From positions 1 through 58,220 of IMG/VR virus record IMGVR_UViG_3300043486_000004: a stretch of DNA of 58,220 bases; one strand, written 5' to 3'. Both the position numbers and the translations under genes were made by a program. Shown piece by piece: positions 1-58,220 of the stretch. The number at the start of each line of letters is the position of its first letter. Within the stretch, counting starts at the first letter, position 1. The DNA is from a virus. Taxonomy: Duplodnaviria > Caudoviricetes. Under the pieces are notes generated by a model that saw only the letters and a list, made by a program, of their open reading frames with translations, did no database searches and was not told where the DNA came from.

Positions 1-82
1 CGCCGTCGCCCAGCTTCACGCCGTCGCCCAGCTTCACTGTAACTTGGCTCCCATCCGGATTTGTGTGCTTGATTGTTTTCAT
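1..82 (-). CDS. Hexapeptide-repeat protein, 5' part (runs off the window start)
   Basis: Reverse strand reads MKTIKHTNPDGSQVTVKLGDGVKLGDG and is preceded by CCACC-ATG. Nearly identical to the gene at the window end. Confidence 0.8.
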   Translation of the reverse strand, partial: MKTIKHTNPDGSQVTVKLGDGVKLGDG

Positions 83-106
83 GGTGGTTTCTGTGGTGGA
101 ATCGTT

Positions 107-346
107 CTAGGCTGCGAAGTGTACCATTGTTTGTGTGGTGGTGCGTTGGATTTCTGCGATTTCGCAAGCGACGGCTTCCAAGGTGTTTGCCAGACTGTGG
201 CTGCCTCGCGCTCTGTACACCGTGGCAAGGGTGAGTAGCTCGCGAGGGGTTTTCCCCTGGGCAGCGTATGCGGCTACTAGGGATTGGAAGCGTACCGTGT
301 TTTTTTCTGTGGTGGTGTTCATGGTGGTGGTGGTGGTGGTGTCCAT
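107..346 (-). CDS. Hypothetical early protein (poly-Thr N-terminus; alternative start at 322)
   Basis: MDTTTTTTMNTTTEKN...VHFAA, with AAACAAACACC-ATG upstream. Confidence 0.65.
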   Translation of the reverse strand: MDTTTTTTMNTTTEKNTVRFQSLVAAYAAQGKTPRELLTLATVYRARGSHSLANTLEAVACEIAEIQRTTTQTMVHFAA

Positions 347-360
347 GGTGTTTGTTTCTC

Positions 361-453
361 TCAGAGGCCCAGCGAGCGGACCACACAGCACAAGGGAACG
401 AGGAAGAGGCCCAGGATCGTAGCAAGGATGGCGAGTTTTGCGAGGGTTTTCAT
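361..453 (-). CDS. 30-aa hydrophobic (membrane) peptide
   Basis: MKTLAKLAILATILGLFLVPLCCVVRSLGL*, preceded by AAACAAAGCCACC-ATG like its neighbours. Below the ORF-track cutoff. Confidence 0.6.
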   Translation of the reverse strand: MKTLAKLAILATILGLFLVPLCCVVRSLGL

Positions 454-748
454 GGTGGCTTTGTTTGTGGTGGCTTGATGCTTTGTTTCTTGTGTTCCGT
501 ACCTACCACAGGTATCGACTGTCTGAGCCGGAACCCTAGAGGTATCCTTAGGATTTGTTTGCGTGATAGGCTTTCACCGATGTAAACCCATACACCGTAG
601 GTGGTTCGGATTGTAAATATGTTTGCGTGCTAGAACTAAAAGTGGGTATAACAGATGTAGTAGGCGCTGGAAGGCTTTAGCGGAGGGTAAACCCATGGTC
701 CTGTGGTGTTTTTATGGTGGACATTTTACAAGAAGTTTATAATGTTGT

Positions 749-1048
749 AACATGCCCATACGTAACAAAACCCTAACAAGTTGTAAGTGGGCTAGGGACA
801 TAGGGTTACAACTTTTTACAAAGCGCCCATAGGGGTACTAACTTCCCGTACGCCTTTCTTGTGCTGTGGCTTTAGCAGCATATCAACATGTAGCATTTAC
901 ATAGTGGTAAAGGCACAGCACAAGGGACTGGGGTCGAAAACTTATATGGGTATGGGCATGTTTGTGCTTTATTCTATAACTCCCCATGGTGTAAGGAGTT
1001 ACGGCAGATTTGGACTATGGGCGGAGGAAGGCAAAGTATGGGCATGTT
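749..1048. repeat. 13-mer AACATGCCCATAC x3
   Basis: Forward at 749-761; reverse complement at 950-962 and 1036-1048. Confidence 0.85.
858..924. repeat. 20-bp inverted repeat (18/20)
   Basis: CTTGTGCTGTGGCTTTAGCA (858-877) against the reverse complement of 905-924. CACAGCACAAGGGA occurs at both 384-397 and 914-927. Confidence 0.8.
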
Positions 1049-1692
1049 TACATCCATAAACCTCAGCAAACAATGTAAGTCTTTACTGAGGCCCATCTTA
1101 TGATTATCCTATTGTTTGTATAACAATTCTGTCATGTAAGGTATCTTTGACATTTGACATAAACCCCTGTTTTTAGGGGGTATGCCTATGTACAAAGGCC
1201 TCTTTTCAGGGGGTTTAGGTATATGTGGCAGCAAGTACCCCTCCCCTGCCCATGTCACCATAGCGTATATGGCGCATGTACCCCCATACATGAGGGGTAT
1301 AGCTATGTACTAAGGCAGGCGCATAGGTTAGAGCTAGCTGCCTATGGGTTATCCCTACAGAAACCCCTCTACGTCAAAGGTTTACGTAAGCACCAATTGC
1401 CCTATCTTGAATTGCGCGGAGAAAAAATCGGGGTATGAAGTTTTCGTGCCATGAACTACTGCCAAGCCACTCCCGGCGAGGACTTTGCCCAACAACAAGT
1501 GACACATGAACCATGCCATATCGTTTCCTCAGCAAAAACCAAGACAGGCCAAAATCCGATTCAGAGGTTTATGTCTCAGAAAATATAGGCGCACTAAAAA
1601 CACAATCCCGATGCTTTGCGCAGCAAACTACTCTTGACTTACAAAAGAAAAGGCTTGACGCCTTTCCCAGAGTCGAATACCCACGATGGTGG

Positions 1693-2820
1693 ATGGACGA
1701 CGAAGACGATTACCAGCGCGCCTGGCCCCCAAGGCCCAAGGCACAAACACAGCGCCCAGGCAGAGCGGAAGATGTTGTGCCTGAGACGGACGAGGAGGGC
1801 AGGGCAGAGCTGCGCTCGGGCGATCTGGAGCGCTACCTGGCGAGCTGCGCGCCGCGACGCCTACTCGGTGCGGAGCTGCGCCAGAGGATTGGTGAACTAT
1901 TCGCGGAAGCGCGCCCGGAGTGGCCGCAAGACGAGAACCAGAGCTACCGAGTGGTGGTGTGCTGGCGCATTGCGCGCATCATGGCCCGAGTTTGTGGAAT
2001 CTGCGCGGAAGACGAAGGACTTGATGACACCACAAACCTGGTGCCGGAACCGTGGCTGGATGGCCTGCGGCCCACACTGAATCCCCTGACGCAGACACTT
2101 ATTCGCCGGCAAAGCTCGGTCAGCCTGCTGAATGTGTACGGCTTGATCGACACGAGACACCAAGGCATTGGCGTGCCGCTAATCCCCACGGGGGACCTCG
2201 AGCGTGCAGAGCGTTGGGTCGCGGCGACCGAGATTATTGTTCGCGACACAGGGATGGATCACCACGAGGCCGGCGTGCGCGGACTGCAAGGGATGCTAGA
2301 TCCGCGCACCGCTGTGCATGCGGCCGTGACACGGAAACAAATCGTGGAACTCGAGGACCTCATGGTAGATGAGGCACAAAGATTCATCATCGACTCGGGC
2401 GAGCGGCCGGCGATGCACTACTTCCGCTTGCGACACGGCTTCACCCGGAACGAGGCCGTGGGCTTGATGCGACTTGCACGCGCGGAAGCGCTGCGCATGG
2501 GAGGCTCGAGCGTCGATGAGAACAGAGCCATCATGGTGAGCCAGCTCAAGGACTTTGTGACACGGGCGAAGGGCGCGATGTCGCTTGGCGAAGAGCTGCG
2601 CGCACTGAAGGAACTCGCGAAGGTGCAAGGTCTAACGCAGGCGGAACCTGAGGACGTGGCGCGTGACTTCCTGAATGTAATCAGTCGCGTCGTCACCAGG
2701 CAGGAGCGCGTCCAAATTCAGGCTGCCGCGCCCAAGATCTTCGACATCAAGAAGGAACCGATCGACGAAGAGACCGAGGACACGGAGGCGATCGACGCCT
2801 TTGATCGCGAAAATTTGTGA
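1693..2820 (+). CDS. Hypothetical protein, possible terminase small subunit-like C-terminus
   Basis: Long ORF (track start 1513; ATG 1693 preferred where GC-rich coding begins). C-terminal ELRALKELAKVQGL helix resembles TerS-type motifs. First gene of the block containing TerL. Confidence 0.55.
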   Translation: MDDEDDYQRAWPPRPKAQTQRPGRAEDVVPETDEEGRAELRSGDLERYLASCAPRRLLGAELRQRIGELFAEARPEWPQDENQSYRVVVCWRIARIMARVCGICAEDEGLDDTTNLVPEPWLDGLRPTLNPLTQTLIRRQSSVSLLNVYGLIDTRHQGIGVPLIPTGDLERAERWVAATEIIVRDTGMDHHEAGVRGLQGMLDPRTAVHAAVTRKQIVELEDLMVDEAQRFIIDSGERPAMHYFRLRHGFTRNEAVGLMRLARAEALRMGGSSVDENRAIMVSQLKDFVTRAKGAMSLGEELRALKELAKVQGLTQAEPEDVARDFLNVISRVVTRQERVQIQAAAPKIFDIKKEPIDEETEDTEAIDAFDRENL

Positions 2821-2824
2821 CCCC

Positions 2825-3061
2825 ATGGCAAAAGTACACACTGACTGGGAAAGCCTGCGAAACGAGATCGAAGCGTGGCTCGAGCCCCAGATGGTCAACC
2901 GTGCTACGGCCCATTTGGTAGCCAACGACTTGACGGTTCGGATTCGAGGGCTCAGATTGCCTGTGCCCCCAAGCAAATGGATACCAGAGAACCTACTCCC
3001 GTTGGTCAACGCCATGGCCGCAGGCGCAGCGATGGGAATACTCTCTGGCCGGGCCGGCTGA
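2825..3061 (+). CDS. Hypothetical protein
   Basis: MAKVHTDWESLRNEIEAW..., starting 4 nt after the upstream stop. Confidence 0.65.
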   Translation: MAKVHTDWESLRNEIEAWLEPQMVNRATAHLVANDLTVRIRGLRLPVPPSKWIPENLLPLVNAMAAGAAMGILSGRAG

Positions 3062-3111
3062 AGCCGTTGCCGCAGCCGCACGGTCCGTGTGAACCCAACC
3101 CAAACAAACAA

Positions 3112-3540
3112 ATGAAAACAATTGCCCTGATCTTCGCTGCTGTCACTCTGGCCGTAGTCGCCTGCACCGTCGCGTTGTCAAGCTGCATCGCGCCGAAGTA
3201 CAAGCCCAGCGTGCTGTTTCCTGCTGCTGCCCTGACCTGGCCCGCAGTGGAGGAAGACTTCGATCGAGGCATCGCGGATGGCATCTCGGATGGGGTCTTG
3301 ACCCAACAAGCGGCCGTAGCATTCAAGGCCGAAGCTGACAAGCTCGAGAACGGCTTGAACACCAAGAACCTGCCAGAGGTCCAGCTTGTGGCCTGGGGTA
3401 ACCTGAAGCCCTGGGCAGATCGCGGCATCGATGACAAGCTCGCAGACGGTGAGGTCGGCCCTGGTGTGGCGGCCTCGCTGCGAGAGCAGCTCACGAACTT
3501 CACTGAAACAATTGCCCAACTACAGGCTGTGTACCAATGA
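3112..3540 (+). CDS. Putative lipoprotein
   Basis: MKTIALIFAAVTLAVVACTVALSSC: signal peptide with lipobox-like Cys. AAACAAACAA-ATG start. Confidence 0.7.
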   Translation: MKTIALIFAAVTLAVVACTVALSSCIAPKYKPSVLFPAAALTWPAVEEDFDRGIADGISDGVLTQQAAVAFKAEADKLENGLNTKNLPEVQLVAWGNLKPWADRGIDDKLADGEVGPGVAASLREQLTNFTETIAQLQAVYQ

Positions 3541-3821
3541 ATCAAACAGACACGATCGAACAGGTACTGAAGGACGCGCTCAAGGAAACGGGCGCGTCGC
3601 TGAGTATCAGCACCAAAGAACTCGCGACCTACATGCACGCCCGCGCTGTGCATCTGGCGAGCATCGCCGCTGAGCCTGGCTACGACCAAGCGCTGCGGGC
3701 CGAGAGAAACAATGTCGCGCTGAAGGCCGGCATCATCGCCTCTGGCCAGCTCAGCTCGATCGACTCGCGCATCCTCGGATTGATCCAAGGCATCCTTGCG
3801 CTTGCTGCGGCGGCCATCTAG
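3537..3821 (+). CDS. Hypothetical protein with hydrophobic C-terminus (paralog of 49715-50041)
   Basis: ATGA overlap with the upstream gene; ends ILGLIQGILALAAAAI. Confidence 0.75.
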   Translation: MNQTDTIEQVLKDALKETGASLSISTKELATYMHARAVHLASIAAEPGYDQALRAERNNVALKAGIIASGQLSSIDSRILGLIQGILALAAAAI

Positions 3822-3825
3822 TGCG

Positions 3826-4212
3826 ATGGCCACGCGCCCCAGGAAACGGACTATCCAGTCAAGGGCTGGGTACGCCGTGAATCAGATCAGCGAGAACTCG
3901 AGCGTTCGACTCGGGCTTGGCTTGCTCATCCTTGGGGGCGCGTGGATGATCTGGGAAAAAATGGACGCGATCCAGAAGACTAGCAACGAAAAAGTCGATG
4001 CCGTTGCGAAGTCCCAAAGTGAAGAATTGAAGGCGATGGCCAAAATTCAGGCTGAAAACATGGATCAAAATTACGTCCGCAAAGACTTGTTCCTGTCCGA
4101 GATGTCCTCCCTAAAACGAGAAATGGAGCTGCAATTTGCCCCGATCCGCCAGCGACTTACGGAAGTAGGTACGTCGCTGGATGCTGCCCAGAAGGCAGCC
4201 AGCGACAAGTGA
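3826..4212 (+). CDS. Membrane-anchored coiled-coil protein (possible lysis accessory)
   Basis: TM segment LGLGLLILGGAWMIW followed by a helical, charged region. Confidence 0.6.
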   Translation: MATRPRKRTIQSRAGYAVNQISENSSVRLGLGLLILGGAWMIWEKMDAIQKTSNEKVDAVAKSQSEELKAMAKIQAENMDQNYVRKDLFLSEMSSLKREMELQFAPIRQRLTEVGTSLDAAQKAASDK

Positions 4213-4215
4213 GTA

Positions 4216-4485
4216 ATGCGGGGTAAATTCGCCGTGATTGTTTCAGTGCTGACCTTGGCACTGCTGGGACTGACCATCTTCAAAGCAACAAGCATCGAGA
4301 ACACCATCAAGACCTACATGGAAAACTCAGACAAAGAACCGATGACCGCTTCCTACAAGTCGAAGGGAGTGACCGTCACTGCCACGGTGATCCGTGGCGA
4401 GAACGAAACCGAAGACCAAGCCGCCGAACGCCTGGCGGCCAAGATCGCGGCCCTGAAGAAGGTGTTCCCGCCCGATCCTGTCTGA
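4216..4485 (+). CDS. N-terminally anchored small membrane protein
   Basis: MRGKFAVIVSVLTLALLGLTIF. Confidence 0.65.
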   Translation: MRGKFAVIVSVLTLALLGLTIFKATSIENTIKTYMENSDKEPMTASYKSKGVTVTATVIRGENETEDQAAERLAAKIAALKKVFPPDPV

Positions 4486-4709
4486 TGGTCAAGAAAAAAC
4501 TGGAGTCGAAGACTCTGCGGACTTTTTACGGGGTGCTGATCCTCTCCATCATTACCGAATTCATCCCTTTGTTTCAGGGCTACTTCCCCCATGCCAATCG
4601 CTTTTGTTTTGGTCTCGCACTCGCAGGCGTGATCTTGCGGCACTTGACCAAAGAACCTGTGGAGCCGCCTGTGAAGCGGCCGTTCCAGCTCATCCGACGA
4701 CTCCGATAA
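4485..4709 (+). CDS. Holin-like 2-TM protein
   Basis: 74 aa, basic N-terminus (KKKLESKT), two hydrophobic segments, LRHLTKEPV C-terminal motif. Confidence 0.55.
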   Translation: MVKKKLESKTLRTFYGVLILSIITEFIPLFQGYFPHANRFCFGLALAGVILRHLTKEPVEPPVKRPFQLIRRLR

Positions 4710-5236
4710 TGCGCCAAGCCGGTGCGACCTTGGACCTCAAAACGCCGATGGACCTTGCCGATGCCCTGCATCTGCATCCCACGCCGCTCCAGAAGAGGGT
4801 CTTCACGGATCTGTACCGTGCGCGCATGTTCGTGTCTGAGATGGACGATAACCAGGAGCTGACCAAGGCCCTGGCGTTTTGTTTGCTGTGGCAGATCTTG
4901 TCCGTGGAGGGGTCCAAGGGCACGATTCTGGCCTCGAGCTACAAGGAAGGGCACGCAACGATGCGCTGGATTCAGGGCATCGCCATGCGAACAAATCCTA
5001 AGTTGGCCGACATTTCGAACGTCAGCCGGCGAAACACGCTGGAATTTGGCGCAGCCTCGGGCTGGAACATCAAATTCATCGACAACGATGCAGTCAAAGC
5101 ACGGCGGCGCGGCAAACACAGCCGCGCCGCTCTGATCCTTGGCGAGAGAAGCTCTGAGATCACCTTTGTAGAGGCGCTGACAGCCCTCACTGGTGCAATG
5201 GACCGTCAGAGCACACGACTTTTGCGTCTGTGGTGA
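4709..5236 (+). CDS. Degenerate paralog of the terminase ATPase domain
   Basis: Collinear by eye with the N-terminal domain of the adjacent TerL (PTPLQ, LLWQIL, WNIK, GKH, ILGERSS, TALTGAM), but Walker A and B are lost. Confidence 0.65.
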   Translation: MRQAGATLDLKTPMDLADALHLHPTPLQKRVFTDLYRARMFVSEMDDNQELTKALAFCLLWQILSVEGSKGTILASSYKEGHATMRWIQGIAMRTNPKLADISNVSRRNTLEFGAASGWNIKFIDNDAVKARRRGKHSRAALILGERSSEITFVEALTALTGAMDRQSTRLLRLW

Positions 5237-5242
5237 ACGCAG

Positions 5243-6703
5243 ATGTCAAGATTCGCCAGAACATTCGAACCCCTCTACGAGCGTTGGCGCAAGGACATCA
5301 AGCTCTTTGCCATTGAAGCGCTCAACTTCGACTATACCTGGCAGCAAGAACAGCTTTTTGATGCAGTGCAGTGGGAAGCGGACGCGCCCATGCACCTTCG
5401 CAAGAAGCGGATCGCTGTAGCATCGGGTCAAGGCCCAGGAAAAACGGCCGCAAGCAACGTAGTGGCCTTGTGGCGCTGTCTGCGCTTCCCCGATGCGCTC
5501 TGCATCGTCACTTCACCGTCGATGCGCCAGTGCAAACAGTGGATTGATGAAACAAAACGCTTGATGAAGAACGCGCACAAGATTCTGCGCCGTTTTATTC
5601 AAGTGTTCGACACCATGGTCCGCATCAATGGCGTCAAGATCTGGGGAATTCGCACTGCGACGGCCACGCGACCGGAAAATTTGCAAGGAATCCACGAGCA
5701 GCGCCTGACTTTCATTGCGGACGAGGCTTCTGGCGTCGCTCGCAAGATCATGGAGACCATCAAGGGCACGCTTTCAAACCCGGATGCGTTGTTTTTGTGC
5801 ATCGGCAACCCAAACACGACAGATTGCGAGTTCTACGATTGTTTCACTCAGTTTCGCGATCAGTGGCATTGCATGCGCTGGAATGCGGAGCACACAGCTC
5901 GAGATTATCCGCACATCGTAAGTCCCAGTCGCAACGCTGACCTCGCGAAAGAGTATGGGATCGACTCTGACGTGTACAAGATCCGCGTGAAGGGTGAGTT
6001 CCCGTCGCAGGACCCGAACAATGTCATGGGGATCGACGATTTGGTCTACTGCACGCGCACAAGCGTCCGTGGCTGTGCGTCGAACACAGAGATCATGGAG
6101 GTTCACAAGGCCTTCGGGATCGACTTCGCGCGTTTCGGCTCAGACTCGAGCGTCGTGGCGCGGCGCGTCGGCCTTGCGATCGTAGGCTTCAAGAGCTTCA
6201 ACAAGAAAGAGCCCATCGAAGTGGTGGACTACGCTTTCAAGGAACAATACGACCACAACTGGAAAAATGAAGACTGCTGGTTTGTTCCTGATACTGTTGG
6301 CATGGGGCAAGGCGTTGCGCACTCGTTCTGGGACGCCGGCAAGAACGTGTACGAGTTCCAAGCCCATGGTCGTGCCTACGACAGCGAAATGTTTGCGAAC
6401 CAAATCACCGAGGCGTGGTTTTTCACCCGCAGCCTGGTGCGTGAGCACATTTGCCATCTTCCCAATCGCCCGCGCTTGCTGAAACAATTGAGCACGCGGC
6501 AATACTACACGGACAAGAAGGGCAAGCTCGTAGTCGAGACCAAGGACGAGTGGAAGGACCGTCTCGAGACTGACGAATCGCCCGACGAAGCCGATGCCGT
6601 GGTGCAGGCGTTCTATCCTCACCTTGGGGAAGGTGCTAAGGTCTTGGCCGCCAACCGACACAAGTACGCGGTCGGTAGCAAGATCCGCAGGAGGGCGGGA
6701 TGA
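5243..6703 (+). CDS. terL: Terminase large subunit
   Basis: Walker A SGQGPGKT, Walker B IADEASG, GNP motif, RVKGEF, nuclease GIDFARFGSD and SPDEADA. Confidence 0.95.
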   Translation: MSRFARTFEPLYERWRKDIKLFAIEALNFDYTWQQEQLFDAVQWEADAPMHLRKKRIAVASGQGPGKTAASNVVALWRCLRFPDALCIVTSPSMRQCKQWIDETKRLMKNAHKILRRFIQVFDTMVRINGVKIWGIRTATATRPENLQGIHEQRLTFIADEASGVARKIMETIKGTLSNPDALFLCIGNPNTTDCEFYDCFTQFRDQWHCMRWNAEHTARDYPHIVSPSRNADLAKEYGIDSDVYKIRVKGEFPSQDPNNVMGIDDLVYCTRTSVRGCASNTEIMEVHKAFGIDFARFGSDSSVVARRVGLAIVGFKSFNKKEPIEVVDYAFKEQYDHNWKNEDCWFVPDTVGMGQGVAHSFWDAGKNVYEFQAHGRAYDSEMFANQITEAWFFTRSLVREHICHLPNRPRLLKQLSTRQYYTDKKGKLVVETKDEWKDRLETDESPDEADAVVQAFYPHLGEGAKVLAANRHKYAVGSKIRRRAG

Positions 6704-6948
6704 TCTGCACCAAGCCCGGATGTCAAGGGAAAATCAAAATTACCCACACCTACGTACACGGACGTGGGAAGTACCAGCGCGGCGTCTGTCTGGCCTGTGC
6801 TCGCGTCTACTGCCTGACGACGGCGATGGAGGAGGTCACCAGGCGCAGCCAGGGGGCTCGCGCCAAGGCACGCGGGGCGGCAATCAACGGCAAGGCCCTG
6901 CCGGCCGCAGGAGCGCGCCCTAGCGACGGGGGCGGGCCGCTCGTTTGA
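6700..6948 (+). CDS. Small Zn-ribbon protein (possible transcription regulator)
   Basis: CTKPGC...CLAC; ATGA overlap with terL. Confidence 0.6.
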   Translation: MICTKPGCQGKIKITHTYVHGRGKYQRGVCLACARVYCLTTAMEEVTRRSQGARAKARGAAINGKALPAAGARPSDGGGPLV

Positions 6949-7363
6949 CCGTATGGACCCCCGGACGCTGCGGGGGTTCCTGGCGCTTCCTAGGAGGCCG
7001 GGCCAGGCTGCCTTGTTCGGCTCTCTCGTCTTCGACCCCCTGAAGATGCCCACGGGCGCGGGCGGCCTCTTCGGCTTTGCCCTGGGTGTCCTGAGTGATT
7101 TTCTGGGATGCCACGCCTTGGAGGTACCCACGAGCGCGGTTGTCCTCCCCCACCTTGGCGACCGTTCCCTGTTCGGCTTTCTCGTCTGCGGCTCCCTGAA
7201 GGACACCTTGAGCACGGGCCGCAGCTTCCGCCCTCTCAGCGAGCGAATTAGTGGCCTGGTGGACGATCTCGACCTTTTTGTTTGTTCGAATAGAGACCCA
7301 CGCTGCGGCAATTGAGCCCACGAGCGTCGCAATCGACATGATCGTATCGGATGTTTGACTCAT
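6920..7363 (-). CDS. Membrane-anchored protein with internal repeat
   Basis: TM segment IMSIATLVGSIAAAWVSI, then KKVEIVHQATNS and three (A)RAxG(V/Y/H)LQG repeats. Confidence 0.65.
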   Translation of the reverse strand: MSQTSDTIMSIATLVGSIAAAWVSIRTNKKVEIVHQATNSLAERAEAAARAQGVLQGAADEKAEQGTVAKVGEDNRARGYLQGVASQKITQDTQGKAEEAARARGHLQGVEDERAEQGSLARPPRKRQEPPQRPGVHTVKRAARPRR

Positions 7364-7384
7364 GCTCGAAGCCTACGCTCCAAA

Positions 7385-7501
7385 CAGACCGGCAGCCAGC
7401 GACACTTAGGATGAACGCTGGCTGCCGGCTCGTTTAGGCTGCGAGGCGCAGCGGAGTTTTGGCGTTTGAAGGCCTGGCCCCTTGGTCAACGATTTTGCTC
7501 G
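7385..7501 (-). ncRNA. Candidate ~115-nt small RNA with a tmRNA-tag-like reading frame
   Basis: Lies between a sigma70-like promoter and a terminator hairpin; contains a start-less frame AKTPLRLAA* at 7463-7434. Confidence 0.35.
7389..7428 (-). terminator. 13-bp perfect hairpin, probable terminator
   Basis: CCGGCAGCCAGCG/CGCTGGCTGCCGG, followed on the minus strand by UCUGUUU. Confidence 0.65.
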
Positions 7502-7507
7502 CGTGCG

Positions 7508-7535
7508 ATCGTAGCTGACCTCTGCGGGTCGTCAA
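7508..7535 (-). promoter_or_regulatory. Sigma70-like promoter
   Basis: TTGACG-N16-TACGAT on the minus strand. Confidence 0.55.
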
Positions 7536-7539
7536 GAGA

Positions 7540-7614
7540 GCGGGGGCCACTCGAAGAGGCAATTTCGAGCGACCCCCGCAGGCAGACGACTAGGGGGTCC
7601 CCACCCCAGTCATC
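7540..7614 (-). terminator. Tandem hairpins at the end of the morphogenesis operon
   Basis: Hairpins at 7585-7614 and 7540-7579; the latter is followed by UCUCUU on the minus strand. Confidence 0.55.
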
Positions 7615-7619
7615 CGATG

Positions 7620-7910
7620 CTATTTCGGCTTCGGCTTGAGTTTCAAATCCGCAGCGCTGACCGTGCCAACGTCGCTGGGTCGGATCACTTCGGTTGTGCG
7701 CTCGGGGCCAGGCTGCACGATTTCGTCCGGCGACGGATTACGCTTGGAAATCGTCAGCTCCATGAAGTCCCCTTCGGAGAATTGTTTCAAAGCATTGCCT
7801 CTCACGATCACTTGCACGTCTTGACCGTCGAGTTTTTCGTCGATCCTGTTCGTGAGGGTGATCTTGTCCGAGGTCTTGTTCAACAAACGCATTTTGACTT
7901 GGAACGACAT
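7620..7910 (-). CDS. Hypothetical protein
   Basis: MSFQVKMRLLNK..., AAACAAA-ATG start. Confidence 0.7.
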   Translation of the reverse strand: MSFQVKMRLLNKTSDKITLTNRIDEKLDGQDVQVIVRGNALKQFSEGDFMELTISKRNPSPDEIVQPGPERTTEVIRPSDVGTVSAADLKLKPKPK

Positions 7911-7924
7911 TTTGTTTCCTTGAG

Positions 7925-8455
7925 TTAGAGAAGATGCCAGACAGTGCCGTCGCAGAAGCAACGCAGGACGCCGTACTGGACAGTAATAGTTGCCGTCAGC
8001 GCGCCGTCGATCGTTTCAGCCGCGTTGCCATCCACGGTGAGCGTGCCGGCGAACAGAGTTTTGAAAATCATCGTTCTGCCCTTCATGGTAGCGGCAGGCG
8101 GAAGGGTGTGGGTGTCCGGCAGCGTGTTGCCCACCAAGATGATTTGAGCCATCTCGGCGTTTGTGTACGTCACATCCCCCGTGGTGCTGCGCGTGATCCT
8201 GTGAATCGGATCGAACGGAAGCCATTGCGTGCCGTCAGAGGCGTACAGCACCTTGCCGTAAACGGTGTGATTGACCCAAACAAGGCAGCGATCGTACGCG
8301 GCCGGCGCAAACGTCGATGCGACATTGGCCTCTGTCAGCAACGTGGCTTCGTGGATTGGAAACGGTTGGTCGAAAATTTCTTTGAAATTGTCGTCCATGG
8401 TGCCGTCCCAACCGTTCGTACCGCTACCGATGGGAATTCTAAGGGGACGTGCCAT
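7925..8455 (-). CDS. Short tail fibre / receptor-binding-like protein
   Basis: TLPPAA..GRTMIFK..LTVDGNAAETIDG...CDGTVW fibre-like C-terminal motif; last structural gene of the tail block. Confidence 0.65.
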   Translation of the reverse strand: MARPLRIPIGSGTNGWDGTMDDNFKEIFDQPFPIHEATLLTEANVASTFAPAAYDRCLVWVNHTVYGKVLYASDGTQWLPFDPIHRITRSTTGDVTYTNAEMAQIILVGNTLPDTHTLPPAATMKGRTMIFKTLFAGTLTVDGNAAETIDGALTATITVQYGVLRCFCDGTVWHLL

Positions 8456-8458
8456 TGT

Positions 8459-11203
8459 TTAGATGTGGGTAACCGTGTACGTGATCGGATTGGAAGAGTA
8501 GCCGTTGTACGAGTGGGTCACTCGCACCTTGAATGTGCCGTTGCTGATCGGCGCTGCTGCAAGCGTGGCCGTAGCGTAGACGACGACTGCAACGATCAGG
8601 TGTTGTGTGGAAACCACAACGCCACCAGCCGTGAGTAGCTCCACGATGAAGAAGCCCTTGGGTATTGCAGTGCCGATCGCAGCGCCGGCCGCTTGGAAGC
8701 CCGCGCCAGTGCTCTTGCCAACCGAGGACGACCAGGACCAGGCAACCGTCACGTCGTCACCCGTGCGCCACACAGGCGAGCCCAGGAACGGTGCTTGGGT
8801 GTGAAGGTTCTCTGGGTCGATTGGAACGAGACCTTTCCCGCGAAGGAGCATGCCGAAGGCAGGCACAGCGTTGAGGCCCATCGAACCCAGAGAACCAATC
8901 GGTTGCGCCTTGACGTACAGATCTTCGGCCGGCTGGAGCAGGATGTCTTGGAATGCGTCGAAAGTCGTGTTTTCGAAGATGAAAACCTGAGCACCGATTG
9001 GGTGCGTCAGCTTGCGCGTGTCGTAGCGAGCGCGCAGGAGACCGTCCAGTCGATACTGAAGCCCGCCCATCGCAGTAATTTTCTGAGCGAAACAAATCTC
9101 CATCCCAGCACTGGAGTAAATGACCACGAGCTGGCGGCCGAGGCCGAAATTCGTCGGATCTGCCGAGAGATCCAGCGCTGTGCCAATATCCGGCCCCTCG
9201 AGGAGGAAGGTTGGGCCGTTTGTCAGGAACGTGTAGCTGTCTGCGGCCAAGGCCACGTCTGTGAGCCCGCCTGTGGCGTAGCCGTCCTCGCTGCCCAGGA
9301 GCGTGTACGAGGAGTCGTCCCTCGAGATGTGAATTGCAGACTCGTTGATCTGAGCATGCGCGCGGATCTGCGGGACGATCAGGAACATTTCCTCTGTGGT
9401 GAGGAGTTGCTCAGGAATTTCGAGTGCGATTGTTTCCTTGTTCAATTCCGTCTTGAGATGGCCAGAGGAGCCTCCGAACGGATCGGCAACAAAGTCAGAC
9501 TTGCGACCTCCGAAGAAGTCAGGGAATACGCTGATTTGAGTTGTTTCCGAAAGAACGTCAGGACTGACCGCGATCACGCGCAAAACTTCGTCGAAATCGT
9601 CGTCCACGATCGCCATGCCTGGGATTAGGGTGCGAGCGCCGCGCGAAGCTTCGATCCGGAACACCCCTGCGCCGGCAAGCTCTTCCTGCGAGCGCAGTGC
9701 AAGTAAGTGTGAGGCCGTGGTGAAGTGAACAATCGAGGCCATTTGCACGGTTTTAGGCCGCGCATGCTTCATGTAGCTGATTTGGCCGTCCTCGGACTCG
9801 CCAATTGTCATGTCGCTGTAGCCGTGATCTCGGTCGGTGAAGCTGAAGACCATGATGTCGGCCGTCTTCTCACCGTGGAGGCTCTCGATCTCTGGACGCT
9901 TATCGCTGCGCAGGAACGCAGTCAGGTTGGGCAAGATGCCAACGGGCTCGCGCACGCGCTGGAACTTCAGCATTCCAGTGGAAGTGTCGAATGGGACCAT
10001 CGTGCCGTGGTCTTGGAGCGCTGTGCCGAGGATCGCCTGTGCAGATTCACCATCGACGCCGACCAAAGACGCTCGCCAGCCGTCTGCCTCGGCCTCCATA
10101 CCAAGCGCCTCGAGCGATTGGATGTCCCAGGGCTCAGGTTCGCCCTGGCCAAGTTCCAGGCCCAGCGGATATGGAGCAAACAAAAGCTCAGCAATGGCGT
10201 GCGCGACGTTCGCGCCGTTGTCGGTCGCAAAAGTGAAGGCCTCCACGGTGCCCACGGCATTTGAGCCGGCCGTGCCGGTCTCTAGGAAGATGCGAGTGCG
10301 TGGAGTTTTGATCGGGAAGCCGTCCCAAGTGGTTCCGATCACTACGAAGACCAGTGTTGCGCGACGGACGACGTAGTTTCCGTTCGCCAGGCCATTGCCT
10401 GTGAGCGCCATCGGCTGGCCAGGGTCAAGCTCCTGTGTGAAGTCGCCGGCAACTTCGATGTAGCCAGTATCAGGCGCTGCGGAGCCCACGTTTCCAGTAA
10501 TTGTTGCAGTTACGCCGCTGAGAATCGGCGTGGGCTCATACCATGGCTGAGATAGGGTCAAGACCCCGTTTGTCGGCCTTCTTTCAAGCTCATAATTGAG
10601 AATTTGCCAGTTGGCCGAGGTCCCCAGGCGCTTCTCGATCCAGTAGATGTAGCAACAATACGGCCACTTCGAGGCGATGCCCAGCCGCGACGGATCGGCG
10701 AGGAGTGAACAAATCGGCTGTGTAGGCTCTCCCCAGTAGATTTGGAACGATCCCTCTTTGCCGAGGTCGATCGTCGATCCGCTGGGGTGCGACACGCTGG
10801 TAATAACTCCAGACATGATCGGGGTGCCGGCTTGAGTGATCCCGTGCAGCGCGTGGCAAGGTCCCACGGACAATTGATGCCAGCCGGCCTCGTACCACAC
10901 ATCTTGCTTCGGACTGCTGCCGCCCTTGCCGCCGCTCAGCTTCTCTTTCTTCTTCCGGCGCTCGCCTGCCCAGCCAAAGCACGGCCCCGCCATGCGGATG
11001 CCGTTGACCCACGTAATGTAGGAACCCCTAGTGGTGAGCGTCGTCGGTTTGTCGTCTTGGATCGGCGACTTGAACTTCTTCTTCATCAACTGGGCCGCGA
11101 GGATGGACAGGCCAACGTAAATGACCATCCACACAAGCTCAGCACCAGTGCCGCACTCTTTGTTTGCGAAGTCGCCTTTGCGCAGAATCTTCAAGCAACC
11201 CAC
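8459..11203 (-). CDS. Tail tip / central fibre protein (GTA gp15 / lambda J-like)
   Basis: ~915 codons from a GTG start (track start 11305). LDGLLRARYDT..HPIGAQVF motif; follows the NlpC/P60 and BR0599-like genes. Confidence 0.8.
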   Translation of the reverse strand: MGCLKILRKGDFANKECGTGAELVWMVIYVGLSILAAQLMKKKFKSPIQDDKPTTLTTRGSYITWVNGIRMAGPCFGWAGERRKKKEKLSGGKGGSSPKQDVWYEAGWHQLSVGPCHALHGITQAGTPIMSGVITSVSHPSGSTIDLGKEGSFQIYWGEPTQPICSLLADPSRLGIASKWPYCCYIYWIEKRLGTSANWQILNYELERRPTNGVLTLSQPWYEPTPILSGVTATITGNVGSAAPDTGYIEVAGDFTQELDPGQPMALTGNGLANGNYVVRRATLVFVVIGTTWDGFPIKTPRTRIFLETGTAGSNAVGTVEAFTFATDNGANVAHAIAELLFAPYPLGLELGQGEPEPWDIQSLEALGMEAEADGWRASLVGVDGESAQAILGTALQDHGTMVPFDTSTGMLKFQRVREPVGILPNLTAFLRSDKRPEIESLHGEKTADIMVFSFTDRDHGYSDMTIGESEDGQISYMKHARPKTVQMASIVHFTTASHLLALRSQEELAGAGVFRIEASRGARTLIPGMAIVDDDFDEVLRVIAVSPDVLSETTQISVFPDFFGGRKSDFVADPFGGSSGHLKTELNKETIALEIPEQLLTTEEMFLIVPQIRAHAQINESAIHISRDDSSYTLLGSEDGYATGGLTDVALAADSYTFLTNGPTFLLEGPDIGTALDLSADPTNFGLGRQLVVIYSSAGMEICFAQKITAMGGLQYRLDGLLRARYDTRKLTHPIGAQVFIFENTTFDAFQDILLQPAEDLYVKAQPIGSLGSMGLNAVPAFGMLLRGKGLVPIDPENLHTQAPFLGSPVWRTGDDVTVAWSWSSSVGKSTGAGFQAAGAAIGTAIPKGFFIVELLTAGGVVVSTQHLIVAVVVYATATLAAAPISNGTFKVRVTHSYNGYSSNPITYTVTHI

Positions 11204-11718
11204 CTTTCTCTGTCGCCGATGCGGTAGAGCCCGAAGACACGCTCGTAGCCTGAGAACAGGCTCCAGCCGGATCGATTGACGCCTGGACCCGCTGTGCAGT
11301 GCCAAAGAGTGTTGGGTTGTGGCCCGACAGTCATCATGTGCCCAGGGCCGCCTGCGCCTGAAGCAACAATGAGGATGTCCAAGGGCTGTGCGTATAGAAC
11401 GCCTTCAAACGGCAGCACCCTGAAGCAAGGTTCGTAGAGCCTGCGGATCTCCATGACCGCTTCTTTTGCCTTGGTCGGGTTGTGCAGCGCTGTGTCCGCA
11501 GGCAGTGACGGCGCTTGTGCTCGAGGGCGGCCGTCAACGTCATCTACGTGGCCGCAGCCAAAGCCGATGCAGTCAGCCTCAACCCCGCGCAGGCGCTGAC
11601 CGCTGCGGTACTTGGTGCGTTCCCACAGAGCGAGAGAGCGCTCGATCTTAGGCAGCGCTGCGGACAGCTCCAGGGGCAGCGGGGACCACACAAGAGTGAG
11701 GGCGAAAACTCTCATCAA
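11191..11718 (-). CDS. NlpC/P60-family tail-associated peptidase
   Basis: WERTKYRSGQRLRGVEADCIGF with GHM and LWH (Cys-His-His). Confidence 0.8.
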   Translation of the reverse strand: MMRVFALTLVWSPLPLELSAALPKIERSLALWERTKYRSGQRLRGVEADCIGFGCGHVDDVDGRPRAQAPSLPADTALHNPTKAKEAVMEIRRLYEPCFRVLPFEGVLYAQPLDILIVASGAGGPGHMMTVGPQPNTLWHCTAGPGVNRSGWSLFSGYERVFGLYRIGDRERWVA

Positions 11719-12572
11719 CCCCTCTCGTACATGGGGTTGTAGTCGAGCATTCCGTACCCCAATCCCATGAAGTTTTCTTCGTTATCCCATTGTTCGCGAC
11801 AGCCCTCGATTGTTTTTGGGCAGCCAGGAACGAACTTGATAGAGGTTGCGCCGGCCAATAGCCAGTCTGTGGGCGGTCGGCGACGGAGCACGAAGACGGA
11901 CGGGTCTGAGAGCTGCCAGATCCGAATTCCGATCTTCAGTCCGTCTTTCTCGAGGAAGCCCTTTTCCCAGTGGCGATCGACATTCCCACCAGGCGAGGAC
12001 GGCGCAGTCAAGGCGACATTTGCCGAGACGGTAATTTCTTGTCCGTCCATCGATGCGATCTGACCGAAGGCGCGATGGGAGGCCTCGGCCCTCTTCAGTG
12101 CGCAGGCAGTCCGGAAGAGCGCCCAGTTGCAGGTTCCGTTGCATTGCAGGCCCATCGGCACGTCGATGCGTGACTTCACCATCTTGGCGAAGAAAGCCAC
12201 CATGCCGTTGTCCCCTTGGAAGTTCGCCACGGTGCGCGTGACACGACCTTTGAATTGTTCCAGATCTCGAGGGGCATCAACGCCGAACCCGGTCGTAACC
12301 TCGATCACGCGAACAAATATCGGAGAGTGAGGTAGGCCGTTGGCTGCGTTGCCTGAGAAAGCGTCTTCAGGCATGACTATGCGCGTTTCGCGATCGTCGA
12401 ATGTGCCGACATTTTCAGCCAGCTCGATCTCGAGGTTCTCTTTGGACGAGAACCCGCGCGTGTCTTGCGACAGGTCGGTGTATCGTGAATAAACAGGTGC
12501 GGTGGGATCTCCGTACCGGAACTCGACTAGCAGGTGTCCGCCTTTGTTCGGACTACCTAGAGCAGTTGACAT
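11715..12572 (-). CDS. Tail hub protein (DUF2163/BR0599, GTA gp13-like, Fe-S Cys motif)
   Basis: CNWALFRTAC and PGCPKTIEGCREQWDNEENFMG. Confidence 0.85.
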   Translation of the reverse strand: MSTALGSPNKGGHLLVEFRYGDPTAPVYSRYTDLSQDTRGFSSKENLEIELAENVGTFDDRETRIVMPEDAFSGNAANGLPHSPIFVRVIEVTTGFGVDAPRDLEQFKGRVTRTVANFQGDNGMVAFFAKMVKSRIDVPMGLQCNGTCNWALFRTACALKRAEASHRAFGQIASMDGQEITVSANVALTAPSSPGGNVDRHWEKGFLEKDGLKIGIRIWQLSDPSVFVLRRRPPTDWLLAGATSIKFVPGCPKTIEGCREQWDNEENFMGLGYGMLDYNPMYERG

Positions 12573-12582
12573 CTATTGCCTC

Positions 12583-14235
12583 CTAGATTTCCGCCTGAGC
12601 TTCCTCGAGCGCTTCCAAGAAGTCAAGCTGTGTTCGCATGTAACACAGGTGGGACCACTCCTCGGTCAGCTCATCGGATTCGAAACGAGTGACGCGCGCA
12701 CGCGCAATGTGATCCACGTCGTTGATGTCGAGCGATCCAGGCAGCACAGGATCGACCGTGATTCTGAACACCGTCAGGATCTGTTGAATCGTGACGGCCT
12801 CGCGCACGTACACCGTGCCGTCCTTCATAACAATGCCTATCCAGCCGCCTTCGAACTCGGCTTGGAAGTCTGCGAAGTCACCCAATTCGAACACGGAAAC
12901 AAAGGCTCCAGACACGTCGAAGGCAGCGATATCCCAGATAAACTCCTGATCCGTCAGCCAGAACGTGCGCAGGCGGCCCATTCGAGTGTCAAAAAACTCG
13001 ACAATGGGCCACATGTCATCGCGGTTGCCGGTCAAGCTGAAGCTGTGAGTCTGTCTCGAGCGCGCGGCCTGGATTGAGACCCGCATGGTGCGGCCGACTT
13101 GATACTCACGTCCTTGACGGTCGCGGCCGACTTCAACACCTTCGATCCAGTCAGGTTCGACAGTGAAGATCGGGATGCCGTTGAAGGTCTGGGCATCGAC
13201 CGGAATGTCAGAGTGCAACGGCGGAAGCTGCGAAGGACCGAAAACCTCCCGAACGGACATCTCCACGCGGCCGTGGCAGTCCTTTTGTTTCTTCATCGAA
13301 GCTCGCAACACTACTTCGCAGTCGATCATCGGGAGGATGATCGTTGTGGATGCACGAAGGTTTGCACCGAGTATGTTGTCGAGAACCAAACGGTCTGATT
13401 GTTTGTCAGTAATCAGGAACAGCGAGTGGGAGAGGTAGCTGCCTCTGTAATCAGTCGCCACGATCGCGATGCGCTGTCCAAGGAACCAGCGCCCTTGGGT
13501 TGTGTCGAAGAAAAGAGTGTCCTCCGTGCTCAGGTAGTCGCGATCGAGTTCTTTCTGATCGCAGTACAGGGGAATGGCAATGCGCTCGTTCGTCAGCTTG
13601 CGCAACATGACCAACAACCGATCCATGCGCGATTGCTCTTCCAATTCCCAAACCAGATCCATTGTTCGCGTAGGTTTCGCCAGGAGTGCTCTGCGAGCCT
13701 CAGATCCGTTGGTAGCGCTTTGCGAAATGTCCGTGGAATAGCTGCTGCGCAGGCGCAGTGCTGTTACCCAATTGTGGAGGAAGATCTCATGCCCTGCCGC
13801 AAGTGGCAGGGGGATGACGTACGGCAACAAAGACTCACGAGCGACGATTTCGAACGAGATCCGCGTAATGCGGGCTCTGACGGCCGCCGTGGGCTGTGCC
13901 GCCAATGTCGCGACTTCGGCGTCAAGGCGTGAGACACGAGCGCGCTGGACCTCGTTTGTAACAACCTCAATCGATTGCCTGGTGATAAATGCCCGAACGG
14001 CCGTGGTCGGGCCGGCTGCCAAGGTCGCGATCTCTGCATCAAGGCGAGAGACCATTGCTTTGGCGGGCTCCACTGAAACAACTTCAATAGACTGCCGGCT
14101 GATCCTGGCCCTGACGGCCGTAGTCGCTTCCGTGGCTTTTGTTGCTATCTCGGCATCAAGTCGGGAGACCCGCGCGCTGGTGGACTCAGCGCTAACGACC
14201 TCAAACGACTGCCGAGTGATCCGGGCTGCGACCAT
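12583..14235 (-). CDS. Distal tail-like protein with N-terminal 39-aa repeats
   Basis: Three-plus ARITRQSxEVV..ARVSRLDAEIAT repeats, HNW motif, FFDTRMGRLRTFW; position upstream of the hub gene. Confidence 0.7.
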   Translation of the reverse strand: MVAARITRQSFEVVSAESTSARVSRLDAEIATKATEATTAVRARISRQSIEVVSVEPAKAMVSRLDAEIATLAAGPTTAVRAFITRQSIEVVTNEVQRARVSRLDAEVATLAAQPTAAVRARITRISFEIVARESLLPYVIPLPLAAGHEIFLHNWVTALRLRSSYSTDISQSATNGSEARRALLAKPTRTMDLVWELEEQSRMDRLLVMLRKLTNERIAIPLYCDQKELDRDYLSTEDTLFFDTTQGRWFLGQRIAIVATDYRGSYLSHSLFLITDKQSDRLVLDNILGANLRASTTIILPMIDCEVVLRASMKKQKDCHGRVEMSVREVFGPSQLPPLHSDIPVDAQTFNGIPIFTVEPDWIEGVEVGRDRQGREYQVGRTMRVSIQAARSRQTHSFSLTGNRDDMWPIVEFFDTRMGRLRTFWLTDQEFIWDIAAFDVSGAFVSVFELGDFADFQAEFEGGWIGIVMKDGTVYVREAVTIQQILTVFRITVDPVLPGSLDINDVDHIARARVTRFESDELTEEWSHLCYMRTQLDFLEALEEAQAEI

Positions 14236-14238
14236 GGA

Positions 14239-15363
14239 TCAAGCCGAGAGCTTGAAGCCGAGTTGCATCGCGTTGATGTCTGCGATCACCCAGGGCACGC
14301 CTGTGTTGGGATCGTTCTCAAGGGTGTCTTGCATGCCCTCCATCGAAGAGCTGTTGAGCGCCAGTAGCACGCCAGATCCAACCTGGGCCGGAGATCCAGT
14401 GGTCTTTCGGTAGAAAAACTCCACATCTCGAACGCCGCCAGTGTCCATGCGACCGTACATGCGAACCTGCACACCGACGATTGTTGTTTGCGTAATCAGC
14501 GACAGGTTGCCCATCGTCGCCAGTGTGATTTGGCCCACCACATCGCTGGTGCAACCCTTGTCATCCTCGGCAACTGATTGGACAGTTTGGCCCTCGTCGA
14601 TGGCATCTTCAACTGTGGTAGCGCCGCCCGCGAGTGCCCACTGGTTCGTGCTGCCTGTCCCGTCTGGCTTCAGACCTTCGATGAAAAGCTCGCCCAGGAA
14701 GTCATTGTTTACAGATCCTGCGGAATCTAGCAGATAGATGTCTGTAATCGAGATCTGATCCGATCCGCCTGTATCCCAGGACAGCACAGCACGGTCAGCG
14801 CCTGCCGTGCCCTGGTTCGCCGTGTTGATACCAGTGTTGGCAGCGTCCCAGGTAGCCGTGTTGTTTCGCGATTTGCGCGTGTGCCACTTCAGCGAGAAGG
14901 AACCATTCGTGGTGGTGTTGATCGTCACCTTCCACTCGAAGTACGTCCAATTGTTTATCGAGTTCGTTTGATTGAACGTCTCGACAGTGCGGGCCAGCTC
15001 TGTTGCGCCTCGCATGACCCGCAAACGAAACCGACCTCCACCAGGCTTTGTCTCAGAAACATCGACGGCTTCGATGCGAATTTGTTCGCCAACGCCATCC
15101 TTGAACATGATTCCGGGGCGCGCGGTCGGCGAGGCGTCCAGCGTTCCAGAAACCATGTTGGTGCGGAAGCCCGCAACCCAGGTATTTGTGACAGATCCGC
15201 GCAGTGCAAACGTGGTCAAGACCAAGTTAGTGGAGTTGAAGACCGTGCGCCCCCAAGCGTCCACGGCCGTTGCGCCGATCGATCCGGCTGTAACTGCGTA
15301 GAGCCTCGAGAAGATCGTGGCGTTCGCGCAGCCCTGTCCACCTTCGAGATGCCGAAGTGTCAT
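14239..15363 (-). CDS. Virion structural protein (paralog of 15360-16406)
   Basis: Beta-rich; YFEWKVT, DIYLLD..NNDFLG, DPNTGVPW...MQLG. Confidence 0.7.
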   Translation of the reverse strand: MTLRHLEGGQGCANATIFSRLYAVTAGSIGATAVDAWGRTVFNSTNLVLTTFALRGSVTNTWVAGFRTNMVSGTLDASPTARPGIMFKDGVGEQIRIEAVDVSETKPGGGRFRLRVMRGATELARTVETFNQTNSINNWTYFEWKVTINTTTNGSFSLKWHTRKSRNNTATWDAANTGINTANQGTAGADRAVLSWDTGGSDQISITDIYLLDSAGSVNNDFLGELFIEGLKPDGTGSTNQWALAGGATTVEDAIDEGQTVQSVAEDDKGCTSDVVGQITLATMGNLSLITQTTIVGVQVRMYGRMDTGGVRDVEFFYRKTTGSPAQVGSGVLLALNSSSMEGMQDTLENDPNTGVPWVIADINAMQLGFKLSA

Positions 15364-16406
15364 ACGATCACAACTCCGAATTCGCCGCCTTGGATGTCGG
15401 ACACATCCCAGGCCGCAGCGGACTGAGGATTCAAGTCCATGATGTCCACAAATTCGTCGTAGGCCGTGAGCGCAACCGTGTGTGTTGCGATGTCCGCTTC
15501 ACTGCCGCCGTTGTCACGGAAGCGTGTCTTCACGTCTCTTGAGCCCGCCGCAGCCATTGCTAGCTGCGTTCCGAGCTGGATGAAGTGAATTGCCCCGAGG
15601 ACTTGTGTCAGATCTTCGTAGGCGTACGTGTCTTTTTGCCCGGATGTGTCAGAGCTATTTGTTCCACCACCACCAGAATCATCGGGAGCTTGGTCGCCCG
15701 GATCGTCCACGTTGTTGAAGTTGGAACCTACCGCAGGGTCGTTTGTCCATTGCGTAGTGGTTCCTGCGCCGTTTGGCAATCGACCTTCGACCAGGACAGG
15801 CCCAAGGAAGTCATTGTTTGTCGCCCCAGTGGTGTCCACGACATACATGTCATCGAAGAGCACGTTGATGCCAAGGTTCGATGAGAAGCGCATTGCCCAA
15901 GAGTCAGCGTCGTTGGTGCCCACGTTGGCAGTGTTCACTCCGGAGGCAGACACAGCCGCCACGCCGTTGTGACGAATCTCGTAGGACCCGCCTGCGCCCG
16001 TGGCCATCGTCACCTTCCATTCGAAGTAGTGCCACACGGCGTAGGCGTATGTTGCCGTGGTGATCGCGAGCTGCGTTGCGCCGCGCATCAACCTGACTTC
16101 GAAGCTTAGTGCGTTGTTTACGAATTCCAGGCGGACTTGCTGGAGACTCGTCTTTTCGAAGTAGAACCCCTGCGATCCGGAGTTCATCGCCACTTGCTGT
16201 GAGGCAATCCGAACTCCGAAGCCGTGAACAAGTGTGTTTTGCAATCCGAAGCTAGGGACTGCCAGCACCAGGGAAATAACGCCGCTCGAGGAGCCGAAGA
16301 CACGACCCGAAGAGATCGAAGGCGTCCCAGTTGCCGTGGCGTACTTGCGCGCAAACTGCGTCGCGATTTGGTGGGTTTCGAACCCTTCACACCAGCGTGC
16401 GACCAT
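15360..16406 (-). CDS. Virion structural protein (paralog of 14239-15363)
   Basis: WCEGFE, YFEWKVT, DMYVVD..NNDFLG, NPQSAAAW...GEFG. Confidence 0.7.
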   Translation of the reverse strand: MVARWCEGFETHQIATQFARKYATATGTPSISSGRVFGSSSGVISLVLAVPSFGLQNTLVHGFGVRIASQQVAMNSGSQGFYFEKTSLQQVRLEFVNNALSFEVRLMRGATQLAITTATYAYAVWHYFEWKVTMATGAGGSYEIRHNGVAAVSASGVNTANVGTNDADSWAMRFSSNLGINVLFDDMYVVDTTGATNNDFLGPVLVEGRLPNGAGTTTQWTNDPAVGSNFNNVDDPGDQAPDDSGGGGTNSSDTSGQKDTYAYEDLTQVLGAIHFIQLGTQLAMAAAGSRDVKTRFRDNGGSEADIATHTVALTAYDEFVDIMDLNPQSAAAWDVSDIQGGEFGVVIV

Positions 16407-16408
16407 AG

Positions 16409-19400
16409 CTATTTTTTCCCTGTGTTGATGATGCCCCTCACCGTCGAAGCATTCTCCCGCATGAAGCGCAAGAAAGCATTACGGCCGCCATTCATTTGTC
16501 GATCCAGTGCGCGTTCCGAGGTCACCTGGACCGGCAGCACTTGGATGGTGCCTTGATCGTCATGGCTGCGCGCAGGCGCGCGTTGGCGCTCGCGCAGGCC
16601 TGTGGAGACCAATCCGCCCCGCGCCATGCCGCCAGCGCTCGCGTGCTCAGGCGTAGGGATGCTGGAGCTTGGAACGCGCAACCGACCTTGATTGACCTTC
16701 TTGAAGAAATCTAGGCCCATGCTCTTGACAACCGACTTGCGAACCACGAATTCACCAGGGGTGAGCCAGGCAGGAACCGTGTCGCTTTGCGGGATGTGCT
16801 TCGGACGGCCGCCACGGGCCAGGCCTTCAGCGCGCCGGCTGAAGTGATCGAAGTCAGGAAGCACACGGCCGCCACTAGCGAAGGCCTGCGGAACAACCCC
16901 GCCGCTTGACGCCGCGAAGGACGTGGCCGCCTTGATAGCTGCGGCTGTCTCGGCCGCCGCGATCTCCGTGGCCGCAGCCTCGAGCGCCGCAGCGGTGCGG
17001 ATGCCAGCCGCAGTTGTTGCCGATGTGACTTCAACCGTTGCTGTGGATTCAGCGCCTAGCAGCTTGGCCAGATTGACTTCGACAAGGTTTTGCAGGATCA
17101 GTTGAGCGATCGACTGCAACAATCGACCAAACTTCTCCTCTACACTTCCATCCGCATTGGGGTCGAATGCTGCCCCGATCGCTTCGGTAACAAAGCTTGC
17201 GAATTGCGTGACCATGCCACGCGCGATGTTGATGCCGGCTTCGAAGGCAGTCGGCAGCTCCAAGGCGATGTCAGCAAGCCCACGTTTGAAGCCCTCTGTG
17301 ATTGAAGCGTTTTCGCGAAGCGCTGCCTCCTGGCGAGCGATCTCCAGAGACTTCAGACGCACGGCAGCGATTTGTTGCTCAAGCTCGAGCTGACTTTGCA
17401 GAGCCAGGACGTGAGCATTCAGCGCATCGGCATCCTCACCAGTGGCTTTATCGGCACGCGCCTTCTCGGCGTTGATCTCGGCTTGTTTCTGTGCCGTGGT
17501 GATAGCCAGCTCTGTGCGAGCCAGATTGATAGCGTTCTCTGCCTCAACGATTGCCTGCCGGCGAGCGCCTAGGCGCAGTTGTTGCACCGTCAGTAGTGCC
17601 TGTTCGGCGGCCAATTCGGCTTGAGCACTCTTGTTGCTCTTGTTTACGTCGGCTGTGGCCTCCAGAGCCAGGATCGCAGCTCTCTTGGTAGCGATGTCCA
17701 GCCCAGCCTTCTCGCTCTCGAGAATAGCTTCGGTGAGGTCAGCACGATCGCGCAGCAGTGACGTGACTACTGCGTTGTCTTGTTTGCCTTCGGCATCCAG
17801 GGCCGCTAGCCTGTTTTTGTTTTCTTCAGAAGCGACTTGCTTGGAAAGCTCAAGGCGCTCGCGGTTTCTGGCGACATTGCGCTCGACAGCGATGTTGATG
17901 TCGTCATTGACCTTCTTCAGCGCTTGCTGGATCTTCTTCAGACGTTCGGCATTGGCGATTTCTGTTTGCGTGAAGATGCCTTCGATCTGGCCGGCAGTAC
18001 CGCCAAGTCCAGCAGTCTTCTTCACGTTCTTGAACTCGATACCAACAGCGCGCAGCTCATCCTGAAGCTTCAGCAGATCTTCCGCGAGTGCTTGGATCTC
18101 GGTGTCGGCCGAGGAGATGATCGGCGTGAATTCCTTGCCGGCTGCGGCGGCCTCTTTCTTGGCACGTAGGAAGCCCTCGAGGTCGAAGTCCGGATTGAAC
18201 CCGGTGCCTTGTGCTTCACGGGCGCTGGCTTCGCCAACGATTTTCGCGATCTCTTCCTGAAGTGCTTTTTGTTTGGCAAGCGCTTCGTTCTTGCGTGTCT
18301 CGATCTCGAGCGTGAATTGTTGATCGCGCTTTTGTTTATCGTTGGTGCGCCCTCGCTCGATTTGAAGCTGTTCGGCTACTAGGCGTTCGACTTCTTTGAA
18401 GTCGCCCTTGATAGCCGCAATGTCCACTCGGCTGCCTTGGATGAGGGTGCGCAGCTTCTGGCCAATCGTCAGGCCTGTCTCTTCGATGCTGTGCCCGATG
18501 CTCAGACCGAAGTGAACTAGGGAGGCTTCGGCTTCTGCGATGCCTTGCACCAAGGCCAGCAGCGTGATCTGGATTGTTTCCTTGAGGGACAGATCGACTT
18601 GGAAGATGGCGCTTTCCATGCGCCGGAAGCCTTCGAGGGCCACAGCTAGCGTGGCTGCCAGTCCCAGGATTCCGAGCGCGCCAGCCTTGATGTTTCTGCC
18701 CAGCGTGGCCGCCGCTCCGCCAGCGGCCTCGAGCTTGGTGAGGAGCGCACCCAGCGCAGGAATCATCGACCTAGCAAAGCCCAGGATGTTCCTGAAGTTG
18801 AGACCAATCAACCCGAGCGTATTGTTCCAGACAACGGTAGAGGCCAGCACTATGCCTAGTGCGGCAGCGGCTTGCCCCAGTTGCTTTGTGGTCAATCCGA
18901 AGAAGTCAGCAATCGATCGCACCACACCGACGATCACTCGCAGAGTGACCAGGAATGTTTGCGCGAAGCCGATTGCGAATTGGATGGCAGCGGACAGGGC
19001 TGCGCCGACAGCGCGGAAGGCAGAGATCGCGCCTTCAAAGCCCACAGAGGTAGCAACGTCGCGGATTCTCTTGACCCCATCGGTGAGGGCATCAAAGACC
19101 ACCTTGAACGCAGCGACGGCCTTCGGATTGGGCTTCAGCTCACCCAGCTCGTTGCGGATCGTCAGGACTTGATTGAAGACAGCCTTGCCGAGGGACAACA
19201 ACTCATTGAACAATGGCTGTGCCGCTTCGCCTAGCAGCGCTTGCACGGCATCCGTCACCAGGTTCTTGATGCCAGACAGGGTTGATTGCGCTTGCTTCTC
19301 GGCGGCCTCGCCGAAGGTCTTGAACTTGGCCTCGAGGAAATCGAACAGCTTGCCGGTCTCTTTGAGCCGGCGAATGTCCGCGTTAGAAATCCCAAGTGCC

Positions 19401-20740
19401 GTGGCGATCCTGGTGGTGCGAGCCTGAATTGTTCCACTGAGCAGCGAGCGAATTTCTTCAGCAAGCTGGTTTTGTTCCACACCGATTGCCGAGGCCGCCT
19501 GCGAGACAGAGACCGTCAGCTTGCGGATCTCATCGATGTTGAGACCAGCAGTGAAGCCAGGGGCGATGGCAACTTGGAACGTGTCCAAGAGCTGTTCGAA
19601 CGTCGCCGTGGTGCGAAGGGCATCCTGACGCAGGAGCTTGACTTGGCTTCGCGCAACGGTTGTTGCCAGAGCCAGCTCCTGCGCCGAATCGACTGACCTA
19701 CCGAATTGGTCTCTGACATCTGCCGTGGCTGCAATCAGACCGGAAATCGAGATCTCTGCCGAAGCTACTTTGTCGTTGAACTCGAGCGCGGCCCGAACCA
19801 TGTCGTTGAAGCTTTGGACGACATTACGAGCGATGGTGAAGACGGCGAGGATTCCGACCAGACGGCGGAATGTGAAGAAGATATTGTTTCCGCTGCGATC
19901 GATCGTATCGAGTGAGCGCTTCAGCTCATCGACCTGTTTGAGTGTCTTTGTTCCTCCAAGCAAGTCACCAGAGGCAAATTGAGTGGATGCCTTTTGACGC
20001 AGTTGATTGATCTGCGTGCGAACAATGTGCTCTTCGCGCAGCGCTTTCAGGTTGCGTTGTTGCGCTTGAAACTCCGGATCGGCTTTCTTGCGCCGGTCCG
20101 CATCCTTGGCCATGGAAGCGCTGATCTTGGCAGCCTCTTTCTCGGCCCGTGCTCGCGCTTGAACAAATGCCTGGAGCTGACGCTGTTCGTCCTTGAGTTG
20201 CTGAGTCTTGATCCGGCCGGCTTCCTTCTCAGTCCTGGCCCTGGCATCAAGGTTGGTCTTGAGTTCCTTTTGTTGCCGTGTCAGCTCTGCCGCTTGATCT
20301 CTGCGAATTTGGCTGCTGATCTTTGCAGCTTCGCGCTCAGCACGATTCCTGGCATCGAAGAAGGCCTTGAGCTTCTTTTGTTGCTCAGCAATTGCCTTGT
20401 TGCTTTCGGTAGCGTTCTGGCGACGGATCGTGGCCAGACGTTGCTCCTCTCGGGCCTCATCCTTGCGCAGGGAGGCACGGATTCGATTCAGCTCACTCTC
20501 GCGCTTGGCCTGTGCCTTTGCGTCGGCGTCCAGCTTCTTGAGGGCTGCGCGGTTCTCATCGATGACCTTCTTTGTTTCTTTGAAGGACTTCGCACTGCCT
20601 GAGCTTGTCTCTAGCGTCTTCTTTAGATCGGCGAATTCTCTCTTGGCACCTTTGATGCCGTCGCGGAAGCTCTTGATACTCTTCGAGAACTCGTCTCGAA
20701 GCTGAATCGCATATCGCAAGCCTCCGCGATCTTGTGCCAT
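16409..20740 (-). CDS. Tape measure protein
   Basis: 1443 aa, Ala/coiled-coil rich; C-terminal FASGG and SDTVPAWLTPGEFVV motifs; follows the chaperone pair. Confidence 0.92.
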   Translation of the reverse strand: MAQDRGGLRYAIQLRDEFSKSIKSFRDGIKGAKREFADLKKTLETSSGSAKSFKETKKVIDENRAALKKLDADAKAQAKRESELNRIRASLRKDEAREEQRLATIRRQNATESNKAIAEQQKKLKAFFDARNRAEREAAKISSQIRRDQAAELTRQQKELKTNLDARARTEKEAGRIKTQQLKDEQRQLQAFVQARARAEKEAAKISASMAKDADRRKKADPEFQAQQRNLKALREEHIVRTQINQLRQKASTQFASGDLLGGTKTLKQVDELKRSLDTIDRSGNNIFFTFRRLVGILAVFTIARNVVQSFNDMVRAALEFNDKVASAEISISGLIAATADVRDQFGRSVDSAQELALATTVARSQVKLLRQDALRTTATFEQLLDTFQVAIAPGFTAGLNIDEIRKLTVSVSQAASAIGVEQNQLAEEIRSLLSGTIQARTTRIATALGISNADIRRLKETGKLFDFLEAKFKTFGEAAEKQAQSTLSGIKNLVTDAVQALLGEAAQPLFNELLSLGKAVFNQVLTIRNELGELKPNPKAVAAFKVVFDALTDGVKRIRDVATSVGFEGAISAFRAVGAALSAAIQFAIGFAQTFLVTLRVIVGVVRSIADFFGLTTKQLGQAAAALGIVLASTVVWNNTLGLIGLNFRNILGFARSMIPALGALLTKLEAAGGAAATLGRNIKAGALGILGLAATLAVALEGFRRMESAIFQVDLSLKETIQITLLALVQGIAEAEASLVHFGLSIGHSIEETGLTIGQKLRTLIQGSRVDIAAIKGDFKEVERLVAEQLQIERGRTNDKQKRDQQFTLEIETRKNEALAKQKALQEEIAKIVGEASAREAQGTGFNPDFDLEGFLRAKKEAAAAGKEFTPIISSADTEIQALAEDLLKLQDELRAVGIEFKNVKKTAGLGGTAGQIEGIFTQTEIANAERLKKIQQALKKVNDDINIAVERNVARNRERLELSKQVASEENKNRLAALDAEGKQDNAVVTSLLRDRADLTEAILESEKAGLDIATKRAAILALEATADVNKSNKSAQAELAAEQALLTVQQLRLGARRQAIVEAENAINLARTELAITTAQKQAEINAEKARADKATGEDADALNAHVLALQSQLELEQQIAAVRLKSLEIARQEAALRENASITEGFKRGLADIALELPTAFEAGINIARGMVTQFASFVTEAIGAAFDPNADGSVEEKFGRLLQSIAQLILQNLVEVNLAKLLGAESTATVEVTSATTAAGIRTAAALEAAATEIAAAETAAAIKAATSFAASSGGVVPQAFASGGRVLPDFDHFSRRAEGLARGGRPKHIPQSDTVPAWLTPGEFVVRKSVVKSMGLDFFKKVNQGRLRVPSSSIPTPEHASAGGMARGGLVSTGLRERQRAPARSHDDQGTIQVLPVQVTSERALDRQMNGGRNAFLRFMRENASTVRGIINTGKK

Positions 20741-20742
20741 GG

Positions 20743-21090
20743 TCAGAGCCCTTTGGGATTGCTAGCAAGGAAGGCGGCCGTGTCGTTTGTTTCAGCGCCA
20801 GACAAACCAACCGACTTCCGCAATTGTTTCAGGTACTTGGCCACATCCTTCGAGCCTGCCTGCGACGCCATCATGGTGTCGTCCACATAGGCCAGCCGTT
20901 GGATGGCTTGGTTTCTGTGGATTGATTCCATGAGTGCGTCCAGTTGCAGCAGATCGAGGGACTTTACGAAGCGGAGGGGGAAGCCGAATCCAACGGCTGT
21001 GACGATGCAGTCGGCGAGCTGGACCCATTCGCCGGACTCGTCTCTTCCTTGCCCGAGCGGGACACGCTTCGGAGCACGGAGACTTTTTCC
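20743..21090 (-). CDS. Tail assembly chaperone, frameshift extension (gpT-like)
   Basis: Frame is -1 relative to 20964-21632 and overlaps its end; GGAAAAA at 21090-21084. Confidence 0.7.
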   Translation of the reverse strand, partial: GKSLRAPKRVPLGQGRDESGEWVQLADCIVTAVGFGFPLRFVKSLDLLQLDALMESIHRNQAIQRLAYVDDTMMASQAGSKDVAKYLKQLRKSVGLSGAETNDTAAFLASNPKGL

Positions 21091-21632
21091 TTGACGAGGC
21101 CGGCTAGTGTCTCCCCCATGCTGCCGAAGCACTTGGAGTTGGCTTTCAGCCAGCCGGTAATCAGCTCAGTGAAGGTGGGCAGATCGATGCCCTCTTCTTC
21201 CTTCCCGTCGCCGTACAGAAACAATTCGACCTCTTGCGCGCTGCGAACTTCCTTGTAGTCATACTCGTTCCGCAGCGAATCCATGAGGCAGCGGCCGAGA
21301 AGGATGCGCGTCTTCTTCGATGCCAGCGAGTTGAAGATCTGATTGATGGCGTCTTCGCGCTCTTTTTGTTTGGCGGCCATCAATTCCGTAGACACAGCCT
21401 CCACGGTGACCTTGCGGACATCCATGTCTCCGTCTTTGATGTCTTCCGTGATCGCGGCATTCATGCGGCCGGAATCCACCATGAGGGATGCCATTGCCAG
21501 GACCAGGGGACGGCTGATCTCGGCGCATTCCTCGAGGACGGAAAGCCGGTTGGGGAAGAAGTCCATCATCTCTTCCCCGACCTTGTGTTGGATCGGATGC
21601 TTGTCGGTGAAAGCTTTTCGAGTGCGTTTCAT
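20964..21632 (-). CDS. Tail assembly chaperone (gpG-like)
   Basis: Between tail tube and tape measure; low-complexity S/P tail after the candidate slip site. Confidence 0.8.
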   Translation of the reverse strand: MKRTRKAFTDKHPIQHKVGEEMMDFFPNRLSVLEECAEISRPLVLAMASLMVDSGRMNAAITEDIKDGDMDVRKVTVEAVSTELMAAKQKEREDAINQIFNSLASKKTRILLGRCLMDSLRNEYDYKEVRSAQEVELFLYGDGKEEEGIDLPTFTELITGWLKANSKCFGSMGETLAGLVKEKVSVLRSVSRSGKEETSPANGSSSPTASSQPLDSASPSAS

Positions 21633-21663
21633 TGTCGTCTGCCTTTGTTTGGGGTTTGGGGAA

Positions 21664-21689
21664 GCCCGTGAGCGCTATTGCCCACGGGC
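21664..21689 (-). promoter_or_regulatory. Conserved 26-nt hairpin after the tail tube gene
   Basis: GCCCGTG-GGCAATAGCGCT-CACGGGC on the minus strand. Confidence 0.6.
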
Positions 21690-21709
21690 ATTGTTTGCCT
21701 CAGTCAGAA

Positions 21710-22906
21710 TCACACCATGTCGTACGTGCGGACCGTGCAGACCTTGCTGGTGTCGGTCACCAGGCTGTTCACTTCAGCGGTGCCCGTGAAGCCGGCCGTG
21801 GCCACTTCATCGGAGATCAAAGCCAGCTCGCCGTCCGGAGAGATGCTGACTTGATGGAATCGGAACTCGAGCTTCTGTCCGCAGTCCCCGGTGTTGTCTT
21901 GGATGAAGAGCAACGTCCCGGAGATTTCGCCTTCGGTCAGCGCGTTGACTTGATCCAGGTCTTGGCGCGCGGTCGCACCAGAAGTGATCGTCAGCTTGAT
22001 GACCGAACCCTCGGGCACGGCATTCGCCGTGCTGAGCACGCGGAACAAACCCATCTGTTCGTCGATTTCGACGTGGGTTCCTTCGACCAGCGTGAGGTCC
22101 GTGGTGCCCGTGCCGCCAGCGGTGCCAGTCGCCAGGACAGGATCGCTGCCAGACGTAAGGCCCGTGAAGTCTGCGGTGATCGTGATATCTTCGTCACCTA
22201 GCTCGCCGCCCCACGTCAGAGTGATAACGGTGTTGGCAATACCGAGGTTTGCGCCGACCGAGGCAACTGCCGCCACATCGCCAGGCAGAACGTTGGACAG
22301 GTTCTCGAGCGCGGTTTGCACTTGGGCAGCCGTCGCGTTGAAGACGATCGGAGCAGTGGTCTGTCCGTTCACCGTCAGCGTGAAGTCGCCAGCCGTGGCA
22401 GGAGTCGTCGCGTGCGCGGTCAGAGTGTTGATTTCGTTCACGAAATCCGTCTTCTCGAGCACGTAAACAAGTCCGGCGGCGTCCAGGTTGTAGATGCGTG
22501 CGCCAGCGGCATTGCGCATTTCATACCAGTTGCCCTTCTTCACCGACGTTGCCTGCACCACATCCGAGATCGCAACGGTGTGCGGGTTCACGTAAACCTC
22601 GGTGTCACCCGAGAAGAAGAAGGCCAGGTTGTCGAAGTTGCGGGTCTCGTCCAACTGGAACGAGATGCCGACTTCCTGAGAGAGTACGAAACGTTTGTCC
22701 GTGAACTTCAAGCACTCGCGGGAGCTTTGATGCTTGAGGTCTTCGGTTGTTTGCGTGACCGTGAACTCCGGAGTATTTCCGAGGTCGCGGAGGCCGTCCG
22801 CATCGGGCAGGCCAGTTGCAGAGTCGTTCTTTCCGAAACGGATGAAGCCACGCCCGAGCGAGTAGTCGCGGGTATTGGGCGAGCCGGTACGATTGATGCC
22901 GGGCAT
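21710..22906 (-). CDS. Major tail tube protein with inserted ~105-aa accessory domain
   Basis: YSLGRG, RDLGNTPEF, KHQSSR, PDGELALISDE tube motifs. Confidence 0.85.
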   Translation of the reverse strand: MPGINRTGSPNTRDYSLGRGFIRFGKNDSATGLPDADGLRDLGNTPEFTVTQTTEDLKHQSSRECLKFTDKRFVLSQEVGISFQLDETRNFDNLAFFFSGDTEVYVNPHTVAISDVVQATSVKKGNWYEMRNAAGARIYNLDAAGLVYVLEKTDFVNEINTLTAHATTPATAGDFTLTVNGQTTAPIVFNATAAQVQTALENLSNVLPGDVAAVASVGANLGIANTVITLTWGGELGDEDITITADFTGLTSGSDPVLATGTAGGTGTTDLTLVEGTHVEIDEQMGLFRVLSTANAVPEGSVIKLTITSGATARQDLDQVNALTEGEISGTLLFIQDNTGDCGQKLEFRFHQVSISPDGELALISDEVATAGFTGTAEVNSLVTDTSKVCTVRTYDMV

Positions 22907-22941
22907 GAGGGTTTCCTTTGTTTAGATGGACAGGGTAAGAG

Positions 22942-24156
22942 TCAACGAGATATTCCCGCTTGGAAGCGGTAACGAACTCGTGTGCCGTTCGACCCGCCTT
23001 GCTTCGGCGGGTGATTGTAGTTGGAATCGACAAGCAAGACATGCACCTGGCGATCTTCCTCGCCAGGAATTCGCTTGAGGCAGATCGGGTTGTCTGCCAG
23101 GGCGCGCTCGAATCGCTCCAGGATCACTTCCTGAGCGAAGCGCAGGGTCAGCTCCCAATTCCAACGCTGATAATCTTGCTTGAATCTGCGCGTGAAGGAC
23201 TCATCGACCTTGAACGCATCGGTCGTTTCGTTGCATTCGATCGAGCCTGGTTGACACTGAAGTCCTTGGGTGAGCGTGTCCAGATCCTTGTCGTAGGTAA
23301 CTTCGATGAAGGTCCCCATCTTCGCAGCGGTGACCAGCGCGTCGTGGATTCGTTTCTTGAGCGTCACAGGAATATGGCCTCCGCGCAGGAACGTGATACC
23401 GAAGGCCTCCTCAGAGGGGATGCCAGTCACGTAAACAATTTGATCGAAGATGCTGGCAACGGCCGTCAGTGTTGGCGTGCCCCAGGCCTCTTCGGAAACA
23501 ATGCCCGTGGGACTGACTACCACCACTGCCGGCACAAGGGATGGTGTTCCCCAGGCCTCGGCAGAGGGGATCCCGCTGGGGGAGATGACCAGTGCCCCCG
23601 CCGTCAGCGTGGGGGTGCCCCAAGCCTCATTGCTGGGAATGCCGCCCGGCAGAAGGGTCACAGCGCCGGCCGTGAGCGCAGGGGTGCCCCAGGCTTCGCC
23701 AGATGCGATCCCTGAGGGGCTGATCGTCGCAGTGGCCGTGAGCGTCGGCGTTCCCCAGGCCTCGGCAGAGGCGATGCCTGTGGGCGACAGGACGACGACG
23801 GCGCTCAGCGCAGGCGTGCCCCATGCTTCGGCTGAAGCGATCCCGCTGGGGCTCAGCGTGACGGCCCCAATCGTCAGCGCAGGAGTACCCCACGCTTCGG
23901 CAGACGCGATGCCAGAGGGGCTCAGCGTGATACGGGCCGCAAGCGCAGGCGTTCCCCACGCTTCAGCGCTGGCGATCCCAGTGGGACTTACCGCCACGGC
24001 ACCAGGCGTGAGGGTCGGCGTTCCCCAGGCTTCTGCTGAAGCGATCCCGCTGGGGCTCAGCGTGACAGTGCCAGGCTCTAGGAGGAGGACACCTGTGCCA
24101 CTTTCCAGTAGGTAGCCATCCGTCCCAGAGCTTTCGAGTAAGTAACGGTCGGCCAC
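22942..24156 (-). CDS. Virion protein: ten SP(S/T)GIxSxEAWGTP repeats plus a possible tail-terminator domain
   Basis: GTG start just after the upstream stop; 22-23 aa tandem repeats; C-terminal ~140-aa domain just upstream of the tail tube gene. Confidence 0.7.
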   Translation of the reverse strand: MADRYLLESSGTDGYLLESGTGVLLLEPGTVTLSPSGIASAEAWGTPTLTPGAVAVSPTGIASAEAWGTPALAARITLSPSGIASAEAWGTPALTIGAVTLSPSGIASAEAWGTPALSAVVVLSPTGIASAEAWGTPTLTATATISPSGIASGEAWGTPALTAGAVTLLPGGIPSNEAWGTPTLTAGALVISPSGIPSAEAWGTPSLVPAVVVVSPTGIVSEEAWGTPTLTAVASIFDQIVYVTGIPSEEAFGITFLRGGHIPVTLKKRIHDALVTAAKMGTFIEVTYDKDLDTLTQGLQCQPGSIECNETTDAFKVDESFTRRFKQDYQRWNWELTLRFAQEVILERFERALADNPICLKRIPGEEDRQVHVLLVDSNYNHPPKQGGSNGTRVRYRFQAGISR

Positions 24157-24157
24157 A

Positions 24158-24814
24158 CTACTCGACCTTGATGAGTTCCAGGAGCGAATCTTCCATGAGG
24201 CGGACGGCGCTCGTGTTGACTTCGCTGCGGATCTTGAGCTGAAGATCGCCAGTCGCAGTAACCACAGCAATGCCTTCCAAAATAACCAGAATGTCTGTGT
24301 TTGCTGTGACAACGCCGACCGAGATGGACGTGACGGACATGGTGTTGATTGTTGCTTCGACCTTCGCACTCAAACATTGACCAGACGCAACGTTGGAAAC
24401 ATCCAATCCAACTGCTGTCGAAGCCGTGGCGCTAACGTCGGCCTGATACCACACCGAGGCGAATTGTCCGACTGTGCCGGTGTGATTGACGAAGATCCCG
24501 ATGCCCGTCGTGGTGACGGCCGTTTGATAGATCAGCGTGTACTTGAACTTCCACGTACCGGCACCAACCCCCGTGGTGGTCATTACCACTGTGGGTGTGA
24601 CGTTGCTGGTGTTGTCCGCAGAGTTGGCAGTCAGGTTCTGCCAAGTCGTGAACGGGCCGGCAGCACCAGAGTTGCCTGCGATCCTCGTAACGAGGAAGGC
24701 GGCAATCTGCGCCATCGTCAGCTTCTTGGACGTGCCTGCCTCATTGATGGCAAACTCGTTTGCAGCCGCAGCGGCCGAGGCCGCTGACAGTGCGCTGATT
24801 TTTGTGTCGGCCAT
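24158..24814 (-). CDS. Virion fibre/appendage protein
   Basis: MADTKISAL...SKKLTMAQI N-terminal fibre motif; T/A/V-rich beta domain. Confidence 0.7.
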   Translation of the reverse strand: MADTKISALSAASAAAAANEFAINEAGTSKKLTMAQIAAFLVTRIAGNSGAAGPFTTWQNLTANSADNTSNVTPTVVMTTTGVGAGTWKFKYTLIYQTAVTTTGIGIFVNHTGTVGQFASVWYQADVSATASTAVGLDVSNVASGQCLSAKVEATINTMSVTSISVGVVTANTDILVILEGIAVVTATGDLQLKIRSEVNTSAVRLMEDSLLELIKVE

Positions 24815-24830
24815 GGGCTAGCGCCTCAAG

Positions 24831-25344
24831 CTATCAGAGCTTGAAAATTTGTTTGCGCCGTTCACTTTTTGCAGCGGCAGCCGTGACAGTGGTAGTCCGA
24901 GGCTCGTATGCCAGCGGGGTCCTTGAGAGACCACAGTTCAAGGTTTGAATCTCGGTTGTCGTTGCGTTTTCCATTTTTATGATGGACATGTTCACGCCGC
25001 TTCAGGTATCGCCCAAGTCGCTGTTCCATTATCCAGCGGTGCTCCATGATGTAACCCCCTTCGGGTCGCATCTTTTTGTTTACGCGCACGCGATTGGGGT
25101 GATTCTCGACGTAGTACCAAACATAGCCCCCAGGTGCGCCTATTCGTTGTTTCGGCTTGCGAGAGGTCCAATCGAATTTTCGAGCGCAAGCCCTGGAACA
25201 GCATCGTTGCTTTCCTCCCTTGGGCATGAACTTGCGTTTGCATGTTGGACATTTGATGAGTGGTCGTACTTCGTAAGCGTAGGTCATTCCCAAACTGTAG
25301 CAAAGCTTGGGATGGCGGCACCTACAATTTGAAAATTCGGTTTG
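24831..25344. repeat. Direct repeat flanking the HNH gene (duplicated 3' end of gene 25322-25729)
   Basis: Minus strand AACGGCGCAAACCGAATTTTCAAATTGTAG (gene end) versus AACGGCGCAAAC-AAATTTTCAAGCTCTGATAG (24862-24831). Confidence 0.8.
24862..25287 (-). CDS. Free-standing HNH homing endonuclease
   Basis: CPTC..CCSRAC Zn motif; EHRWIMEQRLGRYL..EHVHHKNGKRNDNRDSNLELW; lower GC than neighbours. Confidence 0.9.
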   Translation of the reverse strand: MTYAYEVRPLIKCPTCKRKFMPKGGKQRCCSRACARKFDWTSRKPKQRIGAPGGYVWYYVENHPNRVRVNKKMRPEGGYIMEHRWIMEQRLGRYLKRREHVHHKNGKRNDNRDSNLELWSLKDPAGIRASDYHCHGCRCKK

Positions 25345-25729
25345 CGCCGTTGTCCCAGGCAATCGTGATATCCCCGCCATTGGGCAGGATGGGCAGATTT
25401 GTTGCCGAGTCGATTTTGCCGATCAGGCGACTGGTGGCATCCGTGCCGGTGTGCTTGTAGACGATAATCAATTCGCTCTGATCTCCTGTCACGGCGCTGA
25501 GCGTCACGTCGGCGGCATCTGCCACACCCAACGTCTTGGTTTTGCTTCCAAGCGCCCCAGAGACAGCCACGCGCGCAGGCGCAGGCACGTCATCCAGGAA
25601 GTCGTCCACATCGATGTCAACCGTGTAGTCGGCTGCGTCGGCAAGGATCACGCGGATGTCGTCTGCATCCCAATCGATATCGCCGCCAAGGAAGCCCTCG
25701 CGACCTTTTCCGTAAAGAGTGTTGGCCAT
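25322..25729 (-). CDS. Conserved virion structural protein
   Basis: MANTLYGKG..IDWDADDIRVIL...DAADVT...LPILPNGGDITIAW. Confidence 0.8.
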   Translation of the reverse strand: MANTLYGKGREGFLGGDIDWDADDIRVILADAADYTVDIDVDDFLDDVPAPARVAVSGALGSKTKTLGVADAADVTLSAVTGDQSELIIVYKHTGTDATSRLIGKIDSATNLPILPNGGDITIAWDNGANRIFKL

Positions 25730-25733
25730 TGTT

Positions 25734-26285
25734 TTAGTCTTCGGGCAGCAATCGAGAGCAGCGTCGGTAGGTTCTTAGGGTGTCGCCAGGTCTGGGGGAT
25801 ACGAGATCTGAAACCCCGTCGAAGATTTGGATGGTCGATTCCTCGGCGAGTTCCTCTTCGCCGGCAAGCATTTGCATGTCCTCTTCGATCGAGTTCTGTA
25901 GATCCGTGATTTGTTTACGGAGATCGTTGGAACCCTTTTCGCGGAACGGTGCATCTTCGTTCCAGCGCTTGTCGAGATCCGCGCTGGCGTCCATGAAGGC
26001 GATCGGCAGGCGCTGCATCAATTCGCAGCGCACCATGTTGATCTCCGTCGTGTTCGCCAGCGCGCGGATAACCCCATCGTCGGTGAGGGGGTCTTCGGTG
26101 TACGTAATCGCGCGGATCTTGTTGATGCGAGCAGTCCCCAACCGTCGCACGAATGTGAGACGAGTTCGCAGCAAGCATTCATCGATGATTGCGTGCGTAT
26201 CTGTGCTGGCCGCAGGCACACCAGTCAAGCGCAAGCGCGCCTTGATGGTGGCCAGGTCAGCAACAAAAAGGGGATTGTTCGCCAC
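25734..26285 (-). CDS. Putative head-tail adaptor
   Basis: Helical protein (LATIKARLRL) downstream of the MCP; GTG start. Confidence 0.55.
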   Translation of the reverse strand: MANNPLFVADLATIKARLRLTGVPAASTDTHAIIDECLLRTRLTFVRRLGTARINKIRAITYTEDPLTDDGVIRALANTTEINMVRCELMQRLPIAFMDASADLDKRWNEDAPFREKGSNDLRKQITDLQNSIEEDMQMLAGEEELAEESTIQIFDGVSDLVSPRPGDTLRTYRRCSRLLPED

Positions 26286-26291
26286 GGCGGA

Positions 26292-26912
26292 TTACTCTTC
26301 GTCCTCGGTGCTTTCGTGCTCGCCGGCTGTCGGCTGCGCACGTCTTTGAGCGCGCTCCAGGGCGGCCCTGGCCTTCGCGCTCATCGGCCGCGACTTCCCT
26401 TCGCTGATCGGCCCGCGCTCGACATCATGCGCGCGGGGGAGCTGGGGAACGGTCCTGTCGCTGCCGTGGCTCAACTCTTCGTCGAACTCGGGCTGCCAGT
26501 CGCGCGTCAATTGCTTGATCGCGGCCTCTTCCGTCTTGAGCGTGTCCGTGTCGAAGTTCGGATCGCGCTCGAGGACGATCAGGAGCAATTCGTCCAGATC
26601 CTTGCCTTCGAGGGTCTCCGGATTGAGCGACCAGATACCTCCACGCTGCACGCGCTTGACACGGAGGCTTTCGCGTTCCTTCGTGGTCAGGCGGCGCGTG
26701 ACTTCGCGGATCAGGTTGTTTTCCAGGAGGCTGTCCAGATCGTCCTGCGTCAGCGCGCCAGGAGGGATGATGTCCCCCGGCTGCCAGTAGGTGATCGCTT
26801 TGTTTCTCTTGTTGCGCGGGGTGCCATCCGGCGAGGGGACTTTGATGACTGCGCGGGGCAGCACTTCGTACATGATCTCCGAATCTCTGTACGGGACTTC
26901 TTTCGGTGCCAT
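26292..26912 (-). CDS. Hypothetical protein downstream of the MCP
   Basis: 206-aa ORF with phage-like codon usage. Confidence 0.75.
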   Translation of the reverse strand: MAPKEVPYRDSEIMYEVLPRAVIKVPSPDGTPRNKRNKAITYWQPGDIIPPGALTQDDLDSLLENNLIREVTRRLTTKERESLRVKRVQRGGIWSLNPETLEGKDLDELLLIVLERDPNFDTDTLKTEEAAIKQLTRDWQPEFDEELSHGSDRTVPQLPRAHDVERGPISEGKSRPMSAKARAALERAQRRAQPTAGEHESTEDEE

Positions 26913-26955
26913 GGGTGATTCTTCAGGGTGCTTGGGGTTTTTGTTTGTTTAGGCG

Positions 26956-26981
26956 AGCCAGGAGCACTGTTGCCCCTGGCT
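26956..26981 (-). promoter_or_regulatory. Conserved 26-nt hairpin after the MCP gene
   Basis: AGCCAGG-GGCAACAGTGCT-CCTGGCT on the minus strand. Confidence 0.6.
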
Positions 26982-27004
26982 ATCCGATGTCAGTGCGATT
27001 GGTC

Positions 27005-28057
27005 CTAGGTGACCCTCATCGACAGCGAGGCGTCCGGACGGCGCATGCACGGGAGCGGGTTGCTCTCCATGAGCAGCATGCGAGCGGACGGATCTTCTTC
27101 TTCCCAGCTCTTGCTGAAGCGCTGCGATTGCAGCACGTTGCCCGAACCGATGGCCTTCATGTCTTCGATCGCACCGAAGTAGAACAGCCACTGCGCCGCA
27201 GGCGTACGCGCGATGAACTCCGCGTAGTCCGGACGGATCAGATCGACGGCGACGCCATCGACTTCCACGGTGCGGTTGTAGCGCCAGATCTTGATTCCTT
27301 GGGTGTATTCCCCAAGCAAGATCGCGCCGTCGTCCTGGAACGTGCTGGTGAGATCGACGGTCCCCGTACGCAAACGAAGGATGTCGAGCTTGCTCTCGAG
27401 TTCCGCGTGCGCCAGGAATTCGTCGGCCGCATTGCGACCCAGGATCACGTCCGTGACGTTGAGGCTGACGCCTTCGTTCACGACTTCAGCAGCTTGCATG
27501 AAGTTGACGCGCGGGCTCGAGGTCGTGGCACTCCACAGATCCGCGCCCGTCAGGATGATCGTGTTGCTCGCGGAGCGCGGCATCGTGATCGTGAAAGCCG
27601 ACTCGTCCTGCGCGACGTACGAGATTTGACCTCGCAGCGCCATGCAAGCAAGCCACTCCTCGGTGTTGGTCAAGTCGTCCAGCAACATCTCCTGTTCGTC
27701 GGCGATGTACTCTTTGGCCGCACGGGCAATGTCCTGCGCCGTCGTGTGGATCACGTTGCCCGGACGACGCTTATTGAGCAGATCGCTCGGCGTCATCGGG
27801 CGCTTGATCCGGATGTGCGGCGGCATGACGGTGACGAAGGACTCATTGCGTCCTTCGACCATGATGCCTGCGCCGTTGCGCTCGACAAACGGCGCGATCT
27901 TGCGACCGCGACGAATGTACGAGAGTTCGATGTGCCGTGTAGGCACCGTTCGGTTGCGAGGGAAGAAGCGATTCCGAACGAAACTGTTGGGCGATTTTTG
28001 TTCGTTGATCGCCTCCGTCAGAGTCGTTTGGTGAAGAATGCTTGCGGTATCGGGCAT
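27005..28057 (-). CDS. Major capsid protein (lambda gpE-like)
   Basis: LTEAINE..FVRNRFFP, IAPFV, EEWLACMAL.G, KSWEEEDPSARMLLMESNPLP. Confidence 0.92.
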   Translation of the reverse strand: MPDTASILHQTTLTEAINEQKSPNSFVRNRFFPRNRTVPTRHIELSYIRRGRKIAPFVERNGAGIMVEGRNESFVTVMPPHIRIKRPMTPSDLLNKRRPGNVIHTTAQDIARAAKEYIADEQEMLLDDLTNTEEWLACMALRGQISYVAQDESAFTITMPRSASNTIILTGADLWSATTSSPRVNFMQAAEVVNEGVSLNVTDVILGRNAADEFLAHAELESKLDILRLRTGTVDLTSTFQDDGAILLGEYTQGIKIWRYNRTVEVDGVAVDLIRPDYAEFIARTPAAQWLFYFGAIEDMKAIGSGNVLQSQRFSKSWEEEDPSARMLLMESNPLPCMRRPDASLSMRVT

Positions 28058-28121
28058 GATCGTAGTCCTTGGATTGTTCCTTGGTTTTGTTTGAGTGGAA
28101 TGGTCAGTGGATCAGGAGGGA

Positions 28122-28871
28122 TCAGCCGATCCCGACCAGTCCTTGGATGTCGATGCCCTGTTCGCGCATGCTGGATGCGAGAAGCATTTCGCCCAAGTCG
28201 ATGCGGCTGGTGCCACTCGGCAAGGGGATATCGTCGAAGTGGATCACGCCACGACGGAAGACTTGGATGGTGACTTCGCCCGTCGTGGACGGAACGAAGG
28301 CTTCATCGGGAGCCCACAGGAAGCCGTTGATGACATCGCCGGTCTGAGTTGCGTCGCCAGCCTGGCTGGTGGCCAACACGGGGTCGCTACCTGCGGAGAT
28401 CCCGGTGAAGTCGGCCGTGATCGTGATGTCTTGGCCGGCGAGGGTGCCGCCCCAATTCAGCGTGACCACGGCGCTCGCCACACCCAGGTTTGCACCAGTG
28501 GTGGCAACGGCCGTCACGTCGCCAGGGGCGATGTTGCTCATCGCCTCGAGCGCCGCTTGGATGATCGCGGCCGTGGCGTTGAACGCGATGGGAGCGCTGG
28601 TGACGCCGTTCACCGTGAGGGTGAAGTCGCCAGCCGTTGCCGGCGTGGCGGCGTGCGCGGTAATGGTGTTGATCTCGTCCGTCTCACCGACCCAAACCTT
28701 CCACGTCTTCGTGGTGTTGTCGATGTACAGCGGCGTCAGGTTTGGCATCGCAGTGGCCGATCCTTGCTGGGCCAAGGTGCCAGGGTAGATCCCGTTGGCG
28801 CTGGGGAAGGCTCGCAGGGCCTGGGTTTGCGCGACCTCGGGACCCCACAATTCTTTCGGTTGAAGTGTCAT
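28122..28871 (-). CDS. Head decoration protein with inserted accessory domain
   Basis: Between protease and MCP (lambda D position); insert highly similar to the tail-tube insert. Confidence 0.75.
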   Translation of the reverse strand: MTLQPKELWGPEVAQTQALRAFPSANGIYPGTLAQQGSATAMPNLTPLYIDNTTKTWKVWVGETDEINTITAHAATPATAGDFTLTVNGVTSAPIAFNATAAIIQAALEAMSNIAPGDVTAVATTGANLGVASAVVTLNWGGTLAGQDITITADFTGISAGSDPVLATSQAGDATQTGDVINGFLWAPDEAFVPSTTGEVTIQVFRRGVIHFDDIPLPSGTSRIDLGEMLLASSMREQGIDIQGLVGIG

Positions 28872-28940
28872 GTGACTTACGTATTCCTTGGTTTGTTTTT
28901 GTGTGCTTGGGTTTGTTTCAGTCAGTCTGAGGACTGAAGA

Positions 28941-30038
28941 TCAGTCGGACTTCTTCGTCGATCTGGCGTAGCCGCGACGCTCCGCGATGATCTCGCCGAT
29001 CGATTGGCCTTCCTTGACGCGCGACTTGTGCAAGGTCGTCTCGTCGCTGGAATCTTCGTCGTCTTCCGACTTCTTGATCTTTTCCGGAGCGTTGGTGCGC
29101 TTCTTCGCCTTGAAGAGCTGGCGCTTCAGCACCTTGACTTCCTGGGTGTCGCTCTTCTCGACATTCGCCTCGTCGTCGGTCGGTTCGGTCTCGAGCAGCG
29201 ACTTGCGCATTTCCGAGATCTCGGCCGCCGTCAACTTGCCGGCCGCAAGCTTGGTCTTGAGTTCGTACACGCGCATCGACTTCTCGAATTTCTCGAGATC
29301 GACGGGGTTCGAAGGATCGCCTTCGAAATCCGGGGGAACGATTTCGGCCTTGATGGCCGGCTTTGTTTCCTCGGTCTTGACAGATCCCTTGAGCAGCGTG
29401 CGGATTTCTTCCGTGTGCGCCTTCAGGAGTGCCAGCAGTTCTTCCTTGTCCATTTTGATCTTGTCCTTCTTGCCGAGTGCCGCGCTCAATCGCTCGGCAA
29501 CGCGCTGGGATGCAGCCTTTGTGTCTACTTGCTCGACGGCTGCGGTGCCGAACAATGAAACGCCATCCCAACCTTCCTCGCGGAAGGCTTTACGGAGTGC
29601 GGGGTCGTCGATCTGGAAAACGGCGCCCCATGCTCCGGTGAGATCACCAGCGGGCTTGCCGTCGTATTGTTTCCAGTTTTTGAATCTCTCGTCACCCTTC
29701 GCGACGATGAATGATTCCGCCAGGTAAGCCTGGGACTTGGTGAGCTTCTCACCTTCGTGTTCGATGTCGATTTCTTGGAAGTCGCGCATGTAATCGCGCT
29801 GCATCTTCTTGATGACCGAGGCCTCGGCGAAGTCTCCGTCGCTGTCGGGCTTGTTCGGTGCGTACACCACGGCCAGCAATTCGCCCTCTTCGATGCGGTC
29901 GCCCTTCACCAAGGTCTGCATCTCGATTGTTCCTTCGTCGCCGCCCGCCTTGTCGGATTTGAAGAGGGTCTTGAGGCCGTTCTTTCCGCGCCGGCACAGG
30001 GCCACGCACGTAATCTTGGCGCGCTTGATTTTCTTCAT
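28941..30038 (-). CDS. XkdF-type prohead protease fused to scaffold
   Basis: VYAPNKPDSDGD, IDIEH, ESFI, GAW, GVSLFG; charged helical C-terminus. Confidence 0.85.
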   Translation of the reverse strand: MKKIKRAKITCVALCRRGKNGLKTLFKSDKAGGDEGTIEMQTLVKGDRIEEGELLAVVYAPNKPDSDGDFAEASVIKKMQRDYMRDFQEIDIEHEGEKLTKSQAYLAESFIVAKGDERFKNWKQYDGKPAGDLTGAWGAVFQIDDPALRKAFREEGWDGVSLFGTAAVEQVDTKAASQRVAERLSAALGKKDKIKMDKEELLALLKAHTEEIRTLLKGSVKTEETKPAIKAEIVPPDFEGDPSNPVDLEKFEKSMRVYELKTKLAAGKLTAAEISEMRKSLLETEPTDDEANVEKSDTQEVKVLKRQLFKAKKRTNAPEKIKKSEDDEDSSDETTLHKSRVKEGQSIGEIIAERRGYARSTKKSD

Positions 30039-30131
30039 GGCAAGGTACATCCCTGACAGATACGATCGAAGCGGGCGATCCAAATGCCGAGATTCCAAAG
30101 CGCAGGGATACAGCTATCCCGATAGGACACC

Positions 30132-31742
30132 ATGGACGTTGAAGTCAGGAACGGAAGCGCCAACATTGAACCGACCGGCCGCGTCTCGATTCACGAGCGC
30201 AAGAACCAGGATCTGTACAAAGACGAAGGCTCGCTGCTGCGCAAGTTGCACAAGGCAGAGAAGCTCCCTGTCAACGACAAGAACACCGAGGATGTGACGG
30301 GTGACACGCCTTCGAATCAAGGTGTGTCAAGTGGGGTGCGTCCCCATCTGATAAACAAACAAAACGCCAGGGAACTACTCGAGTTCAACCCGACGCACGC
30401 TGTTTGCATCGATGCCAAGGTGACATCTACGCTGGGCCTGGGTCACAGGGATCAGGCGATCCACAAGACTCTAGACCCTCTCACGCGCTTCTCCTGGCAA
30501 GACGTTCTGACCGCAGCGGGGCAGGACTATTGGGAAGGTGGCGATGCTTTCATTGAGCTGGTACACGATGACGACGACTTGAACGTAATCGTCGGAATCA
30601 ATCACATCGACGCGATCCAAGTTCACGTTGAGGTTGAGGAGCAAGACAACGCGCGCGATTGGCATTACGTGGTGCAAGGTGAGGGCCTAGCCTACCAAAC
30701 CCAGATGGCCCGCTTCGGTGATTTGAAGGACATGCGCGAGCGCTTCAATGTCACGGACAAGTCCGTAGGCAAGCCAAACAAAGAGAGCGAAGGCACTGGA
30801 GTTCGCGAGGCTCAGGGCAGCTTGAATGCCAATGATGCAAGGCTACGTCGTCGCTCCATCGGTGCCGTGGTGAACTCGTCGCTCATCCACATCCGCCAAC
30901 CCACGAACCGTTCCTGGTTCTACGGCTTCCCCGACTACCTGAGCGCTACGCCTTCGATCGAACTTGTGCAGTGCATGACGCAGCACGAATTCGATTTCTT
31001 CTTCAATCGCGGCGTGCCCGAGTTCTTGCTGTTCCTGATCGGCAAGAACCTGGGCGACAAAGCTTGGAAACAAATCGAAGCCATGATGGCGGCCAACCGT
31101 GGCCTTGGGAACTCGCACCGTACTGGTGCGGTCCACATCCCTGGGGATGCTGAAGGGATCAAGGTGCAAGTCGAGAAGCTTGCGATGGACGATCAGGGCA
31201 AGGACGCCTTCGCGGATAACTCCATGGCACTGGCCATGAACATCGCCACGGCCCACGGCGTTCCGCCGATCCTGGCCAACATCCTTTTGCCTGGCAAGAT
31301 CGGCGCTGCGAACGAAGGCCCGAATGCGCTGCTATTGTTCCAGAAGCGCAAGCTGGGACAGGCACAGAAGATCTTCAGCGCGATGTTTGCGCAGACCTTG
31401 GGAAGCGGCATCAAGCTGGCGCAACCCGAGGGCAAGCCGAAGACGCTTACTAGCGCGCAATTCCTCGGGGAGACAAACAAACCCAAGCCGAATCCGATGG
31501 ATCCGATGAGCGCCATGGGTGCCACGGACGAGAACGGGCAGCCGATCTTCCTTCAGCCTGGCAACGGCTTCAACACCGTGCTGGACGGCATGACGTTGGG
31601 CGCGCAGGACACGCTCAGCCGCATGAAGGAACCGCTTGCGACCTCGGACCGCAATCCAAACGACGGGCTCCTGGGCAGCGGCAAAGATCGCAAGGCCGGC
31701 GATCGTAAGAAGGCTACCGTCAAGCCCAAGCCGAAGAAGTAA
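30132..31742 (+). CDS. Portal protein (PBSX-like)
   Basis: HAVCIDAK, DYWEGGDAFIE, FYGFPDY, FFFNRGVP, IATAHGVPP. Confidence 0.88.
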   Translation: MDVEVRNGSANIEPTGRVSIHERKNQDLYKDEGSLLRKLHKAEKLPVNDKNTEDVTGDTPSNQGVSSGVRPHLINKQNARELLEFNPTHAVCIDAKVTSTLGLGHRDQAIHKTLDPLTRFSWQDVLTAAGQDYWEGGDAFIELVHDDDDLNVIVGINHIDAIQVHVEVEEQDNARDWHYVVQGEGLAYQTQMARFGDLKDMRERFNVTDKSVGKPNKESEGTGVREAQGSLNANDARLRRRSIGAVVNSSLIHIRQPTNRSWFYGFPDYLSATPSIELVQCMTQHEFDFFFNRGVPEFLLFLIGKNLGDKAWKQIEAMMAANRGLGNSHRTGAVHIPGDAEGIKVQVEKLAMDDQGKDAFADNSMALAMNIATAHGVPPILANILLPGKIGAANEGPNALLLFQKRKLGQAQKIFSAMFAQTLGSGIKLAQPEGKPKTLTSAQFLGETNKPKPNPMDPMSAMGATDENGQPIFLQPGNGFNTVLDGMTLGAQDTLSRMKEPLATSDRNPNDGLLGSGKDRKAGDRKKATVKPKPKK

Positions 31743-32314
31743 TGGCGAGCGAACTCGAGCGCGCCGGCAAAGTGCGCCGGATGTACGAGCGCATCCTCGA
31801 GCGTCTAGGCGCAGAGGAGATGGAACGAGTCAAAGCCTTCATTGGCTCCAAGACGCTGCGAGACGCGCTCGAGCTGATCGTGGACGCGCCTGAAGCTCGA
31901 GCTGAGCTTTTCATTCCGCACTACTGGGCCGTGTACTACCACGACGGGCGCGGGCCGTTGGTGCCGGTCAACGCAAACAAACTTGTCTTCTTTGCCGATC
32001 CGAAAGATGACCCTCGCCTGGTGAACGGCTATCCGGTGCGCGCGACGGACATTATTCGGCTCACCAAGGAAGACTATCAGGCGGGCCTGGCCGAGAACGC
32101 GCGCCGTCGCGCGAACGGCGAGGGGCCGTTTATGTTTGTGCTGGATACAGTCGGCCCCGCGAAAGCCAGACCCTTCTTCGAAGAGCTGGCGCGCGGGGCA
32201 GCAGACAGGGCCTCAGATGTGGTCTTGGCCGAGTTTGACGACTTTATCCAGGACCTTGTTGACACCGACCCTGACTTGCAGGGGGAGCGATCGGAGGCCA
32301 CGGGCCATCTGTAG
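31742..32314 (+). CDS. Putative neck/tail-completion protein
   Basis: PHYWAVYYHDGRGP...GPAKARPFF; TAATG coupling to the portal gene. Confidence 0.6.
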   Translation: MASELERAGKVRRMYERILERLGAEEMERVKAFIGSKTLRDALELIVDAPEARAELFIPHYWAVYYHDGRGPLVPVNANKLVFFADPKDDPRLVNGYPVRATDIIRLTKEDYQAGLAENARRRANGEGPFMFVLDTVGPAKARPFFEELARGAADRASDVVLAEFDDFIQDLVDTDPDLQGERSEATGHL

Positions 32315-32474
32315 GGAACTCAGGCGTCTGGTAGTGCGGATAAAACTGGCCGCCGCAGCACGCGCAGAATTGTTTGCGCTTCTTGGTGTAGCTGTCGTAC
32401 CTTGTGTACCTGATCGTGTACATGCAAGTGCCGCACGGCGTTTGATCCAGTTGAGCTGTTGCCGGCTTTTCCAT
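32244..32474 (-). CDS. Small Zn-finger protein
   Basis: MEKPATAQLDQTPCGTC...CACC; TAATG coupling to the upstream gene. Confidence 0.5.
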   Translation of the reverse strand: MEKPATAQLDQTPCGTCMYTIRYTRYDSYTKKRKQFCACCGGQFYPHYQTPEFPTDGPWPPIAPPASQGRCQQGPG

Positions 32475-32956
32475 TAGACCGGCAGCTTGGATTCTTTCCA
32501 CATGCCGTTGCCTTGCTTGAAATACTTCTCGGCAATAACCCACACGCCATCCTCGCGCATGAAGCCCCATTCGCGACAGCGGCGGCCGGCGAATACCAAA
32601 GTAACTATCGGTGTACGCGACAGCCATGTGATTCGGTGAAGGCCCGTAGCCGGCTTTCGATTGATCCATTGCACGGCATGTTCGGTGACAAACAAACGAT
32701 TCTCGGCCAGCTCCGTAGCGATCTGTTCGGTGTACCAGCCGCGCAGCAAGACGCTGACGAAGGGCCAGGGATGATCGTGCAAGTCGCGGCCGGAATCCGT
32801 GCTGTAGATCCAGTGGATATACACACCAAACCAAGGGGTCTGAATGATCCTGAAGCGCTTGAGGTAGAGCGAGAGATCCGAGTTGCGCAGGATCAGCCAG
32901 GAGAAGATTGCCCATCGCGGACCTTGCCGCGCATCCTCAGGTTTTTGTTCGACCAC
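32474..32956 (-). CDS. Cupin-fold (dioxygenase-like) protein
   Basis: LHDHPWPFVSVLLRGWYTE, HRI, TLVF.G..REWGF; start uncertain. Confidence 0.7.
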   Translation of the reverse strand: MVEQKPEDARQGPRWAIFSWLILRNSDLSLYLKRFRIIQTPWFGVYIHWIYSTDSGRDLHDHPWPFVSVLLRGWYTEQIATELAENRLFVTEHAVQWINRKPATGLHRITWLSRTPIVTLVFAGRRCREWGFMREDGVWVIAEKYFKQGNGMWKESKLPV

Positions 32957-33533
32957 GACGCTTGCCTTTGTTTGGGAGGGTTTGCCAGTAGGCCCAGCGG
33001 GCCAGCAGGATCGCGTCACCGACGTGCTTCCACTCCTGGCCTTTGATGTTGCTCAGGTGGTGCGGGATGCGCTCAGGGACGGCGTAGGCAGCAGAGCCTT
33101 TGCCGTGCAGAACATATCCCATGCCTAGTTGCTGGTAAAGCCGCGCTTGCATCGCTGACTTCGCGACGCCGCCTTTCCACAGCTCCGGTGCCGGGAATTC
33201 AACGTGGTGATAGCCACGGCCGCGAAGGATTCCCAGGATTGCACCAGCTACGTTGCCAAGCACAACAATGTCTTGCGGACGGGTGTGGATGTTGCCACCA
33301 GTCCGCTGAAGGGTCTGCGCCTCCACGGCGAAGAAATGAATGTCATTGCACCGTGGAAACAAAGGGATGCCTTGAAACAAATCAGCTATGTGCAGTTGCA
33401 CAGATTGTTGCTGAGTGCCCTTGGACTTCGGCGTCTTCACTACCCATGCGTGTTCCGGCTGATTGTGAAGATGGTCCCACGTTGCGATAGCGGTGCAATG
33501 CAGATCGGGGTCGATGCCGACGAAGGTTGTCAT
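32937..33533 (-). CDS. RuvC-like Holliday junction resolvase
   Basis: VGIDPD, AVEAQ, PELWKGGVAK, DAILLA. Confidence 0.8.
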   Translation of the reverse strand: MTTFVGIDPDLHCTAIATWDHLHNQPEHAWVVKTPKSKGTQQQSVQLHIADLFQGIPLFPRCNDIHFFAVEAQTLQRTGGNIHTRPQDIVVLGNVAGAILGILRGRGYHHVEFPAPELWKGGVAKSAMQARLYQQLGMGYVLHGKGSAAYAVPERIPHHLSNIKGQEWKHVGDAILLARWAYWQTLPNKGKRRGRTKT

Positions 33534-33536
33534 TGT

Positions 33537-34127
33537 TTAGACCCCCACACAGTATGGTTCCACGCGCCATTTGAATTTGCACTCTTGGCACTCGTGCGTG
33601 TGGTGCGGGCGCGTGGCCCATTCGCCAAGGTCCATGTGTCTGTAGTTGCACTTGGGGCAGACCAGCAGGGTACGCATGGGCTTGTGGCGCGTGACGGCAT
33701 TGTTTAGACGCCTGAATGCGTACTGCAATTGTCTCTCGTTACCACAGTCACAGATTGTTTTGGCTATGTGAATAACTTGTGGTCCTCCATCTTGATGGAT
33801 CGTGAGGAGTACAGCTCCGATGTGGCTGGGATAGAACTCCATGACCATGCAATCAAGCATTGTCCGCTGGAGGTCCACAGGCAGATCGCTCTCAGTGTCC
33901 GTGATCGTGGCGAAGCTTTTGTTGCAGGTTGAGCACACTCTGTAGGCAAGCCACATCGGGCGGCCTTTGAACACTCGCTCTTCGATGATCTCCGAACTAC
34001 TGCGAGGTCTGTAGCTTCGCAAAGCTTCGTAAAAGTTATCCTTTGTTTCCTCGCACATCTTCTGAAATGTTTGCGCAGGCTGGCAGTCAGGATACTTCCC
34101 AAACAAATAGTCGTAGTGATTGCTCAT
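33537..34127 (-). CDS. Hypothetical protein with several CxxC motifs
   Basis: CSTC, CPKC, HHTHECQEC. Confidence 0.7.
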   Translation of the reverse strand: MSNHYDYLFGKYPDCQPAQTFQKMCEETKDNFYEALRSYRPRSSSEIIEERVFKGRPMWLAYRVCSTCNKSFATITDTESDLPVDLQRTMLDCMVMEFYPSHIGAVLLTIHQDGGPQVIHIAKTICDCGNERQLQYAFRRLNNAVTRHKPMRTLLVCPKCNYRHMDLGEWATRPHHTHECQECKFKWRVEPYCVGV

Positions 34128-35020
34128 TTCTTCTTCGCCAGGAATTTCTCTACGCTGTTCCAGTGGTCAGAGCACTTCAACAAAAGACTGCGATCAAGCT
34201 CCTGATCTGCAACCTTGGCCTCCCACAGCTTCTTGACCAGCAGCGCTTTGATCCGCGACTCGAGCATTGTTTCAATGCGCTTGGGATCAAGTGCGTCAAG
34301 CTCCCAACAGCGAATGCCGTGGGTCTTCTTGTACTCTTTGAAACGGCTGTCCGATGCCTTGGCCGGGTTCGGCGGCAGCTTGTACTTCTTCACCTGATCC
34401 ATGTTGAGCGCGATGCGCTGGATCTCTGTCTCGGCACCAAACAAAGCCAGGCGATCTTCGATGTCGCGTGTCATGTCGATGCCGCTCGGATCGTGGTCCC
34501 CAAGATGAATCACGACCACTGGCTTGGCATAGTCGATGTGGCGCATGGCTGCGCGCCACAACTCGGACTGGGACGTGTAGCCACGGCAGGAGAAGTAAGG
34601 CACATCGTACTGGTCGCACACGCGCTCAATCACCCCGGTGAGCGCGTCCTTCTCGATCCAGACCTCCGCTTGGTGCGGCTGGCTTTCCCACAGATCAAGG
34701 CTGTAGCCGTCTGCCGCCAACTGGATCACTTCGCCAGGATCAGCCCAGTGCGACTTGCCGCGCAGGTTGCGCGTACGGTCCTCGATCGCGTTCCAATCCA
34801 CGCGGCCGGCGAGACGTGCGTTGTTGATCGTGACACCGAGGGTCTTGTAACTCTTGAGATTGTTCGGGATCAACTCCCTGGCTACAAACTGATAGTAGAG
34901 CTGGCGCAGCGTGAGCACGAAGCCTGCGGCTGAATACTCGGCGATGATTTTGTTTGCGTTTTCAATCATAGCCGTGGCCTTACGATTGAAGCGCTTCTGG
35001 ACGTATTCGATGCAGGGCAT
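34124..35020 (-). CDS. Winged-helix + TOPRIM protein (Topo VI-A/Spo11-like)
   Basis: LTLRQLYYQ, EVWIEKDAL, RGYTS, GDHDPSG, WELDALDP. Confidence 0.8.
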   Translation of the reverse strand: MPCIEYVQKRFNRKATAMIENANKIIAEYSAAGFVLTLRQLYYQFVARELIPNNLKSYKTLGVTINNARLAGRVDWNAIEDRTRNLRGKSHWADPGEVIQLAADGYSLDLWESQPHQAEVWIEKDALTGVIERVCDQYDVPYFSCRGYTSQSELWRAAMRHIDYAKPVVVIHLGDHDPSGIDMTRDIEDRLALFGAETEIQRIALNMDQVKKYKLPPNPAKASDSRFKEYKKTHGIRCWELDALDPKRIETMLESRIKALLVKKLWEAKVADQELDRSLLLKCSDHWNSVEKFLAKKK

Positions 35021-35673
35021 TAGAGGCGACTCCAGCCGGTGATCTTGGTGCGCTCCGGGCAGATGTCCAGGATCTGATAGAAGCGACAGACAGCGTACGC
35101 CTGGGTATAGCAGTCATCGACGGCGCTGTGCGCGATCAATTCATGTTGTTCTAGAGGCCAGTTGCGTTCCTTCAACTCCTCAGAGAACTTGGCTTTCAAC
35201 TTCTTCAGGTCGGGGCCCTTGTCCGCCACCATCTGCGAGATCGTTCGGAAGCACCGACTAGCGCGGAAGTCGAAGGGGCTCTTCAGATCGTGGCGTGCGC
35301 AAGCCTCATCGATCAGGCGCTCATCGAATAGCGGTCCGTTCGACCATACACTGGTGATCGGCTCGCCGTGAATCTGGCACCAGTCCTGTAGTCGGCGCAG
35401 TGCTGAGCCAAGGGTAACGTACTTGTCCTTTGGTTGCCCAAACAATGCAACACGGGCCTGTTCGGTTTGTGACATCCACCACTTGACGGTAGAGGGCTCA
35501 ATGTTGCCAGGTGAGGCGCTGCCCTCAAGGTCGATCAGGACGTGAAAAGCCCTGGTGTCGCGGGGCTCCATGATCTTCAGCTTCAGCGGATCAAACCGCA
35601 GCGCGCCGATGGAACAAATTGCGGCGTTCGGTCCTGTACCGAGCGTCTCGAGGTCAAGCATCATATGGGACAT
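35020..35673 (-). CDS. DEDD 3'-5' exonuclease
   Basis: MLDLETLG, WSNGPLFD, RCFRT, HSAVDDCYTQ. Confidence 0.88.
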   Translation of the reverse strand: MSHMMLDLETLGTGPNAAICSIGALRFDPLKLKIMEPRDTRAFHVLIDLEGSASPGNIEPSTVKWWMSQTEQARVALFGQPKDKYVTLGSALRRLQDWCQIHGEPITSVWSNGPLFDERLIDEACARHDLKSPFDFRASRCFRTISQMVADKGPDLKKLKAKFSEELKERNWPLEQHELIAHSAVDDCYTQAYAVCRFYQILDICPERTKITGWSRL

Positions 35674-35681
35674 TGTTTGTG

Positions 35682-35906
35682 TTAGCTCAGGGGAATGACA
35701 GGAGGATCACCAGGGTTGACCTCTAAAAGAAGGTCTTGACCACATAATATACGCATGCGGCTGGCGTTGTACTTGGGAATCTTGCGGCAGGCCTGAAGCG
35801 CTGCGCGAGCTGCGCTGAGCGTGGGACGCGGCTTGCCGAGAGGAAACCATCCAATGATCTCGCCGAGTTGCAGCTCGACTTCGATTGTGTAGCCGGGACG
35901 GATCAT
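35682..35906 (-). CDS. Hypothetical protein
   Basis: 74-aa ORF filling the gap in the operon. Confidence 0.55.
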   Translation of the reverse strand: MIRPGYTIEVELQLGEIIGWFPLGKPRPTLSAARAALQACRKIPKYNASRMRILCGQDLLLEVNPGDPPVIPLS

Positions 35907-35924
35907 TGGATGGTTTTTGTTTGC

Positions 35925-36443
35925 CTAGCAGTCGCAGCAGTTTTCGACGCAAGCCTCGCAATTTTCTCTAGCTGCCTTCTCCTCCAAGTCTGTGGAGGTT
36001 GCGAAGGCCCCATTCATCAACGAGCGGAAGTCGTCGTAGTTGGCGACGGTTTCGTTGTACGTTGCCCAGCAGTCGGCGATTTGATCCGCAGTGGTGCAGC
36101 CGACAAGGCAGCGTTCGCGCTTGGCCGCTGCGCTGACCATCATGCCGTCAACCGTGGTGTTGAAGCTCTCGCACTCGGCGCACTCATCTGCGTTGATCTG
36201 CACCAGCTTCGCTTGGTACGTGGCCCAGCACGAAAACAAACAATTCATATTGACTGAGCAGCCTGGCTGGTTCGTGCATGACGGCCACGGAAGGGCAACC
36301 GTTGTCACGTCGAAATTGCAGTAGCGGTTGCATTCGGTGTGGGAGAATGAGGCCAACGCAGGGGCGGCCACGCTACGCGGAGTGAAGCTCAGCAAGCTGC
36401 CCAGGAACAGCGCGGCCAACACTAAAACAATAAGCTTTCTCAT
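35925..36443 (-). CDS. Secreted cysteine-rich protein
   Basis: Signal peptide MRKLIVLVLAALFLGSLL; numerous Cys; ends CEACVENCCDC. Confidence 0.75.
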   Translation of the reverse strand: MRKLIVLVLAALFLGSLLSFTPRSVAAPALASFSHTECNRYCNFDVTTVALPWPSCTNQPGCSVNMNCLFSCWATYQAKLVQINADECAECESFNTTVDGMMVSAAAKRERCLVGCTTADQIADCWATYNETVANYDDFRSLMNGAFATSTDLEEKAARENCEACVENCCDC

Positions 36444-36548
36444 CGGGGTTTTGGTAATTGTTGAGGGGTCTTCGGGTTGCAATTTAGATGTTCGGAATGT
36501 GTCGGCCGTCGCCATCAATTCTCACATGATTGTTTACAGTGTCCAAGA

Positions 36549-36701
36549 TCATTTGAGCATCCCGTAGTGCTCAGAACAACTTGCAATTATGTAGACTCCA
36601 TTGTCGCTGTTATAGATACATTGAACAATGATGCAGAGCTTGGTGCATTGGAAATCACACGTCTCTCGCTGTTGGACTATCGTTGCAGTGTCGCCTATCA
36701 C
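36549..36701 (-). CDS. Small Cys-containing hypothetical protein
   Basis: GTGA overlap with the polymerase stop; 50 aa. Confidence 0.35.
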   Translation of the reverse strand: MIGDTATIVQQRETCDFQCTKLCIIVQCIYNSDNGVYIIASCSEHYGMLK

Positions 36702-38914
36702 GCGCTCAGCCTCCACGGAATCAATAGGCCCTTCTTGTCGAACGTCGGCTTGGACTTCTTCGACCACACTTCAGTCAAGTGCGCCTCGTCACAACGGAAG
36801 TCGATATCTGGCAGGACCAACTTCATTGTTTCACAAATGATCTCGCTCACGCGCATGCACTGTGCATGCCACAGCTTCTTGTCCCGAGTCGTCTCGCCAA
36901 TGATTTGATCGTGGACGAAGGCGATCGGACGACACCCAAACAATACGCTGCCCAACGTGTGGTCGTAGCACTCGCGAACAACGCGAATGACCGATAGCTT
37001 CATGCCCTCGGCACCAGGGGATTGCATGGCCTTGCCGTTGGCGAGCGAGCAGAACGTAGCGCCGCGTCGCACCATCCCCAGCGGTGTGGTGTACTCGTAA
37101 AGCGTCTCTGAGCCCGAGTTGTACTCATCAACCTGAGCTTCGACCCACTTGAAGTAAGGCGGCATCTCGGGGTAGGTCTTGCGCCAGACCTCACGGCCTT
37201 CGTACGCCTCCTCCTCGGTCATTACCACGCCGTACGTGGTGCGCGCGAACTCGACCATTGTTGCCGGCCCAAGGCCGCCAGGGAACCCCAGGCCTGTTGG
37301 CTTGGCGAAGTCGCGCCAGTGCTTGTAGAAAGCAACAACCTCTTCGCTCTTGTGCTTCTTGCAATCGCTGAAGGCCTGGTAGAGGTCCATCGGATCGCTC
37401 AGGAGCCCCTCGGTGCGGCAGCCTTGAATGAATTCCTTGCCGATGCCGTCATTGCAAAACTGGTACACCAGGCTCGAGCCCAGGTAGGCGTGAAGGTCCA
37501 CCTTGGCGTTGTAGCGTGTCAAGTGAACAGACGTCCCAAACAAATCGTAGGTAGTCTGACCGACGCAGGCAAGCTCGAGGCCCGATCCGTCCACGTCAAA
37601 GAACACTGTACCAGGGCGAGGCATATAGGCTGCGCGCGGATCGATGCCCTCGATTTCCTTCGGCACGTTCTGGCCGTTGGTGCTCGGATACAAAGCCGTC
37701 TTGCCTTTGCGTGATCCGTAGCTGGACGTGCGGCCGGTTTCCACCAGCTCGTTGTAGTTGAAGTGGATCACGTCGCCGGACTCGAGCACGGGGATCTGAC
37801 CCGTGGATAGCTTGCTCAAGTGCTGGCGATTCGCGTACTCCGCGAACACAGAATCGTGCAGCGCCAGCATGTCGATGACTTCGCCGTCCAGCTTGATCTT
37901 GGGCTCGCGCACGCCGCCCGCAGTCATGTCGGGCAGTTTGCCCAGCTTCTTGAACACCTTGGCCGCATGCTCTTGCAGTGGCTTCTGATTGATCTTGGCG
38001 GGCTTCGGCTTGCAAAGATAGATCTTGTCGCGGGACAGCTTCTCAGCGAATTGTTCCCACTGAATCGCAAGGGGCTGCGATCGATCCTTGGCTTTGATGA
38101 GATCCAGAGCGCGCTTGAGCTGCGTCTTCTTCGGCACTGCCGGCCGGCTGGGCTGAAGGATGCCAGCCTTGGTGAGGCCCTTCTCATTTGCCTGAAGGAT
38201 CTTGTACACCCGCGTACGCATGTCACGTACAGCGGCTTTGTTTACCTTCATGCCCCAGGCAGTCATAAAGCGCAGGGCAACGCTGCTGTAGAGCTGGAAC
38301 TCCGCAGTAGCCACGCTCAGGTGTGGATCTTGGGCCAAGACCTCATCCTGAGCGAGGTAAACCAGCAGAGTATCAACGGCATCTTCCTTGGCGTACTCGG
38401 CCGCGTCCTCTGGATAGTCAACGGCCTTGATGCCGTCCAAAGTGTCGAAGTTGAGTCGCCAGCCGTCCTGTTCTGCCTTCTCTTCGGTGCGGTCCTTGCC
38501 CAGGTATTGTTTGCCGAAGTCCGCAAGTGAGTAACCAATGTGAACGTCACGGCCATCAGGCGTGCGGTAGTTCTCGAGGTTTCCCGTGCGCGACAGGTTG
38601 AGGAGCTTCTCACGCACGATCGTGTCGGTGCAAGCACCTGACTCGAGCGCATCAAACACCACGGGGATCAGATCAGGGTAGCTCGCCATGACCACCAGGT
38701 AGTCGTAGCCGCCAGCGTGCGTGATCTTCTTCAGAGACTCATCCTTGAGTGCTTTGTAGAGGCGCTCTTCGACACCATCGTCTGGGTGATTCCCAAACAA
38801 ATAGCTGTACGGGCTGCCGGCTTCGTCAAGGTGCGCGAAGGACGCGCATACCATCTTGGGTGCCAGGCACTTCGGCCCGATGCGAAATGTTTCTGTGTCG
38901 AATGCTAGTTCCAT
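36698..38914 (-). CDS. DNA polymerase family A with 3'-5' exonuclease
   Basis: AFDTET, YAKEDA, ETGRTSS, motif A DGSGLEL, motif B RDFAK, motif C VHDQ. Confidence 0.93.
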   Translation of the reverse strand: MELAFDTETFRIGPKCLAPKMVCASFAHLDEAGSPYSYLFGNHPDDGVEERLYKALKDESLKKITHAGGYDYLVVMASYPDLIPVVFDALESGACTDTIVREKLLNLSRTGNLENYRTPDGRDVHIGYSLADFGKQYLGKDRTEEKAEQDGWRLNFDTLDGIKAVDYPEDAAEYAKEDAVDTLLVYLAQDEVLAQDPHLSVATAEFQLYSSVALRFMTAWGMKVNKAAVRDMRTRVYKILQANEKGLTKAGILQPSRPAVPKKTQLKRALDLIKAKDRSQPLAIQWEQFAEKLSRDKIYLCKPKPAKINQKPLQEHAAKVFKKLGKLPDMTAGGVREPKIKLDGEVIDMLALHDSVFAEYANRQHLSKLSTGQIPVLESGDVIHFNYNELVETGRTSSYGSRKGKTALYPSTNGQNVPKEIEGIDPRAAYMPRPGTVFFDVDGSGLELACVGQTTYDLFGTSVHLTRYNAKVDLHAYLGSSLVYQFCNDGIGKEFIQGCRTEGLLSDPMDLYQAFSDCKKHKSEEVVAFYKHWRDFAKPTGLGFPGGLGPATMVEFARTTYGVVMTEEEAYEGREVWRKTYPEMPPYFKWVEAQVDEYNSGSETLYEYTTPLGMVRRGATFCSLANGKAMQSPGAEGMKLSVIRVVRECYDHTLGSVLFGCRPIAFVHDQIIGETTRDKKLWHAQCMRVSEIICETMKLVLPDIDFRCDEAHLTEVWSKKSKPTFDKKGLLIPWRLSA

Positions 38915-39001
38915 ATTGTTTGAAAGGCGGCCGACAGATGCTTTTTCAAGCGATACGGCCGACCGCCGATGCAGCTACTTAGCGTCGAAACGCCGGTCTG
39001 C

Positions 39002-39511
39002 CTACTTCAGGCCCTTGGGAAAGATCCTCTTGAAATCGGCCGGCTCCATGGACGACTTCACATCTTCGGCCGAAACCTGCGGGGACCAAGAGTAGGTCGT
39101 GTATAGGTACGGATTGCCTTCGTCATCGGTCGCGCTCTTCGAGGGGCGCTGGCGTGCCGTCACCACGGTGCAGAGGCCCAGCAGTGGGCTCTCTTCGGAG
39201 CAGGCTTCCTTGGTGTAGTCCTCGTCAATATCTTCGTCGCTGCACTCCATGATCGTGCCGATGAAACTCTTGACGTTTTGTTGGAAGATCTTCTTGCCCG
39301 GCTTGGTCTTGAAGAAGGTGTTGACGACCTCACCAACTTTGTGCTCGCCTTCATCGACCGCAAGGATGGTGAGCGTGTTCTTCCACATCTCGCCGTTCTT
39401 GTCCGTGTCGAAAAACGCGCACTCATCAATCCGCACCAGGTAGCGGCCGGGGAGGAGGGGATTGGAGTTGAAGCCACGCTTCGCGTCCTTCATGCCTGAG
39501 AAAGCGCCCAT
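39002..39511 (-). CDS. Putative single-stranded DNA-binding protein
   Basis: LLPGRYLVRI N-terminal motif; acidic; between helicase and polymerase. Confidence 0.6.
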   Translation of the reverse strand: MGAFSGMKDAKRGFNSNPLLPGRYLVRIDECAFFDTDKNGEMWKNTLTILAVDEGEHKVGEVVNTFFKTKPGKKIFQQNVKSFIGTIMECSDEDIDEDYTKEACSEESPLLGLCTVVTARQRPSKSATDDEGNPYLYTTYSWSPQVSAEDVKSSMEPADFKRIFPKGLK

Positions 39512-39569
39512 GAGTAGTGTCCTTGTGTTTTGTTGCTTGGATAGTGAATGCCGGTTGCCCAGCGAGGGA

Positions 39570-39598
39570 AGTGTATCAGATCGCAGTCAGACGAGCAA
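39570..39598 (-). promoter_or_regulatory. Sigma70-like promoter for the SSB/PolA genes
   Basis: TTGCTC-N17-TACACT. Confidence 0.55.
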
Positions 39599-39683
39599 AG
39601 TACCTAGCTATTGTTTTACTCGTCTTCCTTCGCCGTGATCGTTGCGAGTTTGATCCTGCCTTTCTGGCTGACAAGCGAGACAT
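39576..39683 (-). CDS. Possible 35-aa basic peptide
   Basis: MSRLSARKAGSNSQRSRRRKTSKTIARYFARLTAI*. Confidence 0.25.
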   Translation of the reverse strand: MSRLSARKAGSNSQRSRRRKTSKTIARYFARLTAI

Positions 39684-39773
39684 CTGGAGTACCGTACTCG
39701 CAGAAGGATGTAAACACATGAATTTTCATGGTAGGCGGGAGAGCCTCGAGCTTCGAAATAAGTTCTGATACTT

Positions 39774-41807
39774 TCATTGTTCCAGTGGCCCAAATTTTTC
39801 CTCGAGGGCCTGTCGAGCTTCCTTGTCCAGCATCGCCACATCCACAAAGCCCCGCTCACGCAAGAAGTCGTCGGGGTAGATCTTCGGCAGCGGGTTGTAC
39901 GAAGCATACAGCAGCTTGTACCGCGCGCCAGTTGTTTGCTGCATATAAAGCGTGTCGATCAGGCACGCGGCCATGTTCAAGCTGTCGAACAGAATCGTGT
40001 TCATCGTGTGAACAATCAACTCGTCCGCCTTCTGCCCGTTGCGGTGCATGCGGCCGATTGTCTGTTCCATCTTCAGGGCTTCCCTAGGAAATTGCAGAAA
40101 CAATTGATCCTGAAACGCTTGCAGGTTCTTGCCCTGGCCATGGCCCCCGATGGAGCACACCAAGATCTTGTCGCTGTTCTCGCCGCCTTCGCCGGCCGTG
40201 CCTACGATCTGATTTGTTCCCTTGCGGATGCTATCACTCGGACACCAGATCGCATCGATACCAGACTCGATCAGCTCGGCCGTCATCCAACGGCCCAGAT
40301 CGTCGTGGTGAAACCAAATGATCCCGCCGCTCTTGCGCTCTTGCGCCCACTGGATCGCGTGCCTGATCTTGTAGTCGCAGATCCGCACGGGCTCTGATAA
40401 GCGCTTGGGCATGTCGTCGAATTCTAGATCCTTCGCGGTGCGCCAGATTGCAAACAAATCCTCGCCGACGTTTGTTGCACCGTGGGCTGCCATGTCCGCG
40501 CCGACCAGGAAGGGGGTATCCAAGCGTGGCCTTGACCGTCTTTCTAGCCACTTGCGCAGCGCACGGTGATACTCCTGGAGCGCCTCGTGGTGATCCTGTG
40601 CGCCGTCCAAGTAGGCCTCGGCTTCAGCGACAGTCAGCTTGGCGCGTGCGATCAATTCTGCCGGCGTGGGCCAGCGTTGGTGGTAATAGAATCCAGCAGT
40701 CAACTCAAACAAATAGCGCCACTTGTGAAAACCGTAGTCGATCTCATCGCCAGAAGGAGTCAGCCACAGCTCTTCGACTTGCTTGATTAGCTCGGACAGT
40801 TTCTCGAAGCCCTCCGCATTCTTGTGGTCGGGCACGGGAAGATTCTCGATCACCAGGCTGACACCTAGTTGCGCGTCACCAGTGGAAACCACCCCGGGCG
40901 CAGAATTGAGCCGAAGCTTGTACGCCTTACGGAAACCTGGGACTCCTCCAGGAAGCTTTTGTTTAGGAAAGTGCTTCCTGGCCCATGCAACAATAGGACG
41001 GATTGGCCCGACTTGAGCATCGCTAGGATCTGCTTCCGCATCAAGGACGTACGACCAATTGACCGCGAGGGCAGGGTCCATCGGTAAGGGACAATTTTCT
41101 CTGAGGGCATAGGAGATCAGGTGGTGGTAGTCTTTGATCGACTTGGAAGTGATTGTTCCAGAGAGTGCCACGACGCGCGGCTGCGCCTGCATCAAGTAGC
41201 GCAGCAACCTTTTTGTTCGCGCAGCCGTGGGGTTTTTGACCGAGTGTGCTTCGTCAAGAATGCAGAGGTCTGGGCTGATCTTCGTCAAGACCTCTTCCGC
41301 GTCCTGAGTTGAGAGCTGAGAATACGTGGTGATATAGCATCCAGCTTTGCCACTGCGCGCAATCGCGAGTCGCTCTGCCTTGGGCCTGCCGCCCAGGAGG
41401 ATGAACGGCACCTTGATCGATACGCGTCGTCGCGCCCAGGGGATATCGGTGCGCGTGAGCTGCAAATAAACCTGGGGCGGGACCCACAGCATGGAGCGCT
41501 TGCTGGTTTTGTTTACAAAGGCCCGGTTCGCGATCATCAAGGCGATCAGGGTTTTACCCCAGCCAACACCGATGGGGGCGAAAAGTCCTTCGTACAAGTC
41601 CCAAGCGAGGACGGCCCCGACCTGTGTTGCGAACAGGCGGAAGCCGTCCTCGTAATGTCGAGCATCCACTTCCTCTTTGCAGAATGCCTCGATCTCTTCA
41701 GAGGTCGGATGCTCGACAATCGGCAGCTCGGTGATACGGTCGATCTCGAGCGAGGCTGCGGTGTCCCTACGGACCCCGCGAACCTTTGCGTACGGATCGA
41801 CCCGCAT
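39774..41807 (-). CDS. SF2 (SNF2-like) helicase
   Basis: GVGWGKT, ILDEAH, LSGT, GKNLQ, EQTIGRMHRNGQ. Confidence 0.9.
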   Translation of the reverse strand: MRVDPYAKVRGVRRDTAASLEIDRITELPIVEHPTSEEIEAFCKEEVDARHYEDGFRLFATQVGAVLAWDLYEGLFAPIGVGWGKTLIALMIANRAFVNKTSKRSMLWVPPQVYLQLTRTDIPWARRRVSIKVPFILLGGRPKAERLAIARSGKAGCYITTYSQLSTQDAEEVLTKISPDLCILDEAHSVKNPTAARTKRLLRYLMQAQPRVVALSGTITSKSIKDYHHLISYALRENCPLPMDPALAVNWSYVLDAEADPSDAQVGPIRPIVAWARKHFPKQKLPGGVPGFRKAYKLRLNSAPGVVSTGDAQLGVSLVIENLPVPDHKNAEGFEKLSELIKQVEELWLTPSGDEIDYGFHKWRYLFELTAGFYYHQRWPTPAELIARAKLTVAEAEAYLDGAQDHHEALQEYHRALRKWLERRSRPRLDTPFLVGADMAAHGATNVGEDLFAIWRTAKDLEFDDMPKRLSEPVRICDYKIRHAIQWAQERKSGGIIWFHHDDLGRWMTAELIESGIDAIWCPSDSIRKGTNQIVGTAGEGGENSDKILVCSIGGHGQGKNLQAFQDQLFLQFPREALKMEQTIGRMHRNGQKADELIVHTMNTILFDSLNMAACLIDTLYMQQTTGARYKLLYASYNPLPKIYPDDFLRERGFVDVAMLDKEARQALEEKFGPLEQ

Positions 41808-41810
41808 GAC

Positions 41811-42197
41811 TCAGGCGGCCTTTTTCTTTTTGCTGCGCGGCTTGGACTTGGCTTTCGTCGGGGCTTTGTTCGTCACCGGGGCTTTCTTCGCCGTTGGCTT
41901 CACAGCCCTCGGTTTCTTGGCCTTCGTCTTCGGCTTCGATTTTCCCTTCGGCGCAGGCTTGGCTTTGGCACGCTTGCCCGTGGGACCTTGCTTCTTCGCC
42001 AGCTTTTGTTCCTTGGGATCTTCAGACTGCCGGCCGCGTGAGCGCATCTTGATCTTCTGGCGATGCAGCTCGCGCAGGATCGTGACCGGGGCCAAGCCGT
42101 AAAGCTCAGCGACCTTGTAGACGGACATCTTTTTGTTCACGTACAAATCGTGAACGTCCGCCTGGTGTTTCTTGTCGAACTCGATTCTCTGCGACAT
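41811..42197 (-). CDS. HTH DNA-binding protein with histone H1-like Lys/Ala/Pro tail
   Basis: LYVNKKMSVYKVAELYGLAPVTILRELHRQKIKMR (HTH), then KAKPAPKGKSKPKTKAKKP...KKKKAA. Confidence 0.8.
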   Translation of the reverse strand: MSQRIEFDKKHQADVHDLYVNKKMSVYKVAELYGLAPVTILRELHRQKIKMRSRGRQSEDPKEQKLAKKQGPTGKRAKAKPAPKGKSKPKTKAKKPRAVKPTAKKAPVTNKAPTKAKSKPRSKKKKAA

Positions 42198-42205
42198 GTT
42201 TGCCT

Positions 42206-42610
42206 CTAGAACTTCTTGCCGTGTTTGTGCGGCCGGGTCAGGTTGTATTCGTACTTCAGCCTTACCGCTCGGCCGATGTCGATTTTGCGATGCGCCGCGA
42301 GGTCGAACACGCGGATCATAATGTCGGCCATTTCCTCTTCCTCGAGAGTCAGGCCAATCGGCTTGCCGCTGATTTGTTTGCCGCAATCGGCTGTGGGATC
42401 TTTGCGGAAAGCCTCGAGGAGTTCACTGGCTTCTGAATGGATCAGCGCCACCTTCTCGGCCAGGTTCGGCTTGGGGTCGTCCCAGAAGCCGTGCTCAGCA
42501 GAGCAGCGATGGCAGGCATCGCGCCATGCCGACAGCGCCGCAGCTTGAGATCGCATGTACTCCTCGTACTGCGACGCCAGAGGCTGCGACGGTGAAAGCA
42601 TCGGGTCCAT
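42206..42610 (-). CDS. MazG-like nucleotide pyrophosphohydrolase
   Basis: LIHSEASELLEAFRK, EEEMADIMIR, KYEYNLTRPHKHGK. Confidence 0.88.
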   Translation of the reverse strand: MDPMLSPSQPLASQYEEYMRSQAAALSAWRDACHRCSAEHGFWDDPKPNLAEKVALIHSEASELLEAFRKDPTADCGKQISGKPIGLTLEEEEMADIMIRVFDLAAHRKIDIGRAVRLKYEYNLTRPHKHGKKF

Positions 42611-44565
42611 TAGCCGAGACGCTCCACAACAAGCTCCGCGTGCGGCGCGAGCGCGTTGAACAAGGCGACCAGATCGAAGTCGTTCGTGCCACCAGGGAAC
42701 ACCACGATGGTGCGCCCAAGACCCTCGCAGATCGCCGGCCCAGCTTGCTTCAGGCGATCCTGGCGCTTCTTCTGATCCAGCTCCATGAAGTGCTCGGCAC
42801 CCATCTCGGCCGCGAGGTCCGCGCCGTAGCGCACCATCAGCTCTTGGGCCGTCACCATGGGGCGCGTCGGCCCGCGCAGCATCGCGGTGCCCATGAAGAT
42901 CCAGGGGCCGGCACGGGGCCGCCCGTTCGCCTTGGGGCCTGCGTCGGGCTCCTCGGCATAGTTCTTTGCCGGTCCCGCTGCGGCAGCGCCCCTGCGGGCT
43001 CCCACGCGGGCCTTGGGGGCGGGCTCATCCTCGGCCTCTTCTTCCTCGGCCTCTTCTTCGTCCTCGTCAGGGGCCGCGTCTGCGGCAGCTTCCATGCCTT
43101 CCCCGTCAGCGGACCAGAACAGGGGTGCCCCCAGCTCGGTCAGGGCATCCTCGAAGTCGTCCTTCGCCGTTGCCGTCATCGGCTCGGTTGTCAGCTCGAC
43201 CTCGTACATGCTTGACATTGCCGTCTTGTTTTGCTTGGCCTTGCCGTCGCAAATCGGGCAGGGGCGACCCTTGGAGTTGAAGCCCTTGCCTTTGCAGGCG
43301 TTGCACTTCGAGTTGGCCCACGGCGGGGGAACCTCGGATGACTCCTCGGCCTCGGCTTCTTCCTCTTCCGGCTCTTCGTCCTTGGGGTTGATGGCAGGCT
43401 TGGCCTTGCCCTTTGTTGCCGCAACGGCCGTTTTCGTGGTCGTTTTGGTGTCCTTGCGACCTGCGAAGATGTTCGTTCCCATAGTCTCTTTCTTTTTGTT
43501 TGCTCGCTTCTTAGGGCGAAGGGGTAGGTTCGGTCTTTGTTTTGCGGCCCGTTGCGCGTTCAATCGTTCGACTTTGTTTCTGTATACCTCAGGTGTAGCC
43601 CTGCGTCCACAGATTTCAAGGAAGGGGCATCCCCCGAACGCGCTACAAGCTTCCGCCGTAGCCGGCCTCGGTGTGTCCTGCCATTGTTTTATACCACGGA
43701 CACGCAACATGTCCAATGTTTTTTGTTTTAGCCAGCTCCCGTGCTCGGCGATGCGCTTGGCACCGATGAGGGATTCGACCTTGCGAACCCCCTTCGGGTC
43801 CTCGAACTTGGGGAATTGATTGTGTCTGACCTTGACCGGGCCAGTGTATTGCTCCAGTTGGGAGATGGCCCAGGCGTAGGTCAGGAGCTGTTGATTGTGC
43901 GCGACATCGTTCGGGCTGGTTCCGTCGCCGGAAACATAGTGCTTCTGGACTGGCACCAGGTTGCCGTTGGCGTCCGTCTGGCCAGGTTGCTTCAGGTAGC
44001 GCTTGGAAGACTCGCCAAAGCTCTTGTGGTCGTGGATCTCGGGGATGGGGCGCTCGCTCGAGCGGGGCAGATAGAAGTCCAGGAAGCCTGTGAGGATCAC
44101 CCCCTTGGTGAGGGGCAGATTGATCTCGTGCTCGACACCCACGTCAGGGTGCCGCTCGAGGATGCCCTTCTCGATCGCGTCCTGAAACAATCGACGGATC
44201 AGGCGGGCCTCGTTCGGCGTGACTGAAGCGGACTTTTTTCCCTCTGTGATTGTTTCCCAGCCCTCAGGAAAAATCTCTACCGGGTCGTTTGGACTCTGGC
44301 CGATGAAGGGGCCATCGGTGTAGATGTCTCCGTAATCAGGCTGGTGAACAATAGCCCAAGGCGTCTCTTTCCAAGGCACACGGCCGTTGTCCGTCGCGAG
44401 TAGCCAGCGCTCGATACAGGCGTGCAGCACTGTGCCGAACGTGAAGTAAGGCTTCTCCGCAGTCGGCAGCTTGAGGGTCTTCTCAAACCACCACTTGCGG
44501 TTGCACAGATCGAACGTCTCGAATTGAGACGCTGAGCTGTGTATCGGCTTCGCCTTGGCGATCAT
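42610..44565 (-). CDS. PD-(D/E)XK (RecB/Cas4-like) exonuclease with acidic linker and Zn-finger C-terminal domain
   Basis: SASQ..CNRKW, FGTVLH, GFLD, DHKS, QLLTY, CSAFGGCPFLEIC; later CNAC..CPIC. Confidence 0.85.
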   Translation of the reverse strand: MIAKAKPIHSSASQFETFDLCNRKWWFEKTLKLPTAEKPYFTFGTVLHACIERWLLATDNGRVPWKETPWAIVHQPDYGDIYTDGPFIGQSPNDPVEIFPEGWETITEGKKSASVTPNEARLIRRLFQDAIEKGILERHPDVGVEHEINLPLTKGVILTGFLDFYLPRSSERPIPEIHDHKSFGESSKRYLKQPGQTDANGNLVPVQKHYVSGDGTSPNDVAHNQQLLTYAWAISQLEQYTGPVKVRHNQFPKFEDPKGVRKVESLIGAKRIAEHGSWLKQKTLDMLRVRGIKQWQDTPRPATAEACSAFGGCPFLEICGRRATPEVYRNKVERLNAQRAAKQRPNLPLRPKKRANKKKETMGTNIFAGRKDTKTTTKTAVAATKGKAKPAINPKDEEPEEEEAEAEESSEVPPPWANSKCNACKGKGFNSKGRPCPICDGKAKQNKTAMSSMYEVELTTEPMTATAKDDFEDALTELGAPLFWSADGEGMEAAADAAPDEDEEEAEEEEAEDEPAPKARVGARRGAAAAGPAKNYAEEPDAGPKANGRPRAGPWIFMGTAMLRGPTRPMVTAQELMVRYGADLAAEMGAEHFMELDQKKRQDRLKQAGPAICEGLGRTIVVFPGGTNDFDLVALFNALAPHAELVVERLG

Positions 44566-44569
44566 TGTT

Positions 44570-47206
44570 TCAGTCTTGTCCAGAGTGCGCCATCGCAGCC
44601 GCGATCTTGTACTTCCCGTTGGGTTGTTCGCTCAGCAACCGCTCGACCTTGCCACAGACGGTGCCGTAGCGAAGGGCCTCTTCCAAGAGGATGCCCAAGT
44701 CTATCTCGACCCAGCGCGCTCGGCCAGTGCCAAAGCTCAGTTTTTTGTTTCCGTTGGGACTTGTGATCGCAAACTGACGCAAAACCTGGCCTGTGCGAGG
44801 CAGGCTGATCTCCTCGTGGATGCCGTGCATAGGCCCCATGATGTAATCGTGGACGCCGGCAGCCGTGACGAATACTCGGCTCTTCCAAATCGTGAGGGCA
44901 TTTTTGTTTCCGTTGTTCCCTTCGATCATCTTGATGAGGGCCTTCACCACGGCTTGTGAGCTGGAGCTACGCAGGCGCATGCCGCGCACAAGCGAGGTCT
45001 CTACTTCACCCTCCACCAGGAGCCGGCCGCTGCCGTACGGGTCCGTTGTGCGGTTCTCGTACAGCCAACGGATGTGGCCAGCGAGTTTGTACTGGCTCTT
45101 GTGCTTGCCCTGGACCCAGCCTGAAGTGAAGCGATAGTTTCCGTGCGCTGTCAGGTAATCGCGCGCCTTTGGCCCAACCTCGATCGACAGCAAGCGAATC
45201 TCCACGGCCCGAATGTCATCGTCGGTGAGGTCACGGTGCCCGACGATCGAGCGGAGAATGTCTTTGTCATTCGACGTAAACAAAATACGAGGGTAGATCC
45301 TCGCCATGAACGGGTTCTGGTACATGGAGCGGATCATTACGTTTCCGCCAGAGACCATCGTTCGGAATGCTTGATCGAGCGGTAGCGCTTCGTCGCTCTT
45401 GATGTTCGGCACGCCTTCGTCGCAATTCACCACGGGTGTGTCGAGCAAGCCGGCGTTGTATTTGCCAAGGGCCGTGCCATTGTTGAACTTTTCGCCGGCA
45501 AAGCATTCGGCCAGGCCTGCCGCAAGCATCCCTTTACCTGTGCCTGGGGCTCCGAACAGATTCAGCGCGCAGATCGGCGCGTTTGTTTCCAAGGCCCAGG
45601 CCAGCCACATGATTCCAAGGTCGTACTTGTCCCCAAAGAAGATCTCGAGCCACTTCTCTACCTCTTCGTCATACTTCGGCTCAACCTTTTTGTTTAGGCT
45701 GTGGACAGGCATGTTCAAGAGCCGATGCCCAGGATCACCTTCGATGTAAGCGGTCTTGATCGTGGCTGAACAAACAATGGCCGAGATCGGCGTGGCGTGG
45801 TCGTTCAAGATCGATTGCGCGCTGCGCACAGTCCATGTCTTGCCGCGCATCTCGTGGGTCTCAATCACATTCTCCATGCCCAGCTCGCGAATCATCGGAA
45901 TGAGCATCGAATCACCCACGGGCCGGATGTTGTAGCTGCCGTCTGTCCGCATGATGTGGTGCAAGCGACCGTCGCTTGCGACCATGCGCTGGCGGAACCA
46001 GGCATCGGCCTCTTCCTCGTCGTCAGGAACATCCTCTGGCCTGTCTGCCTTGATTTGTTTGATTAGTTCTTCGCGAGTTTGCTTGCCCTTCTGGATCGCC
46101 TTCTCGGCCTCGCGATTCTCTGCCTCGATCTGGGCTGACTCGTTGGCCCACATCCGGCAGATGATGTCCCAGGCGATTTGGTGCCAGTCATTACCTTCCT
46201 CATCCTCAACCTGCATTTGCTCCAATGCGCTGAAGAGCAAGGCATAGATACCCTCAGGCGTTGCTTCAGGCTGGCGCGCTGTCATGCCGATGATCTGACC
46301 AGAGATCTTTACGATTGCATTGTTTCTGCCGTTGAACTTCTTGGAGTCCAGCTTGGCATGCCTGAAACAAATGTCGTAGGACTCGCGGCCGTCCAGGTAC
46401 TTCTTGGCTACCTTTACCCAGTCGCTATCGTAGCTCTTTTTGTTTCCTCCGACCTTGACTAGTAGAGCATCAACCTCTTCGACGCTGGGTAGCTCCCCAC
46501 TGTAGGCATCGACCTCGGCGAACACATCGCCCTCGGTCTTGTCGTTTGCCTCGATCGTCTCCGGATCAAGCGCTGGCCCGCCGTTCAAGAAAACAAATCG
46601 ATCGTCGTTTGAGTAGCGCCGGCCGGTGTCCTCGCGCACCGTGCGAGGCAGACGGAATAGTCGTGTCCAATCGTCGCAGGACTTGTCCAGCTCGATCCCT
46701 GCCGCCTTGTATTTATCGCGGATCGAACGCGCCATCGACTCAGCGGTGAGATGGTCAACCGGCGTTTCCAGCACATAAACAAATCGACTGCCGTGGAGGG
46801 TCGTGTACCAGCAAGAGGGAGGAGGGAGGTCGGCCTGAGCGAGCAAACTGGTGAACTCGCCCAGGCCTTCCTCGGTCCACTCTTGCTTAGCGTCCCCTTG
46901 CTTCGGCAAATCGTGGTCAAACACCATCATGGTGACAGCGACTTTGCCGCCCTTGCGGAGCAGCTCGGCCGTGAAACCAGAGCGTTTCGTGACTCGAGCG
47001 TACAGCGGTTCGCCGTCCTCGTCCTCGAGTCTGTAAACAATAAAGTGTGCGTCTTGGTCCCAGTCGCGCTTGAAAGCTTCCTCTAGCGGAAGGTGTTCAT
47101 CGCATAGGTATCTGCCGGCTGTATCTGGGCCGAGGTCCGAGAGCTTGTGGGCTCCAGGAGCTTTCTCTCGGTCGAAAATAATGCCGACGATCGGACCAGA
47201 TTTCAT
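44570..47206 (-). CDS. Primase(-polymerase)/helicase
   Basis: N-terminal DHD, YTTLHGSR, DWTRLFRLP (AEP-like); P-loop GAPGTGKG, CDEG, FTSN. Track start 47242. Confidence 0.85.
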   Translation of the reverse strand: MKSGPIVGIIFDREKAPGAHKLSDLGPDTAGRYLCDEHLPLEEAFKRDWDQDAHFIVYRLEDEDGEPLYARVTKRSGFTAELLRKGGKVAVTMMVFDHDLPKQGDAKQEWTEEGLGEFTSLLAQADLPPPSCWYTTLHGSRFVYVLETPVDHLTAESMARSIRDKYKAAGIELDKSCDDWTRLFRLPRTVREDTGRRYSNDDRFVFLNGGPALDPETIEANDKTEGDVFAEVDAYSGELPSVEEVDALLVKVGGNKKSYDSDWVKVAKKYLDGRESYDICFRHAKLDSKKFNGRNNAIVKISGQIIGMTARQPEATPEGIYALLFSALEQMQVEDEEGNDWHQIAWDIICRMWANESAQIEAENREAEKAIQKGKQTREELIKQIKADRPEDVPDDEEEADAWFRQRMVASDGRLHHIMRTDGSYNIRPVGDSMLIPMIRELGMENVIETHEMRGKTWTVRSAQSILNDHATPISAIVCSATIKTAYIEGDPGHRLLNMPVHSLNKKVEPKYDEEVEKWLEIFFGDKYDLGIMWLAWALETNAPICALNLFGAPGTGKGMLAAGLAECFAGEKFNNGTALGKYNAGLLDTPVVNCDEGVPNIKSDEALPLDQAFRTMVSGGNVMIRSMYQNPFMARIYPRILFTSNDKDILRSIVGHRDLTDDDIRAVEIRLLSIEVGPKARDYLTAHGNYRFTSGWVQGKHKSQYKLAGHIRWLYENRTTDPYGSGRLLVEGEVETSLVRGMRLRSSSSQAVVKALIKMIEGNNGNKNALTIWKSRVFVTAAGVHDYIMGPMHGIHEEISLPRTGQVLRQFAITSPNGNKKLSFGTGRARWVEIDLGILLEEALRYGTVCGKVERLLSEQPNGKYKIAAAMAHSGQD

Positions 47207-47327
47207 GCGTCGAAGGGGAGCAACGCGCGAAGCGCAGGACACTTCGCCCTGTCACCAGACAAGGCGGGCGCGCAGCATAGGTAGGGGAAACGGAGAAGGC
47301 GAACACAAGCGCGGAAATCCGCGCCGA

Positions 47328-47924
47328 CTACTGGGTGATCTTCGCGAATTGCTCAGGCGTAAGTTCTGCCTGTAGCCTCTTGACACCCAGGTAAGTAATG
47401 ATCGCTTCGTCGATCGTTCCGCCCCATTGTTTCCAATCGTCGTGCTTGATGCGCTCGACCAGCCACAGCCCCTCTTCGTGTTGCAAGACGATAGGGTAAT
47501 CGGCCAGGAGATCAGCCATCAATCTCATTGTTTGCCCATCAGGTACTTCCAAAGGGCGAAGTGTTGCCTTCCATCTAGATACCGGCCCCTCGGGAACGAG
47601 TAGGCAATCCTCGAGGTATCGGATGCGGGCCTTGAGCTTGACGATTTCTTCGTCTCGCGCGTCCGGACCCTGGGGCAAAATTGGGTCTTGACCAGATTCT
47701 GGAATTGTTTGCGTGCTAAGTCGGCCACTGTCTTGCTCCACAGCCTGGATAGGCGAGCACACCCCGAGGGCTTGCGGTTGTTCCGGCGTTTCCTGTTCGA
47801 TTTGTACCAACCTTGCCTCGCCTGTCTTGGGGCTATGTTGCGCGAGCAAATAGCCGGTACAGGCAGCAGCGCAGGAAATCAGCAGGACTTTGAGAGCCAG
47901 AACAAACGCGCTCGGGGTGTGCAT
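47328..47924 (-). CDS. Membrane-anchored hypothetical protein
   Basis: Hydrophobic N-terminus. Confidence 0.7.
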   Translation of the reverse strand: MHTPSAFVLALKVLLISCAAACTGYLLAQHSPKTGEARLVQIEQETPEQPQALGVCSPIQAVEQDSGRLSTQTIPESGQDPILPQGPDARDEEIVKLKARIRYLEDCLLVPEGPVSRWKATLRPLEVPDGQTMRLMADLLADYPIVLQHEEGLWLVERIKHDDWKQWGGTIDEAIITYLGVKRLQAELTPEQFAKITQ

Positions 47925-47945
47925 GGGATGCCTCTTTGTTTCAGT

Positions 47946-48410
47946 CTAGGTGTGGAACACGGCGCTTGAGCCAGGGGGAAGATCGACGCTGCCGCCGCTG
48001 GGCAGAGTGACATGGCAGTTGTTGCCGTTGTTTGCGTTGTTGACGGTAGCCGTGCTGCCGCCTGCGATGTTCACCGTGCCGCCGTCGGTGTTGATCGTCA
48101 CCGTGTTGGTGGCTCCGATGTCGGTCGTGTCGTTGGAATCAAGTCCGCTCACAGAGCCCTTGAATCCGCTCTTGGTGACGACGCTGGTTTTGCTGTCCTT
48201 GTCGCCGTACTTCGGGTTGATGCGCGCAGTGCCGCCCGAGTTGGCATCGTTGATGACGTTGACGCCATCCAAGTTCGTCCATTCCGCGCCGACCAGGATC
48301 GTCCAATTCGAGGGCAAGCTGCCGATTGCGCTGCCGCCTTCGAAGGCGGACGCAAACAATGACATGCACAGGAGCAGCGCGGTAACGAGACAGAATCGCA
48401 GAGAGTTCAT
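47946..48410 (-). CDS. Secreted G/S/T/N-rich beta protein
   Basis: Signal peptide ending ASA; repetitive beta-strand pattern. Confidence 0.7.
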   Translation of the reverse strand: MNSLRFCLVTALLLCMSLFASAFEGGSAIGSLPSNWTILVGAEWTNLDGVNVINDANSGGTARINPKYGDKDSKTSVVTKSGFKGSVSGLDSNDTTDIGATNTVTINTDGGTVNIAGGSTATVNNANNGNNCHVTLPSGGSVDLPPGSSAVFHT

Positions 48411-48664
48411 GTGGTTCCTTTGTTGCAGGTTTTGAAGGCTCTGGGACCAGAGCCGGACTGCACCAACGCTACGCCTCTCTTCGGATACCGGAGGGTGATT
48501 TCCTGAATTATTTGCGCCTCGGTCCTGCCGGCGTTAGCCCTAACTTGGGCGAATCCCTGGCAGCTCTCGGCGCAGTGCCTACAGAAGCGGTGCTGTGTGC
48601 CTGGCAGGGTCTGCATCTCCCGGTGCTCCAGAACGATGCCACAGCTATCGCAGGGGGACTTCAT
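48407..48664 (-). CDS. Small Zn-finger protein
   Basis: CDSC...CRHC; ATGA overlaps on both sides. Confidence 0.6.
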   Translation of the reverse strand: MKSPCDSCGIVLEHREMQTLPGTQHRFCRHCAESCQGFAQVRANAGRTEAQIIQEITLRYPKRGVALVQSGSGPRAFKTCNKGTT

Positions 48665-48963
48665 TGCCCCGTGAGTTCGCCCTTCATGCGTGCCTCGAGG
48701 TCTAGCGGAGCGACCTTGGCAGGTACTGGGCCTGAGAGTTCAGGCACCACGGAAGGCTTCAGCGTCAGCCCATCCGGATCGCTGCCCTTGCGCTCGGCTT
48801 GAGCGAAGGCATGTTCAATGCACTTGAACAAAGGATGCTTGATAGCTGCCTCAGGCTCGAGGTCTTGCAGGTACTTGAACACGGCAAGAGCGCGTTCGCG
48901 CGGGCCGAGATGGACTGCCGGCGAATCCGGCTGTGGATAGGTGCGATGTACTTGGAAGGTCAT
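48661..48963 (-). CDS. Hypothetical protein
   Basis: AAACA-ATG start overlapping the upstream stop. Confidence 0.6.
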   Translation of the reverse strand: MTFQVHRTYPQPDSPAVHLGPRERALAVFKYLQDLEPEAAIKHPLFKCIEHAFAQAERKGSDPDGLTLKPSVVPELSGPVPAKVAPLDLEARMKGELTGQ

Positions 48964-49205
48964 TGTTTGCCAGGCACAGAGGTGAGTGTTTCGGAGATTG
49001 TTTTCATGGGCCTTGGCGTTGTGGTTTGTCTTGGACAGTCCAGACAACGCATGAAGCCCTGGGGGATGCGCGATGTGCTCACGTTCTGGACGTGGCCGCA
49101 CGCTAGAGTCAGATTCACGAACGAACCCTTGTGCTGTCGCGGCTTGCCGTCAGGCTCTACAGAAACAACTAATCGCCACGGATGAGCACTAGGATTTCGA
49201 GGCAT
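48960..49205 (-). CDS. Small Zn-binding hypothetical protein
   Basis: LACGH...CLDC. Confidence 0.55.
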   Translation of the reverse strand: MPRNPSAHPWRLVVSVEPDGKPRQHKGSFVNLTLACGHVQNVSTSRIPQGFMRCLDCPRQTTTPRPMKTISETLTSVPGKQ

Positions 49206-49362
49206 ACGTGATAACCTTTTTGAAAGCTTCCTGGCCTTTGCGAGCGCCGCCGTAGATGGCTTCAAAAACAAAGCCGACTAGATAGCCGGCTATGATGAGA
49301 AGTCCGAAGGGGAGGGCCAGCACCAATGCAAGGATGCAGGCGAAGATTTGGACCGCTTTCAT
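49189..49362 (-). CDS. Small membrane protein
   Basis: MKAVQIFACILALVLALPFGLLIIAGYLVGFVF. Confidence 0.6.
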   Translation of the reverse strand: MKAVQIFACILALVLALPFGLLIIAGYLVGFVFEAIYGGARKGQEAFKKVITYASKS

Positions 49363-49366
49363 CGTC

Positions 49367-49702
49367 TCACAGCGGGGGCAGGCTATCGGGGACTTGGACG
49401 CCTGTGAATGAGTCTGGCCGGAAGCCGCCGAATTGTTTGCAGGCCTCTGAGTGGTGCTCCAGGTTGTGCTCGATAATGTCGGCCTCGAGCCTGTAGTTCT
49501 CGGCGCGTAGGCGCTCGAGTTCGATCTGAGTCTTGAGGAGCTTTTCCACGACCTCTGTATCCGAGGGATTGGTGCCCCGTATGGCATCTTTGTTCTGTTT
49601 GTACTGAAGAATCCGAAGCTCAGTGTTGAGCTTCAAAGATTGCACAAACAAAAGCTCATGCCGCTGGCCTAACTCCTCACAGGAGTATTTGCGCTTGTCC
49701 AT
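49367..49702 (-). CDS. Coiled-coil hypothetical protein
   Basis: 111-aa ORF in the operon. Confidence 0.65.
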   Translation of the reverse strand: MDKRKYSCEELGQRHELLFVQSLKLNTELRILQYKQNKDAIRGTNPSDTEVVEKLLKTQIELERLRAENYRLEADIIEHNLEHHSEACKQFGGFRPDSFTGVQVPDSLPPL

Positions 49703-49714
49703 GGCTCTAGTTCT

Positions 49715-50041
49715 TTACGCCGACTTCGGCGTGCTGGCGAAGAAGACTTGAGCGGCCACGGCCATGGAACCTTGGATTGCCCCAAGGATGTGTCTGTGGT
49801 CAGGATGGCTGCCGCTGAGTCCGGCGAACTTCTTGACCTCATCGCGGGCCTTGATGATTTCAAGGTCCATCTTGTGATCGTTCCAGTCGGCAGTGCTGAA
49901 GGCCAACTGGCACAATTCATCTACCTGATCGGCCATGAAGTCGGCGATCGAATCGAAGGGCTGGCCAAGCTCTTCGCTCGTCTCGTTCAAGATGCTCCGC
50001 AACAAGTGGCGGAAAACTTGAGTCATTCTCTTTCGGTGCAT
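49715..50041 (-). CDS. Hypothetical protein, paralog of 3537-3821
   Basis: ILNET..L...IADFM and ILGAIQG.MAVAA match 3537-3821. Confidence 0.7.
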   Translation of the reverse strand: MHRKRMTQVFRHLLRSILNETSEELGQPFDSIADFMADQVDELCQLAFSTADWNDHKMDLEIIKARDEVKKFAGLSGSHPDHRHILGAIQGSMAVAAQVFFASTPKSA

Positions 50042-50050
50042 GGGGATCTC

Positions 50051-51019
50051 CTAGTGGCTGTAACCCTTGCTCAGCTTGGTGATAAGTGTCGTCGTGTGGG
50101 ACCCAAGCACGCGACGGCGAATCTCGCCATCGATCCCGGTGCAGGGCATGATCTTGACATGGCAATTGTCCATGTCGTGGAGCACCACGGTGCCGCCAGG
50201 CTGTTTGAACAGGCAGGGCTCCATGAAGGCATCCGCAACGTTGCGGAATTGGACGATCTCCCTGTCAGGGGCCGGATAGTCGAACGAGCAACGCTTGATG
50301 TGTGCGCGTTCGCGGTCCTGGATCAGGATGCCGCCCGTGGACAAACAATGCCGGCCGCCGCTTGCGTCGTGCGGATAGTAGCCCCCGACGAATTCACCGT
50401 TGATGTACTCGAGGTCAGTCTTGGAGCGGACCAAGTGACCCTTCTGAGGGTTCCCTTGCGGAGTCAGAATCAAAGGTCCGTCCGGATAGTATTCCCGAAT
50501 GTTTTCGTCCCACGCAAACATTGACGAAGACCATGTTTGCCGCGTCCCGGTCGGAAGTGCGTTGTCGAGCCACTTGCAATTTTGGAAGCTCACCAAGCAC
50601 GCTACGTTGTCGGCGCGTCCGCCGATGGAGTCCATCTCACGTTGCGCGCCCTGGTTCCCTGAGCTGCCGTTGCCCTCGAAAATGCAATCGAGAAACAGCA
50701 TGTCGCCTGCCCATCCGCAGTAGTCTCCGTGCTCTTGACGGCCGTTGCGGAACTTGACGCGCACCACGCGCCTACGGCGTCGATTGAACGTGCGCGACGG
50801 CCATTTCTGACCCTTCTGTTTGAGAGCATTCTCTGGCGTGGCTCGTTCGTCAGGATCGCCCGAGAACAAACAATCCTCTTCGAGCGAATCGTCTACGTAG
50901 CCGGCTTGCATCGAACCAATGACCCCAACCTGTCCAGCGATCAGTACGTGCGTGTCGCGCACTACGAAGCCTTTGCCTGCGGGGAGCTTCAATCCTTTGC
51001 GAACGGTTGTGTAGGTCAT
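50051..51019 (-). CDS. Putative right-handed beta-helix protein
   Basis: Recurring FLDCIFEGN / FQNCKWLDN / IKRCSFD strands. Confidence 0.55.
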   Translation of the reverse strand: MTYTTVRKGLKLPAGKGFVVRDTHVLIAGQVGVIGSMQAGYVDDSLEEDCLFSGDPDERATPENALKQKGQKWPSRTFNRRRRRVVRVKFRNGRQEHGDYCGWAGDMLFLDCIFEGNGSSGNQGAQREMDSIGGRADNVACLVSFQNCKWLDNALPTGTRQTWSSSMFAWDENIREYYPDGPLILTPQGNPQKGHLVRSKTDLEYINGEFVGGYYPHDASGGRHCLSTGGILIQDRERAHIKRCSFDYPAPDREIVQFRNVADAFMEPCLFKQPGGTVVLHDMDNCHVKIMPCTGIDGEIRRRVLGSHTTTLITKLSKGYSH

Positions 51020-51070
51020 GCGATGCAGTTTTGGGTTCGGTGTAGCGCGAGCAAGGCCCTGAGTCTGTAC

Positions 51071-51313
51071 CTACTTCCCACGATGCGCAAGCCTTGGCAC
51101 GTCGTTTTTATTTGGACGGTATCCAGCGAGAATCAGGGGGTCGCAGCGGGCCGGTAGCTCTTTCCACACGCGCTGTGCCTCCCTGAGCGAGCGCATGGGT
51201 AAACCGTCATTGAGGAACACATAGCCCTCCTCTGGTGAGGGTTTGGCCGCCACAAAGAACACCTGAGGATGCAGGCGCTTTGTTTGGTAGCCGGTAGTTT
51301 TACCTATACCCAT
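51071..51313 (-). CDS. Hypothetical protein
   Basis: 80-aa ORF after the terminator. Confidence 0.5.
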   Translation of the reverse strand: MGIGKTTGYQTKRLHPQVFFVAAKPSPEEGYVFLNDGLPMRSLREAQRVWKELPARCDPLILAGYRPNKNDVPRLAHRGK

Positions 51314-51329
51314 GCGGATGACCTCTTGA

Positions 51330-51408
51330 CAAAAAGAAGGCGAGGGATCAGGGCGGGAAGGGGCTCAGGATCCCCTTCACTGGCTCAGCAAGCCCCCTGA
51401 TCCCTCGC
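51330..51408 (-). terminator. Branched hairpin terminator
   Basis: 14-bp perfect arms at 51340-51353 and 51395-51408, an internal GAAGGGG/CCCCTTC stem, and a CUUCUUUUU tail on the minus strand. Confidence 0.7.
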
Positions 51409-51444
51409 TGGATTTGTTCGCGTCCGGCGAGTCAGTTGTTGCAG

Positions 51445-52092
51445 TTAGCAGAGAATCGGATGGCAGGCAAGCAATTGCTGCATGTAGACCCAACCGCAAA
51501 CAGAGATATTGTTTGCGTAGTCGATGGCGAGGGTTAGAGCTGCGGCATCGAATTCAGCCTTGGCCGTGGCGCACTTGTCCTTGTAATTTTGTCGGCAGTA
51601 CGGACCGTTGTTGTTGGTGGCTGCCATGCAATCCGTAACCTGGAGCGCTGCATTGGTACACTTGGTCCCATAGTCACTCAATAGCAACTGGTAAGCGGCG
51701 CAGGCTTGGTTGTTCCAGTGAGCACAACATTGCGCATAGTTCCAGTAGGCAGTCGCGAGACAAATGTAGTCGGGACATTCATCCCACCCACAGGGGGGCG
51801 AGTACAGGCTCGGTCCCAAAATTGCCGCGCCGCAGTAAGGGTTGTCGAACATATCCGCAGGCGGTGGCGCGGGAGCAGGCGGCGGGGGTTGAGGAGGGTT
51901 GGTGGGAATCGGAAACGCAGGCGGGGGAATCGGAGGGCCGCCGTTGCCCGTGGGCGGATACGGGGTTTGATCGTCCACCAGGGCAGTCATGGGGGACGTT
52001 GCCTGAGCTTGGGAGGTTGGCCACGCAAACGCGAACAATGTGACAAGAGCACAGACAGTAAGCGCGAACGGAAACAATCGAGACATTTTCAT
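51445..52092 (-). CDS. Secreted Pro-rich/Cys-rich protein
   Basis: Signal peptide, poly-Pro linker, Cys-rich helical domain. Confidence 0.75.
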   Translation of the reverse strand: MKMSRLFPFALTVCALVTLFAFAWPTSQAQATSPMTALVDDQTPYPPTGNGGPPIPPPAFPIPTNPPQPPPPAPAPPPADMFDNPYCGAAILGPSLYSPPCGWDECPDYICLATAYWNYAQCCAHWNNQACAAYQLLLSDYGTKCTNAALQVTDCMAATNNNGPYCRQNYKDKCATAKAEFDAAALTLAIDYANNISVCGWVYMQQLLACHPILC

Positions 52093-52133
52093 TGTGTAGA
52101 CCTCGGGAATGGGTTGCGGAAAATCGAACAGTC

Positions 52134-52589
52134 CTAGACTTTGCCAGATTGAGCCTGTTCCATCAAGTCAAGCAAGCAAATCCATTCTTGAATCAGTGCG
52201 GCCGTGTGGACAAGCTCGAGCCGGCGCGTGGATGTGTCCAGCGTGGCAAGTCCGCTCCACAAGTGTTCCATGACCAGACGGTGCCAGGTGTAGCCGCCTT
52301 GGCTCTTCGCGATGAATGCTTCCTGCTGGATCGTGTCCACCATGCGGACGGCAAAGTCCAGGAATGCAGTTGTGCCTTGCGGCGCAAAGTCGCTAGGAGT
52401 CTGGCACAAAAGTTCCAGCTCGGGGCTTCGGATCTCGATTTGTTTTGTCCAAATCGCCAGTTGCGTACGGATCGCACGGTTCCGAGTCGCGAGTTGCTGC
52501 ATCAAGGTGAAGTAGTCATCCACCTTGGAAGTCATGTCTGGGGGAACAGGGTGCATTGGGGCCTCGGGGCAGTCGGGGGACGGGGCCAT
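52134..52589 (-). CDS. Hypothetical protein
   Basis: 151-aa ORF; YTW..LVME..ELVHTAALIQEWI helical motif. Confidence 0.65.
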   Translation of the reverse strand: MAPSPDCPEAPMHPVPPDMTSKVDDYFTLMQQLATRNRAIRTQLAIWTKQIEIRSPELELLCQTPSDFAPQGTTAFLDFAVRMVDTIQQEAFIAKSQGGYTWHRLVMEHLWSGLATLDTSTRRLELVHTAALIQEWICLLDLMEQAQSGKV

Positions 52590-52591
52590 GC

Positions 52592-53200
52592 CTAGGCTTC
52601 CTTGAAGGCCTCAGGCGCGTTGCCACGGTACGGGGTCTGACCTCCGGAGCGCAAGGGCCAGAGCCACACGTAAGGCACCACAGGCAGCCCCTTGCGCTCT
52701 TGCCGACGCTGAAGCGCTAGGGCTCGCGCCCTGGCTTGTCGTGCGTCGCCCGGAGCGACCACGCGCAGCCCCATGGGGTAACTGACGCCGGCCTTCCGGC
52801 CACCCCTGGACTTCAGGCGCATGTTATCGACGTAGGTGTACTCACCTTTCCCGTGGCTGATACTGGCAATCCCCTTGTCCATGGAAACAAATACACCACA
52901 GGACCGCATGGTACTCCTCGTGAGTAATGTTTGCCAGCCGCCAGAGTCGAGCCCAATGTCATCATTGGGGTAGAACGTCACCACATCCGTGTCATAGACG
53001 CGAACAACAAAGGTATCCCCGTCGATGCTGCCAACGTCCAAGGTTGCAGTTGCCGAAAGCTTGCATTGTTTCTTGCGCGAGTCTCCGAAGCGGCCCATGA
53101 TGGCCTGCGCTTCGTCGTACGACGTGGGGAATTCGAAGTATTTGTTACCGCCCCTAGCTTGGGGCGCGTTGTAGCGCTGCATTGCGAAGCCCCCGCTCAT
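52592..53200 (-). CDS. Conserved phage early protein
   Basis: VRVYDTDVVT...LDSGGWQTLLTR motif. Confidence 0.7.
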   Translation of the reverse strand: MSGGFAMQRYNAPQARGGNKYFEFPTSYDEAQAIMGRFGDSRKKQCKLSATATLDVGSIDGDTFVVRVYDTDVVTFYPNDDIGLDSGGWQTLLTRSTMRSCGVFVSMDKGIASISHGKGEYTYVDNMRLKSRGGRKAGVSYPMGLRVVAPGDARQARARALALQRRQERKGLPVVPYVWLWPLRSGGQTPYRGNAPEAFKEA

Positions 53201-53400
53201 CGAAGTATCCTCGTCACGTCCATGACTATCTCATTCCCTGGGCAACGCTCGCCCTCTGCCTGTTCGCGAGTGCTGAAGACTTTGGCATTCTGGAGCGAGC
53301 GCGTGTAGCTCCCGCCGCCGCTTCGGTTTTTGTTCATGTCGGCGACATAGTAGCCGGCAGGGTACCTTCCGTTGTACTCTGTCAGGACGATAACGTACAT
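53197..53400 (-). CDS. Hypothetical protein
   Basis: SYTRSLQNAKVFSTREQAE. Confidence 0.65.
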   Translation of the reverse strand: MYVIVLTEYNGRYPAGYYVADMNKNRSGGGSYTRSLQNAKVFSTREQAEGERCPGNEIVMDVTRILR

Positions 53401-53403
53401 AGC

Positions 53404-54321
53404 TCATGCTTCCTTTGTTTCTTGGTATGGCACAGGTTTTAGGTAACCGGCGCGCTCCAGCGATTGCAGCGCGCTACGGATTGCACAGGCAGGGCCTACA
53501 GCCATGCGCGCATTGTCCGCCTCTTCCTTTGGGGCGAGCTTAGCGAGCAGTTTGAACGCGATTGTTTCGAACGCTTCGGCAGTCACTTCGATGATCGGGA
53601 AGTGGCTACAGTCCTCGCTGTGATTCAGCCGCGCATTATCGTTCCAGATCTGCGGCCGTCCGCACTCCGGGCAATCGTCCGAACACTTGCCTTCCTCGCG
53701 CATGTAACTCTTCGTATCGAGGAGTTTGTTCCAGTCGGCCGATAGATCGGCGCGCATGGCAGCCGCCATTGTTTCCAGTGCTTCGGCTGCCTTGTCTGTG
53801 CCGGCGAAGGCGTTAGGAAGTGTCTTGGCGCGCTCGCGGAACTTGGCCATGTTCTCAGGAGTCGCCGGCCCTAGTTCCTGCCACGTCCAAAGGTGCGCTG
53901 TGCCGAGTTGCAATCGAACGCACCCCTCGAGAACTTTCCAGCTCCAGCCTGAGCCAGAGTGTCGCGAGCGCTCCAGTCCGATGGCCTTGGAAAGCACTTG
54001 ATCGGCCAGGTTGGCGAATTTCCAATAGCCCCCTGCGTTGTCTTTCGCGCCTCCGAAAGTTCCGCCCCAATGTCCGTGAAAGTACAGCACGCGCGCAGCG
54101 TAGGCGAGGCGATCGGGCGGGATGGCCTCGAACCGCTCGCGCAGCTCTTCAGGCATAGGCACGTCCAAGTCCTGCCCTTGGTGGAGATCTTTGTACTTGG
54201 CGCTACAGAGCGCCCCGTAGATCCACAGTGCGTCGGCGCTCAAGGCCTTCAGCACCGGCATGATGAGGTCCGCGAGCGCGGCCTTGTAGTCGAATCGTAA
54301 TTGTTTCTGTGTGGTTCCCAT
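53404..54321 (-). CDS. Hypothetical early protein
   Basis: 305-aa ORF with CPEC motif. Confidence 0.75.
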   Translation of the reverse strand: MGTTQKQLRFDYKAALADLIMPVLKALSADALWIYGALCSAKYKDLHQGQDLDVPMPEELRERFEAIPPDRLAYAARVLYFHGHWGGTFGGAKDNAGGYWKFANLADQVLSKAIGLERSRHSGSGWSWKVLEGCVRLQLGTAHLWTWQELGPATPENMAKFRERAKTLPNAFAGTDKAAEALETMAAAMRADLSADWNKLLDTKSYMREEGKCSDDCPECGRPQIWNDNARLNHSEDCSHFPIIEVTAEAFETIAFKLLAKLAPKEEADNARMAVGPACAIRSALQSLERAGYLKPVPYQETKEA

Positions 54322-54364
54322 AGTCGAGTGTGGGTCAGTTGTTTGAGGTCAAGTCCTGAGCTGA

Positions 54365-54392
54365 AGTGTACTGCGTCCGCGCCACATTTCAA
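54365..54392 (-). promoter_or_regulatory. Sigma70-like early promoter
   Basis: TTGAAA-N16-TACACT. Confidence 0.55.
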
Positions 54393-55192
54393 ATCGGATC
54401 GTTATAAACGACGATCAACGGCGATTGTTTGAGAGGCACGGGAGGCATAGGATTGTTTGTGTTGAGTTGTTCGATTGCATATTCCACTGCCGCCTCTCCA
54501 GATAGTCTACGGGGAATCGGTAGCGTGAAAGTGTCCCAAGTATGATCGAGCTTCGCGCGGAGGAATTCCACAGGGCGCGTACCTTCCTCTTGCGGGAACA
54601 CGTTCAACGCAATGAGTCCGGCGCAGGTGTTGGGTACGTCCTTTGCGTAGCCCTCGCATGCCTCGCTGAAGAATGCCCAGCGCTCAAACAAATTCGCATC
54701 GTCTGTAAGGCGTGTTCCATCGTGAAAGCATGCCCCTTCCACGGGAGAATCTTTGAGGCTGGGTAAATCGTGAGGCTCCAGTGGCGAGCGGTCCCATTCT
54801 TCCACGTCGGGCAGCCCAGCTACACAGAGCCAGCCGTTTGACCGTCCTTCTAGTGTGACTTTGATATCGTCCCCAAACAAAGCTTTGGCTTCTTCCTCTG
54901 CGATTTCGAAGTTACTTGCGCAGGCAGAATTCCACAGTTCATCGAAAGTATCCCCAGCGTCGTTATCACGCCAGTTTTCTAGCCATTCCCGCGTGAATTT
55001 GTTTCCGTCTGCGGTAGAGTCCATTTCGCCGGCCATGCTGGCCAGCTCGCGCCATTCCTCAGGCGAGATTGCTTCAAATCCGTGGCGTACCTTGACGTTC
55101 ACACAGGGAATCTTTGTGTGATTTATGCACCTCTCGCGAACTTGTACTGTTTCCGCGTTGAAAGTTCGTGCTGTGGTGGTTTGCTTGTCCAT
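54389..55192 (-). CDS. Acidic hypothetical early protein
   Basis: AGGACTCAAACA-ATG start; EGRSNGWLCV motif. Confidence 0.7.
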   Translation of the reverse strand: MDKQTTTARTFNAETVQVRERCINHTKIPCVNVKVRHGFEAISPEEWRELASMAGEMDSTADGNKFTREWLENWRDNDAGDTFDELWNSACASNFEIAEEEAKALFGDDIKVTLEGRSNGWLCVAGLPDVEEWDRSPLEPHDLPSLKDSPVEGACFHDGTRLTDDANLFERWAFFSEACEGYAKDVPNTCAGLIALNVFPQEEGTRPVEFLRAKLDHTWDTFTLPIPRRLSGEAAVEYAIEQLNTNNPMPPVPLKQSPLIVVYNDPI

Positions 55193-55229
55193 TGTTTGAG
55201 TCCTGAATCCTAGTTGGGAGTCCCTAAGT

Positions 55230-55511
55230 CTAGCCTTGTTTTTGTTTCCGTGCGGCCAGTTGCTCATTATTTTCGATTTGCACCACGCCGCAGTCCATGA
55301 CTACGCGCTTGCCTACATCGATCACGAGGAAGCGCCCACCAAGGGGATGAGGCTCGCCTACCATGTCGCGTGTCACTGTGAAGTACACGACTGGCGCGAG
55401 CCAGCTACGGGCCTGTAAGCGTATGCGGTCGCTCAGTGCGTCGCGTGTATCACACTCTGCGCTCAGTCGCGCGTAAGTTTCCTCTCGTTCCTCTTTGGTA
55501 TGTCGATTCAT
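55230..55511 (-). CDS. Hypothetical protein
   Basis: AAACAAA-ATG start overlapping the upstream stop. Confidence 0.6.
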   Translation of the reverse strand: MNRHTKEEREETYARLSAECDTRDALSDRIRLQARSWLAPVVYFTVTRDMVGEPHPLGGRFLVIDVGKRVVMDCGVVQIENNEQLAARKQKQG

Positions 55512-55867
55512 TTTGTTTGCTTGCTTGTGTGTAGTTGCGTGCTCGCCGGCCGTACCAAAACAAATGCGCCGGCGTGCCAGTCCCACAGATCGAAACTCTC
55601 AAGGATCGACCTATCACCACTGTAGGCCTGTGCGAGTCGCTTGGTGAATTTGGGGTCAGGGTCAAGGCCCGTGTATGCGTCCGGGCCGAAAGCTTCCCAG
55701 TAGCTGATATCATTCTGGCGCATGCCGTAATGCTGCATTACCTTTGTCACCCCCGCTAATGTGGTACGCCAGTTAGGCTGTGCCATTGTTCCAGATCCTG
55801 AGGGTACGCGCAGGAAGAATAGTCGCGCGCCCGGATGTGTGGGCAGGATGTACGGCGGACTTTTCAT
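55508..55867 (-). CDS. Hypothetical protein
   Basis: AAACA-ATG start; ATGA overlaps. Confidence 0.65.
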   Translation of the reverse strand: MKSPPYILPTHPGARLFFLRVPSGSGTMAQPNWRTTLAGVTKVMQHYGMRQNDISYWEAFGPDAYTGLDPDPKFTKRLAQAYSGDRSILESFDLWDWHAGAFVLVRPASTQLHTSKQTK

Positions 55868-56127
55868 TGTTTGGGATAACGCGTGCCTTCCATGTACTTT
55901 GCGCCGGACTCTTCCATTGCCTTTGTTTCTGTGTGTAGCAATCGCTCTGCGCGTGCTTCCTTACCGTACGCATGCCGGATTGCCCCCTCTAAGGATTTGA
56001 TCGTACTGCGGAGTTTCTTCAGAGTCTGGGGAGCTAGTTGAAATCCAGCAAGCACTAGCCGCACGTCGCGCAATTGCTCAAGACATTGTTTTAGTCTCTG
56101 AGCTTCCGAGAATCTTTCCTGTGCCAT
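55864..56127 (-). CDS. Hypothetical protein
   Basis: LRSTIKSLEGAIRHA helical motif. Confidence 0.7.
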   Translation of the reverse strand: MAQERFSEAQRLKQCLEQLRDVRLVLAGFQLAPQTLKKLRSTIKSLEGAIRHAYGKEARAERLLHTETKAMEESGAKYMEGTRYPKQ

Positions 56128-56273
56128 TGTTCAAGTCCTGTGTTCAAGTCCGTTGTTTGAGTCCCGAGGGTAAGTCCCAAGGGACAGTTGTAAGGGGGCA
56201 AGCTGCCTCGCTACCACACTTAGCAGCCTGCCCTAGCCGTGCGAGTTCCACCACAGGCGCGCACGGCTGTGCG

Positions 56274-56744
56274 TTATTGTTTCTCAGGCAGGGTTCCGTT
56301 AGCTAGGTACTGGACACAATCCACACAGGCGCGCTCCCCATGCTGGATTTTTCCCTGTGGGTCGATGTAGTGCCACACTTCGAAATCACCCCCTAGCCGG
56401 CTGTCGCAAATGTCACAGCCACCCCAGGAGAAAAAGGCCTCAGAGAATACGCTGCCTGTGGACCAGTCTCGAGCGAAAGCTTCCCTAGCGGCTAGCTGTG
56501 CCTCTTCCTCTGTGCGGAAATAGTTTGTCATCCTGGGATCGTTAGGGTCCAGGTACTTACCTTTGCGCTCTGTTTTGTTTGCATCAAAGGTCCAGCGCTC
56601 GAAGACTCCAGACTCCTCTTCCGTTGTTTCTCTGACGGTGTACTGGGGAAAATCTCCCATGCAAGTGTCACAACCTGGACACACTCCAGTGGATATTGCC
56701 TCGCAGCCTTTCAAATTGTGCGTGACCCGTTCGACGTAATTCAT
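56274..56744 (-). CDS. Zn-binding early protein
   Basis: CPGCDTC, FSWGGCDICDSRLGG, CVDCVQYLANG. Confidence 0.75.
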   Translation of the reverse strand: MNYVERVTHNLKGCEAISTGVCPGCDTCMGDFPQYTVRETTEEESGVFERWTFDANKTERKGKYLDPNDPRMTNYFRTEEEAQLAAREAFARDWSTGSVFSEAFFSWGGCDICDSRLGGDFEVWHYIDPQGKIQHGERACVDCVQYLANGTLPEKQ

Positions 56745-56773
56745 TGTGGTAGTTTTGTTTCTGTGTCCAGCCG

Positions 56774-57187
56774 TTACATGCTGTGGATTTTGTCGTCGTC
56801 GCCGATGTGCAGATCTCGGCTGCCCATTGCTTCAGCAGCCTTTGACAGTCGCTCGCCTACATCCTTGGGATAGCCTCGATCCCAGAAGCCGGCCCCATGG
56901 CCATTGCGAGTAAGCCACAAATCGTGTCCATTCCTTTCATCGGCTGTGTAGTGCTCGCCGTTTGTTTCTGTGCCTCCTGAGGCATGGTTCAAATCGTCAT
57001 CAGTACACGAGGCCTCGAAGGCCTTGCAATCGGCGATTGCTTGCTCGATTGTTTCGGGAGCTAAATCGGCTAGGCTGTGGTTTTCGTCCATCGGCTCAGA
57101 GTCTTTGCCTGTGGTGCTTGCCCACAGAGCACAGACCAGATAGCCATACGTGAAATTGTCTACTTTGTGCTTGCCTATTGTTTTCAT
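56774..57187 (-). CDS. Conserved phage early protein
   Basis: YLVCALW...GHDLWLTRNGHGAGFWDRG. Confidence 0.8.
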   Translation of the reverse strand: MKTIGKHKVDNFTYGYLVCALWASTTGKDSEPMDENHSLADLAPETIEQAIADCKAFEASCTDDDLNHASGGTETNGEHYTADERNGHDLWLTRNGHGAGFWDRGYPKDVGERLSKAAEAMGSRDLHIGDDDKIHSM

Positions 57188-57213
57188 GGTGGATTGTTTC
57201 TGTGGTAGTTGCT

Positions 57214-57438
57214 TCAGTCGTCAGAGTGTGGGCAATCTGCCGCGCAGTGTTCCTTGTTCTGGCATCGCTCGCAAGGCATGGAATACTCAGGCTCGAACAC
57301 AAGGCAGGGTATTTCCGTGCCTGCCTCGCAGCCGGCAGACTCGCAAGCATGGCAGAGCGCTAGATCTTTGCCGATTGCGATTTCCATACAATCCCGGCAG
57401 GCACAGGGTTTGTATCCTCCATCGTCGTTTGTTTGCAT
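57214..57438 (-). CDS. Cys-rich small protein
   Basis: CACRDC, CHAC, CERC; CCACC-ATG start. Confidence 0.7.
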   Translation of the reverse strand: MQTNDDGGYKPCACRDCMEIAIGKDLALCHACESAGCEAGTEIPCLVFEPEYSMPCERCQNKEHCAADCPHSDD

Positions 57439-57446
57439 GGTGGGCC

Positions 57447-57634
57447 TCAGTTTGTTCTGTAGCGCAGGATTCCATCCGGGTCGATGATTTCCTTGCCATC
57501 ATAGCCGGCTAGGAAATGCGCTCTGCCATCCTCTCGAATTGCTGCCTCGATTGCTTTTTGTTTGTTCTCACCAAGCAAGGCAGCGACGATAGGACCGACA
57601 TCTTCGCACAGCCGTTCCTGTGCTGCTGTGCCAT
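57447..57634 (-). pseudogene. Frameshifted/truncated member of a DGRxHFLxxYDGxE phage family
   Basis: The motif-bearing frame has no ATG after the upstream stop; the nearby CCACC-ATG is out of frame. Confidence 0.5.
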
Positions 57635-57670
57635 GGTGGTAGGTAGGCTCGCGGTTGTGGTGGGTTTGTT

Positions 57671-58220
57671 TCAGACTTGGAAGTATGCGCGAGCACAACG
57701 GACGATCGCGCTAATTTCTTCGTTTACAGGCGAGTAGTGTTTCTTGCATAGCCTTGTAATTGTTTCTTCGTTCCATTCAAGCAAGGGCAGGGATTCACAG
57801 CCGTAGCGCAAAGTATCGCGCGAACAATTCCAAGAATAACTATATTGACCGGAAAGAATCTCGCGAGAAGTTTTGAGCGTCACGCCGTTGCCCAGCGTCA
57901 CGCCGTTGCCTAGCGTCACGCCGTTGCCCAGCGTCACGCCGTTGCCCAGCTTCACGCCGTTGCCCAGCGTCACGCCGTTGCCCAGCGTCACGTCGTCGCC
58001 CAGCTTCACGCCGTTGCCCAGCGTCACGCCGTTGCCCAGCTTCACGTAGTTGCCCAGCGTCACGCCGTTGCCTAGCGTCACGCCGTCGCCCAGCGTCACG
58101 TCGTCGCCCAGCTTCACGTCGTCGCCCAGCTTCACGTCGTCGCCCAGCTTCACGCCGTCGCCCAGCTTCACGCCGTCGCCCAGCTTCACTGTAACTTCGC
58201 TCCCCTCCGGAGTGGTGTGC
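57671..58220 (-). CDS. Hexapeptide-repeat (left-handed beta-helix) protein, 5' truncated by the window end
   Basis: HTTPEGSEVT followed by 17 V(K/T)LG(D/N)(G/D/Y) repeats and a C-terminal LRYGCE..LLEW domain. Confidence 0.85.
   Translation of the reverse strand, partial: HTTPEGSEVTVKLGDGVKLGDGVKLGDDVKLGDDVKLGDDVTLGDGVTLGNGVTLGNYVKLGNGVTLGNGVKLGDDVTLGNGVTLGNGVKLGNGVTLGNGVTLGNGVTLGNGVTLKTSREILSGQYSYSWNCSRDTLRYGCESLPLLEWNEETITRLCKKHYSPVNEEISAIVRCARAYFQV
57875..58189. repeat. 18-bp tandem repeat, ~17.5 copies (coding)
   Basis: CACGCCGTTGCCCAGCGT-type units encoding the hexapeptides. Confidence 0.9.

What the first reader, a model, noticed from the sequence alone, without database searches (positions are those of the whole stretch)
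73..57765. Genome-wide AAACAA/TTGTTT motif written into coding sequence about 190 times
Seen: my hand tally gives about 190 copies (about 133 TTGTTT and 57 AAACAA on the + strand), one per ~300 bp, usually extended to AAACAA(A/T). At ~59% GC a base-composition estimate gives about 12, so the excess is roughly 15-fold. Both orientations occur inside genes. The motif is built from codons this genome otherwise seems to avoid (AAA-CAA at 6482 and TTG-TTT at 5789 in terL). Density is uneven: 31 copies in 53415-57765 (early genes) and none within the MCP (27005-28057) or decoration (28122-28871) genes. Inference: a dsDNA-level signal selected on top of the protein code. Options are binding sites for a genome-coating protein, a Chi-like or self mark that blunts a host nuclease or defence system, or a modification target. 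I know of no described phage system with this motif.
Basis: partly seen in the sequence, partly recalled or inferred. Interest (0 to 1): 0.92.

Follow-up and report, generated by a model that had tools for sequence, protein, structure and literature searches.

The report
Private DNA word saturating a phage
This uncultured soil phage has written the short DNA word AAACAA about 190 times into both strands of its genome, even changing amino acids to do so, which points to an unidentified protein that reads the word all along the phage DNA.

Summary
There are 57 AAACAA and 134 TTGTTT, 191 copies in a complete 58,220-bp phage genome. It is the top hexamer outlier under every null I ran. Counts are 191 against 24-28 for order-1/2 Markov models. 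In coding sequence they are 99 sense and 43 antisense. Synonymous shuffles give 24 and 6; a protein-, codon- and dinucleotide-preserving null gives 40 and 10.

The excess is similar in sense, antisense and intergenic DNA and in all frames. All three classes share one degenerate extension, AC-N-S-AAACAA-W, with strict core AACAA. KQ is coded AAA-CAA 31 of 54 times and LF is coded TTG-TTT 21 of 59 times. Many copies were made by conservative amino-acid changes.

Sites are single, with Poisson-like spacing. They are missing from the most codon-biased genes and densest in early genes.

None of 163 relatives' loci carries the word. None of 554 sampled bacterial genomes reaches the phage's density.

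So a DNA-level signal under selection is supported, but its reader is unknown. A phage-made monomeric DNA-binding protein is my best guess (0.35). The phage's AEP primase and a Chi-like host signal are rivals.

This scan has reported similar "private words" in other phages before.

The parts
73..57765 (.). All 191 copies of the word: 57 written AAACAA on the + strand and 134 written TTGTTT. The full form is AC-N-S-AAACAA-W with strict core AACAA.
   Evidence: Positions. Position preferences. Statistics.
53415..57765 (-). Densest block, over small early-type genes of unknown function. It holds 31 copies, 28 of them in the sense orientation of the minus-strand genes, at 6-11 copies per kb per gene.
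26951..28086 (-). Stretch without the word, covering the major capsid gene (27005-28057). The decoration gene (28122-28871) and the gene at 39002-39511 also carry none. All three have GC3 of 0.79-0.81.
   Evidence: The gap is not longer than chance allows.
6482..6487 (+). Example of a sense copy in frame 0: AAA-CAA (Lys-Gln) in terL.
   Evidence: KQ is coded AAA-CAA in 31 of 54 cases against 7.7 expected.
5789..5794 (-). Example of an antisense copy: TTG-TTT (Leu-Phe) in terL.
   Evidence: LF is coded TTG-TTT in 21 of 59 cases against 2.0 expected.
37538..37543 (+). Antisense copy in the DNA polymerase gene. It lies on a Leu-Phe pair that 19 of 20 relatives also have, so here the word is written by synonymous choice alone.
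   Evidence: offset 1371 of gene 36698-38914.
3102..3121 (+). Three overlapping or adjacent copies at the start of gene 3112-3540 (AAACAAACAA-ATG-AAAACAA).
43496..43728 (-). Five sense copies within 233 bp inside the PD-(D/E)XK nuclease gene.
41811..42197 (-). Candidate reader (speculative): a 128-aa protein with an N-terminal helix-turn-helix of the kind found in homing endonucleases, plus a 65-aa Lys/Ala/Pro-rich tail. No homolog was found in any relative's locus.
44570..47206 (-). Rival reader: an AEP primase-polymerase fused to a D5-type SF3 helicase (878 aa).

Best explanation
**Shown.** Selection acting on the DNA itself keeps the word (AC-N-S)-AAACAA-(A/T), strict core AACAA, at about 190 copies. 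It does so against codon preference and partly at the cost of the protein sequence.

**Inferred.** The word is a landing site for one sequence-specific, monomeric DNA-binding protein made by this phage lineage. Each site adds a little and more sites are better. Copies therefore pile up wherever coding constraint is weak (early genes, spacers, tolerant protein positions). They are kept out of the most codon-biased genes.

**Speculative.** The protein marks or coats the phage chromosome. That would set phage DNA apart from host DNA, which at this GC content should carry roughly ten times fewer copies per kb. The purpose could be protection, compaction, or directing enzymes to the phage. The private 128-aa protein at 41811-42197 (helix-turn-helix plus basic tail) is the most obvious candidate, but nothing ties it to the word yet.
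For: - **Similar excess in every context.**
  - Coding sense 99 against 23.8 and coding antisense 43 against 6.1.
  - Oriented intergenic DNA 23 against 2.0.
  - Each genome region with enough expected copies is enriched in both orientations.
- **One extended site.**
  - A at -4, C at -3, S at -1 and W at +6 recur in sense, antisense and intergenic copies.
  - AC at -4/-3 is present in 55 of 191 copies against a 5.5% background.
  - Position 1 tolerates A > G > C >> T, the graded pattern expected of a binding protein.
- **Coupled codons.** KQ is coded AAA-CAA 31 times, AAG-CAA 18, AAA-CAG 5 and AAG-CAG 0. LF is coded TTG-TTT 21 of 59 times, Fisher p = 2e-5.
- **Amino-acid cost.** At 52 copies in conserved proteins, identity to relatives is 0.369 against 0.475 for random positions (p = 0.001). 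Only 4 of 52 copies sit on the relatives' majority peptide. Replacements include LY to LF, KD to KQ, IDK to INK and ARK to ANK.
- **Site architecture.** Sites are non-palindromic singletons with Poisson-like spacing (CV 0.91), no preferred pair distance and no periodicity. That fits a monomer.
- **Private to this lineage.** No excess appears in 78 IMG/VR, 5 GTDB and 80 JGI loci of relatives, with polymerase identity up to 66%.
- **A private DNA-binding candidate exists.** The protein at 41811-42197 has no homolog in those loci or in IMG/VR. Its N-terminus resembles the monomeric DNA-binding modules of homing endonucleases.
Against: - No reader is identified, and nothing links the protein at 41811-42197 to the word.
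  - Its gene holds no copy.
  - No operator-like cluster lies in front of it.
- Its family matches are below the curated cut-offs. The Atlas rows are leads only, from a model with pLDDT 0.57.
These have 63-66% polymerase or primase identity. Whether the word and any gene co-occur is therefore untested.
- The host is unknown, so a host-made reader is not excluded.
- The phage carries an AEP primase of a kind known to need a template word.
- No described phage protein is known to use about 190 sites per genome (my recall; searches found none).
Confidence: 0.35

Rival explanations
1. The word is the template recognition or start site of the phage's own AEP primase-helicase. Read on the T-rich strand as 5'-W-TTGTT-T-3', it would specify a short primer. 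Saturation would let priming start almost anywhere on either strand.
For: - **Protein class.** The 878-aa protein at 44570-47206 folds as a PrimPol plus SF3 helicase.
  - The model has pLDDT 86.
  - Foldseek matches include the ASFV PrimPol 8iqi at E = 1.4e-8, the NrS-1 C-terminal region 6k9e, MPXV E5, vaccinia D5 and the SaPI5 primase-helicase.
  - D97, D99 and D179 are invariant and H138 nearly invariant among 39 homologs. I read these by eye as the AEP motifs.
- **Known words.** AEP prim-pols are reported to need short template words: pRN1 ORF904 GTG, NrS-1 GTG(A/G) and TTTGGTTA (passages of PMC8718748).
- **Both strands.** Enrichment on both strands fits priming on both strands.
- **Site shape.** A strict 5-mer core with a looser outer base resembles the layout of T7/T4 primase sites (my recall).
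Against: - Orthologous primases are found in 40 of the first 83 relatives' loci, up to 54% identical over the full length. Neither those loci nor the later ones show any saturating word.
- Known AEP words are 3-4 letters and are not known to be enriched in genomes.
- The helix-bundle domain that reads the word was not tested here.
- An earlier report of this scan that favoured the primase reading was later marked 'part of it fell' (e1-3423556).
Confidence: 0.2
2. The word is a host signal of the Chi type. It would be recognised by a host helicase-nuclease (RecBCD/AddAB-like) or another host enzyme, and the phage would accumulate it to blunt degradation or to recruit host recombination.
For: - Chi-saturated phages exist. 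[quoted passage not shown]
- This genome shows extreme avoidance of many restriction-type words, so host nucleases press hard on it.
- The T/G-only strand of the word is the commoner one on the G+T-rich + strand.
- Copies are densest over about 6 kb around the record's ends.
Against: - Chi in those phages is strongly polar, 20 of 23 and 32 of 32 in one orientation. Here the minor orientation is enriched 7-fold, and the two orientations are interspersed in every region.
- Chi-rich phages lack their own recombination genes. This phage encodes the following:
  - a PD-(D/E)XK nuclease;
  - a second exonuclease;
  - a weak match to a Holliday-junction resolvase family.
- No sampled bacterial genome comes near the phage's density. 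I read 554 genomes by eye (301 Planctomycetota, 251 Pseudomonadota, 2 others). The maximum was about 0.7 per kb against 2.2 per kb in the phage.
- The density, one per 305 bp, is six times that of LLS.
Confidence: 0.13
3. The word is the target of a sequence-specific DNA modification (a methyltransferase or another base-modifying enzyme) or of a nicking enzyme.
For: - Non-palindromic 6-7-bp words with an adenine near the 3' end are typical of Type III, Type IIG and BREX methylation sites (my recall).
- Nick-associated private words exist in phages: WACTRTGAC, 13 copies, in Pseudomonas phage Rembedalsseter and 60 relatives (PMC11780129, passages).
- The phage encodes an HNH endonuclease (24862-25380) and a protein of PHROG family 6247, labelled DNA topoisomerase (34124-35020).
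Against: - Nothing explains why a modification target should be enriched.
- No methyltransferase family appeared among 69 ORFs scanned against PHROGs. The one exception is a weak label, phrog_1530 at E = 8.5e-9, on the protease-like protein.
- Nick words occur about 13 times and on one strand only.
- The phrog_6247 protein also occurs in relative L080, which has no saturating word.
Confidence: 0.08
4. The word acts in RNA. It would be an unstructured A/C-rich element that helps ribosomes load on mRNAs without a Shine-Dalgarno sequence (AAACA-ATG starts), with the copies inside genes serving the same purpose.
For: - 23 sense copies lie in 3,467 nt of oriented spacers, against 2.0 expected.
- About nine genes start as AAACA-ATG, and several others have the word within 50 nt upstream.
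- Sense copies outnumber antisense copies 99 to 43.
Against: - Antisense copies are enriched as much or more, 43 against 6.1, and LF is coded TTG-TTT at ten times expectation.
- The sense bias is what base composition predicts, with expected counts of 23.8 and 6.1.
- Sense copies are spread evenly along genes, 21/17/24/17/20 by quintile.
- SD-like words are strongly avoided inside genes (AAGGAG 0 against 27.7), so the host does use Shine-Dalgarno pairing.
Confidence: 0.07
5. There is no reader. The excess would be a by-product of mutation bias, of the drop in GC relative to relatives, or of avoiding many other words.
For: - The genome avoids at least 20 words almost completely, including AAGCAG (1 against 43), which forces other codings of Lys-Gln.
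- GC is 57% against 62-69% in the nearest relatives.
Against: - A shuffle that forbids 15 avoided words still gives only 26.6 and 6.4 copies against 99 and 43 observed.
- AT-rich hexamers as a class are under-represented, at 0.84 and 0.34 of expectation. No other AT-rich word outside this family exceeds 39 copies.
- The flanks are shared between strands and contexts.
Confidence: 0.04

Closest known systems
Chi-saturated phages (coliphage LLS, P1, Pseudomonas phage MD8; Zheng et al. 2025, PMC12315714; abstract and sections 15 and 18 read)
   Same: A short non-palindromic word is the most over-represented oligomer of a phage genome, lies inside genes, and is not explained by codon usage.
   Different: - Chi is 8 letters, occurs about once per 1.9 kb, lies almost entirely in one orientation and clusters toward one end.
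- Chi is read by a known host enzyme and is found in phages without recombination genes.
- Here the word has 6-7 letters (up to 11 with its flanks) and occurs once per 305 bp.
- Both orientations are equally enriched.
- The phage has nuclease genes.
- No host word is known.
Template recognition words of AEP primase-polymerases (pRN1 ORF904 GTG; NrS-1 GTG(A/G) and TTTGGTTA; PMC8718748, passages read)
   Same: The phage encodes a primase-helicase of this structural class. A short asymmetric word read on either strand would fit.
   Different: - Known words are 3-4 letters, or a single 8-letter site. They have not been reported as saturating a genome.
- Relatives with orthologous primases show no word.
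Stoperators and dispersed operators of temperate phages (Cluster A mycobacteriophage repressor sites; P1 C1 operators). Recalled, no paper read here.
   Same: One asymmetric site for one phage DNA-binding protein is dispersed over the whole genome.
   Different: - Those sites are 13-17 bp with tens of copies. They lie mostly between genes, are oriented with transcription, and belong to temperate phages with a repressor.
- Here there are about 190 copies, 74% of them inside genes, in both orientations.
- No repressor or integrase was found among the ORFs scanned.
Nick-associated words of Pseudomonas phages tf and Rembedalsseter (WACTRTGAC; Dougherty et al. 2025, PMC11780129, passages read)
   Same: A lineage-private word is conserved inside and outside genes, and its function is still unknown.
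   Different: That word has 9 letters and about 13 copies, all on one strand, and is shared by 61 related phages. Here there are 191 copies on both strands and none in relatives.
DNA uptake sequences of Neisseriaceae and Pasteurellaceae (DUS/USS). Recalled.
   Same: These are orientation-independent, dispersed at about one per kb through coding DNA, written by codon choice, and additive in effect.
   Different: They are chromosomal tags of competent bacteria read by the uptake machinery. No role in a phage is known, and none of the sampled bacterial genomes carries this word at high density.

Membership tests
Chi sites / Chi-saturated phages | Nearly all copies lie in one orientation, the active one | tested here: not met
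   The split is 134 to 57. The minor orientation in genes is 43 against 6.1 expected, and both orientations are enriched in each region. LLS has 20 of 23 and MD8 has 32 of 32 in one orientation.
Chi sites / Chi-saturated phages | The same word is over-represented in the host and read by its RecBCD/AddAB | tested here: inconclusive
   The host is unknown. None of 554 sampled genomes (Planctomycetota, Pseudomonadota and 2 others) approaches 2.2 copies per kb. The maximum was about 0.7 per kb, read by eye.
Chi sites / Chi-saturated phages | The phage lacks its own recombination module | tested here: not met
   The phage encodes a PD-(D/E)XK nuclease (42610-44565) and an exonuclease (35020-35673). 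It also has a weak match to a resolvase family at 32937-33533.
AEP primase recognition word | The phage encodes an AEP primase-polymerase | tested here: met
   The model has pLDDT 86. Foldseek matches the ASFV PrimPol, the NrS-1 C-terminal region, MPXV E5, vaccinia D5 and the SaPI5 primase-helicase at E = 1e-8 to 1e-5. DUF5906 is present. D97, D99 and D179 are invariant.
AEP primase recognition word | A helix-bundle domain binds the word on single-stranded template | not tested
   The model has helices at 294-388 after the catalytic domain. I did not compare them with a solved helix-bundle domain. Binding cannot be tested with these tools.
AEP primase recognition word | Phages with orthologous primases show the same or their own word | tested here: not met
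   40 of 83 loci hold an ortholog. The top k-mers of relatives are local tandem coding repeats, not dispersed words. No AAACAA excess was found.
Stoperator-type dispersed operators | 13-17-bp sites, tens of copies, mostly between genes, oriented with transcription | tested here: not met
   There are 191 copies of a 7-11-bp site. 142 lie inside called genes, in both orientations.
Stoperator-type dispersed operators | A cognate repressor and a temperate life style | tested here: inconclusive
   No integrase or repressor family appeared among 69 ORFs scanned against PHROGs. Most early proteins have no family at all.
Nick-associated phage words | About 10-15 copies, all on one strand, at physical nicks | tested here: not met
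   The copy number and strand distribution differ. Nicks themselves cannot be tested with these tools.
DNA methylation or modification motif | A cognate methyltransferase or modifying enzyme is encoded, and the base is modified | tested here: inconclusive
   No such family was found, except a weak phrog_1530 label on the protease-like protein. Modification cannot be tested here. The runs are held as contigs only.
Translation-initiation leader element | Confined to the sense strand near start codons | tested here: not met
   Spacers are enriched, 23 against 2.0. But antisense copies are also enriched, and sense copies are spread evenly along genes.

The most novel reading that the evidence does not exclude
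The phage runs a private, sequence-coded self-mark. One of its own proteins would recognise (AC-N-S)-AAACAA-(A/T) about every 300 bp on either strand. In that way it would tell phage DNA from host DNA without any base modification. The purpose could be to shield phage DNA from nucleases, including the phage's own, or to steer replication and recombination enzymes to it. This would be a phage-owned counterpart of what Chi does for bacterial chromosomes. It would be one instance of a wider, undescribed class of 'private words' that this scan keeps finding in unrelated phages.
Probability: 0.2. Interest if true: 0.88.

Novelty: new variant of a known kind. Interest (0 to 1): 0.72.

Why it matters
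If a phage protein reads a private word about 190 times along its genome, that is a way of organising or protecting a viral chromosome that has not been described.

- Part of phage codon usage and even protein sequence would then be dictated by a DNA-level code. That matters for phage genome design and recoding, and for host prediction from k-mers.
- It would give a handle, in the form of word plus reader, for finding the same principle in the other 'private word' phages of this scan.
- The case is well suited to experiment. The word is short and the excess is large. The relatives are word-free controls, and the candidate readers are few.

Tried and rejected
- **Spacing and pairing.** I found no periodicity at 3, 10, 10.5, 11 or 21 bp, no preferred distance between copies, and no inverted pairs. 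This argues against dimeric operators or phased arrays.
- **Private words in relatives.** The strongest k-mers in the two loci I inspected, L047 and L052, are local tandem coding repeats, not dispersed words. L051, L053, L065 and L071 looked similar in the table, but I did not inspect them. One search used only loci of at least 12 kb among L001-L083 and printed the best 25.
- **By-product of word avoidance.** Rejected.
- **Funnelling of AT-richness into a few allowed words.** Rejected.
- **Host word.** No sampled genome qualifies. Only two phyla were sampled, the tables were read by eye, and the host is unknown.
- **Homologs of the 41811-42197 protein in IMG/VR.** None were found, so no co-occurrence test was possible.
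- **PDB sequence search for three proteins.** No match.
- **NCBIfam.** Nothing useful.
- **tRNA genes.** None.
- **Public runs.** Two DNA runs of one soil sample hold the genome, and that sample may be its source. No RNA holder is listed.
- **Laying those runs.** Contigs only. They are identical to the window, apart from two letters near a contig end and one minor-contig insertion. There was no strain variation to test for conservation of the word.
- **Literature.** Full-text searches for the word together with phage, and for over-represented hexamers in phage genomes, found no description of this word or of such saturation. Supplementary files were not consulted.
- **Gene calls.** They are my own rough calls: 64 genes, with some starts trimmed and a few ORFs missed, such as 24862-25380 and 32937-33533. 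Exact class counts could shift by a few.
- **Not done.** I did not fold the 41811-42197 protein and sent no complex-prediction job.

Full report
**What the window is.** The window is the whole record, 58,220 bases in one contig, rated 100% complete and with no end repeats found. It comes from a soil metagenome: two DNA runs of one sample hold it. It is a tailed phage.
- Structural and packaging genes: terL 5243-6703 (+), portal 30132-31742 (+), major capsid 27005-28057 (-), tape measure 16409-20740 (-).
- Replication genes: family-A DNA polymerase 36698-38914 (-), SNF2-type helicase 39774-41807 (-), PD-(D/E)XK nuclease 42610-44565 (-), primase-helicase 44570-47206 (-).
- No tRNA genes were found.
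- No sequenced phage is close. The best capsid match is 32% identity, to Marinobacter phage PS6. The polymerase has one match at 24.5% and the primase has none.

**The observation.** AAACAA occurs 57 times and TTGTTT 134 times on the + strand, 191 in all, from 73 to 57765. 169 of 191 copies are followed by A or T.
- Expected counts for both strands together are 14.6 from base composition. Markov models give 24.3 (order 1), 28.0 (order 2), 62.2 (order 3) and 144.4 (maximal order).
- It is the first outlier at orders 1-3 (z = 34, 31, 16). It is second only under the maximal-order model.
- One-letter neighbours are not enriched, except GAACAA (75 against 32) and CAACAA (56 against 32).
- The strict core is therefore AACAA, at 329 copies against 127. 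The letter before it runs A > G > C >> T, and A or T follows.
- AT-rich hexamers as a class are under-represented. No AT-rich word outside this family exceeds 39 copies.

**Codon-aware nulls.** My own rough gene calls give 64 genes and 50,781 nt. In them, 99 copies lie in the sense strand (frames 31/33/35), 43 in the antisense strand (21/14/8) and 49 between genes or on gene edges. The nulls give, for sense and antisense:

| Null | Sense | Antisense |
|---|---|---|
| Observed | 99 | 43 |
| Synonymous shuffle within each gene | 23.8 +/- 3.9 | 6.1 +/- 2.3 |
| Codon-order shuffle | 14.6 | 3.7 |
| Synonymous shuffle forbidding 15 avoided words | 26.6 | 6.4 |
| Swaps keeping protein, codon usage and every dinucleotide | 39.6 +/- 4.2 | 10.1 +/- 2.4 |

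- When all 4,096 hexamers are ranked against 200 synonymous shuffles, the top four are TTTGTT, AAACAA, TTGTTT and AACAAT. The next independent word is CTCGAG, 68 against 20.9.

**It acts on DNA, not on protein or mRNA.**
- The fold excess is similar in coding sense (4-7x), coding antisense (7-12x) and oriented spacers, which have 23 copies against 2.0. The single antisense spacer copy stands against 0.22 expected.
- Both orientations are enriched in each genome block that has enough expected copies.
- The 134:57 strand bias and the 99:43 sense bias follow from base composition. The nulls themselves predict about 4:1.
- Codon pairs are coupled. Lys-Gln is AAA-CAA 31 times, AAG-CAA 18, AAA-CAG 5 and AAG-CAG 0, against 7.7 expected for AAA-CAA. 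Leu-Phe is TTG-TTT 21 of 59 times against 2.0 expected, Fisher p = 2e-5.
- The flanks are shared by sense, antisense and spacer copies. A at -4 is seen in 41/48/61% of the three classes, C at -3 in 37/67/59%, S at -1 in 74/71/76% and W at +6 in 86/92/87%.
- AC at -4/-3 occurs in 55 of 191 copies against a 5.5% background.
- One reader with a footprint of about one helical turn is the simplest account of these shared flanks.

**Cost to proteins.** 52 copies lie in proteins that have at least three aligned relatives.
- Mean amino-acid identity at the word's codons is 0.369. Positions drawn at random in the same frame and gene give 0.475 +/- 0.035, p = 0.001.
- Only 4 of 52 copies sit on the relatives' majority peptide.
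- Repeated conservative changes created the word. LY became LF at three sites in the polymerase and the helicase. Other changes are KD to KQ in the protease, IDK to INK in the portal, ARK to ANK, and TDP to VNK.
- So the word is written both by synonymous choice and by tolerated replacements.

**Layout.**
- Copies are singletons. The gap CV is 0.91, and the numbers of short gaps match a Poisson process. I found no preferred pair distance and no periodicity.
- The largest gap, 1,369 bp, is within Poisson expectation. The capsid-gene desert is therefore not significant alone.
- The three genes with the highest GC3 (0.79-0.81: capsid, decoration, 39002-39511) all have no copy. Density rises from 1-2 per kb in head and tail genes to 3.5 in replication genes and 4.5 in early genes, with 6-11 per kb in single early genes.
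- That is the pattern expected of many weakly selected, additive sites competing with codon selection.
- About nine genes start as AAACA-ATG. There the start codon supplies the last letters of AAACAAT, a cheap place to write the word. After AAACAAT, G follows in 29 of 75 cases.

**Relatives.** A polymerase alignment retrieved three sets of loci, each with up to 10 kb of flank on either side.
- 78 IMG/VR loci at 26-54% identity, 5 loci in GTDB genomes and 80 metagenome loci, the best at 66% over the C-terminal 288 residues.
- Some metagenome loci are the same contigs as IMG/VR loci.
- None shows the word. In the 78 IMG/VR loci the best case is 6 against 1.3 (L055) and the word is never the top hexamer. 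In loci L079-L163 only L120 (9 against 2.5) and L126 (6 against 1.9) exceed threefold.
- The nearest relatives have 62-69% GC against 57% here.
- Among loci of at least 12 kb from the first 83, the strongest k-mers in the two I inspected (L047, L052) belong to local tandem coding repeats, not dispersed words.
- The word is therefore private to this lineage.

**Hosts.** The host is unknown.
- I counted SAAACAAW, with its reversed form as a control, in 301 Planctomycetota genomes, 251 Pseudomonadota genomes and 2 others. The four starting genomes were those holding relatives' loci.
- Reading the tables by eye, the densest genome has about 0.7 copies per kb with a ratio to control of about 1.5. 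The highest ratio, about 4, belongs to a genome with 0.04 per kb.
- The phage has 128 copies, or 2.2 per kb.
- This is a limited negative result.

**Who reads it.** Two candidates came out of the gene content.
- *The 128-aa protein at 41811-42197.*
  - It has no homolog in any relative's locus or in IMG/VR.
  - Its N-terminus gives sub-threshold helix-turn-helix matches and matches the N-terminal part of PHROG HNH-endonuclease families.
  - In the Atlas it resembles the DNA-binding modules of GIY-YIG, HNH and LAGLIDADG homing endonucleases. These are leads only, from a model with pLDDT 0.57.
  - Such modules bind asymmetric sites as monomers (my recall). The rest of the protein is a Lys/Ala/Pro-rich tail.
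  - This fits single, non-palindromic sites, but nothing links the protein to the word.
- *The primase-helicase.*
  - It is an AEP PrimPol fused to a D5-type SF3 helicase. The model has pLDDT 86. Foldseek matches the ASFV PrimPol, the NrS-1 C-terminal region, MPXV E5, vaccinia D5 and the SaPI5 primase-helicase.
  - Enzymes of this kind need short template words (PMC8718748, passages).
  - Against this candidate, 40 of the first 83 relatives' loci encode full-length orthologs without any saturating word.

**Known systems.**
- Chi-saturated phages share the idea of an accumulated word (PMC12315714). They differ in polarity, density, end clustering and the absence of their own recombination genes, and this phage fails those features.
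- Nick-associated words have about 13 copies on one strand (PMC11780129).
- Stoperators, as I recall them, are longer, fewer, lie between genes, are oriented, and belong to temperate phages.
- Uptake sequences match the layout but belong to competent bacteria.
- My searches found no description of this word in phages or of such saturation.

**Earlier findings of this scan.** The scan holds several earlier follow-ups of 'private DNA words' saturating other, unrelated phages, all with unknown readers. They led me to the Chi paper and to the nick paper. One of them made me cautious about the primase reading, because a later check of it partly fell. Notes on this same genome proposed the 41811-42197 protein as reader and described the AAACA-ATG and CCACC-ATG starts.

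**Verdict.** The inference of a DNA-level signal under positive selection is supported, and the mechanism is open. My odds are:
- phage-made monomeric DNA-binding protein: 0.35
- primase word: 0.20
- host Chi-like signal: 0.13
- modification or nick target: 0.08
- RNA or translation element alone: 0.07
- no reader: 0.04
- something else: the rest

Noticed in passing
whole window: Many words are almost completely avoided. Against order-1/2 Markov expectation: TTAA 0 against 150, GGCGCC 2/78, CAGCTG 0/52, CCGCGG 0/46, GTCGAC 0/45, TGATCA 0/43.5, CTGCAG 0/41, GAGCTC 0/35, CACGTG 0/34.5, GACGTC 2/35.5, and the asymmetric AAGCAG 1/43 and CAACCA 3/39. In genes against synonymous shuffles: GAACTG 2/25, ACCGCC 1/24, ACGCCC 1/24, CGGTGG 0/18, CATCAC 1/16, GCGGTG 0/16. 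This looks like avoidance of a very large set of restriction-type sites.
   Followed up: partly
whole window: Some palindromes are enriched instead. CTCGAG is 68 in genes against 20.9 under synonymous shuffles. Against order-1/2 Markov expectation, GCCGGC is 160 against 70, CGGCCG 148 against 66, GATC 940 against 553 and GTAC 336 against 159, both strands counted. This is unexplained. Relative L013 also has CTCGAG enriched.
   Followed up: no
coding sequences, sense strand: Shine-Dalgarno-like words are avoided inside genes: AAGGAG 0 against 27.7, AGGAGG 8 against 31, GGAGGA 10 against 34. Yet many genes have no such sequence in front of them. They start after AAACA or, in the early region, after a Kozak-like CCACC.
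   Followed up: partly
34124-35020 (-): This 298-aa protein matches PHROG family 6247, labelled DNA topoisomerase, over its full length at E = 1e-105. It has no Pfam, NCBIfam or PDB sequence match. By eye it has an RxxYY motif and a DxD/Toprim-like GDHDPSG motif, reminiscent of Topo VI-A/Spo11. It is present in only 2 of the first 83 relatives' loci.
   Followed up: partly
24862-25380 (-): An HNH endonuclease ORF (phrog_20891, E = 7.5e-24) is inserted in the head-tail connector region. My gene caller missed it. The N-terminus of the 41811-42197 protein matches the N-terminal part of a related HNH family, phrog_7545.
   Followed up: no
560-1500: This is a 1.3-kb AT-richer non-coding region between divergent genes, with many short repeats. 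It holds one convergent pair of the word at 1068 (+) and 1112 (-), 38 bp apart, in the most AT-rich patch. It may be an origin or a control region.
   Followed up: no
54300-56200 (-): GGACT(T/C) recurs several times in the spacers in front of early genes, for example GGACTTGACCTC-AAACAA and GGACTC-AAACA-ATG. It may be a promoter element.
   Followed up: no
L047:4900-7200: A relative carries a 2.3-kb array of six-base units (GACCGA, GACCAA, GTCCGA and similar) on one strand. This is the source of its top k-mers.
   Followed up: no
whole window versus L001, L004, L012, L124: This phage has 57% GC while its nearest relatives have 62-69%. GC3 is 0.65-0.8 here against 0.8-0.97 in L001 and L012. This suggests a move to a host with lower GC.
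   Followed up: no

What the first reader, a model, noticed from the sequence alone, without database searches (positions are those of the whole stretch)
41811..42197. HTH plus histone-H1-like tail protein: candidate reader of the AAACAA sites
Seen: a 128-aa protein with an N-terminal helix-turn-helix and a ~65-aa K/A/P-rich tail, inside the replication module. Established: such tails condense DNA non-specifically (histone H1, chlamydial Hc1, mycobacterial HupB), while HTH domains confer sequence specificity. Inference: together with ~190 dispersed sites, this could form a sequence-directed phage chromatin that compacts or shields the genome. The link to the motif is hypothetical.
Basis: partly seen in the sequence, partly recalled or inferred. 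Interest (0 to 1): 0.7.

Follow-up and report, generated by a model that had tools for sequence, protein, structure and literature searches.

The report
Phage DNA-binding protein with basic tail
A soil phage carries a small, almost unique gene that joins one DNA-recognition module of the kind used by homing endonucleases to a long lysine-rich tail; it probably grips or organises DNA during replication, and whether it reads the phage's strikingly over-represented AAACAAW word is still untested.

Summary
Window 41811-42197 (minus strand) encodes a real 128-aa protein. It has a confident three-helix HTH (residues 9-52) and a disordered 74-aa tail (25 K, 12 A, 10 P; net +26). It lies between the MazG and SNF2-helicase genes of the replication module.

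The HTH belongs to a module that normally occurs in 2-8 tandem copies, in some cases with HNH or LAGLIDADG nuclease domains or an SF2 helicase. Here it is solo and fused to a polycation. Only one orthologue with the same build turned up (94 aa). The tail resembles histone H1 in composition only.

In four syntenic relatives MazG (or the exonuclease gene) abuts SNF2 directly, so the gene is a lineage-specific insertion.

The AAACAA enrichment is also real and very sharp (191 sites vs about 26 expected; both strands; all frames; Poisson-spaced).

The link between the two is unproven. Five related phages lack both the gene and the word, which fits the link. But 38 of 70 ORFs are equally window-specific. 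A related fragment carries a different word (TAYCAAW), and its gene content at this locus is unknown.

Best reading: an HTH-anchored polycationic DNA-binding or architectural protein. Probability that it is the AAACAAW reader: about 0.15.

The parts
41811..42197 (-). Coding sequence of the 128-aa protein (P0001), stop codon included
   Evidence: codon-position GC 0.52/0.42/0.77; one orthologue with 49-50% identity
42203..42207 (-). Shine-Dalgarno AGAGG, 5 nt before the ATG, overlapping the TAG stop of the upstream MazG-like gene
   Evidence: Read directly. No sigma-70-like promoter in 41300-42800 (0 found); terminator-like hairpins at chance level (3 found vs 2.0 +/- 1.5 in shuffles), none placed after this gene on its strand. 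The gene is therefore probably co-transcribed with its neighbours (inference).
42036..42197 (-). Residues 1-54: conserved N-terminal stretch (MSxRIEFD) plus three-helix HTH module (helices 9-21, 26-33, 37-52)
   Evidence: AF2 block pLDDT 84-93 over residues 11-50. phmmer of residues 1-62 gave 460 proteins at E<=1e-3. The DLYVNKKMS signature recurs letter for letter in module copies of P0038, L016 and L017.
42027..42044 (-). Residues 52-57 RSRGRQ, a basic linker directly after helix 3; R52, R54, G55, R56 and Q57 are invariant in the orthologue (RARGRQ)
   Evidence: Alignment A1. Similar R-x-R-G linkers join the tandem modules in P0002, P0085 and P0125. A minor-groove role is inference.
41814..42035 (-). 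Residues 55-128: disordered polycationic K/A/P-rich tail (net +26)
   Evidence: No family or PDB-sequence match. The orthologue's tail (40 aa) has the same composition: K+A+P 65%, net +16.
42206..42610 (-). Upstream neighbour: MazG-type pyrophosphatase. Together with the SNF2 gene it marks the insertion point.
   Evidence: phrog_3301, 3.3e-30. In G001 and G003 the MazG homologue abuts the SNF2 homologue.
39774..41807 (-). Downstream neighbour: SNF2/DEAD-type helicase
   Evidence: Pfam DEAD, SNF2-rel_dom and ResIII; 57-60% identical in G001, G003, G004 and G005
1..58220 (.). 191 dispersed AAACAA(W) sites: the hypothetical target, not shown to belong to this protein

Best explanation
The gene encodes a small DNA-binding protein made together with the replication enzymes.

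A single three-helix HTH module docks in the major groove and reads only a short site. This module is of the type that homing endonucleases and some helicases carry in tandem arrays. The conserved basic RSRGRQ linker and the 74-residue, +26 disordered tail add strong non-specific electrostatic grip on the backbone and grooves of neighbouring DNA.

The expected result is a monomeric, HTH-anchored polycation that coats, bridges or compacts DNA, or holds a replication or recombination factor on it. It is unlikely to be a classical dimeric operator-binding repressor.

The gene was inserted between MazG and SNF2 in this lineage only, so it is an accessory function and not part of the core replisome.

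Shown: the gene is real; it has an HTH fold and a disordered basic tail; it is homologous to the tandem module family; its architecture is solo; one orthologue keeps the same build; it is an insertion relative to syntenic relatives.

Inferred: DNA binding itself, the division of labour between HTH and tail, co-transcription with the neighbours, and the architectural role.
For: Gene reality.

Fold. Foldseek against the PDB returns only generic three-helix HTH domains (DeoR DNA-binding domain, sigma region 4, homeodomains), and no match at E<=0.001.

Homology: phmmer of residues 1-62 against 1.84 billion representatives gave 460 proteins at E<=1e-3. Of the 150 listed, 148 have 2-8 matched stretches. 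Only P0001 itself and P0093 have one. Of 10 hits scanned with Pfam, 2 carry HNH and 2 carry LAGLIDADG domains. Of 8 metagenome loci, 3 encode 320-328-aa proteins that by eye closely resemble the LAGLIDADG-bearing P0104 (not scanned with Pfam), 2 an SF2-type helicase with four C-terminal modules, and 2 a C-terminal domain I recognise by eye as Vsr/DUF559-like. PHROG 7545 'HNH endonuclease' matches residues 10-83 at 7.9e-6. The Atlas structure neighbours are GIY-YIG, HNH and LAGLIDADG endonucleases at TM 0.41-0.48, which are leads only.

Orthologue: P0093, 94 aa, 50% identity over 1-58, N-terminus MSVRIEFD, tail of the same composition.

Tail.

Insertion: in G001 and G003 MazG abuts SNF2. In G004 a MazG-like ORF abuts SNF2. 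In G005 only about 175 bp separate the exonuclease gene from SNF2. There is no P0001 or P0093 match in any of the 42 related-phage loci (L002-L010 and L019-L051) among the 50 loci searched (637 kb in all).

Operon position.
Against: No experiment and no DNA-complex model supports binding. All Pfam HTH matches of the protein itself are below the curated cut-offs (HTH_38 scores 19.2 bits against 27). With only two members, conservation of the tail rests on one comparison. Polycationic tails also bind RNA and polyphosphate. The single-sequence model has low overall confidence (pTM 0.37). A solo module derived from a selfish endonuclease gene could be a decaying remnant.
Confidence: 0.5

Rival explanations
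1. One reading: the HTH specifically reads the dispersed word AAACAAW (extended form ACNSAAACAAW). The tail then condenses or shields the phage genome, giving a sequence-directed phage chromatin or self-marking system.
For: The word is real and acts at the DNA level. There are 191 sites vs 26.3 expected. Both orientations are enriched inside genes: sense 117 vs 31.8 +/- 4.3 and antisense 47 vs 6.4 +/- 2.4 in synonymous-codon shuffles. All three frames are used. Spacing is Poisson-like (CV 0.91) with no preferred pair distance or orientation, as expected for a monomeric reader of an asymmetric site. The extended 11-bp footprint, with AC at -4/-3 in 55 of 191 sites and W at +7 in 169 of 191, is compatible in size with one HTH plus a flanking basic linker; this is inference. 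Gene and word co-occur in this phage and are both absent from 5 of 5 related records, 3 of them at least 90% complete. The gene is a lineage-specific insertion. The sites are also lineage-specific: only 1 of the 12 window sites that could be mapped (14 sites lie in the genes shared with L010) coincides with an L010 site, and that one is in the opposite orientation.
Against: The co-occurrence is a sample of one. 38 of 70 ORF calls are equally absent from all five relatives, and nearly all have unknown function. The word is extremely sharp: every single-base variant at positions 2-6 sits at 0.4-1.4 times expectation, against 7.9 times for the word itself. That is more typical of enzymes such as restriction-modification or Chi-recognising helicase-nucleases than of one HTH. 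L010, a related fragment, has the sister word TAYCAAW at the same density, which suggests a system shared by relatives with drifting specificity; the 12.6 kb seen there holds no P0001 homologue, though its replication module is not covered. Other sequence-reading candidates exist, including the primase. An AEP-type primase-polymerase of phage NrS-1 recognises 5'-TTTGGTTA-3' (PMC8718748, passages read); whether the window's primase is of that type was not tested.
Confidence: 0.15
2. An ordinary gene regulator or replication-accessory factor. It binds one or a few specific sites (a promoter or an origin), and the tail merely raises affinity. It has no genome-wide role.
For: Most small phage HTH proteins are regulators (general knowledge). 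The fold resembles the DeoR DNA-binding domain and sigma region 4. The gene sits in the early/middle replication operon.
Against: A single HTH with no predicted dimerisation element is a poor classical operator reader. A +26 tail longer than the domain itself is unusual for a site-specific regulator. No candidate operator was looked for or found.
Confidence: 0.2
3. A decaying or domesticated remnant of a free-standing homing-endonuclease gene. It landed between two conserved replication genes, lost its nuclease, and has little or no function for the phage.
For: The module family is largely attached to HNH, LAGLIDADG and similar nucleases. The position, inserted between conserved genes and absent from 4 of 4 syntenic relatives, is what free-standing endonuclease genes typically show (the general behaviour is from my own knowledge).
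Against: There is no trace of a nuclease domain. The C-terminus is a clean open frame with GC3 of 0.77. An independent orthologue at only about 50% identity keeps the same solo-module-plus-basic-tail build and the same N-terminus, which argues for selection on this architecture.
Confidence: 0.08

Closest known systems
Nuclease-associated modular HTH DNA-binding domains of homing endonucleases (NUMOD1 / HTH_38 / HTH_23 / HTH_7-like modules of HNH, LAGLIDADG and GIY-YIG enzymes)
   Same: Same about 45-50-aa three-helix module and signature (L-x2-LY-x5-S-x3-IA-x3-G-x4-T-I-x3-L-x3-I-x2-R), shown by sequence homology. One family member, P0038, passes the NUMOD1 cut-off (29.5 vs 22.8 bits).
   Different: It is solo and not tandem: 148 of the 150 listed hits have 2-8 copies. 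It has no nuclease or helicase domain. It is fused to a polycationic tail. P0001 itself does not reach any Pfam cut-off. The name NUMOD and its original description are recalled; I saw only search listings.
Bacterial proteins with histone-H1-like K/A/P tails (mycobacterial HupB, chlamydial Hc1/Hc2, Pseudomonas AlgP and PhaF, H1-type CarD of Anaeromyxobacter)
   Same: A long disordered lysine/alanine/proline-rich, strongly basic C-terminal extension joined to a folded nucleic-acid-binding domain. It probably works the same way, through non-specific DNA grip and compaction (inference).
   Different: No detectable homology to any of them. The folded domain is an endonuclease-type HTH, not an HU, winged-helix or CdnL fold. 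The protein is phage-encoded. The properties of the named proteins are recalled, not tested here.
ParB: sequence-specific HTH anchoring at parS plus a lysine-rich C-terminal domain that binds DNA non-specifically and condenses it (PMC5731820; search listing and start of abstract only)
   Different: No homology. ParB is a dimeric CTP-dependent clamp with a folded C-terminal domain. Here the protein is a probable monomer with a disordered tail, and the putative sites number 191, not a handful.
Stoperators of cluster A mycobacteriophages
   Same: A phage HTH protein proposed to read many copies of an asymmetric site dispersed over its own genome, as a monomer.
   Different: From recall, stoperators are about 13 bp, number a few dozen, are mostly intergenic, and are oriented with transcription. 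Here the word is 7-11 bp, there are 191 copies, 164 of the 191 lie inside genes in all frames, and both orientations are enriched. No homology to gp71 was tested.

Membership tests
Tandem HTH module family of homing endonucleases and helicases (HTH_38/HTH_23/NUMOD1-like) | Three-helix HTH of about 45-50 aa with the L..LY.....S...IA...G....TI...L...I..R signature | tested here: met
   phmmer of residues 1-62: 460 proteins at E<=1e-3 and 40 at E<=1e-10. The consensus of 119 hits shows the signature. DLYVNKKMS is identical in several module copies. Fold.
Tandem HTH module family of homing endonucleases and helicases (HTH_38/HTH_23/NUMOD1-like) | Modules occur in tandem arrays | tested here: not met
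   One module only. 148 of the 150 listed hits have 2-8 matched stretches; only P0001 and P0093 have one.
Tandem HTH module family of homing endonucleases and helicases (HTH_38/HTH_23/NUMOD1-like) | Attached catalytic domain (HNH, LAGLIDADG, GIY-YIG, Vsr-like nuclease or helicase) | tested here: not met
   No catalytic family in Pfam, PHROG or NCBIfam scans beyond the HTH region. The C-terminus is a low-complexity tail.
Pfam HTH_38 (PF13936) | Score at or above the gathering threshold (27 bits) | tested here: not met
   19.2 bits, E 0.00099
Linker histone H1 / chlamydial Hc1-Hc2 / HU-type HupB | Homologous folded domain (H1 winged helix, Hc1, or HU fold) | tested here: not met
   None of these families appears at E<=10 in Pfam or NCBIfam, and there is no PDB-sequence match. 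The fold is a plain three-helix HTH.
Linker histone H1 / chlamydial Hc1-Hc2 / HU-type HupB | Long disordered K/A/P-rich, strongly basic tail | tested here: met
   74 aa, K+A+P 64%, net +26, pI 11.4, block pLDDT 54-68
GcrA and HTH_58 (leads from the protein atlas) | Match to PF07750 or PF19575 | tested here: not met
   Atlas scores were 0.80-0.88, below its 0.9 bar. Neither family is listed for P0001 at E<=10. PF19575 finds nothing in the six-frame genome. P0093 scores 18.3 bits against a cut-off of 23.8.
Genome-wide site reader (stoperator-type repressor or sequence-directed chromatin) | Demonstrated preference of the protein for the dispersed site | not testable with these tools
   No protein-DNA modelling or binding assay is available. 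There is only co-occurrence in one genome and co-absence in five.

The most novel reading that the evidence does not exclude
This protein is the dedicated reader of AAACAAW. It would be a monomeric endonuclease-derived HTH that recognises about 190 copies of a word which this phage lineage wrote into its own genes after acquiring the gene. Its polycationic tail would then compact, shield or mark the phage chromosome as 'self'. The related fragment L010 carries the sister word TAYCAAW at the same density. That would mean a family of phage 'word plus reader' systems whose specificity drifts between relatives, a kind of programmable phage chromatin that has not been described.
Probability: 0.13. 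Interest if true: 0.85.

Novelty: new variant of a known kind. Interest (0 to 1): 0.45.

Why it matters
Taken alone, the protein shows a DNA-recognition module of selfish endonucleases being reused as a solo domain fused to a histone-tail-like polycation. That architecture is represented by only two sequences in the collections searched.

Its wider value depends on the word. The phage has written AAACAAW into its genome about eight times more often than expected, against codon preference, in all frames and on both strands. No reader of the word is known.

This gene is the only recognisable DNA-binding protein among the ORFs I scanned, and it is specific to the lineage that carries the word. 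If it is not, the search should move to the other 37 lineage-specific ORFs, to the primase or exonuclease, or to the unknown host.

Tried and rejected
**Searches for close homologues**
- INPHARED phages by tblastn with P0001 and with P0093: none.
- blastn of the 7.5-kb replication block: none.
- IMG/VR with P0001, P0093 and their alignment: none.
- GTDB genome contigs with the alignment: none.
- The 5.8-billion-cluster collection returned only P0001 and P0093 at near lengths, and nothing at 225-2000 aa.

**Searches for the phage's relatives**
- The primase and PolA queries found no relatives in IMG/VR.
- SNF2 found only distant relatives at about 30% identity.
- The major capsid protein found two fragments and no prophage in genome contigs, so the host remains unknown.
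- No tRNA genes.

**Steps that could not be run**
I used TerL relatives instead.

**Sequencing runs:** no RNA holder was listed. The two DNA holders are marked as the probable source of this DNA, so I did not lay reads.

**Ideas rejected**
- Longer TTG start at 42386: it overlaps the MazG gene.
- Plus-strand ORFs 41655-42041 and 41677-42102: they are antisense to well-supported genes.
- The word as a codon or dipeptide artefact: it occurs in all frames and exceeds synonymous-codon shuffles. By contrast, the top words of G001 (GAGCTG) and G005 (CAAGGA) are frame-locked.
- The word as an RNA-level signal: the antisense orientation is enriched at least as strongly.
- Dimeric or phased sites: no preferred spacing.
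- Inherited sites: 1 of the 12 mapped window sites (14 in the shared genes) coincides with an L010 site.

**Literature and earlier notes**
- Searches for 'AAACAA + phage + overrepresented' and 'histone H1-like + bacteriophage + lysine-rich + helix-turn-helix' listed nothing on such a phage protein or word. Only the top 10-12 rows of each listing were seen.
- Supplementary files were not consulted; no claim here depends on them.
- Earlier-findings look-ups by place and by sequence were empty.

**Complex prediction** was not used, because no protein-protein binding is claimed.

Full report
**What the window is.** The window is a complete IMG/VR virus record: 58,220 bp, linear, CheckV completeness 100%. 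It is a tailed phage with an HK97-type major head protein, portal, large terminase and tail genes. It is 57.5% G+C and has no tRNA genes.

**The gene is real.**
- On the minus strand, an ATG at 42197 opens a 128-codon frame that ends at 41811.
- An AGAGG ribosome-binding site lies 5 nt upstream and overlaps the stop codon of the preceding gene.
- The following gene starts 3 nt after the stop.
- G+C by codon position is 0.52/0.42/0.77, the pattern of the large genes of this phage.
- The scan of 41300-42800 found no sigma-70-like promoter, and terminator-like hairpins only at chance level (3 vs 2.0 +/- 1.5 in shuffles), none following this gene on its strand. The gene is probably read as part of the replication operon (inference).
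- The gene order is primase/D5-type helicase (DUF5906), PD-(D/E)XK exonuclease, MazG-type pyrophosphatase, this gene, SNF2/DEAD helicase, a 169-aa protein, then a large protein with a PolA-type 3'-5' exonuclease domain.

**Fold.** AlphaFold2 on the single sequence gives three helices (9-21, 26-33, 37-52), with block pLDDT of 84-93 over residues 11-50. Everything after residue 55 is unstructured except a short helix at 61-67. Foldseek against the PDB returns only generic three-helix HTH domains (DeoR DNA-binding domain, sigma-factor region 4, homeodomains), and nothing at E<=0.001. The fold class is therefore clear, but it says nothing about specificity.

**Homology of the HTH.**
- Pfam gives only sub-threshold HTH_38, UPF0175 and HTH_7 matches.
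- PHROGs gives 'HNH endonuclease' families over residues 10-83 (7.9e-6).
- An exhaustive phmmer search with residues 1-62 against 1.84 billion representative proteins found 460 proteins at E<=1e-3.
- Of the 150 listed, 148 are proteins of 117-1136 aa that match through 2-8 separate stretches. The module is therefore normally a tandem repeat.
- Of ten hits scanned with Pfam, two carry HNH and two carry LAGLIDADG domains. One passes the NUMOD1 threshold.
- Eight metagenome loci add further contexts. Three encode 320-328-aa proteins that by eye closely resemble the LAGLIDADG-bearing P0104; I did not scan them with Pfam. Two carry an SF2-type helicase with four C-terminal modules. Two carry nucleases I recognise by eye as Vsr/DUF559-like; that naming is not tested.
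- The stretch DLYVNKKMS of P0001 recurs letter for letter in several of these modules.
- The N-terminal domain is thus a bona fide member of a mobile, nuclease-associated DNA-recognition module family. It is atypical in being a single copy with no catalytic partner.

**Orthologues are very rare.** One protein, P0093 (94 aa), shares 50% identity over residues 1-58. It shares the N-terminus MSxRIEFD and the linker R-x-R-G-R-Q, and it also ends in a K/A/P-rich tail (40 aa, K+A+P 65%, net +16). Nothing else of this build appeared in the 5.8-billion-cluster collection at near or longer lengths, in IMG/VR, in INPHARED or in GTDB genomes. P0093 is known only from Logan assemblies, and its contig could not be fetched.

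**The tail.** Residues 55-128 hold 25 K, 4 R, 12 A and 10 P, with 3 hydrophobic residues, net charge +26 and pI 11.4. No Pfam, NCBIfam or PDB sequence matches it. It is 'histone-H1-like' in composition and probably in physics, but not by descent. Earlier notes of this scan record similar tails on many unrelated proteins, including an XRE-type HTH (e1-1505334) and a phage ParB/LmbU-like protein (e1-5959012). The general device is therefore not new. I did not check those notes.

**Relatives and the insertion.**
- The large terminase retrieved 19 related loci with 64-69% identity. Five belong to long records, G001-G005 (38-56 kb; three at least 90% complete).
- These share the structural genes and the replication genes with the window: SNF2 57-60%, primase 46-52%, PolA 47-50%, exonuclease about 37-42%. 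The gene order is the same.
- None has a match to P0001 (at E<=1).
- In G001 and G003 the MazG homologue abuts SNF2. In G004 a MazG-like ORF abuts SNF2. In G005 about 175 bp separate the exonuclease gene from SNF2.
- The gene is therefore an insertion peculiar to the window's lineage, or a loss in all four relatives. This is the position in which free-standing endonuclease genes are usually found (my own knowledge).

**The AAACAA word.**
- *Enrichment.* The enrichment is real: 191 vs 26.3 +/- 4.7.
- *Sharpness.* It is unusually sharp. AAACAA stands at 7.9 times expectation, while every single-base variant at positions 2-6 is at 0.4-1.4 times.
- *Extended form.* The word extends to S-AAACAA-W: W in 169 of 191 sites and S in 143 of 191. 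In 55 of 191 sites it has AC four bases upstream. ACNNAAACAAW occurs 43 times against 0.7 in Markov simulations.
- *Frame and strand.* It lies in all three frames, and 164 of the 191 sites are inside my gene calls. Both orientations exceed synonymous-codon shuffles: 117 vs 31.8 +/- 4.3 and 47 vs 6.4 +/- 2.4. The excess on the sense strand is about what the A/T skew predicts. It is therefore a double-strand DNA signal selected against codon preference.
- *Spacing.* Sites are spread like a Poisson process (mean gap 304 bp, CV 0.91), with no preferred pair spacing.
- *In the relatives.* None of the relatives shows it: ratios are 0.3-2.3 in G001-G005, and counts are 0-5 in 16 shorter loci. Their own top words are codon-locked artefacts.
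- *One exception.* L010 is a 12.6-kb fragment syntenic with window 25.3-36 kb, with capsid identity of 60%. It carries its own frame-independent word, TAYCAAW: 38 sites (one per 330 bp), TACCAA 21 vs 1.3 and TATCAA 17 vs 1.6 expected, and it also exceeds codon shuffles.
- *Inheritance.* The two words share the CAAW half and the density, but the sites are not inherited. The nine shared genes hold 14 window sites; 12 could be mapped onto L010, and only one of these lies near an L010 site, in the opposite orientation.

For:
- The gene and the word are both confined to this lineage.
- The signal is double-stranded, asymmetric and monomer-like.
- It is 7-11 bp long, about what one HTH plus a basic linker could touch (inference).
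- The protein is the only recognisable DNA-binding protein among those I scanned. However, 19 of the 20 proteins have no Pfam match at all, so this says little.

Against:
- 38 of my 70 heuristic ORF calls are just as lineage-specific.
- The all-or-nothing sharpness of the word looks more like an enzyme's recognition.
- L010 suggests a system shared among relatives with drifting specificity, and the part of L010 available holds no homologue.
- Other readers are conceivable: the primase, the exonuclease/helicase pair, a Spo11/Top6A-like protein at 34124-35020, or a host factor. For the primase, the AEP primase-polymerase of phage NrS-1 recognises 5'-TTTGGTTA-3' (PMC8718748, passages read); whether the window's primase is of that type was not tested.

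I put the link at about 0.15.

**Most likely mechanism.** The protein is a monomeric, HTH-anchored polycation made with the replication enzymes. The HTH gives a short-site preference. The RSRGRQ linker and the +26 tail give non-specific grip, bridging or compaction. DNA binding and the division of labour are inferred from fold, homology and composition. They are not shown.

**Novelty and score.** The solo endonuclease-type module fused to an H1-like tail is a new variant of known kinds (HTH proteins; H1-like tails), with two known members. The protein by itself is of moderate interest. The word phenomenon, and a possible family of such words in related phages, is the more surprising item and deserves its own follow-up.

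Noticed in passing
window 1-58220 (191 sites): AAACAA is an extremely sharp word. It stands at 7.9 times expectation, while all single-base variants at positions 2-6 are at 0.4-1.4 times. The extended form is ACNS-AAACAA-W. It occurs in all frames, both orientations are enriched, and spacing is Poisson-like at about one site per 304 bp. Its reader and function are unknown.
   Followed up: partly
L010:1-12578: This related phage fragment (capsid 60% identical) has its own dispersed, frame-independent word, TAYCAAW (possibly also TCTCAA). There are 38 sites, about one per 330 bp. It shares the CAAW half and the density with the window's word, but the sites are not positionally conserved. This suggests a family of lineage-specific words.
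   Followed up: partly
window 34124-35020 (-): A 298-aa protein matches phrog_6247 'DNA topoisomerase' at 1.4e-105 but has no Pfam, NCBIfam or PDB-sequence match. By eye it has an LRQLYYQF stretch and a GDHDPSG Toprim-like motif. These recall Spo11/topoisomerase-VI-A-like 'Mini-A' proteins of mobile elements; that is recall, not tested. It is absent from G001-G005 and from the syntenic part of L010.
   Followed up: partly
window 41811-42197 versus G001:12650-12850, G003:9650-9850, G004:37400-37950, G005:14600-15000: The P0001 gene is an insertion between MazG (or the exonuclease gene) and SNF2. It is absent from four of four syntenic relatives.
   Followed up: yes
window, genome-wide: The palindrome CTCGAG is over-represented: 140 vs 47.8 by the dinucleotide model, and 69 vs 21.0 inside genes by synonymous-codon shuffles. 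GCCGGC and CGGCCG are also high by the dinucleotide model. This is unusual, because phages tend to avoid 6-bp palindromes.
   Followed up: no
L012:2291-4210 and L013:8726-10543: An SF2-type helicase of about 640 aa ends in four tandem copies of the same HTH module. The module is therefore also used to target helicases, not only nucleases.
   Followed up: no
window 42610-44565 (-): The PD-(D/E)XK exonuclease (651 aa) carries long internal low-complexity stretches, both lysine-rich and strongly acidic, and cysteine pairs (CNACKGKG...CPIC) after the nuclease domain.
   Followed up: no
window 47328-57187 (-): Nearly the whole right arm is absent from all five related records: 19 of the 20 ORF calls in this stretch have no tblastn hit. 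None of the ten I scanned matched a Pfam family. This arm is less G+C-rich (0.54-0.55 in the last 4 kb) and has the highest AAACAA density, 14 sites per 2 kb.
   Followed up: no
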